Source: Jimgerdemannia flammicorona | Taxonomy: Eukaryota | Length of the DNA stretch: 41,723 nt | NCBI GenBank assembly: GCA_003990765.1 | Contig: RBNJ01000100.1 | Location: 1 to 41,723 of the forward strand | Direction: 5' to 3' | In this document: in pieces, positions 1-41,723 of the stretch | Layout: each line of letters opens with the position of its first letter | How positions within the stretch are numbered: position 1 is the first letter of the stretch | Position numbers and translations under genes: made by a program | Notes under the pieces: generated by a model | Database searches by the model: none | Seen by the model: the letters and a program-made list of their open reading frames with translations, nothing else | Told to the model about the DNA's origin: nothing

Positions 1-3000
1 CTCCCCCTATCTCTTCTCAATGAAAGACCACTTTATCAAATACCATCTTCACCTACCCACCACTCTGCTCACAGATCCCTCCCACCAGATAGCAACATTG
101 CCCACCTTGCGGACCCCATCCAACCCACCACCCTGTCAGCAAATCTGCCACCAACTCCTCCTATCTCAATAACTTCTCCCTTATCCCTATCTGTTGCCTC
201 TCCTCAAAAACAAAGAGCCAATGTCCAGCCAACCCCACCCACACTGCCACAACTCACCCTACAGTAAGCTACCTATTGCTGACACCTTCTACGAACCAAG
301 ACTCCAGATCTTCCCAGTGACCTCTCTCTCCATCTGGTCTCCTTTCAACCCCAAGTCAGTTCCCTACAGCTATCCAAAAGTTCCCCAGAACCTCACACTC
401 CTCTAGCCAATGTTCTAGTGTTTGTACAAATCCCCCAACTTGCCCAACATTATAACACTCCTCACAATCCAGCTGATCACTATCCACCAGATACTCAGCA
501 CAGAAGTTCAACATAACATTCCTCTGCAATATTCGCCACCACACTACCCAGAACTTGGGAGGAAGCCACTGCTGCACCTCCGTACTCCAAGACCAGATCC
601 CTACCCAGTCCCACTCTTCACCAATCCCCACTGCCTGCCAACTACTTGGCCAAAGATCCTGGCCAATTTGCCGCTGACACTCCACTCCATCGCCAATGTC
701 AAACTCAGCAAGTAGAACTCCCCCTAGAAGCAGACAGTCTCACTGCCACATAGCTGGACCCCATACCACCTCCCCCTCATTGCTATGCCAGTGTAGGCCT
801 ATCTGGTGCACCCCATCGACCACTCCCCACCAGAAGCCCTTATACCATAGCCTTCGGCTTCCATTCAGACCCACCAAAGAGAGTAGATCCCCTGTGGACC
901 CCTGGAGAGAGACCCTTATCTCCCACACCTTCTTCATCAATGGCACCCAACCTCTACCCTGTAGATCAACAGCCCTTCTTAACCACCAAGCTCGCAGGCA
1001 GTATAGACGCTTAGGGAAATCAACAAGGCCCAGACCTCCCCTAAGCACTGGCTCAATAAGGGTATCCCAACTGATCTGTGCCCTTCTACCAGCCCAAATC
1101 TAATCCCTAGCCAGTTTCATCAGCCTCTTCACCACTCAAGCAGGAAAGTCTAAGTGATATGCTACATACCACAGCTTGGGAAACCAGTATACATTCAGAA
1201 TTGCCACCCTCCCTGCCAGAGAGATGTGACAACCCCCCCAACCTTTTAAAGCCTCTCCCCAAATGTCCACCCTCCTCTCCCACCATATCCATGGTAGGAC
1301 TGATCCATATACAGAAAGGAAGATATCTAGGTACTGCACCACCTCTCCTGTGGGGACAATTATTCCAATGACATCCCCTCCCACTAGCCCATTCCCCAGC
1401 ACCATCATCTCACACTTATGCCAGTTGAGCTTTGCTCTAGAGTGTGCCTCATACCACTCCACTGTTTCCTGAAGAGCCTCTACATCTGCTACTGATCCAA
1501 GTCCAACTACCATATCATCTGCAAAGGCCCCCACCTTCCACTCTATGTCATACACAGAGAGCCCAGTCACCCTCTTATGGATCCTATCCATCAAAGGTTC
1601 CAAGGAGAGTACATAAAGAATAGGGGACAGTGGGTCCCCTTGAGGAACTCCTCTCCCCAAGGGGAATGCCAAACCCCTGTGACCATTACACATCAGCGCT
1701 ACTCTACTCTCTTCCAACAAACTCACCATAGAGGTCCAAAACTGTGGCGGAATGCCAATTCTGTCCAGTATCTTGTCTAACCAAACCCACTGAACACAGT
1801 TGTAGGCCTTCTCCTGGTCCAAAAAAACCAGTCTCCTATCCAGTCCACAGGCCTGGGCTCCTTCAATAATGCCATGCACCTAGGCAGTTCTATCTCTAAT
1901 ATGTAAGTCTACCACCTACAAAGCTCTGCTACTCCTCCCCCAGTACCTGTTGAGCAACCTTCTGTAGCCTTGCAACAATCACCTTAGTCACCAACTTCTG
2001 ATCTATATCCAGAAGCATGATTGGCCTCCAGTTCTTCCAATCCTCATGCCGGCCCTTATCTTTGTACAATAGGGCAACCAGCCCTAAGTCCTGCTCACCA
2101 ACCCACATGCCATTCAGAAGAACATAGTCACAGAGGGCCGCCATCTCACCCAGCATCTCTGGGACTTTCACCATCTTCTTCCAGAAGTCCCACAGTAACC
2201 CATCCTCTCCTGGCGCTGTCCCAAGCTTAGTCACTGCCAGGACACCTTGTATCTCCTCCTCCTGGACTGGTAAGATCAAGTCACCCAGCCCCTCTACCTG
2301 TGACGGCTCCCATTCCTCCAGTGTGTTACCAATCACCTCTGCATCAGCACCCCCTTCTTCCTCACTCCACAGACTCCACCAATTCTCCTTCAATACTCCC
2401 AGGATCTGCTGCATACCATGCACCAACTCTCCCTCAGCATTCAAGATCCCATCCCACCTATGCCTCACCCGCCTGGTCTTGAGGAGCCTAGACAAGTACC
2501 TAGTAGGCCGCTCCCCCTCCTCAAGCCCCTGCTATCTAAGCCTGGCTGCCATTTCTCACATATGAGTCTCCTCCTCCTCTTGCAACACCTGTTGCAGTTC
2601 TACAACTTCCAATTTCGCCCTCTCTAACCTCCAATCCTCCATCTCATCAGATGCAAGCAAATCTGCTCACTCCAACTGCAATCTCTGCAGCCTATTCGAG
2701 ACACACTGTATTTGCCTCCTCCTCCTTCTCCCTGCCTCTCTACCAGCTCCACCCCAATAAACCCTCACAGTCTCCTTCAATCTCATCCAATGGACACCCA
2801 CAGGTAAATTCTCCTGCCTCTAAAGTGGAATCTTTGCCTGTATGTCCTCTACCCATGAGTCCCACAACCCCTTCTTGGCCAGCAGGGAGGAGTTAAGACA
2901 CCAATGTCTGGGTCCATCTCCACTCTCCCCAAACTACCCCTGCCCAATCAGTCCCCAGTGATCAGACCACAGGCACCACACTACCTCCAAAGTCTTCCAG

Positions 3001-3638
3001 ATATTAGCACCCCAACATTCAGCTGTCAGAATCCAGTCAATCCTTATCCCTAAGCCATTTACCCAGTGCGTGTAGACCCTGGTGTCACCCCACCATGTTC
3101 GACCCATATCCCCTAAGGAGCTAAGATTTTCCACCTCCTCCCATGCATCTAGACCACCACTCCTCCCACCAGCATTTCTTCCTCCATCAGTCCTATCCAA
3201 CTGCAAATCGCAAACCATGTTAAAATCACTACCAAGAACATCAACCTCTTCCTCTAAGAGAATGCCCTCCTCTAGTAGCTCCTTAATCCATGCAATTCTC
3301 TCTCCCCTAGCTGCCAGGCAGTAACACGAGCCCACCCTCACTGATTCCCACCCTGGCCGGTGCCATTCACCCCAGACCAATTGATCTCCCCAGTTCTTGA
3401 TCACCTCCAAATCTCCTCTACCCTTCTTTATCAGAATCACCACCTTTCCAAACCAAGCAGTAGCCCCACCCCATTCTCTAGTCCATTCGACCCGATCATC
3501 CTCATCCTCACACCATATATCCTGCAGTAAAAAGAGATCAGCCTCCAATCCCTTTAGCCATGTAAAAATGTTCTTACGCTGCCCAGATCCTCGAAGACTA
3601 TTCACATTGAGAGAGAAAATGTTAGTTGTACTGTTCAT
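1..3638 (-). pseudogene. LINE ORF2: APE endonuclease, reverse transcriptase and zinc knuckle, with multiple stops
   Basis: EN motifs SLNVNSL, LQD, GSDFN, RIDWIL, SDH. RT motifs APGEDGL, NWRPIMLL, LDQEKAYN, GVPQGDPLSP, FADD. C-terminal CEEC..TLEHWLEEC. Confidence 0.93.
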
Positions 3639-3669
3639 TAGGAATATTGTTAAAGATTAAACCTCTCCT

Positions 3670-5694
3670 CTACAAATCTGTACTCAAGTCCTCCTGTGCT
3701 AAATCCAAGATATGTTCTGCAGCCAGTTCCTTCTTCTCAGCTCCCTGTACCTCCAATCCCTCCAGAAGTTCAACCATTGCCCCATCCTCTTTCTCCTCAA
3801 AGTTCTCTCGATACTCCCCACAGGCCTCCTGCCAGAACTGCAAACTATGGTGTTCCACCCAACAGTAGGCTGCCCTCTCACCCACAACAACCACTAGTTC
3901 CACCTTCCTCACCTCATCCACCTCATAACCCTCTTCCTCCAGTAGTATCATAAGAATCTCCATCTTCAGTGCCTCCACCACTCCCTCACCTCACAGAATC
4001 TGTGCCCAGTACTCCTCTGGCATGACCCTCAGATCCACTTCCCCCAATACCTCAGCTGCAAGGTTATCCATCACCTTGCTCATCCACAGCAGATTCCCAA
4101 TCTCCTTCCCTCCAGGGGTCCCTGGCTGCCCTGCATCCAGCATCGTAGTATCTGCACCTACACTGGCATCCTCATTCCACTCCTCTTCTGGGACATCCAC
4201 CAGCTCATCCTCACCAACAGCCACCACCTGGCCCCCTTTTACCACATCCGGGACCCCAAAGGTAACCCACTGGGCCCCCTGCATCGGTACATCTTCCACT
4301 GCCCCTCTCCGCCCCACCAGGCCCCTCCTGATAAGGAGGGGGGGGGTACCATCCGACTCCTCCTCCCAGACCTCGAAAGTACTATCTGTATAGGGATCCC
4401 TGCTCAGCACCTTCACAGTCCATTCTTCTGTCACCACTGCCTCCATTCTACCTTCGCCAGCCCATACACTGGCTTTGATGCCTCCAGACCCTTCAGCCCC
4501 ATCAACCTTCCTCTTCTCCCCTCCTGTCATACTCGCCAAGAGCTCCCTCTGCCTCAAGCGCCCCTGGGCCTGCTCCCACTGCCTCTTGTCAGTGCAGATA
4601 CACTTCCCCTCTACAATCTCTAAGTGCATTGACTCCTCAAAGAGCTTCCAGGCCTTTGCCTGCCATTCCACCGTGCCACTCATCTCTTCCAATATCTCCA
4701 ACAAATCCTCCTCCTCCTCACTCCCCTTTACCCTCGATACCTTACAAATAAAGGCCCCCCATATCAACACTGAGGGCCAGTCACCTGCCTTCCCTGTGGC
4801 CTCCCTCCCTGCCAGCCGAATCCTGATATCAACATCACCAGTCCTAATCGTCATCCCCTCCCACACCTGGAAGCCAATATCCACCACATCTCCATACTCT
4901 GCTATTACCTCCTTGACTCTCCTCCTCATCTCCTCCTTCATCACTGTGGGCACCCCCTTCACCAGCAGCTACACCACCCTGGGGTCCCACCTCAAACAGC
5001 ATACCATAGGGACCACTACCTCTCCAACTGCCACTCCTGCCCTCAGCACCTCTTCCAGTAGGCCCGCCTCCTCAAAGCCCACCTCAACTCCCTCCAGACC
5101 CTTCAGGAACTTCACCAAAGCTGCCCCAGCCACCTGCTTCGATATAAGCCCCAAGACCATCCTCGCCATCATCCCTAAGCCTTGGAAGCACAGAGTCACC
5201 ACAAACTCCGAGATTGACTTCTTGAGTAATGGTGCTACTGCCAGCCCCATCACACTATCGGCCAGGTCCCCCTTCTGCATTGGGAACCCCTGCTCCACCC
5301 TGCCATCAGCCATCACATCTCTTTTTTTTTCCTGATCCCCCATCACACTCCCATCAACAGTCACACCTCCAGCCACAGCACCATCAGCCCCTATGCTCAC
5401 TGCTCCCCCCTGAGGGCCACTCCCTCTCCTGATACTAGCCTTGCCCTTCCCCTCAGCAGCACCAACCCTTGTTCCAGTAGGCCATCCACCTGCCTTCACC
5501 TTGTTGGCAAAGCTGGAGGGACCAGACCTTCCTCTAGATTCACCAGACACCAGTCCACCTCCAGAGCTTTCTCCCACCTTCGACCCTCCAAATGCCCCCA
5601 TCCCCAGGCCATACCCCCTCCCCACCTTCTGCCAGCCAAAAGCCCCAGCTCCCCCTGACCCAGTATGCCCATCAGAACTCTTGCTCAAAGACAT
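3670..5694 (-). pseudogene. LINE ORF1 (~675 codons, two internal stops)
   Basis: ORF-track pieces 4969-5871, 3991-4962 and 3670-3981 share one frame. ATG at 5694 (MSLSKSS). Lies immediately upstream of ORF2 and is homologous to 21031-23060. Confidence 0.8.
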
Positions 5695-5792
5695 CTTGAT
5701 AGTACCTTTTCTTCTAGTTGTGTCAAAAACTGTTGCTTGAAGTTTTTGTGTAATGTGAATTGTACCTAGATGGTATGCCACTGTCATCTCCT

Positions 5793-6095
5793 TTAGTTGA
5801 CAAAGCATCTCTCTCTGTTCAAAACAAAATCTTCTAAGATATACAGAATATAATAAGTACTCTCCATACAAACAATCTCGTTTTCAGCGATCTTTAGTTG
5901 CCAAACATATTAATGGTGAATGACTGTAGGATGCTCATCAACTTTGAGTAGTGTGGTGAAGATAATAATACTAAATACCCCTTTTTGATTAGCCAAACTA
6001 TGCTTTGGCTCAATGGAGTAAAGCTTGGTACTATTATGTACAGAGTGCATGATGACTATTGGCTCAACCATATATGCAGACATTTGATAGGATAG
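5793..6095 (+). pseudogene. C-terminal half of a fungal protein-kinase-like (APH/PKL-type) gene, truncated by LINE copy 1
   Basis: Manual translation: LHTNNLVFSDL*LPNILMVNDCRMLINFE*CG..KYP, then frameshift, LW..GV..G.IM..HDDYWL. This matches the decayed LHxxxxVFGDLRxPNIL...LIDFxWCG...YP...HD kinase-like signature. Confidence 0.7.
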
Positions 6096-6660
6096 CAGGT
6101 CTATAGGTAAAATGAATTGACAGTCAACATAAACTGTTCATACATTCTTAGCATTTATCAAGAATATAGAGCAATAGATAAATATAGATGAAAGTTGTAG
6201 AGAAGTTAACAATATTGATGGTATCTTTGTAAATATATTATTTGCTTTGAAATTTAATTATAATAAAAACACAGAATACTTTGATAGCTATTTCCTTTAA
6301 TTTTTTCTCCTGTGTGGTCAGATTACTTTCTTTACTCTAACTTCAGTCATAGTTCATTTTGTAAAATAAAGATTAGTTGATACTACAATGCTCTCTTAAG
6401 GAAGAGATGGTTCTTTCGAATTCTTGAACTCATCTAAAACTCATGAACTATATAGAATTATCCCTGTATAAAATATCAACATGAAACTAATTTACATCAA
6501 ATCCATGATGGAACCAAAAAACTATAGTACTATCAGAAGCATCTTAAAAAAAGTACAAGGCAAGAAAATTGCTCTATATATTTTCAAAATATCTGATATC
6601 AAAACTATTCAAGAATATTTGGATAAAGAGAAGATTACCTATAAAAGTTACTAACATTAG

Positions 6661-7281
6661 ATGTCAATTCTAATAGAAGTATAAATCTATCTTACTAAGA
6701 AGATATTTCTAAATAAAGTTAGTAGAAATTAAATTCTAAGAAGTGAGAATTATCAGAAACATTAGAAGAATCTAGAAAAAAATAAAAATATAAGGAGTAA
6801 AAGTATATAAGAATAGTCTTATATATTCTTTAATATACTGTATAGAAGAAATTTAACAAAATTAGACAAACTGTATATAAAATATATATATATAATAAAT
6901 GACAAAAATTTAACTAAATACAAGAAAGCTCTCTACTTTTTAGAAGTAGGCTGTAACTGTGGCTGCTCAACTAAAGTTCTCAAGAAAGTATTTGCTAAGA
7001 TATATAAGGCTTTTCAAGCTCTTTCTAAGTTAGAACAAGATATCTTTTTAATGGCCCAACTCAAATATATAGATGGAGGAGTGATCAGTACTAGTTGATG
7101 TCTCAAAAACAAGATCCACATCAATAAGAGAACTATCTACTGCTGGAATCATAATATACCTCTTTGCCAAAAAACTTATCTCAATATACTGAAGATTAGT
7201 CACAATTATTTTAAAAATATCCAAAATTATTTGCTAAATAATAGTCTTCTATCACAGCTCTATAGTAATATCAAAAGGATA
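6661..7281 (+). pseudogene. Sola-type DNA transposase, segment 1 (N-terminal Cys-rich part); start approximate
   Basis: Frame from 6901: GCNCGC..FQALSKLEQDIFL..PLCQKTYLNILKIS..LYSNIKR (decayed HGNxxR). Continues in frame at 24305. Confidence 0.7.
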
Positions 7282-8156
7282 TATAAGAGGGTTACTTGTT
7301 AAAGTAACCATTATGTAGTTCTGGAAGGGTTTTCTGGAAGTTCTGGATATTCTGAAAGACTGTTTTCTTAAGATCAAGATCAATTTTATATAGAGTATAT
7401 CCTCTATACTTATTGATTTTAAAATCAGATTGACATCTTAACCAAAGTCCTTATTTAGACTAGTTCTAGATATTCAGAATTTTCCATATTTCAGAAAGTT
7501 TAAGAAACTAAGGCCAGCTTAGTTAAATTGGCATATTACTGTAGACAATACCCAATTAGGAAATTTTATGATGGGGTTAAGAGTGAGACCTAATGAAGAG
7601 TGGATTTACTTAAGAGTGATTTATGGGTTATTATATAGGTTTATTTGCTATTTATAATATTGCTATACTAGGAGTAGTTGTGTGAGGGGTATTGTGGAGA
7701 AGTGTTTAGAAATGTTCTTGTATGTTTTAGTCTGAGATTCTGAGATCTGGGGGAGAGGGTATTTATATTAGTGAGGGGCTATCTGGACTATGCTAAATAT
7801 AGATATAGCACTTAGTGCTTTGCTGAGTTAGAATATAGTCATGTAGTATAAGTATGATCTGACATATTAAGGGATCATCTAACTGCTGAGTCAGTTTATA
7901 GTCATGTCATATAAGGCTAATCTAACTATACTATGACTGCTAAGCTATCTATGATTTAGATGCTATCTGAGTAGTCTTTGATAACATTACCATTAATGAC
8001 ATTATCTCTAGTAAAGTAGTTATCTAGGAAGAGTTGTTCACAGATTAATTCTCTCTATTTGCTGAGATAATAATATATTGAGACTTCATCACTGTCCTAC
8101 AGGATAGCATCATCTGTCTCATATGCTAAATATAGAGTTAGTGGGTAAAGGAGGGG
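7282..8156 (-). mobile_element. Solo LTR C1, left part (promoter/U5 end), split by LINE copy 2
   Basis: Reverse complement of ~38500-39382. Terminus T(A)TAAG is decayed TGTAAG. TSD GGATA (7277-7281) / GGATG (24305-24309). Confidence 0.85.
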
Positions 8157-8332
8157 TTTTTTTTTTTTTTTTTTTATAGTCACTTGGACTCTTCCTTTAT
8201 TACACCCATCTATCCCATATAAGTACAGTGAACCCACTCTCTATCCAATCTCCCTAGGGGGGCCCCTCCCCCCTACCCCTTCTCGATGAAACACCACTCT
8301 ATCGAATACAATTCCCACCCTCCCACCACTCT

Positions 8333-9099
8333 TATAATAGAATGAACAGATGGGATACGACGAGACAAACAATCATGTGACCCGGCGATAATGTCATCAT
8401 ATGATCGAGCACGGCATATGAATAATGAATGAACAATGCAAAACAATGTGGAAAACAATATCCAGCTTATCCCCAATAATCGGCACCACAGCAACAGTTG
8501 CCACAGCTGCTAATTATTGCCTAGTAATTGAGGTCCTGATCACAAAGATATTCTTTACCAAAAACCATCTGACAAAGGTTGCGATCACAAACCTCATTAT
8601 AGTTACCAAATTAGTCACTCATACTTAGTCAGAAATCATGGACCAACTTGTATAAATACCCCCCAGTTTCTATCTGAAATAAAGCAGATTTAGTTCAGCC
8701 CTTGATATAAGAATCAAGTCCCCCCCACACACACACATTCCCCTGAGTCTTAGTAATGATATCTAAGTGACTCTAGTGTTTCTAACTAAACTCCAGAAGC
8801 CTAGCTAACTTCTGCCAGAACTGAGACCAGTATATAAATTCCCAAAGACTTAAGTAAACCCATTGAACCTGAATTCCAAGGCGAATTCAGTCTGTGCACA
8901 GCAAAGAACAAGACCCTTGAAATAGGGCACAAGAGAAAGACCTTTGAAAGATAAGGCACTGCTGCTACAACTACTTTAAGCAAGCACTTCCTCAAACTGA
9001 AGGCTTCTTGGTACACATTGTGTTCTAAGTCCCTAAGTAATAGTCCACTTTCCTAATTATCCAAAGGATAAGAGAGGGGTAGAAGTGAGAGTTATTACA
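8333..9099 (+). repeat. Element A 5' LTR (767 bp)
   Basis: T(A)TAATAG...TATTACA. Direct repeat of 16655-17425. TATAAATA near 8652. Confidence 0.95.
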
Positions 9100-9102
9100 A
9101 CT

Positions 9103-9117
9103 TGGTAGCAGCAGATT
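9103..9117 (+). promoter_or_regulatory. Primer-binding site, probably initiator tRNA-Met
   Basis: TGGTAGCAGCAGATT begins 3 nt after the LTR. TGGTAGC is the usual tRNAi-Met complement. Confidence 0.7.
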
Positions 9118-11039
9118 ACCAGCCAAGAAGATATCAAAGAACATACTCCTGAAGTTGGAACAAGACCAACCTTGGACAGGAGTAACCCCCAGAAACAACT
9201 GTGGATCCTCAAACCAGAGCCAGAGAAGCCCTTGCCATTAGGACCAGGTGGTACCAGGAAACCACAGATACAGAGACCCATCAGCTTGTAATTGACCAGG
9301 CTTACAAGGATCTATACCAGGCCTTTAGGACATACCACCCAGGACTTAGGAATATTGTTAGCTACCATAGATTCTACAAACTCCTCTGAGGACACATTGG
9401 AACCACTAGGACCCCAGAATCTACTACTGCAGCCACCCAGGATTTTTTAGATTATATCACACCCCCTGCTGCAAGAGAAGCAGCTGCCAAGTGGATTGTC
9501 TCTGACAGATATCATCATACCCCTACCAAGACCTCCCTCTACTACAGGCTAGTTGTATACTACACCTCTACTATAACTAGGTATGAAAACAAGTAAGCAG
9601 ACCACCCATCCCCTACTGCTGAATAAGGAGCAGGTCCATCTACCCAGTCAGAGACTGATATCCTCTTTGAAGGACCTAGTCAGTACAAGGACACACTATC
9701 TCATCAGGAAAGGGAGTCAGATGAAGACTCTATAGGTTACCAGTCTGACAATAGCCAATGAGGAACAGTAGGCCTAGGAATTTACTAAGGAACTACAGGT
9801 CAAGAAGATCAGACCCCAGAATCAACTCAGTCACCTATACAGCAGTTTGGTTTACCCTCTCTCATAGGACTCTTTGACTTAATATCCGGGAATCAAGTAA
9901 CCCCAAGTCATACAGCACTACAACCCCACCAAGCAGAACAATCTTCAGGAGAATCTACCCCAACAGGCCCACCATCACTAGTCAATACAATGGTAGATGT
10001 CAACATTGCAGTACTGACCACCCAGCTAGCAGCACTAGCAGGGATAGTAGGACAGATTGCTGAACAGAACAAATCAACCAAGACCTTGCAAATTCCAACA
10101 TTCAGTAGAAAAAACAGTGACATCGAAAACTTCATTAATGCAGTTGACACAGGCTACCGAGCAAACCAATGGAATGACAACCGAGTACCTATAGGAATGC
10201 TCACCAACAACCAGAACAGCACCCTTCAACAGCTGTTTGCCACATCAGCAGCACAAGTAGAAACAGTAGCCACATTCTTCACTGAAACAGCAGCTGAATT
10301 CTGGCAAACCTTGGAACAACACCCAGTAACCTGGGAAGCCTGCCCTCAAGTCAATAGACAAGTACCTGGCAACAATAGACCAGGTTGGGATAACTATGAA
10401 ACAGGCCCAGAACTCAAGGCCTTGCTACTGACCAAATTCTGAAATGTAGCCTATATACAAGAAACTTGGAACAAACTGTCCCAGATGAAGTTCCACAAGA
10501 ATGATGAAGAAGATCTAGAGACCTTTGCCACTAGAATGGATACATATCTCAAAACAGTTGGACTTACCTATCAGGAGAACAATTTGGCCATCAATGGTAT
10601 CAGAGCCAATCATCTCTTTGCAGCCCTATCAGACTGGCTCACCCAGAAGATCAAGGAACAAGGTCTTCCTCAAGGATGCCCCCACTACTCATAGTGCTTT
10701 GCCCAAGTACAAAGAAGAGCCCGCAAAATCCTTACTGCACAAGCTTCACGAAATCAAGAATACAAGAAGGATAACCAAGATAGAAGAAATCCTACCAGGA
10801 GGAATGACCAAAGATATAATCAAAGTTATGATCAAAGGAATCAGCGAAACCCCAGAGGACCCAGACCTCCCACTGAGGATGAGAAGAAGCAGCTCTGTGA
10901 AAAAGGATTATGCTTCATCTGTAAGAAGGCAGGACACATCTCAGTCAAATGCCCCAAGAAGAGAAACAGATCAGGTGAACTCAGTAACCAGAACATTACT
11001 GTCATTGGAGAAGGTCCAGGAAAGAAGAATCCCAAGAAT

Positions 11040-11455
11040 GTCATCAAAGTATAGAAGATATGGTATAAGGCTACCACCCCCACTAAGGCCCACCCAACTG
11101 ATGCTGGATATGATCTCTACAGTAGCCAAGACCTCACCATCCCACCAAGCACCAATGCTACAGTGCGAACAGGAATTGCAATGCAAGCTCCCAAAGGAAC
11201 ATACATCTGCCTTGCTGAGCAAAGTAGCCTAGCCAAAGAGTTCAATATTGGGCTAGGTGGAGGAGTAGTTGACTAAGGATTTACTGGTGAAATCCATGTC
11301 ATCTTGCAAAATTTTGAAGACACCTCATTTGAAGTCAAAACAGGCCAAAGGATTGCCCAAGCAATCATTGAAGAAATCTGTCAAGATCTCACCATTGAAG
11401 AAGTCCCTGAACTCTCCCAGACAGACCATGGCAAGAAAGGGTTTGGATCTACCAA
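11040..11455 (+). pseudogene. dut: Trimeric dUTPase domain between gag and protease of element A
   Basis: All five motifs: DAGYDL, EQSSLA (decayed RSGLA), GVVD*GFTGEI, RIAQ, HGKKGFGST. Confidence 0.93.
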
Positions 11456-14400
11456 CAAATCTCCCAGTCAAAAGGTCACTACCATGAAGGAAGATGATGA
11501 AAACTGGTACAAGAGAATTGCAGATAGTTATATACCATATGGACGATGCCCTTATTCCATTCGAATGTACTGTATGGAACATATTGGTGAATGCCATGCA
11601 TGCCTCTCCAAAGTTTTCAAAATTCAATCCGAGAAATGCCAAGCTCAACAGACTGAGGAACCCAAACAAGATAACCCTCCTTGTGAAGGATGGGGAGAAA
11701 CTGACTTCGAGGAGACTGATAGCAATTGAGACAACAATGAGGATGAAGAGTTCAATACCATCAAGAAGGATGACAGTTGCATCAAGTTCACAGGCCAAGT
11801 CCACAGACAGAATGTCAATGTCTTGCTTAATAGCAGTGCTATTGAAAACTACATCAGCACCAAGACTGCCAAGAGGATTGGAGCCTGAAGCAGACCCACT
11901 ACTGAGAAAAGAAGTATTACCTTTGGTGATGGAAAGACTGCACCATTGACCAAGATCTGTGAAGACCTTTTGCTCAAGATTGGTAAATATTAAGAGAAAT
12001 TGGACTTCAGCATTATAGACCTCCCAGGATAAGATATTATCTTAGGAAAAGCCTGGTTGACCCAGCACAACCCAGACATCAACTGGAGAACCAATGAGGT
12101 CAACCTGACCCATGAAGGCAGAAAGATCACTCTGATACCCCAGAAAGGTACCAACCACCAAAAAATCAAAATCATCTCTGCCATTCAAATGAAGAGACTC
12201 TCTTGAAAAAAGAGAAACACCTACTTCATCTGTACAGTACAAGAAGTCACTGAAGCCACAAGTAGCCCAATTCCAACAGAAGCTCAAGAACTGTTCAAAG
12301 AATTCCAAGATGTATTCCAAGATCCTCAAGGACTTCCACCCAAGCACCAAATTCAACATGGAATTGATCTTATCTCAGGATCTGAACCCCCATACAAGAG
12401 TATCTACCAACTGGCCCAACCTGAGCTCAAGACCCTCAAGAATGAGTTGATCAAACTACTGGCCCAAGGATATATTGAACCAAGCTGCTCTCCATTTGGA
12501 GCCCCCATTCTATTTGTCAAGAAGAAGGATGGCTCTCTGTGAATGTGTATTGACTACAGAGCCCTTAACAAGATCACCATCAAGAACCAATATGCCTTGC
12601 CCAGAATTGATGAGTTACTACACCAAATCTTCAAGGCCAAGACCTTTTCTCTACTGGATTTGCAAAATGACTACTACCAGATTCTCATTGATGAGAAGGA
12701 CATTGAGAAGACAGCTTTCCGAACACGGTTTGGACACTACCAGTTCTGAGTCATGCCTTTTGAATTGACCAATGCACCAGCAACATTCCAGTATCTGATG
12801 AATGACATCTTTGGACCACTCCTCAACATCTGTGTCCTTGTATATATTGATGATATACTAATCTACAGTGAGACAGTAGAGCTACACTACACCCACCTTA
12901 GATAAGTACTGACCCTTCTGCGAGAACACCAGCTCTATGTCAAGATGAGTAAGTGTAAGTTCTATCAAGACCAGATCAAGTACTTAGGACATATCATCTC
13001 TGCTGAAGATATCAACGTGGACCCCCAGAAAGTATTAGCCCTCAAGGATATCCCTGTCCCTACTACCCTCAAGCTACTCCAGTGCTTTCTGGGTATTGCC
13101 AGTTATTACCGAAGGTTTATCCAAGAATACTCTACTATTGCAGTCTCATTGACCAGCCTGGCTCATAAAGGAGTGAACATCAAAGCTGAATGGACTCTCG
13201 AATGCACCCTGGCTATGGACCTTCTCAAGAGACTCCTTACTGAGGCCTCAGTGCTAATTGCACCTGATCCTACCAGACCATTCACTCTGACCACAGATGC
13301 CTCTGACATTGCTATTGGAGCAGTGCTCAGCCAAGAAGACTACTCAGTGGCCTACCTTTTACAGAAGCTCAAGCCAGCTGAGACTTGGTATACCACCCAT
13401 GAGAAGGAACTTCTGGCTATTGTCACTGCACTCCAGGAATAGCGCCATTTCCTCCTAGGACAGCCATTTGTAGCCTACACTGATCACCATGCACTGTGGT
13501 ATATTCACACACAGCCTATGCTGACCCACAGACAAGCCTGCTGGATGGAAATCATTGCCAACTTCGATATGGAAATTAAGTATATCTCAGGTAAAACCAA
13601 CTGTGTGGCTGATGGTTTCTCCAGATATATGGAAGATGAACTTGTCTTCATGGTCGAAGTAATTGGAGACCTTACCCAAATGATCAAGGATGGCTACCAG
13701 CAAGACAGCCCCCTGATGAATTTCCTTCAATTCTACCAAGACCCAGAGGCCAAGATTCCAGAACCCATGAGGCAAATGGCCAAGAGATTCACCTACCATG
13801 ATGGACTTATCTACAGGGACCATGACAGAGTGATTGTACCCAACAATGATACTCTGTGACTCAAGATCATGCAGGAACTCCATGATACCCCTGCAGCAGG
13901 ACACTTTGGTTTTGAAAAGACCTACAACCTCCTTTCAAGAGAGTTCTACTGGCCAAAGATGACCAAGAATATCAAAGACTTTGTGGCCTCATGCAAGATA
14001 TGCCAAAGGTTTAAAAGTGGTAACAAGCTACCAGCAGGACTCCTGCAACCCTTGCCTATCCCAAGTCACAATTGAGACCAGATTGCGATGGACTTCATTG
14101 TCCAACTCCCCAAGACCAAGGCAGGATGGGATGCCATTGTGGTATTCATGGACTGCCTAAGTAAACAAGCCTATTTTGCACCCACCAAGACCACTGCTAC
14201 AGTATCAGAGATTGCTGAGATCTTTCTCAACTAAGTATTCAGGCTATATGGCATGTCTAGCACCATTGTATTTGACCGAGATGCCAAGTTCACAAGCAAT
14301 TTCTAGAAGGCATTTTTCTCCCTCCATGGAACCAAGCTGAAGTTCTCTACTGCCTACCACCCTCAGACTGATGGTCAAACTGAGTGAACCAATAGGACTC

Positions 14401-14961
14401 TCAAACAGATGCTTAGCATCTTCTGCTGTTACAAGCAAAATGATGGGATAAGTACCTAGCCCATGCTGAGTTTGCCTACAACAACAGTCAGAAAACCTCC
14501 ACAAAGAAGACTCCATTCTTCCTGAACCATGGTCAACACCCAAGGACCCCTAGTACTACCACGAAATCAGCAGTCCCAGCAGCCCAAGATCTGACCGAGA
14601 CCATTTCTGACCTTATGCAAATGACAAGAGATGCTCTCATAGAAGCACAAGACTACCAGACCAAGTATGCGAATTTGAAGTAAAGAGAAGCCTCCTATAA
14701 TATTGGTGATATGGTCATGCTTAGAACAGACCACCTCCACCCAGACACCCTGATACAACAACCAGCCAAGAAACTCTGTGCTAGAAGAATTGGACCATAC
14801 AAGATCATGGAAAAAATCAGCAAAGTCAACTACAAGTTGAACTTCCCCACAATATCCGAGTACACCCAGTATTCCATATCAGCCAATTGGTGGACTACCA
14901 TAAGAACCCATTCCCTGAGCATACAGTTCCACCACCACCCCCAATTAGGATCAATGATCAT

Positions 14962-15125
14962 GAGGAATTCGAAATTGAGGAAGTACTTGACCACAAGGTC
15001 CATAAATATTCTAAAATAGTCAAGCACTTTTTCCTGATCAAGTGGAAGGGTTACCCCACCCATGATGCCATCTGGGAAAAAGAAGAAGCCCTGAAGAATA
15101 CATGTGAAGCCCTCCAGAACTACAT
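14962..15125 (+). other. Integrase C-terminal chromodomain
   Basis: EEFEIEEVLDHK..FFLIKWKGYPTHDAIWEKEEAL..CEALQNY. Confidence 0.92.
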
Positions 15126-15812
15126 GGAAACACTCACCCCCCAGCAAAGGAAGGAACTACAGCTCTAAGTATAGGTGCATACAGCAAGCAGAAGGATACC
15201 ACATATTTTTATCTGGAAACATATAATACCAAATATTGCGAAAAAAGGAACACTATAGATAACTAACAAAAAGATATCTGAACAAAAGAACAATCTAGTA
15301 CAGTTCAGCAAATTGCATTTGAACAACTCCATTTTATGCCATCTGTGTCATCTCCACTGGATGATGATGGATGCTTCATGTGAAACTTAGGAAAGCCAAC
15401 AATGTTGAAACCAGTCTAAGTCCATCCACGTGATAGATATTGTTACTAGGAATTGCCTCAGATTACAAGAAAAGTCTATTTCTGAGAGGTTTGAACCCCC
15501 AGCCGCGACAATGGGAGCCCTTGCCCTAGACAAGGATGGTCAGTCCTTGCAAATGCACCAACCAGATAAAAAAAAAGTGGACCAAGACCTGTTAACCCTG
15601 TGTAACCACAACTATAGGTGACGAGATCTTTGAAATCAGGATTTTCTCATGTGACCAGCACATGCTCTGCTTACAGTATAGGTCATACATTTTGCCAGAA
15701 AGCATAACCAAAGGAAGGTCACATCAGATGGGTGAATAAGTATAAATACCCAAGGCAAGAATACCCCACAACTCTCATCTCCCTTTCCTCACAAAGAAAA
15801 GACAAGACAAGA

Positions 15813-16643
15813 ATGCCTGCCACCTGCTGCCAAACTGCCTGCCGTAGCCAGCCCCTCTCAAGCCAGGTTGACTTCCTCTTTGGACACATCTAGGTTACCA
15901 TCCAAGGAAGGAACCGCCACTCAGAGGCCCTTAACCTCTCCAGCCAGGACCTAGAACACTATGTCCTCAACTACTGTGAAGTCATCAAAAGAGCCTACCT
16001 TACCACCAGCTGCCTAGAGATCTGGCATGAATACGAGATTGACCATCAACTCCTCCAATGGGCAAAGGACCTGCCCATGGACCAAGTCTCTGATTGGACC
16101 CACCTAGATAGGTACGAGCAAAGACTTGCCAAGAAGGTCCATCAAATCATATGCCATGTACCCTTTGTGATCTCCAACCTCAACTACATACAACTGAAGG
16201 ACTTTCAGAACCTCTCTTTCCCTGAGGTCGATGCCCTAGAAGTCAAGGTTGTCCAAGAAGCCAACTCCTGGATTGCCCTCAAGTCTACTGACTACAAACC
16301 CTACTGGAGCCCCCTCCTGAATAACAACCCTGACCAATGGCTCCAAGGTCTCTCTGACCTCTTTGAAGGACCACCTATCCGAATGGATATTCCCAGGCAT
16401 GAAGATTAAGAGCCCTACTTGGATGGCCTCAACTATATCAGATGGAGAATCCCTATATCAGCACCTATTCCAATGCAAGAACCATTTGCAGACCTTATTG
16501 ACTTCTCCATTCTGGACAACGAGCTATCTGCAACCACCACCCCCCTTGCCCCTGGAGAAGATGGTAATAACCCTGAGGAGGATTCCCCACCTTTCTCTCC
16601 CCTGGTTCTTAATTTCTCAATCAATGAGGATGTTGATTTCTAA
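15813..16643 (+). pseudogene. Element A accessory ORF3 (~276 aa, two premature stops), unknown function
   Basis: ATG at 15813 is in frame with track ORFs 16077 and 16419. Own TATAAATA at 15741. Stop overlaps the PPT. Confidence 0.8.
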
Positions 16644-16654
16644 GGGGGGAAGGA
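16642..16654 (+). promoter_or_regulatory. Polypurine tract of element A
   Basis: AAGGGGGGAAGGA directly before the 3' LTR. Confidence 0.9.
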
Positions 16655-17425
16655 TGTAATAGAACAAACAGATGGGACATGATGAGACAAACAATCATGT
16701 GACCTGGCAGTGACATCATCATACGATCAAGTGTGGCATATGAATAATGAACAAATAATGCAAAATGACATGGAAAATGATATCCAGCTTATCCCCAATA
16801 ATCAGCGCCACAGCAACAGTTGCCACAGCTGCTGATTATTGCCTAGTAATTGAGGTTCTGATCACAAAGATATTCTTTACCAAAAATTACCTGACAAAGG
16901 TCGCAATCATAAACCTCATTATAGTTACCAAATTAGTCACTCATACTTAGTCAGAAATCGTGGACCAACTTGTATAAATACCCCCCAGTTTCCATCTGAA
17001 ATAAAGCAGTTTTAGTTCAGCCCTTGATATAAGAATCAAGCCCCCCCCACACACATACATTCCCCTGAGTCTTAGTAATAATATCTAAGTGACTCTAGTG
17101 TTTCTGACTAAACTCCAGAAGCCTAGCTAACTTCTGCCAGAACTGAGACTGGTATATAAATCCCCAAAGACTTAAGTAAACCTATTGAATCTGAATTCCA
17201 AGGTGAATTTAGTCTGTGCACAGCAAAGAATAAGACTCTCGAAATAGGGCACAAGAGAAAGACCTTTGAAAGATAAGGCACTGCTGCTACATACAACTAC
17301 TTTAAGTGAGCACTTCCTCAAACTGAAGGCTTCTTGGTACACATTGTGTACTAAGTCCCTAAGTAATAGTCCACTTCCCTAATTATCCAAAGGATAAGAG
17401 AGGGGTAGAAGTGAGAGTTATTACA
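16655..17425 (+). repeat. Element A 3' LTR (771 bp)
   Basis: TGTAATAG...TATTACA. Differs from the 5' LTR by transitions and a 4-bp insertion. Confidence 0.95.
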
Positions 17426-20400
17426 ACTCTGTTCACATATCCTTGTTACCAAACCTTGCCATTGCCCCCCTGAAGGACTCCAACCTATCTACCATCCAGT
17501 CATCAGATCTCCCAACAGCTCCTCCTACCTTAAAACCTTCTCCTGCAGGCCTACCTACTGCTCCTCCTCAAACACAAATAGCCAATGTCCTGCCAATCTC
17601 ACTCAAACTGCTAATACCCACCCAACAGTGAGCCAACTATCACTCACCCCCCCCCACTAGCCAACATCTCAAGTCCTCCCAGCAATTCCCCTCACCCACT
17701 GGCCTATGCCCCACCTCCAGTCTATCTCCTATTTTAACCCAAAAGTTCCCAAAAACCTCACACTCTCCCAGCCAATGTTCTGGTGTCTGCACCAAACCCC
17801 CAACTTGCCCTATATTGTAACACTCCTCACAATCAAGGCAGCCACCATCCACCAGATACCTGGTGTGGAAATTCAGCATGACATTCCTCCACAGTATTCG
17901 CCACTACACTATCCAAAACTTGGGAGAAAGCTACTGCTGTACCTCAGCACTCCAAGACCAGATACCTGCCCAGTCCCACTCCTCACCGATTCCAACTGCC
18001 TGCCAACTGCTCAGTCAAAGATCCTGGCCAAGACCCTACTGATACTCCACTCCATCTCCTATATCAAAGTAGCAAGTGGAGTGCCTCCCAGTAACAGTCT
18101 ATCTCATCACCACATACTAGGTCCCCACAACACCTCTCCCTCATTATCTTGCCAGTGCAGACCAATTCTGTATGCTCTATCGACCACTCCCCACCAAAAG
18201 CCCTTAAACCTTAGCCTCTGAATTCCATTGAGCCCCACTAAAGAGAGTAGATCTTCCGAGGACCCTTGGGGGGAGGTTCTCATCTCCCACATCTTCTGCA
18301 GCAGAGGCACCCAACTCCCTCCTTGTAGTTCAGCTGCTCTCCTCAACCACCAGGCTTGCAAGCAGTGCAACCTTTTAGGAAAATCCACAAGGTCAAGACC
18401 TCTCCTGACCACTGGTGTTGCAAGAGTATCCCAACTAATCTGGGACCTCCTCCCTGCCCAAATCCAATCCCTAGCCACCTTTGTCAGCCTCTTTACCACC
18501 CAAGCTGGGAAGTCTAGGTGGTAGGCCACATACCATAGCTTGGAGTACCAGTATATATTCAGAATTGCTACCTGTCCTGCTAGAGAGATATGGTAGCCTC
18601 TCTAATCTCAAAGGGCCCCCTCCCAAGCAGCCACCCTGCTCTCCCATCACACTCATGGCAGGACAGAGCCATACATAGAGAGGAAGATGCCCAGATACTG
18701 TACTACCTCACCAGTAGGGATAATTGTTCCAATGACATCCCCACCTACTAGCCTATTCTCCAGCAGCATAGTCTCACACTTATGCCAGTTGAGCTTCGCT
18801 CCAGAGTAATCCTCATACCATTCCACCATCTTCTTAAGTGCCTTGACATCTGCCACAGACCCAAGGCCAACCACCATATCATCTGCAAATGCTCCCACCT
18901 TCCACACTATGCTATAGATAGAGAGTCCTTCTACCTTCTGGCAAATCCTATCCATCAATAGTTCCAATAAGAGGGCATAAAGAATAGGGGACAGGGGGTT
19001 CCTCTGAGGAATCCCTCTTTTCAAGGTAAACACCAGACCATGATGACCATTACACATCAGTGCTGCCTGACTGCCTTCTAGCAGATTCAACATAGAAGCC
19101 CAAAATCCTGGAGGAATATCAATACGATCCAACACCTTGTTCAGCCCAACCCACCAGACCCAGTCATAGGCCTTCTCCTGGTCCAAGAAGACTAACCTTC
19201 CATCCAGTCTACAAGCCCAGGCCCCTTCAATGATACCATGCACCCATGCAGTCCCATCTCTTATAAGTCTGCCTCCAACAAAGCCCCACTGCTCCTCCCC
19301 CAGCACCTGTTGGACAACCTTCTGCAGTCTTGCAACAACTACCTTAGTCACCATCTTCCTATCCATGTCCAACAGCATGATCGGCTACCAGTTCTTCCAG
19401 TCTTCTCTCCTCCCCTTGTCTTTATACAATAAAGCCACCAGCCCAAGGTCCTACTCTCTGACCCACTCACCACTCTGAAGAACATGATCACAGAGAGCAG
19501 TCATCTCACCCAAAATGCCAGGGACCTTAACCATCTTCTTCCAGAAGTCCTATGGTAGTTCATCCTCCCCTAGTGCTGTTCTAGTTATAGTTGCTGCAAG
19601 GACACTCTGGACCTCCTCACCTCACACCGGCAAGGCCAAGTCATTCAGTCCAGCTACTTGTAGTGGCCTCCATTCCCCTAATGTATCTTCAATAGCTGCC
19701 CTATCAGCACCCCCTTTTTCCTCACTCCACAAACCCTGCTATCTCTCTTTCAAAACCTCTAAGATTCATTGCATGCCATGTACCATGTCCCCATCAGTAT
19801 CTAGGACTCTATCTCACTGATGTCTCACCCTCCTAGCTTTGAGCAGATGAGACAAATATCTAGTAGGCCACTCATCCTCCTCAAGCCCCTGCCACCCTAG
19901 CCTAGCAGCCATATCTTGCATATGTACCTCCTCCTCTTCTCTCAACACCTGTTGCAGTTCCATTATCTCCAATCTAACCTGTGCTAACCTCTAATCCTCC
20001 ACCCTATCAGAAGTGAGCAAACCTACCCAATCCATATGTAATCTCCTCAGCCTATTGGAAGCACACCTTGTGCACTTCCTCCTCTGTCTCCCTGCTTCTC
20101 TCCCAGTCCCTCCCCAATAGACTCTCACAGCCTCTTTCAATCTCATCCAACGGACACCCACCAACAAACCCTCATATCTCCAGCAAGAGACTTTCACCTG
20201 AATGTCCTCTACCCATGAATCCCACAACCCCTTCTCAGCCAGCAGGGAGGAGTTAAGGCACCAATGTCCAGATCTATCTCCACTCCCCCCAAACTGCCCC
20301 TAACCCAATAGTCCCTAGTGATCAGACCATGGGCACTATTCCACCTCCAAAATCTTCTAGATATCAGACCCCCAGCATTCTGCCATCAGAATCCAGTCAA

Positions 20401-21030
20401 TTCTTGTACCTAAGCCATTCACCCAATGCATGTAGACCCTAGAGTTGCCCCATCACATTCTGCCTATATCCCCTAAGGAGCTCAGCTGCTCCACCTCCTC
20501 CCATACATTCAGGTCTCCACTTCTCCCTCCTGTACTCTGCCCACCATCAGTTCGGTCCAGATGCTGATCCCGAACCATATTAAAGTCCCCCCCAAGTACA
20601 TCAACCCCTTTCTCCAAGAGAATATCCTCCTCCAGCAGCTCCTTAATCCATGCAATCCTCTCACCCCTAACCACAGGGCAGTAGCAAGAGCCAACCCTCA
20701 CCGACTCCCACTCTGGCTGATGCCAATCTCTCCAGACCAAGCAATCACTCCAGCTCCCAATACCCCCCAAATCTCCTCTATCCTTCTTTATCAGAATCAC
20801 TACTTTTCCAAACCAAGCAGCAGCCCCACCCCATTCCCTAGTCCACTCAACCTGATCATCCTCATCCTTATACCAAACATCCTGCAGTAGAAAGAGATCA
20901 GCCTCCAATCCCTTGAGCCAATTAAAAATGTTCTTATGCCACCCAGATCTCCTTAGCCCATTCACATTCAAAGAGAAAATGTTGGTTGTACTGTTCATAA
21001 GAGAAAAAGGTTGTATTGTGAACTCACCCT

Positions 21031-23060
21031 CTACAATTCCACATCCTGCTCCTCCTGCAATAAATCTAAGTCATGATCAGTAGCTAGTTCCTGCTCACCA
21101 GCTTCCTGTGCCTCCAACCCTCCCAGAAGTTCTACCATTGCCCCATCTTCTTGCTCCTCAAAGTTCTCACGATATTCCTGACAGGTCTTCTGTCAGAACC
21201 ACAAACCATACCACCTACCCAAGAGTATGCTGCTCACTCACCAGCAACCACTGCCAGCTTGGCCCTTCTCATCTCATCAACCTCATATCCCTCCTCCTCC
21301 AGGAAAATCGAAAGAATCTCCCCCTTCAGTACCTCCACCACTCCCTTACTGTGCAAAATCTGTGCCCAATGCTCCTCAGGCATTACTCACAGGTCCACTT
21401 CCCCCAATGTCTCAGCCGTGAGGTTATCCATCACCTTGTTCATTTACAGCAAGTTCCCCACCTCCTTCCCTCCTGGAGTCTCTGGCCATCCAATGTCCAA
21501 CATTATGGTGTCAGCCCCTACACTGGCAGCCTCATCTCACTCCTCCTCAAGGACATCCATCAGCTCATCCTCACCAACCACCACTACCTGACCCCCTTTT
21601 TCCACATCAGAGACCCCAAAGTGCACCTGCTGGGCTCTCTTCATCGACATGTTCTCTGTTGTCCGTCTCTTTCCAGCCAGGCCCCTCCTGATAAGAGGGG
21701 GGGTTGTATCCAGCTCTAGCTCCCAGACCTCAAAAGTGCCATTGGTAAAGGGGTCCTTGCTCAATACCTTTTCAGCCTCTTTCTTATCTACCTCTACCTC
21801 CCCAACCCCTTTACTCGCCCAAACACTGGCTTCGATACCCCCAGACCCTTCAGCTCCCACTACCTTCTGCTTTGTCTCTACTTTCATACTTATAAGTAGC
21901 TCTCACTGTCTCCTGCACCCCTGCGCCCACTCTCACTGCTTTCTGTCAGTATGGGTGCATTTCCCATCTACAACCTCCAGATGTGTCAACTCCTCATATA
22001 TCTTCCAGACCCTTGCCCTCCTCTCTACAGCTCCACTCATCTCCTCTAGTGCCTCCAACAAGTCCTCCTCCTCCTCCTCACTCCCCTTCACCCTCGAAAC
22101 CTTACAGATGAATGCCCCCCACATCAGCACAGAAGGCCAGTCACTTGTCTTCCCTGTGGCCTCCTTGCCTGCCAGCCGAATCCTGACATCAATGTCATCC
22201 ATCCTGATCATCATCCCCTCTCATATCTGAAAGCTGATATCCACCATGTCACCATACTCAATCATCACCTCCTCCACCCTCTTTCTAGTCTTCTCCTTCA
22301 TCACCATGGGCACCCCCTTCACCAGAAGCTACACCACCCTGAGATCTTATTGCAGGCACTGCACCATAGGGACCACTACCTCTCCAACTACAACTCCAGT
22401 CTTCAGTGCCTCATCTAGTGGGCCTGTCTCCTCAAAGCCCACCTCAACCCCCTCCAGACCCTTAAAGAACTTCACTGAGGCTGCTTCAGCCACCTGCTTC
22501 GAAATAAGCCCCAGAACCATCCTCACCATCACCACTAAGCCCCAGAAGCACAAGGTTACTGCAAACTCTGAGATTGACTTCTTGAGCAATAGGGTCACTG
22601 CCAGCCCTATTACACCATCTGCCAGGTCCCCCTTTTGCATCGGGAACCCCTGCCCCACCTGGTCATCAGCCATCACATCTCTTTTTTTTTCCTGATTCCC
22701 CATCACACTCCCATCAACAGTCACACCCCCAGTCACAGCACCTCCAGTCCCTATGCCTGCACTCCCAGCCAGAGTACCATCTCTCCTCCCAAGGCTTATC
22801 TTGCCCTTCCCCTCAGCAGTACCAGCCCTAGTACCAGCTGGCCACCTACTCCCCTTAACCTTATCTGTGAAGCTCGGGAGACCAGATCTTCCCCCATTGC
22901 CACCAGACACTAGTCTCTCTCCAGAGCCTTCTCTACTTTTTGGCCCCCCAAAGGCCCCCATCCCCAGGCCATAATCCCTCCTCACCTACTGCCAGTTGAA
23001 GGTCCTAGGTCCACCTGACCTAGTATGTATACCTGCATATTCATTGCTTTCTATATTGCT
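21031..23060 (-). pseudogene. LINE copy 2 ORF1 (start approximate)
   Basis: Track pieces 22347-22985, 21933-22214 and 21537-21887 are homologous to copy 1 ORF1. Confidence 0.8.
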
Positions 23061-23161
23061 AGTCACCTTCCACCAAAAACATTATTGAAAGTGTTGCCTG
23101 AGTCTTGTGTCACCTGAATGTTACTGGTGAAAGGTTATGATCTACCCTGGTGAAGGAGGGA

Positions 23162-24304
23162 TACATCATCTTCACTTTTATCAGATTTGCTATCTGTATA
23201 TCTTCTATAGGTTATGGTACTATGAGTCACAGGGTGGTAGTAAGCTGGTAGCTGTGGTTCATGTTGCTTATACTTGGATAGTAGAGTTGTTGGTTCAATT
23301 TCAAGAGTTGTCTGGAGATATAGGTTGTGTTCTCCAGTCTCTTCATTATAGTTGAAGTAATCAGAGATAAATGCAGATTAGTACTCATGCCAGTGATCAT
23401 TGTTCCAATAAGTCTCATAGATAGTTATAAAATATTGTAAGTTCATTGGTAAGGTTGGCAGAGTGATCAGAGTTGGTAGAGATCCTTGGCTCAAGGTCAT
23501 GTCAGCATCAGAGGAATTATTGTCTTCTGCTTCATCTTTATCAAATTGGATTATATCATAGATATCCTTCATAGTATATCTGACTTGGGACATCTGCAGG
23601 ATGTGGTCCTTGGGGTGTGAGAAAGTTCTGTCTATAGTCTGTATATACTCAATATACTTATGGTTGAGTTCTTGTATCATATCATCAATTTGGCTATAGG
23701 ACAGAGTTACAACTATTTTGGCAGTAGTAACTTGGAGGTAGAGAATAACAGTGCTATATTCATAAAAGAGTTCTCTATATTTATGGGTGATGAGCTTCTA
23801 GTGTTGCGACATCTGGATAATATCTATATCATAGTGGTATTCAACCATGTCTTCTAAGAGGCAGCTGATCTGATAGTAGCTTGAGATTTGTCCAATTCAG
23901 TAGACCTCATTAAGTATGTTCAGGGCATTCTATCAGGCTTCCATGAAGTAGAGGAGTACTAGGCTATAGATATTTATGAGAGGCAGAGGGGGTGTGGCTT
24001 GGTTGATAATAGTATTCCAAATGTCAGCACAGATGCAGTTATAGATCTTGATGGTCATGTTTGGGTTATTTGTTTGGTTTGTTTTAATTCTCTGTTTCAA
24101 CACATCTTAGTGCTTGGTATATATGCATTTGGTTCTGATTGGTAAGATTCTGTTTATATAATTCTTATGTTCTGTGACTTTGTATTGACTTAGCTTTGTA
24201 TGCTGTAACTTCGATTTGACTCAGCTTTATGATCTTACAGGTGATTTCCAGATCTATTCAGAGATTACATGTGATTTTAGTAGCTTGGAGGTTGTGTGCT
24301 TATA
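23162..24304 (-). mobile_element. Solo LTR C1, right part, carrying the start of the LTR-encoded ORF (ATG 24058; the ORF finishes at 8055)
   Basis: Reverse complement of 37372-~38495. Ends CTTA(T)A, followed by TSD GGATG. Confidence 0.85.
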
Positions 24305-24329
24305 GGATGCCTAAGTAAAAAACTAAAAT
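24305..24329 (+). pseudogene. Sola-type transposase, segment 2 (25-bp sliver between two insertions)
   Basis: Reads R-M-P-K-*-K-T-K and joins segment 1 to segment 3 in frame. Confidence 0.6.
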
Positions 24330-24781
24330 TATATAAAAATATATTACAATATTACAAATGATGACATCACTAAGCTGACATCATCAGATTTGTATCACCA
24401 GTAAGATTATATACTAGAAAATACAAGAATATTAGTAAGATTATAATGATTTTATACTAATTTCAGCTCTCTTCAGTTAGTAACATCATAGTAGTCACAC
24501 TAGTCTCTATACTAGTTTAGTATGTACTCACACTGACATCACTATAGATATCTCAGAAATAGACTAAGAATGCTATAAATAGTATGAGACTAAATTAGTC
24601 TTCAGCTATATTGATGTCATAAACTAAAATAGTCTATAATATCATAGAAATTAGAGTATATTAAAATTAGCTACTGATATCATCAGCTCCCTGATATCAG
24701 GAGCTAATAAATCTTTAAGACCAGTAACTTCATGGGCTAAGCTAGACCATGACAAGCTATGAAATCATAGTTACTATATAC

Positions 24782-26148
24782 TATAATGTACTGGCTCAAT
24801 GGAGGCAAATTACAAGGTTGGGGATTGATGTAATTTGGCTTGAGCCCCCAGTTACTTTGTCAAAAAGCAATAAAATGTTCTAAGGTTTCTGAGGTCCTTG
24901 GTATTTGGTGATATAATAGTCAATCTGGATATCTGTGAGCGGTTTCCTTATTGGGATAGTTCTTTGAGTGTAGCAGCGATTTGTGTGTGAATAGACTTCC
25001 TTCTTGGGTCAACTGGGAATGGTACAATTTTGTATAGCAAGGTAATTTCCAAAAGTATGTGATTTCTGGGTGACGGTCTTGATGTGGTGATCTTTGTGTA
25101 GTACAATGATCTCCTTGTATGTGATGGTCTGGCAATTTAGCAGTTCTCCTTATGCAGATTTGGCGGATAACTCAATTTGACTCATTGGGAACAATGAACA
25201 ACTCAGACAGCATGAATCGGGTTCCTCTGGGAATAATAACTCAGGTGGCACGGGTTCTCTGGGAATGCAGATAACTCAAAAATGGCAGATAATGCAGATT
25301 CTTCCTGAATCGGCAGACTTCTTGGAAATGGTGACTTCAACTGGGAATTAACTTAGATGGCACAGATTCTTCTAAATCAGTGGCTTCAACTGGGAATATG
25401 GCAGATAACTTGGAGATGGCAGATGATGCAGATTCTTTCTGAATCAGTGGGTTTCTGAGAAATAACTCAGATTCTTAGTAAGTTACATCAAAGACTGGCT
25501 TCATTTGCACGGGGTTACATCATAGACTGGCTCCACTGCGAAGTTGCATCAGAAAGACTGACTTGTGGTAAGAAAGGCGGGCTCTTCTGGGGATATGGTG
25601 GATAACTGGGAAATGGCAGTGAAGTTCTTCCTTGAACTTGGCAGCAAACTGGGATTCTTCAGGCTTATCTGGCAAGCAACCCAAAAATGAACTCATTCTT
25701 TGTATCAGAAAGTGGACCAGAGTGAAAAGGGGAAATAAGCTCACAATCTCCTAGTAGTGGCTGTAGAGTTTCTCTCGAAGTGTGGTAGGCAGACTTGTCT
25801 TTTGTTTCAATTTTGGACTTTTCAAACTGAGGTTTATTCACTCTTATCTCTGGGGTAATTTATACAAGTTGGTTGCTATCTGGTTACTATGTGGCTAACT
25901 ATAGATCTGCTACTTATGGTAGGTATACAGAGTCTGTACGGTGTACAGGACCTGTACAGTGTACAGAGTCTGTATGGTGTACAGAGTCTGTACAGGTAAA
26001 CAGACCCTTTCTGGTATCTCTGGCTATTTATACAGTTTTCCATAGCAATGGTTACTAGTTACTATGCTGTGTGTTCGCATTATCTTGCCTAATTGTTTAT
26101 ATCATCTAGTTAAGATATAATTCAGGTGATACATTTTGGTTTATTACA
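24782..26148 (-). repeat. Element B 3' LTR (1367 bp)
   Basis: Direct repeat of 33743-35144. Preceded on the - strand by the purine-rich AGTGGGGGCTGA (26149-26160, PPT). Confidence 0.93.
25923..25994. repeat. Four 18-bp palindromic tandem units in the B 3' LTR
   Basis: Consensus GTGTACAGAGTCTGTACA. Confidence 0.9.
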
Positions 26149-26187
26149 TCAGCCCCCACTGAAGAGTAGTCTGTCTCAGACTATTCT

Positions 26188-26703
26188 TCAGTTATCATCC
26201 CAATAAGCATAGGCTGCTTCTGCATCTATACCTGTTCCATCATCTTCATTATCTGTACTGGGGTTACTCCATTCTATGGGCTCTTCTTCTTCTTCAGAGA
26301 ATAGGATTTCAGCAGAGTTGATGATGCTCAAATAGGTAACAGAGTTCATTCCTTGAATATCATTCAGAGAGAATTGTGCCTATGTTAGGGCTGTGACATT
26401 TCGTTTATAAATGGTGTATAGTCTGTCTGCAGCAGTAGTGTCTCTTCTGGTCAGACCTGTGGTGTTCCTGATGTAGGTCTGTTCTGGGGCTGGGAGGTTC
26501 TGCAATTGTTCACTGATTGCATAATAGGCCTACAGTTGGTGGACTTGTAGTAGGCATCTGGCCAAGGTGAGATTTTCTTGATGAGCTTGGATCCTTTGAA
26601 GAGGGCTTCTATTGGCTTGGCCAAATTGGGGTAGTGGGACTGGTAGGGCTTGGAAGAAGCTGAGGACCAATGTCTAGAGGTGCTGATCAATTCTTTGGCT
26701 CAT
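26188..26703 (-). pseudogene. Element B accessory ORF3 (~171 aa, three TAG stops), unknown function
   Basis: Manual translation: MSQRIDQHL*TLVLSFFQALPVPLP...QVHQL*AYYAISEQL...AADRLYTIY...EEEEEPIEW...WDDN*. Lies between integrase and PPT. Absent from the ORF track. Confidence 0.78.
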
Positions 26704-29700
26704 GGTGTAGAGGGGAAATATAGTTTGAGGTGATTGATGTGTACTGGTGTTCTCAGGATTCGTCCATCTATGCTTCTTAAATAGATGCTGGTTCCTCTGA
26801 TATTGTATACAAGATAAGGTCCTTCCCATTTTGGTTCTAGTTTGGCAGCAAAGTTTGTCTCAATCATGCTTCTCCAAACTAGGACTTGATCTCCAATCTT
26901 GATCTCCTGATCCTTCTATTTTTGGTTATAGTACTTCTTTTGTCTTTCCTGGGCTTTGATAATCTGTCCTTGGGCTTGATTTCATAACTGTTCTGCCTTC
27001 TTAAGGAGGTCTTCAAGATTCTCATGGTCAGCAGTTCTGGTTCTCTTGGCAAACATCATTTCGAATGGCTTTTGTTTGGTGGATGTGGCAGGGGTATTCT
27101 GAATTTCCCATAGGATCTCAGGTAAGCAGAGATCCCAATTAGTATAATTGACTCAAGCAAGTCCTTTCTTGATGGTCTGATTTATTCTCTCTGTCATGCC
27201 ATTAGTCTGAGGGTGGTATGATGTGGTCCTTTTGAGGTGAATCTTGTGAATTTGGGCATAACTTGTGATTATGTTGTTGATGAATTCCATGCCTCGGTCA
27301 GAGATGAGTTCTTCTGGAGGTCTATATCTGAGTGTGAGTCCATTGAGGAGGCCTACAATAGTTAAGACATCTGCAATTTCCATTGGAAAAGCCTCGGACC
27401 ACTTAGTCAGATGTTCTATAAATACAAGGATATATTTATTTCTTCTTGATATAACTGGTAGAGGTCCAATTACATCTACTTCCCATCTTTGAAAGATGTG
27501 AGTGAGTGGGGGAATTAGTTGCAGAGGGGCTTGATAGTTCTTCTTTCCTTAGTACTTCTGGCAGATGTCACATTTCTGAATAATGTCCCAGACTTAAGTT
27601 CTAAGGTGGGGTCAATGTTGATATTGTTTTCGAATCTTGTCTTCTGTACTTGTCTGTCCTTGGTGGGCTTTTTGATATTCTTGTCAGATGAGATCTTCTT
27701 ATTCCTTGATGGTCTGAGGAGCTTCCTTTAGGGTGTGGTTCCTCAGGACACCCTTCTTCTGATTCATTGGGGCTGGCGGAAAAGTACATCAACATTGTTG
27801 TGGGCTTTCCCTGCTTTGTGAATGATGGTGATTTTGTAATCCTGAAGGATAAGGATCCAGCGGGCTAGGATTCTGACAGGTTCCTTGTGGTTAAATAGCC
27901 ATTTGAGGGCTGCATGGTCTGTGATCAGAGTGAACCTTTTTTCAATAAGGTAATGCTTGAACAGGGTAACTGCCCATATGACTGCAAGGCATTCCAGTTT
28001 AGTGCTACCATAGTTCATCTGCTGCTGGTTGGTAGCTCTGCTTGCATAAGCTATCACATAGTGCTGTTGATCAGGTCCTTCTTGGGACAGTACTGCCCTG
28101 AGGCTATCTTTAGAAGCATCTGTATACAAAATGAATGGCTTCTGTAGATTGGGGTGCACAAGGATTGGTGCTGTAGTCATGCGGTTCTTGAGTTCTCTAA
28201 AGGCTTTTTCCTGTGATTCTGTCCATTTGAATGGCACTCCTTTCTTGAGAAGGATTCGGATTGGGGCAGCGATTTGGGCAAAATCTTTGATAAACCTTCT
28301 GTAGTAGGATACTAGTATCAAGAATGATAGTGTTTCCTTTAGAGTCTTGGGTACCAGCCAATTGTTGATCTTCTTGGGTTTCTTTGGGTCTGCATGAGTT
28401 CCTTCTTTTAAAACCATGAATCCCAGGAATTTGAGTTTCTGTTTTCCAAAGTAGCATTTCTTTACATTTAGTCTCAAGTGATTCTTGCAGGTGAGCTTGA
28501 AGAATTCCTCTAGGTGGTGCAGGTGTTCTTCGAAATTTGCTGAATAGATGTTGGAATCATCCATGTATACAATCAGACAGTAGTGGATCAAGGGGGCATA
28601 GACTGAATTCATCATCCTCTGGAAGGTGGGGGGTGCATTGCAAAGTCCAAAGGGCATTCGGAGATATTCAAACAGTTTTCCTAGAGCAAGGAAGGCTGTC
28701 TTTTGAATGTCCTTGGGGTCCATGGGGATCTCATGGAATCCTGCGAAGAGGTCCATACTGCTGAAGTATCTGGCATCTTGTAACTGGTCCAAAAGGTCAT
28801 CGATTCTGGGCAAAGGATAAGCATCCTTTTTAGTGACTGAGTTGAGTTTTCTGTAATCCACACAAAGTCTCCATCCTTCTTTCTTTGGTACAATAAGTAT
28901 AGGGCTGGCCCAGGGGCTGGTAGAGGGTCAGATGACTCTATTGTCTAAGAGTTCTTGGATGTGCTCCTTTTCAAATGTTTTTAAGTGATGGGGTATTCTA
29001 TAGGGTTTCTGCCAGATGGGTATTACACTTCCTGTATTTATGCTGTGGTGATATAATGGATTGTATGGCAGGTTGCCATAATCAGTGGTGAAGATATCTT
29101 GATATTTGTTGAGAAGTTCTACTAGTTGTTGCTGTTGTTGAGATGTCAATTCTTCTCCAATGTTGGTGGAAGGCTTCACTGTCTCCTGGGTCACAGAGGG
29201 GCCTTTCCTTTCTTCTGGGACCTTTTGCCATTTCCCAGTAGGTTTAGTTCATAAACTTCCCTATGAGTTTGGTTGAGAAAAGGCACCAGATGTCCTATGA
29301 TGGTTCCTTTTGGCAAGATGATGGTCTCCCAACTTTGGTTGGTTCCTCAGGAGTGTACTGAATTCATCTTGTCAGGGAATGTGTGTCCCTCTATGTCCAG
29401 GTGTGGGATATCTTTCTTGGGCTCAAAGAAAAGGTTTCTGAGATCAGGTGGTGCAAAGATTTCGAATGTGGTTTGTTCTCCAGGCTCCAGGATGAGATTC
29501 TTGTGCAATCTGACTGGTTGCCGGTATACTTGCTGGGGAACATTCCTCTTGAGATGGTTGACTTGAAGGAGATGTACCTCTTTTCTGTCTGAACTTCCAA
29601 ATCCCTTGGCTTGTCTTGTTCCTTTGGTTAGTTCAGAGACTTCCTATAACTGTGGGGTCTTGACCTTCATGAAGACTGCTTGGGAAATCTTCTGTCCTCT

Positions 29701-32700
29701 AATGATTCGGTACCATTCTACACTGCTGTTGTATAGGATAACCTTGATTTTGCCTATATATCCAGGGTCAATGGTTCCTCCTTCTACAGTTACCCCTTGT
29801 CTGGCAAGTCCAGACCTTGAGGTCAGTTGAATATAAGCTCCTTGAGGTGGCTGCATGACTAATCTAGTTCTAACCATAAAGGTTTTTTCAGGCTTGATAG
29901 ATTTATCCTCCAGGCTGTGAAGATCATATCCTACATCCTCTGGATGGGCTTTGGTCAGGGATTTGGCCTTAGGGTACAGCAGGGTATACTGGGCAATGTC
30001 CTTGCTGAGTTCAGATTTTCCTAAGGCTGAAGCTCCACTAGCGGAAAGCCTCCAAGCTCTAAGGTTGAGGTGTGGCCATCTGGCTCCAGTAGAGGGGTCT
30101 CAGAGGTAATTGATTCCCCTCCTTCCTATAGGGTCAAGGGCTTCCATGAAGTTGGTGGCATCTTCTGCCCATCCTTGGTAGGTTGCATATCTGATGTGAG
30201 CTAGGATGTCTTCTCTCAAATCATAGATCTTGAGAATTCTTTTTCCAGACTTCTTGGTCTGGTTTTTTTGAATCTGACTTTTTCAGATCTGACTTCAGTT
30301 ATCTCCTTTCTTCAAGGTGTGCACTACAATATCATGACTGAGGTGAATCTTCTGATGTCTGCAGTCTCGGCAGTCAGGGTGTCTCCCATGGTTGCAGTAT
30401 CCCATTGCTCAGAAATGATATTCCCGGCTATTTATCTCTTATTGTCTTGGGAATCAGTACCCATCTTGATCATAGGTTGGGGGAAGAGTAGACAAGGGGT
30501 ATATTTCTGTTCGGGTAAAGAAGCCTTGTCCTCTAAATTGACTTTGTAATCTTGTGGTGACTTCTTGAAAGGTGGTAGACTGTGCAAGAGTAGTTGGGGG
30601 TTCTGGTCTCTGGGGTCTCTGTCTTTCTTGTTGGTCCAACAGATGACACTGATAGCAGTAGTCTTGGGGAGAGTGGAAGACCATTTGATGTAGACATCTT
30701 CTTAGCCAGAAAGCTTTCTCTTAGTGGGTTTCTTTCTTAGAGATAATGGTGATAGTACTGGGTCCTTCCTCTGTATTCCAGGGGTCATTATCTTCAGGTG
30801 GTATCCAGCGAGGGTCATCTCAGGGGATGAGTTCGGGGACTTCTTCTTCATCAGGTGCTTCTTGTTCAGGAACTTCTTGGTCGGAAGTTTCTTCTTCCTC
30901 AGATGATTCTTGACCCCAAATTGCTTGTACTTCTGCAGCCTCGGTTACAGATGTTTCTGGGACATGTCTGCATTTCTTCTTCTTTCTTCTGTACTCTGGG
31001 CAGGCTGTGCCAGGTGATTTCCTTGTTCCCATGATCTTGGAGGAGTACTCAGGACACTTGTATCTCTTGAGGCATGTAGGGCATCCTTTGGCTTCTCCTA
31101 CAATGGCTCCAATAGTAATAGGGATAGTGTTTTTGGCCCACACATTATCTTCTGGTCTGTCATCCACCAGATTGATTTGGAGATTGAGTCTGGGATCATT
31201 TCCATCTTCAGATTCTTCCTCTTCTTCTGTGGTGGATTCTTCACTGCTAGCATATTCTTCCTGAATAGTGACCTTCTTTTTCTTCTTTGATTGCTATAAC
31301 TGGTCACCTTAACTCTGTACTTCTTACCTCAGTAGTCAAACTTGAGTACTTGTTGGTCGATATCAACAACTGCATTCATTTCCTTCATCCAGTTGGTGCC
31401 AAGAATCAAGTCATAGGTGACAGCTTCAGTGATAATAGCTTTGGGGATAGAGAACTGAATGTGTCCAAGGGAGATGGTGATGTTTCATACTTCTCCAAGG
31501 GGTTGAGTTCAGGTTCCATCTGCTACTATGATGCTGAGGTTGGATGGTCCATCAATGGGCCATTGGAGGGTGTCCAAGAATCATTTGGCAATAACATAGA
31601 CAGCTACTCCTGTATCTATGAGGATTTTTGATTTTTGTCCTCCAATGTCTCTATGTAAGTAGGTGCTGACATGTCTTTCAGCTGCTTGGATAGGGATAGA
31701 GGCTGGTTCTTGCTGTGGGATTGGAACTTGGCCAGTGCTAGACCTGGTGGTTCTCAGCAATTTGTTTCAGACCCCAGCTGGTATCAGTTGCAAGAACTGC
31801 AGGAGAGGAACTTCCATCTTGGCTTCTTGAATCTTCTGCCAGGCTTCATTGTAAATATCTCTAGACATGGTCTTTGGAGTGTACTTTTTCTTAGGCTTTG
31901 GAGCAGTAGGTTCCCATTCTTCTTGTTCCATTTCTTCATCTTCTGGTGGCAACTCGTTTGTCTTGGGGACAAAAGGTGAGGGGGTTCGGGGAGGTGTTTC
32001 TACTTGTTCTTTCTCATGTTCTTCATTCTCTTCTTGAATAATTCTTCTGCTGATATTCCTGGATGGTCTTCCTACAGGTCTCTTTCTTTTCTCTGCTGGA
32101 TAGACTGTCTTCCAGGTTGTAACCTTGGTAGGGTACAAGTCTAGGTCACTGTAGTCTTCACTGTTGCTTGCTTCCTCGAAATCTTCAACAGGATGGGCTT
32201 CAGTCTTCTTATACTGGGTGTCATTCCTTCAGTTTGGTGATTCTGAGTCCCTTTGGTCACTTCTTTTGTTGTCACATTCAGTGGCATAGTGTCCAAATTG
32301 TCCACAGTGGAAGCATTAGACTTGGGCTCTGTCTTGGATAGGGTACCTTCTTTCTTCTTGCTGGTAATTCTTGTTATCTCTTAGTGGATAACCTTGGCTC
32401 CTCTGTGGTGGATATCCTCTGTTGTCTTGGTAGCTCCGATTTTCATATATAGTGAGTTTTTCAATCTGGCCAACCAATTGGTCTAACTTGGAGCTGAGGT
32501 CTTGGATTTCACTTCTGTCCTTCTTTCCTTCCTTGGCTGACCTTCTTTCTTCAGATCTTTCTTGTTCTTAAAGGAGTCCTTGTAGGGCTTTAACCAGGAT
32601 ATCTTCCTTATCTTCCTTCTTGTCATGATCACTCCAGGTAGTTCCTTGCCTGACATTAAAGAATCCTTGGGCTGCATCTACTTGCTCTTCAGACCTTCTG

Positions 32701-33710
32701 ATGCCTAAGGTGTGGACATGCTGGGCAATATTCAGGGGAATTTCATTCATGAAGGTCATTGGGCCTATGATGTCCTGGTTGGTGGCATTGAACCCGGCAG
32801 AATGCATTCTCTTCTGGATTCTTGTGAAGAAGGCTCTGGGTGATTCTCCAAGATTCATCTTCATCTCCATGATGGATTTCTGAGCCTTGTGGTGGGTTTC
32901 ATTTCCTGCATACTTTTCAATGAGCCAGTGGACCATGGCCTCATATTCTAGCTCATCAGACATTGCTGCTTATATCTGTCTTGCTAGTTCTGAATCTCGG
33001 TTGTTTGCTATTTGATAGAAAATTCCTCTGGCTGGTTCTCTGAGCTAGGCTTTGTAGATGGCAATTTTTCTTTCATCCGAGAGGTTTCTCAAGGCTGCAA
33101 TTCCTTCAATTCCATCAAGGAATTCTCTGGGGTTCTCCTCTGGGTACCCTGCAAAGGTTAGCAATGAGGTGGCTATTTTGTTATCACTTTCTTCTGATTC
33201 TGGTTCAGGTTCGGATTCTGATTCTGATTCACTTTCTGAACTGTCACTAGAGATGGGGGTGCTTGGGTATCTTGAAGATGGTGTTCTGGTCCTTGGGTAA
33301 GATGGAATAGGCCTAGGTATTCTTGTAGGAGCTACCTCTGATTCAGCAAGGGGTTGTGGTAGGGGTTCTATTGGTGAAATTGGTGGAACTGGTGTGGGGT
33401 GTCTGGCTGTAAAGTGTTGGGTCCAGGTAATAAAGTCTTCTAGTTCTTGTGCAAGTTCTCCAAAAACTCTAACAGGGCTGCCTGTATTGTCTGGTTGATC
33501 TGGTTGATCTGGTTGGGGATTTCAGGCTGTACTACCTCTTGCTTCTGGTTGGGATCCTTCTGATGCTGGGTAGTTGGCAAGTCTTGAAGTGATTACTTCT
33601 CTTCCTGTCCAAATGCTAGTGATGACTGGTTCTCCTATAGTGGCAGAGGTTGGTGTTGTATCAAATATATCCAGTTTGACTGTGGGTTCTTGTGAGCTAA
33701 AAAGTCACAT
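26700..33710 (-). pseudogene. Element B gag-pol (degenerate)
   Basis: Gag knuckle CFHCGQFGHYATEC (~32275-32316). Protease LIDTG (~31615). RT DYRKLN, MPFGLCNAP and YMDD. RNase H TDAS. Integrase ISDRG, YHPQTNG and WEGPY. Confidence 0.93.
29588..29995 (-). pseudogene. dut: Trimeric dUTPase domain between protease and RT of element B
   Basis: Motifs DVGYDL, SRSGLA, GTIDPGYIGKI, KISQ, RQAKGFGSS. Confidence 0.93.
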
Positions 33711-33722
33711 TGATTTAAAATC

Positions 33723-33740
33723 TTCCCAGTTGAGCCCCCA
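33723..33740 (-). promoter_or_regulatory. Primer-binding site, tRNA-Pro type
   Basis: TGGGGGCTCAACTGGGAA begins 2 nt after the 5' LTR. Resembles the tRNA-Pro PBS TGGGGGCTCGTCCGGGAT once CpG decay is allowed for. Confidence 0.8.
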
Positions 33741-33742
33741 AA

Positions 33743-35144
33743 TGTAACATGCTGGCTCAATGGAGGCAAATTATAAGGTTGGGGGTTGATGTAGTTTGGC
33801 TTGAGCCCTCAGTTACTTTATTAAAAAGCAACAAAATGTTTTAAGGTACCTGAGGTCCTTGGTGTTTGGTGGTATAATAGTCAATCTAGATATCTGCGAG
33901 CAGTTTCCTTATTGGGATGGTTCTCTGAGTATAGTGGTAATTTGTATGTGAATGGACTTCCTTCTTGGGTCAACTGGGAATGGTACAATTTTGTGTAGCA
34001 AGGTAATTTCCAAAAGTATGTGATTTCTGGGTGACAGTCTTGATGTGGCAATCTTTGTGTAGTGTGATGATCTCCTTATACATGATGGTCTGGCAATTTA
34101 GCAGTTCTCCTTATATGGATTTGGTAGATAACTCAATTTGGCTCACTGGGAACAATGAACAACTTGGATGGCATGAATCAGGCTCCTCTGGGAACAATAA
34201 CTTGGGTGGTGCAGGTTCTCTGAGAATGCAGATAACTTGAAAACAGTAGATGATGCAGATTCTTCCTGAATCAGTAGACTTCTTGGAAACAGCGACTTCA
34301 ACTGGGAATTAACTTGGATGGTGCAGATTCTTCTAAATCGGCAGCTTCAACTGGGAATATAGCAGATAACTTGGAGATAGCAGATGATGTGGATTCTTCC
34401 TGAATCAGTGGGTTTCTGGGAAATAACTTGGATTCTTAGCAAGTTATGTCAAAGACTGGCTTCATTTATATGGGATTACATCATAGACTGGCTCCACTGC
34501 GAAGTTGCATCAGAAAGACTGGCTTGTGGCAAGAAAGGTGGGCTCTTCTGGAGATATGGCAGATAACTGGAAAATGGCAGTGAAGTTCTTTCTTGAACTT
34601 GGCAGCAAACTGGGATTCTTCAGGCTTATCTGGCAAGTGAACCAAAAACAAACTCATTCTTTGTATTGGAAAGTGGACTGGAGTGGAAAGGGGAAATAAG
34701 CTCACAATCTCCTAGCAGTGGCTGTAGAGTTCCTCTCAAAGTGTGGTAGGCAGACTTGCCTTTTGCTTCAATTTCGGACTTTTCGGACTGAGGTTTATTC
34801 ACTCTTATCTTGGGGTAATTTATACAAATTGGTTGCTATCTGGTTACTATGTGGCTAACTATAGATCTGCTACTTATGGCAGGTGTACAGAGTCTGTATG
34901 GTGTACAGGACCTGTACAGTGTACAGAGTCTGTATGGTGTACAGAGTCTGTACAGTGTACAGAGTCTGTATGGTGTACAGAGTCTGTACAGGTAAACAGA
35001 CCCTTTCTGGTATCTCTGGCTATTTATACAGTTTTCCACAGCAATGGTTGCTGGTTATTATGCTATGTATTCACATCATCTTGCCTAATTGTTCATGTCA
35101 TCTGGTTAAGATATAATTCAGGTGATATGTTTTGGTTTGTCACA
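33743..35144 (-). repeat. Element B 5' LTR (1402 bp)
   Basis: TGTGACAA...GTTACA on the - strand. TATAAATA at 35021-35028. Confidence 0.93.
34883..34990. repeat. Six 18-bp palindromic tandem units in the B 5' LTR
   Basis: Same unit as 25923-25994, with two extra copies. Confidence 0.9.
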
Positions 35145-35276
35145 ATACTAAAATAGTTTATTTGGTAAACAAATAAATACTTTACAAATTGGCTCTGAAA
35201 AATAATTATCTAAATAATTACCATACAAATACACAGATACCTCTCCCTCAAAACAAAACTAAGATATAAATAAATT

Positions 35277-35975
35277 ATGTCCATACCTTCTGAATATGTC
35301 TATGAAGTCCTTTGAGAAGTAGTTTTTGATCACCAACACTAGTATAATTGAGAATATATTAATCTTGATACTTATGATATAAAGTAGTTTTTACAAGCTA
35401 TTGATGAAATTGCTACAAGAATACAATTAATCATAAGACACTTTCAAACTACCAAGCTAATAGACTCCTAGTAAACAGTGGCTTGACCCTATCAGAGGTT
35501 ATAGATGAATACAATATCTCTATTTTCAGACAGCATATTTTAGTTTATACCTACTAATTACTCTGAGGAATACCCTATACTATTAGTAGTATAAGAGGAG
35601 TAACTCCAGCCAAAATTGAAAGTCTTAGTGATCAATTAACAAGTCAAATTGAGCTAGACCTTATAAATGACTTTAATCTACAAAAGTATCATAATGATAA
35701 TGTATAGCTATATAAGAATAAAGTCTTCAATAGACTCATTAGTCTATTTCAAGTATATACTTACTTCTCAGATTCAGATATATATGAATGTCTGGCTATA
35801 GAGAATTCCTATACTATTCAATGTAAGGCTAGCCTCACCAATATCTATATCATCATCTATGATTACTAGATCAGAACTAGACTCTGATGAGTCTAGTACT
35901 ATATCATCTGGGTCTAAGACTCTGAAAGAAGTCTTATCTCCTTTCAAAGAAGTCTGTTACTATCTCATAATGTAA
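35277..35975 (+). pseudogene. ORF inside solo LTR D, homologous to the element A ORF3 (stops plus two frameshifts)
   Basis: MSIPSEYVY..EYINLDTYDIK / NYQANRLL..LSEVIDEY..RQHILVYTY*LL*GIPYTISSIRGVTPAKIESLSD. Confidence 0.6.
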
Positions 35976-36635
35976 TACATTATATCACAAAGTCTTAGTT
36001 GAAAATCTAGAACATTACTTCATAAATAGTACATAAAAATGATATCATTAAATAGCATTATTATAACTTCATGATAATACTATTATAATGTAACTTTTAT
36101 ATCATTCTTAAGTGACTTTTTGTCTTATATCTTTTAGCCAATAGTCAGTCAATATATAAAGTCTTTAAAATGTATAAATACCCCTAAGTAAGCAACTCAA
36201 TAAAGGACAGAATATTTACAGAACATTTAATCTAAAAAGGAAAACAATTAAGACTTAAAAAGTCTATAATATATAGATAAGTCCCTAAATAATTTAAACT
36301 AAAAAAGACTACATCTAAAAATATATATCCTGAACTTTATAAATACTTGAACTCTAAAGAATCTAAATATAATTCTCAGAACCTGACTATATCTAAAAAA
36401 GATATACTAAAAGACTTAGACTTTAAAGAATTAAAGTCTGTAATTGCTAAATTGTTATCTAAGTCTATCAGAAGGAGACTAGATCAATTAGAAGTACAAT
36501 AGACAGTACTTAGGTATTAAAACAGCTACTTCCTCAAGCTACAGATATCTGACATAAGTGTCTTTAAGTTATTGATATTAAGAATCATTAATTTAAAGAA
36601 TGTAATTACCATAACAGTAAAGATATACTATTACA

Positions 36636-37371
36636 AAGATAGTTATTGACAAAGATATAGCTACTATAGTGAAGAATTTTTTGCTAAATTATGCCAAAGT
36701 TTATGGCTTATCTAGTCCAGTAAGAAATGTTAATCAGATTACTCAATCAATTATCTTTTTACCTATAGAAATAAGCTATAAATCTGTTTACCAAGACTTC
36801 CTAGCCAACCTGGAAGATAATAGTACTCTGAATGTACTCAGATATGATGCCTTTTACAAATTATAATACTAGCTAACTCTATATATCCAAATCATAAGCT
36901 TCCAAACTGATTTATGTGACACTTGTTAATACTTATAGAATAACTTACAATTCAAAGACTATAAAGAAGAAGAGGTCTAGGATTTATTAAAAAGATATAA
37001 AGAATATCTAGCCAAAGCCAAATTAAAATGAAATTATTATAATAAAAATACCAAATTGGCTGAAAAATAAAAAAAAATTCATCAATTAACCCTCACTAGC
37101 AAATAATAATATTCAATATTATAGCATTAATATAGTTATCCATTATAGCTATGACTGAGCTCAAAATGTTCACATTTCTCATTTAGATCAACAGATTGAC
37201 AAAGTATATTATCTTAGTACTTGCAAAGTATACTTGTTTGATATCTAAGATAAAGTGATCTATGAGTAAATTAATTATATCCATAATGAGAATAAACTTC
37301 TTAAAAAGGACCCAAACAGTATACTTAATCTGGTCTTTAATAGAATTAAGCAATTAAATAGAGGTGAAAAA
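36636..37371 (+). pseudogene. Sola-type transposase, segment 3
   Basis: FLLNYAKVYGLSSP..FLP...SYKSVY..FYKL..TDLCDTC..HYSYD*AQ..INY..NE..KKDPNS. Confidence 0.78.
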
Positions 37372-39382
37372 TATAAGTGCACAACCTCTAAGCCACTGAA
37401 ATCACATGTGACCTTTGAACAAATCTGGAAATTATCTGCATAATCATGAAGCTGAGTCAACATGAAGTCACAGAACATAAGATTTATATAAACAGAATCT
37501 TACCAATCAGGACCAAATATATATATATCAAGCACTAAGATATATTGAAACAGAGAACTAAAACAAATAACAACCATAACTTCTGAACATATACAAACAT
37601 GACTACTGAGATCTACAACTATATCTATGCTGATATTTAGAATACTATTGTCAATTGAGCTACACTCCCTCTGCCCCTCATGAATATCCATAGTCTAGCA
37701 CTCCTTTACTTCATGGAAGTCCAATGAAATGCTCTGAATATGCTTAGCAAGGTCTACCAAATCAGACAGATCTCAAGCTATTATCAGATCAGCCACCTCC
37801 TAGAAGATATAGTCAAACACCACTATAATATAGACATTATCCAGATGTCTCAATACTAGAAACTCATTGCCTGCAAATACTGAGAACTCTTTTATGAGTA
37901 TAGCACTGTTATTCCCCATCTCTGAGTTACTACCAGTGAAATGGTTACTACTCTATCCTATGGTCAAATCAATAATATGATATAAGAACTTAACCACAAG
38001 TACCTCGAATATGTTCAGACCATAGACAGAACCTTCTCATACCCCAATGACTATATTCTGCAAATGCCTCAAGTCAGATATGTAATGAAGGATGTCTATA
38101 ATATAATCTAATTTGATAAAGATAAAGCAGAAGACAATGATTTCTCTGACATCAACATAACTATAAGCCAAGGATCCCTGCCAACCCTGATCACTCTGCC
38201 AATCTTGCCAATAAACTTACAATAGTTCATAACCACCTACAAGACTTATTAGGACAATGATCACTAGTATGAATATCAATCCACATTCACCTCCAATTAC
38301 TTCAACTACAATGAAGAGATAGAAGAACACAATCTGTACCTTCAGATAACCCTCAAGATTGAACCAACCACTTCACTGCCCAAGTATGAGTGATATAAAC
38401 CACAGCTGCCAGCTTACTACAACTCCATGACTCATAGTGCTATAACCTATAGAAGATACACAGATAGCAAATCCAATGAAAGTGAAGATGATGTACTCCT
38501 CCTTTACCCACCAACTCCATATCTAGTATATGAGACAGACAATGCTATTCTGTAGGATGGTGATGAAGTCTCAATGTATTATTACCTCAGTGAATAAGGA
38601 GAATTAATTCACAAATAACTCTTTCTAGATAACTACTTTATCAGAGATAATGCTATCAATAGTGATGTCATTGAAGACTATCTAGATAGCATCTAAATCT
38701 ATAAATAGTTTAGCAGTCATAGTATAGTTAGATTAGCCTTATATGACATAACTATGAACTAACTCAGCAGTCAGATAATCTCTTGATATGTCAGATCACA
38801 CTTGTACTATATGACTACATTCCAACTCAGCAAGATACTTAGTGCTACATTCACATCTAGCATAGTCCAGATAACCTCTCACTAGTATAAATATCTCCTC
38901 CCCCACACCTCAGAATCTCAGACTGGAACAAACTCAAATACATAAGAACATTTCTGAATACTTCTCCACAATATCTCTTTATACAACTACTCCTAGTATA
39001 GTAATATCATGAATAGTGAATAAACCTATTTAATAACTCACAAACCACTCTTAAGTCAATCTACTCTCCATTAGGTCCCACTCCTAACCTTGTCACGAAA
39101 TTTCCTAATTGGGTATTGTCTGCAGCAATACACCAATTCAACTAAGCTGGTCTTAGTTTCTTGAATCTCCTGAAATATGGAAAATCCTAAACATCCAGAA
39201 CTAGTCCAAAAAAGGACTTTGGTTAAGACATCAACCTGATCTTGAAATCAATAAGCGTAGAGGACATACTCCATATGAAATTGATCTTGACTATAAGAAA
39301 ACAGTCTTTTAGAATATCTAGAACTTTCAGAAAACTCTTCCAAAACTAAGTAATGATTACTCTAATAAGTAACCCTCTTACA
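37372..39382 (+). mobile_element. Solo LTR C2 (2011 bp), uninterrupted
   Basis: T(A)TAAG...CTTACA. TSD AAAAA (37367-37371 / 39383-39387). Inverted homolog of C1. TATA boxes near 37485 and 38886. Confidence 0.85.
37599..38597 (+). pseudogene. LTR-encoded ORF (~332 aa, many transition stops), unknown function
   Basis: ATG to TAA spans 999 nt. Several stops are sense codons in the C1 copy, for example ADIWNT. Confidence 0.78.
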
Positions 39383-39890
39383 AAAAATGTTTAAAGATTA
39401 CTTATGACAATGCAGATAGACAGAACAAAAATAACACCACTCTTTAGTTTTATCTATACTTAGTAATTTGTGAGTACTTTGAAAGTATTGAATTGAACTT
39501 TATAGTTCCTAGCTATACTAAATTCAAGTATGATAGTAGTTTCAGATTAATTAAAAGACTTTATTGCAAAACAATAGTAGATTATATAGATCATATCATT
39601 GATATAGTAAAAATATCTAATATCACTAGACTAAATAAAGCTTGACATTATAATGGTGATGATAGTTTTCTATATTATAATATCATAAGCAGCCTAGAAA
39701 CTTATTTTAGAAAATTACTTGGCCTGTAAAAGTTTTAATATTTTCTTTTTACCAGAGCAAATCTAGGTACTATCAAAGCCCAAGAAGTTGCAAATAGTCT
39801 TTTCTGGAAATTCAAGTTATTGAATCCTAGCAAATCCACCACTTCTCAAGCTATAGAAAAAAATAAAATCTTTGTTATTTCTATTTGTTA
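39383..39890 (+). pseudogene. Sola-type transposase, segment 4 (catalytic core and C-terminus)
   Basis: RGEK|CLKITYDNADRQNKNN (DNxxGQNKN) and FIVPSYTKFKYDSSFRLIK (GHTKFxxDxxFGxIK). In frame across the C2 insertion. Confidence 0.8.
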
Positions 39891-40044
39891 GAGATCAATT
39901 TAAAGATATTATCTATCTAAGACTAATCTGAATAAAATATTAAAAGAAAATTAATTTTAATAAGTCTTTTATAGATTTGCTAAAATAATTTTATATATCT
40001 TTATAAAAAAAATATATATCAAAAAAATAAAAATAAGAAAAATT

Positions 40045-40610
40045 TATAATAAATATTTTAGAAGTATAATAATATACAAACAAAGAATTACTAAATGAAA
40101 TCAAATCACTGAAAAAGTAATTGTCAGATAAATAATAAGAAACCAATGAAATCATAAGGGAAAATTAAGAATTAAAAAGCAAATACCAATCACTGAATAA
40201 GAGAAAGCTGAATTCAAGCAAAAAGCTAGTGAATAAGTTAACTAAATAATAGTAGAGGCAGTTAAAAGAGCTTCTCATTTCAATATCACTGAAGATATAG
40301 AGAAAGATTTAAGAGAATGAATTAGCAAACTATTAAGAGTTCAATTTATGACTGCTATTTATAAACAATATATTGTAAATACTTACAAATTATAATATAT
40401 AGATGAAGAAAGAGAAAATAAAAAAAGACTAGAAAAAATTATCAAGAAAATTATTATAGATTATTAGAGATCAATTGAATATTATAGAGAAGTAGTAATG
40501 AAAGACTGAAAACTACATAAAGATGAGACTGAAATTATGCCACAAATAAAATCAGGAGATCAACTTTAAGGTAAACCTGCTAAAGACATCATCCTTAAGA
40601 ATATTATTGA
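40045..40610 (+). pseudogene. Degenerate K/E-rich, probably coiled-coil ORF of unknown function, truncated by the GC-rich element
   Basis: A protein-like frame (ELLNEIKSLKK..FNITEDIEKDLRE..SIEYYREVVMKD) punctuated by stops. Confidence 0.35.
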
Positions 40611-41723
40611 ACGCTCCTTTCTCTGCTACCTTACCAGTCACAAGGTTTGGTAGGCAACCTTCCGAGTCCCCTTTCCCCTACTATTACCCCCTCTACCTCG
40701 GGTTGGTTTGCTGTGCCTGCAGGGGCATGGTGGGAGGAGGGCAATGGTGATGAGTTGCTCCTTTATCGGTGTTGGATCGGTGCTTCCTCCACTTTTTCAC
40801 GGATTCTGGTGCCTTCAGCTGCGTCTGGGGTGTACCCGTTTTGGTGCGGCGCCTTCTTCCTTTTGCCATCGCCAACAAGGTATTGTCTCGGTATGTCTCG
40901 GGCTACGTAGGGAGTCGGCCGACCTTGGGCGTCAAGTGCTCAGTGTAGGTTACCTGCAGGTCCTCAGTGCCTGTGGTGGGGCCCTCTGACTTTGGTGAGC
41001 TTCCCGGTGAGCGCGGTTCTGGCATAGGTGACTGCTTTTCGGGTGTTGTTGGGATGGGAGGGAGATGGCCGTCACAGATAGGCGGAAGGGCGATTACAGT
41101 GAACCAGTAGGGTGCCAGGCTGGGGGCGGTCGTCAGGGCTGGGGCAGGTGCTGCTTCGGTGGGGCCTTTTGATTGGTGCGGTGCGGTTAGGTGGTAGGTG
41201 ACACTCTCGGCTTCTTTTGGCGGGTAGCGGAGTGAGGCCCCAGTCGTCAGGGGGGGTCGGGGGGCCCGAGGCTACCCATTTCAGGCATCTTGGCTGCACT
41301 CAACTGGAACCGGGAGCTGACATGGCAACGTGATCGAGGCCTGCAGGCTTGAGTAGTGGGGTATTGGGGGTTTCCTCCCGCCTCACGTGTAAGTCCTTTA
41401 CTCACCTCGACTGGGAGAACCAGGCCCTACCCACCATATTGTACTTTGATGAGGGTTTTTTTCTTTGCCTGTCATTCTCTTTGGGGTGGCAGGGGCTATT
41501 CTATTCAGCTCGGGCGTGGCCTTGTACATACGTTGGGTTCTCAGGCATGCGCTTTTGGTCGTTGGCGTATGGTTGGGTTTCCCCTGGTGGTAGGGAGAGC
41601 ATGGTGTGCAGAATGAGGTGTGGGCTTATTAGCCCTGCTGTGCCTGGCATGGTCGAGCTGCTGGACAATAGCTAGCCTAGGTTAATGGGGGGGCAGTGCT
41701 TGGTGGGTGGTGGGGGAGGGTTT
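40611..41723. mobile_element. Unidentified GC-rich, CpG-retaining insertion, partial at the window edge
   Basis: Abrupt composition shift at ~40611 with many intact CpGs. No diagnostic domain visible. Confidence 0.4.

Follow-up and report, generated by a model that had tools for sequence, protein, structure and literature searches.

The similarities analyzed here are, on balance, best explained by decayed copies of an additional gene, ORF3, situated between pol and the 3' LTR of dUTPase-bearing Ty3/Gypsy retrotransposons. Two such elements, A and B, each carry an ORF3, and two older loci, C and D, appear to be relics of it. We consider it probable, from the sequence comparisons, that A, B, C, and D belong to one fast-evolving superfamily, inherited vertically from an ancestor of the dUTPase-bearing Gypsy clade and not exchanged between elements.

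A sequence-only reading of this DNA had described the four loci as one accessory protein family shared by four different LTR retrotransposon families. All nine peptides that it quoted are present at or inside their spans, and a part of that proposal stands: ORF3 follows pol in A and B, in the sense orientation of its own element in both cases, and relics are recognized in C by the profiles of both types and in D by the A-type profile only. The family link between A and B themselves did not emerge from direct comparison.

The window, that is, the whole analyzed stretch of 41,723 nucleotides from Jimgerdemannia flammicorona, is a transposon nest in an AT-rich eukaryotic genome, and contains two LINEs, the two Ty3/Gypsy elements on opposite strands, and old decayed fragments, namely two copies of C and a single D (Table 1). 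LINE2, which is 76.5% identical to LINE1 (59-5667) and has a poly(T) run on the plus strand at 8158-8176, is split by element A, its own sequence comprising 8158-8332 and 17431 to approximately 23148. It is part of the context only and stands outside the ORF3 family.

Table 1. Features of the window
Feature	Coordinates	Strand	Description
C unit copy 1, downstream part	7284..8157	-	Parted from the upstream part by the LINE2 insertion (element A inside LINE2)
LINE2	8158..23148	-	Pfam RVT_1 and Exo_endo_phos (reverse transcriptase and APE endonuclease)
Gypsy element A	8333..17425	+	Chromovirus with dUTPase; LTR pair and Pfam matches
A ORF3	15813..16643	+	276 codons, 2 internal stops (codons 27 and 199)
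C unit copy 1, upstream part	23149..24304	-	ORF from 24058 down to 23162, 299 codons, 5 stops
Gypsy element B	24787..35144	-	dUTPase, no chromodomain match; LTR pair and Pfam matches
B ORF3	26188..26703	-	171 codons, 3 internal stops
D relic	35477..35674	+	66 codons, 2 stops; matches positions 85-150 of the A-type ORF3 profile
C unit copy 2	37372..39380	+	2.0 kb repeat, inverted relative to copy 1
C ORF copy 2	37599..38597	+	333 codons, 13 internal stops and a terminal stop

ORF3 of elements A and B

ORF3 of both elements is a real sense-strand gene between pol and the 3' LTR. The LTRs of element A (approximately 8333-9102 and 16655-17425) are 92.2% identical over 772 nt, and the element has the 5-bp target duplication ACTCT. 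Its Pfam matches are zf-CCHC, dUTPase, RVT_1, RT_RNaseH_2, Integrase_H2C2, SH3_Tf2-1, and Chromo. The last of these (7.8e-12), located in the ORF 14785-15165 at the integrase C-terminus, identifies A as a chromovirus, as had been proposed. A ORF3 starts approximately 650 nt past the pol stop (near 15165), ends 11 nt before the 3' LTR, and adjoins the purine tract. Thus it has the position of a sense aORF: on the gag-pol strand, with pol preceding it and the polypurine tract and 3' LTR following.

Element B has LTRs at 24787-26148 and 33752-35144, which are 87.9% identical over 1394 nt, and Pfam matches to dUTPase, RVT_1, RT_RNaseH, rve, and MLVIN_C. No Chromo match was found by Pfam in this element, in agreement with its earlier placement outside the chromoviruses; the pol end follows an MLVIN_C-like stretch. 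The start codon of B ORF3 and the stop codon of pol overlap as ATGA (26703-26700, with the stop at 26700-26702), and the gene ends 39 nt before the 3' LTR, which starts at 26148. It also occupies the sense aORF position, on the gag-pol strand between pol and the 3' LTR. In the metagenome locus L001, a B-type ORF3 likewise stands after pol.

Five A-type homologues (P0001 and P0008-P0011, E-values 6e-135 to 3e-12) and 17 B-type homologues (3e-97 to 3e-20) were found, all of them gene calls on metagenome contigs, and such calls favour open frames. ORF3 is open in many copies of each element family, and is not a one-off transduction. The A-type protein P0001 is 63% identical to A ORF3 (E 1.4e-65), and the full-length B-type homologues, of 169-183 aa, show 54-75% identity. 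The internal stops of both ORFs are private C>T changes of the window copies. In the homologues, Q or E stands at all three stop positions of B ORF3. At the two stop sites of A ORF3, nearly all other copies from run X1 have C (a depth of 326.9 out of 329.7 at 15891, and of 183.2 out of 185.8 at 16407), and 581 contig pieces of the same run cover the A ORF3 region in its entirety. Among the indels listed between copies, at least 10 fall in the 613-nt spacer and at least two in the 828-nt A ORF3, where those listed are a +1/-1 pair, 4 nt apart in a single contig.

Comparison of B with L001 gives pN 0.26 and pS 0.84 for ORF3, with a pN/pS ratio of 0.31. The ratio is 0.14-0.18 in PR, RT, and IN, and the dUTPase region has 0.29-0.37. 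A ratio of about 1, or a match to an already characterised protein, had been named in advance as evidence against the proposal. The ratio is well below 1, and neither a Pfam family nor, by sequence, a PDB relative was matched by ORF3 of A or B. Other copies have the A- and B-type genes intact, and both genes are under purifying selection while evolving faster than RT and IN. Both are genuine, previously uncharacterised protein families, of approximately 250-340 aa (A-type) and 170 aa (B-type).

Relics C and D

The C locus was correctly described as an ORF with a second copy in the window. The latter is interrupted by LINE2, and its junction with LINE2 has a 13-nt target duplication and a poly(A) run. 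Over the 299 codons that can be compared, there are 12 stops in copy 2 and five in copy 1. Since only two of the 15 stop positions are common to both copies, their ancestor was nearly open. The five other frames have 6 to 25 stops in common: 6 in the least-stopped frame, where the copies have 7 and 11, and 17 to 25 in the remaining four. A total of 203 transitions and 21 transversions separate the copies, and no indel falls within the ORF. C is a dead ORF, wrecked after the divergence of the copies by C>T and G>A transitions, and represents an older gene of the same sort as ORF3 of A and B.

The ORF originally described in D did not hold up. That reading has 16 stops in 233 codons, and the quoted peptide (35531-35638) does not share the frame of the start at 35277. 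The frames of 35225-36030 contain 19-30 stops per 268 codons, with approximately 21 expected, and as none of them shows stop depletion, D is not an ORF. There is no second copy of D within the window. By its match to the A profile, D is identified as a short remnant of such a gene of the A type. No gag or pol was detectable beside C or D; therefore their element families cannot be defined, and the earlier count of four different retrotransposon families is not sustained.

The alignments made by eye are weak, with identities of 7/37 (C-A), 6/36 (A-D), 6/36 (C-D), and 7/15 (B-C). In Smith-Waterman comparisons of 54 frame pairs with 200 shuffles, A-D had z 4.6 (reached by one of 200 shuffles) and B-C had z 3.8 (two of 200), while the pairs A-C (z 0.55), A-B (z -0.42), and C-D (z 0.08) gave chance scores. 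An off-frame pair, B frame 1 with D frame 2, likewise reached z 4.0.

Profile tests were performed on single targets with 3000 global and 3000 local shuffles each. D scored 18.6 bits with the A profile, and no shuffle of either kind reached this score; with the B profile its score was no better than chance (1741 and 1897 of 3000). For C copy 2 the scores were 10.9 bits with the A profile (0 and 0 of 3000) and 10.2 bits with the B profile (0 and 1). C copy 1 scored 9.0 bits with the B profile (2 and 4 of 3000) and weakly, 1.9 bits, with the A profile (135 and 173). Three of the four copy-profile tests of C thus have p of approximately 1e-3 or below, and both C and D show significant similarity to one or more of the defined families. 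In a six-frame search of the window, D and C were the top non-self matches of the profiles. The A-profile match on D (8.7 bits) exceeded all 150 shuffled windows, whose maximum was 5.4 bits, and the B-profile match on C also exceeded all 150; the A-profile match on C (4.2 bits) was above the 99th percentile but below that maximum.

Probable descent of the ORF3 genes

A single superfamily is favored because C is intermediate between the two types, the alignment registers agree, and the predicted helices are collinear. Counting against it, hhalign gave C a P of only 0.016 with A and 0.02 with B. The direct A-B alignment places A residue 72 against B residue 59 and A 106 against B 92, and this register is identical to that obtained via the two separate C alignments. 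The helix strings of independent AF2 models of A and B coincide best at a shift of 18-19 (89% agreement, MCC 0.715), compared with an MCC of 0.27 at the next-best shift outside ±3 and a sequence register offset of 17-18; since the models are of low confidence (pLDDT 44.5 and 39.6), this is soft evidence. The dUTPase occupies the same place in both elements, between the zinc knuckle and protease. The pol proteins of A and B are 27-37% identical and gag similarity is undetectable at E 1e-3, so similarity of ORF3 in the twilight zone is what would be expected under descent. We infer that vertical descent with fast divergence fits better than exchange.

It is possible, if rather unlikely, that the A and B types were acquired independently at a permissive site between pol and the polypurine tract, with D an A-type relic, C a B-type relic or a third type, and both the C-A likeness and the A-B register products of chance among helical acidic proteins. 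The direct comparison of the two families agrees with this: hhalign gave non-significant E-values of 0.32, 0.044, and 0.032 as the profiles deepened, with a probability no higher than 1.6%. Of 191 column permutations, 18 reached the observed score. By the profile-profile standard that the sequence-only reading set for itself, one family is therefore not established. The score of the best B member under the A profile was reached by 14 of 3000 decoys, and that of the best A member under the B profile by two of 3000, the window's own A copy being at chance. A profile extended by C, or by C and D, failed to recruit the other family, and C copy 1 matches the A profile weakly. Many independent ORF3 captures in LTR elements are also on record (PMC5408684). 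Against independent acquisition, C copy 2 matches both profiles (p at most 3e-4), three independent alignments give the same register over approximately 50 residues, and seven predicted helices coincide at the same offset. ORF3 of A and B are moreover alike in position, strand, and acidic-tail architecture, and their host elements are alike in dUTPase position.

A far-reaching version of common descent would make ORF3 a single ancient accessory gene of the dUTPase-bearing Gypsy clade, which evolves fast against host silencing or expression machinery, recombines between subfamilies, and in the C lineage stands within a repeated terminal unit. We regard it as quite improbable. If it were true, an anti-silencing factor, an acidic transactivator, and an RNA-export adaptor would be the candidate roles, each C-lineage copy would carry ORF3 twice, and the jump in pS between B and L001 described below would hint at subfamily recombination.

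Very improbable, in our opinion, is a single mobile module that moved between distant Gypsy lineages by recombination of co-packaged RNAs and became LTR-resident in C and D, like MMTV sag. Exchange of ORF3 between retroelement types is documented in bdelloid rotifers (PMC5408684). In the comparison of B with L001, the final 66 pol codons have a pS of 0.26 and ORF3 one of 0.84, and nucleotide identity drops from 0.81-0.91 to 0.63, which is compatible with recombination among B subfamilies; however, this pS contrast comes from 42-55 synonymous sites, and along pol itself pS ranges over 0.46-0.65. The originally proposed A-B transfer has left no sign: ORF3 is more diverged than pol, the dUTPase position is the same, and an ancestral ORF3 is the simpler explanation. 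As for residence in an LTR, the two C copies have a common left edge lying 227 nt before the ATG, which speaks for it, but this edge has neither TG nor matching 5-nt flanks. The C stop is followed by a purine run and then by approximately 775 bp ending in TTACA, which resembles the ORF3-PPT-LTR layout of A and, being of the A size, fits a 3' fragment consisting of ORF3 plus LTR. In addition, the C copies are inverted and not direct, and D is present once in the window. A sag-like, LTR-resident ORF is accordingly not supported for C or D.

That the ORFs are chance open stretches, and their similarities the result of reading through stops in AT-rich sequence, is scarcely credible: the frames of D without stop depletion, the 14 stops in C and 16 in D, and hand alignments only 16-19% identical would suit it, but it is refuted for A, B, and C by the intact homologues of A and B, the private stops, the avoidance of A ORF3 among the listed indels of run X1, the pN/pS of B ORF3, and profile matches far above shuffles, and for D only the 66-codon relic survives.

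Protein architecture, possible role, and known systems

Both types are predicted to consist of a helical core and an acidic, disordered tail. The homologues of A and B are acidic overall. Six homologues with a complete C-terminus have tails with a net charge of -13 to -19, and P0001, which is without the tail, has -6; the B-type core carries +3 to +7. The acidic tail, previously attributed to all four loci, is thus confirmed for A and B. The usual Kyte-Doolittle threshold for a TM segment is 1.6. No TM segment was found in the seven intact homologues, where the maximum 19-residue mean is 0.59-1.36, so that an env-like ORF3 is ruled out, as had been claimed.

Given this architecture and by analogy with other retroelements, ORF3 might encode a non-enzymatic protein that acts as an adaptor in, or regulator of, expression of the element itself, a tentative and unlikely assignment. 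Its analogues would be CERV of Cer1, retroviral Rev, and foamy-virus Tas (PMC10309623, PMC7264820). In such a scheme the helical core would bind RNA, DNA, or protein of the element, or self-associate, and the acidic tail, with its embedded aromatic or hydrophobic short motifs, would recruit a host factor. The B-type protein could be translated by termination-reinitiation at the ATGA overlap with pol, and the A-type gene, at its distance from pol, would need a subgenomic or spliced mRNA.

MMTV sag and HIV nef are retroviral accessory genes in or overlapping the 3' LTR. Like ORF3, they are small non-structural genes at the 3' end of the element, whereas ORF3 of A and B ends before the LTR, and we know of no sequence relation between them.

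The sense aORFs of plant LTR retrotransposons (PMC7264820) are like ORF3 of A and B in their position between pol and the 3' LTR, in strand, and in their presence in many copies. The best-known of those described there are env-like with TM segments, unlike ORF3, and their hosts are plants, whereas the host here is a soil eukaryote with an AT-rich genome. CERV of the C. elegans Gypsy element Cer1 is a novel non-env accessory protein regulating the element's own RNA (PMC10309623). Experiments showed that it is translated from a spliced mRNA and takes part in the export of genomic RNA; its likeness to ORF3 is one of analogy only.

Sharing of ORF3 types has a precedent in the dUTPase-bearing Gypsy-like elements of bdelloid rotifers, for which PMC5408684 reports ORF3 types common to retroelement lineages. 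Those that are shared in rotifers encode enzymes (GDSL esterase, DEDDy exonuclease), and their homology across element classes is clear, whereas the proteins analyzed here match no Pfam family and their sharing between lineages is only probable. The rotifer ORF3s are varied, and also include non-enzymatic coiled-coil types. For fungal chromoviruses, Novikova et al. 2010 (PMC2864245) show dUTPase domains and an "add. ORF" of unknown function, features that recall the present elements; the dUTPase position varies there, and independent acquisitions were proposed.

Transposon nest and decay of the window

The transposons of the window and the ORFs considered here are listed in the table. Comparison of the window with itself, together with Pfam scans of 238 stop-to-stop ORFs of at least 60 aa from its whole length, revealed transposons nested within one another against an AT-rich background (28-32% GC). 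The LTR pair of element A is 92.2% identical and is flanked by the 5-bp target duplication ACTCT (8328-8332 and 17426-17430). In element B the Pfam scan found no match to a chromodomain. The junction of C copy 1 and LINE2 has a 13-nt target duplication and a 19-nt poly(A) at 8158-8176, and the order of insertion is clear: LINE2 entered the C unit first, and element A entered LINE2 afterwards.

Transposons and ORFs of the window
Feature	Position	Strand	Content
LINE1	59 to ~5883	-	RVT_1 (1.2e-20), Exo_endo_phos (1.4e-10)
C copy 1	7284-8157 + 23149-24304	-	2.0-kb repeat, split by LINE2
LINE2	poly(A) tail at 8158 to ~23148, interrupted by element A	-	RT, APE endonuclease; 76.5% identical to LINE1
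Element A (Ty3/Gypsy chromovirus)	8333-17425	+	zf-CCHC, dUTPase, RT, RNase H, integrase, Chromo (7.8e-12)
A ORF3	15813-16643	+	between pol and 3' LTR
Element B (Gypsy)	24787-35144	-	dUTPase, RT, RNase H, integrase; LTRs 87.9% identical
B ORF3	26188-26703	-	between pol and 3' LTR
D relic	35477-35674	+	immediately right of element B; sole recognisable stretch, 66 codons, 2 stops
C copy 2	37372-39380	+	inverted relative to copy 1
C ORF of copy 2	37599-38597	+	

The LINE sequences at 59-5883 and 17431-23148 have about 50% GC and a very strong GC skew of -0.44 to -0.48 on the forward strand, unlike the remaining window. Old fragments have 28-32% GC, and younger elements 42-50%. Of the 40 differences with the best support that separate the window's copy of element A from other copies (15200-16650), most have T or A in the window and C or G elsewhere. 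The near-pure transition decay of the repeats fits inactivation of a cytosine-deamination type, methylation- or RIP-like.

ORF3 genes of elements A and B

Judged by their sequences, the ORF3s of A and B are both real genes. In A ORF3, the open part (171 aa) matches the protein P0001 with 63% identity (E 1.4e-65), and a search of 1.84 billion representatives with an A-type profile yielded P0001 together with P0008-P0011; P0012, also matched by the A profile, was set aside as a spurious repeat protein. The homologues of B ORF3 numbered 6 at the first search and then 17, with full-length forms of 169-183 aa at 54-75% identity, all of which have a conserved acidic C-terminal tail (...DAE-AY-YW-DD). 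All homologues of both types are metagenome gene calls, either unnamed or named "hypothetical protein".

The three internal stops of B ORF3 correspond to Q or E at the aligned sites of its homologues. Similarly, when contigs of four public runs were compared with element A, nearly all copies had C at the internal stops 15891 and 16407 of A ORF3 (in the run X1, the depth reading C is 326.9 of 329.7 and 183.2 of 185.8, respectively). Thus the internal stops are private to the window copies. Among the 12 indels listed of the 24 in copies of A, ten lie in the 613-nt upstream spacer and two in the 828-nt ORF; the latter two, a +1 and a -1 separated by 4 nt, belong to a single contig.

For the B type, a metagenome locus scan (7-row alignment) gave one locus, L001, in which a largely intact B-type pol is followed by a B-type ORF3. 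Between B and L001, ORF3 has pN 0.26 and pS 0.84, that is, a pN/pS of 0.31 and not of about 1, the value that would speak against the family proposed in the sequence-only reading. The ratio is 0.14-0.18 in PR, RT and IN and 0.29-0.37 in the dUTPase region, with B 27604-27864 (35 codons, 29% identity) left out as mis-pairing. ORF3 is therefore constrained, yet faster-evolving than the enzymes. Indel avoidance among the A-type copies and pN/pS in one B-type pair are evidence of selection acting on each type.

In B, the stop codon of pol shares bases with the start codon of ORF3 in the sequence ATGA (26700-26703, minus strand), which suggests that B ORF3 may be translated by termination-reinitiation, whereas the 650-nt spacer after pol in A implies that A ORF3 would be expressed from a separate or spliced mRNA. 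For the A ORF3 region no RNA data set was listed, an outcome that speaks neither for nor against its expression. At the overlap site of L001 (3850-3856) the sequence is ATAA, with the start lost and the stop kept; the B-type protein P0005 has M there.

Former gene C and relic D

All peptides quoted in the sequence-only reading were found in place, and three of its four ORFs hold as genes, C as a former one. However, counting terminal stops, the ORFs are far from open, with 3 stops in 277 codons of A, 4 in 172 of B, 14 in 333 of C, and 16 in 233 of D. The D region (35225-36030) is depleted of stops in no frame, and the D peptide lies in a frame other than that of the proposed ORF start.

The C copies, 81.6% identical to each other, are separated by 203 transitions and 21 transversions, with zero indels within the ORF. 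Over the 299 codons that can be compared, 12 stops occur in copy 2 and five in copy 1, only two positions being common, and at one of these the stop codon differs between the copies. In the five other frames the stops are mostly common (17 of 21 and 19; 25 of 29 and 40; 6 of 7 and 11; 21 of 33 and 23; 17 of 28 and 23). At several stop/sense pairs TGA stands opposite CAA, as deamination of CpG on either strand would produce. The few common stops in frame against the many in other frames, together with the TGA/CAA pairs, indicate that the C frame was essentially open when the copies diverged. C is a former gene, and D is a relic only.

The placement of the C and D ORFs inside LTRs, proposed from sequence inspection, is not supported. 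The C unit ends in TTACA at its 3' end, like the LTRs of A and B, but its left edge has neither TG nor matching flanks, and the stop of the C ORF leads directly into a purine run followed by about 775 bp (the LTR of A has 771 bp). Based on these edges, the purine run and the ~775-bp stretch, the C unit can be interpreted as the 3' part of an element, with spacer, ORF3, purine tract and LTR, which later underwent inverted duplication, and this reading accounts for the unit as well as or better than an ORF within an LTR. In a MAFFT alignment of LTR starts and ends, the ends of A and C have only a 9-nt word in common, CTAAGTAAT, which is too short for a call. In transition-tolerant DNA alignments of the C and D flanks with the LTRs, spacers and ORFs of A and B, shuffles scored equally high under two scoring schemes. 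D occurs only once in the window. The C copies lie head to head and, with B subtracted, are separated by ~2.7 kb (24305-24786 + 35145-37371) that includes the D relic; this arrangement points to an inverted duplication or to two nested old insertions.

Searches of the AT-rich regions with all sense frames of A and B (tblastn) found no gag or pol remnant near C or D (best E 1.9). Their element families hence are not nameable, and the claim of four different LTR retrotransposon families is not sustained.

Relationships, origin and possible function of the ORF3 proteins

The four ORFs had been proposed to form one protein family on the strength of alignments made by eye, which have 16-19% identity over 36-37 residues (7/15 in the B-C block). 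When 54 frame pairs were compared by Smith-Waterman, A-D (z 4.6) and B-C (z 3.8) alone rose above background in the frames of that reading; A-B, A-C and C-D did no better than chance, and z 4.0 was also reached by one off-frame pair. Window-wide six-frame HMM searches, with 6 rows for the A family and 18 for the B family, gave as top non-self matches D (8.7 bits) and C (4.2 bits) for the A profile, and C copy 2 (5.1 bits), 7648-7761 (2.6 bits) and C copy 1 (0.4 bits) for the B profile, compared with maxima of 5.4 and 3.3 bits, respectively, in 150 block-shuffled windows. The match at 7648-7761 (minus strand; ~38900-39015, plus strand, in copy 2) covers B profile positions 22-63 and lies at about the 97th percentile of shuffled windows; it falls downstream of the C ORF, in the putative LTR part of C, and probably is due to chance.

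Profile tests of single targets, each with 3000 global and 3000 local shuffles, uphold some of the proposed links. The A profile matches D with 18.6 bits and C copy 2 with 10.9 bits, scores reached by no shuffle of either kind. The B profile matches C copy 2 with 10.2 bits (reached by 0 global shuffles and 1 local) and C copy 1 with 9.0 bits (2 and 4). In contrast, C copy 1 gives only 1.9 bits with the A profile (135 and 173), and D is at chance with the B profile. In five tests, reversed targets scored between -0.5 and 1.5 bits, and reversed D was unmatched by the A profile. In hhalign comparisons C has P 0.016 against A and 0.02 against B.

In the direct A-B comparison with deepening profiles, the hhalign E-value went from 0.32 to 0.044 and 0.032, but the probability is still 1.6% and the score is matched by 18/191 column permutations. 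Decoy tests had a mixed outcome, and addition of C or D to a profile left A and B unbridged. Since the A-B profile-profile alignment is non-significant, one family is not established. On the other hand, the hhalign register (A72-B59, A106-B92) is that obtained via the separate C alignments, over ~50 residues and across a gap. Helix strings of the two independent, low-confidence AF2 models agree by 89% at a shift of 18-19 (MCC 0.715, elsewhere at best 0.27), within one or two residues of the sequence offset of 17-18, and the two ORFs are alike in position, strand and architecture. Register, helix shift and the shared position, strand and architecture all point the same way, towards relatedness. 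We consider D very probably related to A, and C likely related to B; a relationship of C to A is fairly likely, and a single superfamily of all four is only somewhat favored. For this homology question, one fast-evolving lineage giving both ORF3 families is a testable hypothesis.

Exchange of a mobile module between retroelements, as suggested by the sequence-only reading, is not borne out, as the comparisons made gave no sign of ORF3 transfer between A and B. Their pol proteins have 36.9% identity over 450 aa in RT-RNase H, 27-29% in integrase and 34% in dUTPase. Similarity of the gag genes, which surely are homologous, is undetectable at E 1e-3. Both elements have dUTPase between the zinc knuckle and protease (11055-11726, plus strand, and 29647-30099, minus strand), a position that varies in fungal elements according to Novikova et al. 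(PMC2864245). Given the low pol identity, the undetectable gag similarity and the common dUTPase position, the simplest account is an ancestral ORF3 that diverged past easy recognition. Within the B lineage, pS relative to L001 jumps from 0.26 over the final 66 codons of pol to 0.84 in ORF3 (nucleotide identity 0.63), which may hint at recombination, though the sites are few and pS varies along pol. The identity of L001 1-4101 to 26191-30500 (minus strand) is 0.63-0.77 in the gag-proximal and dUTPase part, 0.75-0.91 in PR, RT and IN, and 0.63 in ORF3, which points to a mosaic history or to strongly unequal rates.

Neither type has a named relative in the libraries searched. No Pfam family was found for six intact homologues at E up to 1, the LST1 and HHH_RecD2 matches being sub-threshold and due to chance. 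Among PDB sequences the A profile had no match whatever, and the B profile none below E 0.08 (dynein regulatory complex subunit 4, taxadiene hydroxylase). The ESM Atlas held no named relative of either type (structure TM at most 0.37); feature scores to unnamed clusters were at most 0.88 for A and 0.93 for B, and several clusters common to both lists are a lead only. AF2 models from the family alignments are of low confidence (pLDDT 44.5 and 39.6). Literature word searches, which cannot prove absence, found no published description of these proteins. The yield is two clean predicted ORF3 protein families with intact natural sequences, for instance P0002 and P0008: a solid and useful annotation gain, with no surprise.

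The acidic tail and the lack of a TM-like segment, both noted from the sequence, were confirmed. The tails carry a strong negative charge, and the core of the B type is slightly basic. A-type tails contain a repeated DLI-FS motif and a terminal P-x-[VI]-L-N-F, and B-type tails contain ...EW-SDPD... and ...AYAYW[ND]DD. The ORF3 proteins would be non-enzymatic, with a helical core and a tail that is acidic and contains aromatic or hydrophobic motifs; such a build may suit an adaptor or regulator better than a structural or enzymatic part. If they counter host control or drive expression, they would offer a handle on Gypsy persistence despite inactivation of the cytosine-deamination type.

To our knowledge, additional ORFs are widespread in LTR retrotransposons, and hardly any of them has been assigned a function; CERV of Cer1 is a rare exception. 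Location between pol and the 3' LTR is of a known kind, as described in two papers (PMC7264820; PMC5408684), and an "add. ORF" is shown in a figure legend of PMC2864245. CERV is presented in PMC10309623 as a novel Gypsy accessory protein required for export of genomic RNA. By analogy, CERV-like RNA export could be the closest working model for ORF3, with a role as an acidic transactivator as an equal alternative.

Follow-up and report, generated by a model that had tools for sequence, protein, structure and literature searches.

The window is filled by nested mobile elements

We analysed a window of 41,723 nucleotides from Jimgerdemannia flammicorona (contig RBNJ01000100.1). Self-comparison and translation showed that it is filled by a nest of mobile elements, as follows.

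1–5900: a LINE (self-comparison and translation)
7282–8157, minus strand: 3′ part of C1, a solo LTR of family C (84% identity to 38495–39380)
8335–17428: LTR element A, inside a second LINE, which splits C1
23149–24304, minus strand: 5′ part of C1 (78% identity to 37372–38508)
24330–24783, plus strand: 5′ part of a solo D LTR, before the B insertion (boundaries approximate)
about 24784–35144, minus strand: LTR element B, which splits the D LTR (self-comparison and translation)
35145–36635, plus strand: 3′ part of the D LTR, with a decayed U3 gene from 35277 and a TATA at 36172
37367–37371, plus strand: left target-site duplication of C2, AAAAA, of low complexity (right copy 39383–39387)
37372–39382, plus strand: C2, a decayed solo LTR of Ty3/Gypsy family C, with 5′ end TATAAG and 3′ end CTTACA
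37599–38696, plus strand: U3 accessory gene of 365 codons, dead in C2, with a predicted helical N-terminal domain of about 140 aa and an acidic tail

C1 is a second solo LTR of family C, on the minus strand, and its halves are parted by the LINE that holds element A; its target duplication reads GGATA/GGATG, with 4 of 5 bases alike. AT-rich, strongly decayed frames at 36636–37371 and 39383–40580, and also at 5930–7281, carry cysteine and DNxxxQNKN-type motifs, which we take to resemble those of a DNA transposase; C2 is inserted in one of these. From 40580 to the contig end at 41723, the DNA is GC-rich and strongly skewed, with a LINE-like composition. Another genomic copy (L097, G000:C374) repeats window positions 35736–37279, the end of D and the same flank included; this may reflect duplication of the block, or transposition of a host element into which D had inserted.

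The LTR at 37372–39382 is a solo copy ruined by deamination

An LTR of about 2 kb with a CA terminus had been predicted at this position, and C2 indeed spans 2011 bp, ends in CA and is flanked by AAAAA on both sides. It is a single LTR without a PBS or PPT, as expected for a solo LTR. Its AAAAA/AAAAA flanks are of low complexity but are backed by perfect 5-bp duplications at 5 other solo C copies. The predicted TG terminus belongs to the family rather than to this copy: the 5′ end is TGTAAG in 45 of 58 aligned copies (a set that includes a few partial ones), whereas C2 reads TATAAG. C2 is what remained when the paired LTRs of an autonomous chromoviral Ty3/Gypsy element recombined.

A total of 330 differences, of which 294 are transitions and 36 are transversions, leave C2 with 82% identity to another copy (L025). 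C>T or G>A accounts for 248 of them, and CpG, CpA and CpC are affected more than CpT. CpG is depleted in the genome of the eukaryotic host. Comparison with the paired copies described below shows that the solo LTR was later ruined by cytosine deamination. The original prediction had assigned to C2 an ORF of 332 codons. A long U3 reading frame does exist there, but it is not open: aligned against 57 other copies, it spans 365 codons (37599–38696) and contains 15 internal stops and no frameshift. C2 as a whole has no open frame, its longest stop-free run on the plus strand being 53 codons. Judging from these stops, the U3 gene in C2 is dead and the window copy itself is inactive.

Family C consists of autonomous elements with paired LTRs

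A DNA search for C returned 6112 first-look candidates, of which 40 were scored (79–94% identity); the first-look figure, about 5,900–6,100, does not equal a copy number. C LTRs, whose family length is 2.07 kb, occur as pairs 8.4–8.6 kb apart on 3 contigs. In all 3 pairs checked, the first LTR is followed by a PBS, the second is preceded by a PPT and the 5-bp flanks are identical, the target duplications being CCATG (C1687), ACTAG (C3130) and CAGCC (C923). The paired copies around gag-pol, to which the original prediction had looked for confirmation, thus exist. The PBS, ACTTGGTAGCAGCGG, which presumably matches initiator tRNA-Met, is present in 16 distinct copies, and the PPT, AGAAGGGGAGAGT, in 13. 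Solo LTRs with perfect duplications number 6 (C2 and 5 others), and the remaining examined copies are cut or unclassified, so that among those examined element-attached LTRs (16 with PBS, 13 with PPT) outnumber solo ones.

Between the paired LTRs lie gag, dUTPase, protease, RT, RNase H, integrase, SH3 and chromodomain. In one element copy (L023), Pfam matches gave the order PR-RT-RH-IN with a C-terminal chromodomain. By its coding content, C is an autonomous Ty3/Gypsy family with a chromodomain and a dUTPase.

The two LTRs of a pair differ by 138–197 transitions but only 4–5 transversions in about 2070 bp, an excess which indicates that decay is mostly deamination. In the pairs L015/L004, L017/L008 and L023/L010, there are about 30 transitions per transversion. 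The C>T changes fall in CpG, CpA and CpC while CpT is spared, a context broader than that of CpG methylation alone.

Several C LTRs (L024 on C7399, L025 on C12375, L026 on C7803, and L011) adjoin other C LTRs in tandem or head-to-head, or are nested with them, and the family may prefer inserting into its own kind. In C elements, the gag core is also separated from the PBS by about 290 additional codons (L021:2233–3168), in frame with gag and without a Pfam match, and decayed counterparts of these are present in A (window 9102–9990) and D.

The U3 gene of family C is under purifying selection

With an open copy as query, the U3 frame was free of stops in 51 of the 112 best-scoring genomic matches by hand count; these matches were picked by protein similarity and are hence biased to good copies. 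It was open in 20 of 54 aligned copies, including 2 of the 25 that had been obtained through DNA matching or by fetching rather than through protein similarity. Open gene copies include P0001 and P0002. An ORF closed in young copies, which would have spoken against the original prediction, was thus not what we found for C. Of the 6 solo C LTRs, 2 (L048 and L053) have an open frame; the idea that the gene survives solo-LTR formation accordingly holds for these, but not for C1, C2 and D in the window, in all of which it is dead.

We examined selection in the 25 copies not chosen by protein similarity. In the ORF frame, pN/pS was 0.19 for transversions and 0.11 for T>C/A>G changes, as compared with 0.7–0.9 for C>T/G>A changes. 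As controls, shifted sense frames gave 1.3–3.2 and the LTR after the ORF 0.66–0.97; the antisense frame that shares third positions gave 0.43 and 0.17, the expected shadow. Indels point the same way, with 1 distinct indel in 1098 coding bp (54 copies) versus 30 in 674 non-coding LTR bp (38 copies). The low pN/pS outside deamination, together with values of about 0.7–0.9 for deamination, indicates selection that acted during replication and ended after insertion. These comparisons of aligned copies show that the U3 gene is real at the family level and has been under purifying selection in replicating lineages.

Conserved signals of the C LTR

The signals of the LTR are located in C2 as follows.

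37453–37459, plus strand: TGAGTCA site
37485–37492, plus strand: the first TATA of the original prediction, a product of C>T decay and not a family feature
37519–37530, plus strand: TATA-like box about 78 bp ahead of the ATG, a candidate promoter for the U3 gene
38886–38893, plus strand: main LTR TATA box, TATAAATA
39019–39024, plus strand: AATAAA, candidate polyadenylation signal in R

The family has two TGAGTCA sites, one retained by 52 and the other by 51 of 58 copies; C2 lacks one of them, and we take the site at 37453–37459 to be AP-1/Gcn4-like. Two predicted features did not extend to the family. At the position of the 37485 TATA, 32 of 58 copies have TACACAAA and only 3 have TATATAAA, and the E-box-like motif, CACATGTG, occurs in 7 of 58; both arose by C>T decay. 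The second predicted TATA, near 38886, is by contrast retained in 46 of 49 covering copies, and GTATAAATA is common to the LTR TATA of A, B, D and C. The AATAAA is present in 44 of the 44 covering copies among the 58.

The upstream box at 37519–37530 retains (C/T)ATATAT in 53 of 58 copies, in the form CATATAT, which is not a canonical TATA, in 36 of them. The U3 gene is probably transcribed from this TATA-like box of its own, and its transcript would end at the LTR poly(A) signal. A further TATAAAT directly follows the U3 stop codon (38700–38706) in 37 of 58 copies, with CATAAAT in 13.

We compared assembled contigs of three runs, two of them presumed RNA, with one element (L023:100–8690). Parts of the ORF and the region past the second TATA were matched at 85–90% identity by these contigs, while in the two presumed-RNA runs gag-pol was covered little or not at all. 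As contigs carry neither transcription start, strand nor level, the matches speak neither for nor against expression.

Elements A, D and probably B carry related genes

Elements A and B each have a third gene before the PPT, as had been predicted.

15813–16643, plus strand: third gene of A, 276 codons with 2 internal stops, homologous to the U3 gene
26188–26703, minus strand: third gene of B, 171 codons with 3 internal stops, before the PPT, a probable distant homolog

The A gene has a TATA of its own (TATAAAT) at 15740, 72 bp upstream, and its stop abuts the PPT. The B LTR of 1.4 kb (33745–35144 and 24784–26148, minus strand) has its TATA just 116 bp from its start. After it comes a long stretch full of short repeats, whose reading frame is degenerate and repetitive; this middle part of the LTR differs strongly among copies.

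The original prediction gave no coordinates for D, which we matched to an LTR of about 1.95 kb interrupted by B. A genome search with 35145–37371 showed that the repeat ends sharply at 36635 and has its other part at 24330–24783; 4 of 5 bases of the target duplication are alike. The proposed order of an ORF followed by a TATA is seen as a decayed U3 frame from 35277 and a TATA at 36172, but the frame (about 234 codons) is never open, with stops in every long match among 150 scored. A common purine tract precedes D in 7 copies, and a PBS-like sequence follows it in at least 4. Contig C3438 has, in order, a D 5′ LTR, gag-pol, a PPT and the opening 168 bp of a 3′ LTR, which supports the arrangement of D as a paired LTR, although the 3′ LTR there is incomplete. 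Within the clade of C, D forms a second LTR family, of greater age.

The pol–PPT spacers of C and D contain no relic of the gene. The C LTR after the stop codon measures 686 bp, near the 768 bp of the whole A LTR, but the two have no DNA likeness past 18 bp at the TATA.

The pre-PPT and U3 genes encode one protein family

Pairwise protein scores between families were weak (C–A, E 0.28; C–B, E 4e-5). We therefore searched each family with HMMs of the three others, using cleaned sets of 12 C, 9 A, 12 B and 7 D rows. C was recovered with P 1e-7 to 3e-6 (0 of 1200 shuffles reached the median), A with 1e-9 to 1e-7 (0 of 900) and D with 8e-9 to 2e-4 (0 of 700), each scoring higher than all or almost all shuffled sequences; B was marginal, at 1% of shuffles. 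Among family pairs compared with hhalign, only A–D was clear (E 6.5e-4), the B profile there having a chimeric first row, and for the C–A profile pair 1 of 40 shuffles reached the score. The homologous part comprises about 140 N-terminal residues with the motif Y-x-I-G-x-x-L. By these profile comparisons, the C and D proteins are clearly homologous, over their N-terminal ~140 residues, to the pre-PPT gene of A, and the B gene probably belongs to the same family. The proposed identity of the pre-PPT gene of A and B with the LTR gene of C and D is thereby borne out for C, A and D, and marginally for B.

Outside this genome, we found 12 metagenomic relatives (P0003, P0004 and P0006–P0015), which are unnamed or ‘hypothetical’; an outside homolog of 65% identity is open over 247 aa. 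No longer homolog was present among 6465 candidates, and no DNA context of the gene was confirmed in 25 and 92 metagenomic pattern matches. Pfam searches with 3, 12 and 17 proteins gave no match for the accessory gene above the curated cut-off, the best PHROGs hits had only E 0.05–0.09, and a PDB sequence search gave no match. A whole-library phmmer search returned 3 matches, one of them repeat-rich and by chance. The best Atlas scores, 0.85 for C and, for B, 0.93 (unnamed) and 0.92 (RegA-like, with only 136 shared features), are leads only.

The model of the full C protein is unusable (pLDDT 33.5). That of a B-type domain (pLDDT 56.6; 66–73 over residues 51–100) is all-helical, with a predicted long helix followed by two helices linked via a short turn; fold searches with it gave a best Z of 5.2 and Foldseek E above 0.7. 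ParB/SopB helix-turn-helix proteins were among the faint rows (Z 4.2–4.4) and were rejected as not significant. The members checked have no transmembrane stretch (best 19-residue hydropathy 0.86; 0.66–1.18 in six members). C-terminal tails of the C, A and B types contain 18–49% D+E and 8–15% W/F/Y, whereas the D tail, though decayed, is only 12% acidic. K+R make up 6–10% of the N-domain, which has no arginine-rich stretch. The sag protein family was rejected, as there was no Pfam match above threshold and no hydrophobic membrane anchor.

Origin and possible function of the U3 gene

We consider it likely that C has the architecture described here and that its U3 gene serves a selected accessory role. 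A captured or chance frame without a role, or non-autonomous TG..CA elements in place of true LTRs, would fit the solo and dead state of C1, C2 and D in the window and the lack of a database family. This reading is nevertheless very improbable in view of the paired autonomous copies, the open homologs outside the genome, and the strong purifying selection and indel avoidance seen with working controls; for C, the pairs with gag-pol and the selection and indel tests rule it out.

The accessory family of this gene has members between pol and the PPT in A and probably in B. In LTR elements, the PPT sets the left edge of the LTR (PMC7264820). If the priming of plus-strand synthesis shifted to a purine tract that precedes the gene together with its promoter, both would therefore be carried into U3, and such a PPT shift is, from the layout of the elements, the most likely route of entry. 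The C LTR reaches 2.07 kb because its U3 holds a whole protein gene; each insertion consequently brings two gene copies, and solo LTRs retain the gene. When rooted on B, the pol tree, built from 14 rows, placed A and D together (91/92), but a C+D grouping was not rejected (AU p 0.14, 5000 replicates). We favour, short of proof, two captures into U3, or one capture and a return; the tree does not fix the direction of the gene's move, which tempers the PPT-shift account.

Since no family, structure or fold match was found, our reading of the protein's function is based on composition and analogy. Tentatively, and with somewhat less than even confidence, we propose a soluble, Tas-like nuclear regulator of the element's expression, whose helical N-domain would bind nucleic acid or a partner and whose acidic aromatic tail would serve as an activation domain. 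The low K+R content of the N-domain (6–10%) is atypical of a DNA-binding domain, the D tail is poor in acidic residues (12%, though decayed), and the non-canonical upstream box in most copies (CATATAT in 36 of 58) weakens the case for a promoter of its own. The same architecture could instead serve a post-transcriptional RNA export or packaging factor, Rev- or CERV-like, made from a spliced message, with the upstream box no promoter. The small, conserved, soluble domain, helical in the model, would suit such a factor, CERV of the Cer1 retrotransposon offers a precedent (PMC10309623), and third genes of rotifer elements have been described as typically derived from spliced messages (PMC5408684). 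We regard it as unlikely, given the TATA or TATA-like box 72–78 bp before the ATG in A and C and the lack of an arginine-rich stretch; acidic aromatic tails would also suit activators more.

An anti-silencing factor directed against host cytosine methylation or deamination of repeats is similarly doubtful, and overlaps the activator model. The host attack is heavy (138–197 transitions versus 4–5 transversions, with C>T in CpG, CpA and CpC), the gene is common to distant Gypsy lineages of one genome, and retrotransposons with chromatin-modifying cargo have been described (10.64898/2026.05.21.726589). Pfam searches gave no enzyme or chromatin-reader domain, however, and the families that bear the gene are still heavily decayed. 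The post-pol position would also be that of env-like sense ORFs (PMC7264820), yet an env-like fusion or membrane protein is highly implausible for proteins without a hydrophobic stretch (0.66–1.18 in six members), with an acidic tail and, in B, of short length. We can picture a wider role, although we doubt that it applies in full: the undescribed protein family would move between distant Ty3/Gypsy lineages within one host group and would have entered U3 more than once by PPT relocation, the pol tree preferring A+D to C+D. Solo LTRs would be complete promoter–gene–poly(A) units, and the many open copies would act in trans as a scattered reservoir of activator or anti-silencing protein, with control over the total retrotransposon load.

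Comparison with known systems

Retrotransposon LTRs are taken as non-coding, whereas a selected gene of 365 codons here lies wholly in the U3 of a high-copy family. The sister elements, with a homolog just outside the LTR, provide a natural series for an LTR boundary swallowing a gene, and the new protein family is a candidate retrotransposon regulator. For annotation, solo LTRs with open frames can be called orphan genes, and relatives are already entered as unnamed or ‘hypothetical’ proteins. Our literature search, which had most subscription literature outside its scope, returned no report of a whole gene inside a retrotransposon LTR. The nef gene of HIV is an accessory gene that reaches U3, as in C, but it only overlaps U3 and is made by splicing, while the start codon, stop codon and candidate promoter of the C gene are all within the LTR.

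ORF0 of rice Retrosat2 is described as located upstream of gag-pol rather than as an LTR gene (PMC3485330), and the LTR start codons of Candida Tca5 concern gag (PMC4139406). Fungal chromoviruses such as PosPlaTy3 carry a dUTPase (PMC2864245), and C resembles them in its order dUTPase-PR-RT-RH-IN-SH3-chromo but has a 2.07-kb LTR with a coding U3; a figure legend of that paper notes a further ORF without known function. Extra sense genes located after pol and ahead of the 3′ LTR are described in plants (PMC7264820) and as rotifer ORF3s (PMC5408684). They likewise form a conserved post-pol gene in unrelated lineages and in dUTPase-bearing elements, a layout that A and B share. As far as these sources describe them, however, they are internal to the element and frequently encode env-like proteins or enzymes, whereas the C and D gene is past the PPT in the LTR and its protein matches no such type.

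Foamy virus Tas, with its N-terminal binding domain, C-terminal acidic activation domain and internal promoter (PMC7390438), resembles the C protein as a 3′-end accessory gene with a second promoter, a candidate one here. The analogy would be functional only: the Tas promoter described lies in env, not U3, and we found no sequence or fold link, with no match to Tas in Pfam, PDB sequence or fold searches (the last using the model of pLDDT 57). The closest layout is that of MMTV sag, which lies mostly in U3, with 490 of 527 sag contigs solo-LTR-like and an omega of 0.289 (PMC4667437). Like sag, the C gene is a U3 gene that is copied with both LTRs, kept in solo LTRs and under purifying selection; unlike it, C is an env-less Ty3/Gypsy retrotransposon with the whole gene in U3, encoding a soluble protein without a Pfam match. 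A mouse retrovirus thus offers a precedent for this layout, which is unusual among retrotransposons, and the protein family is undescribed.
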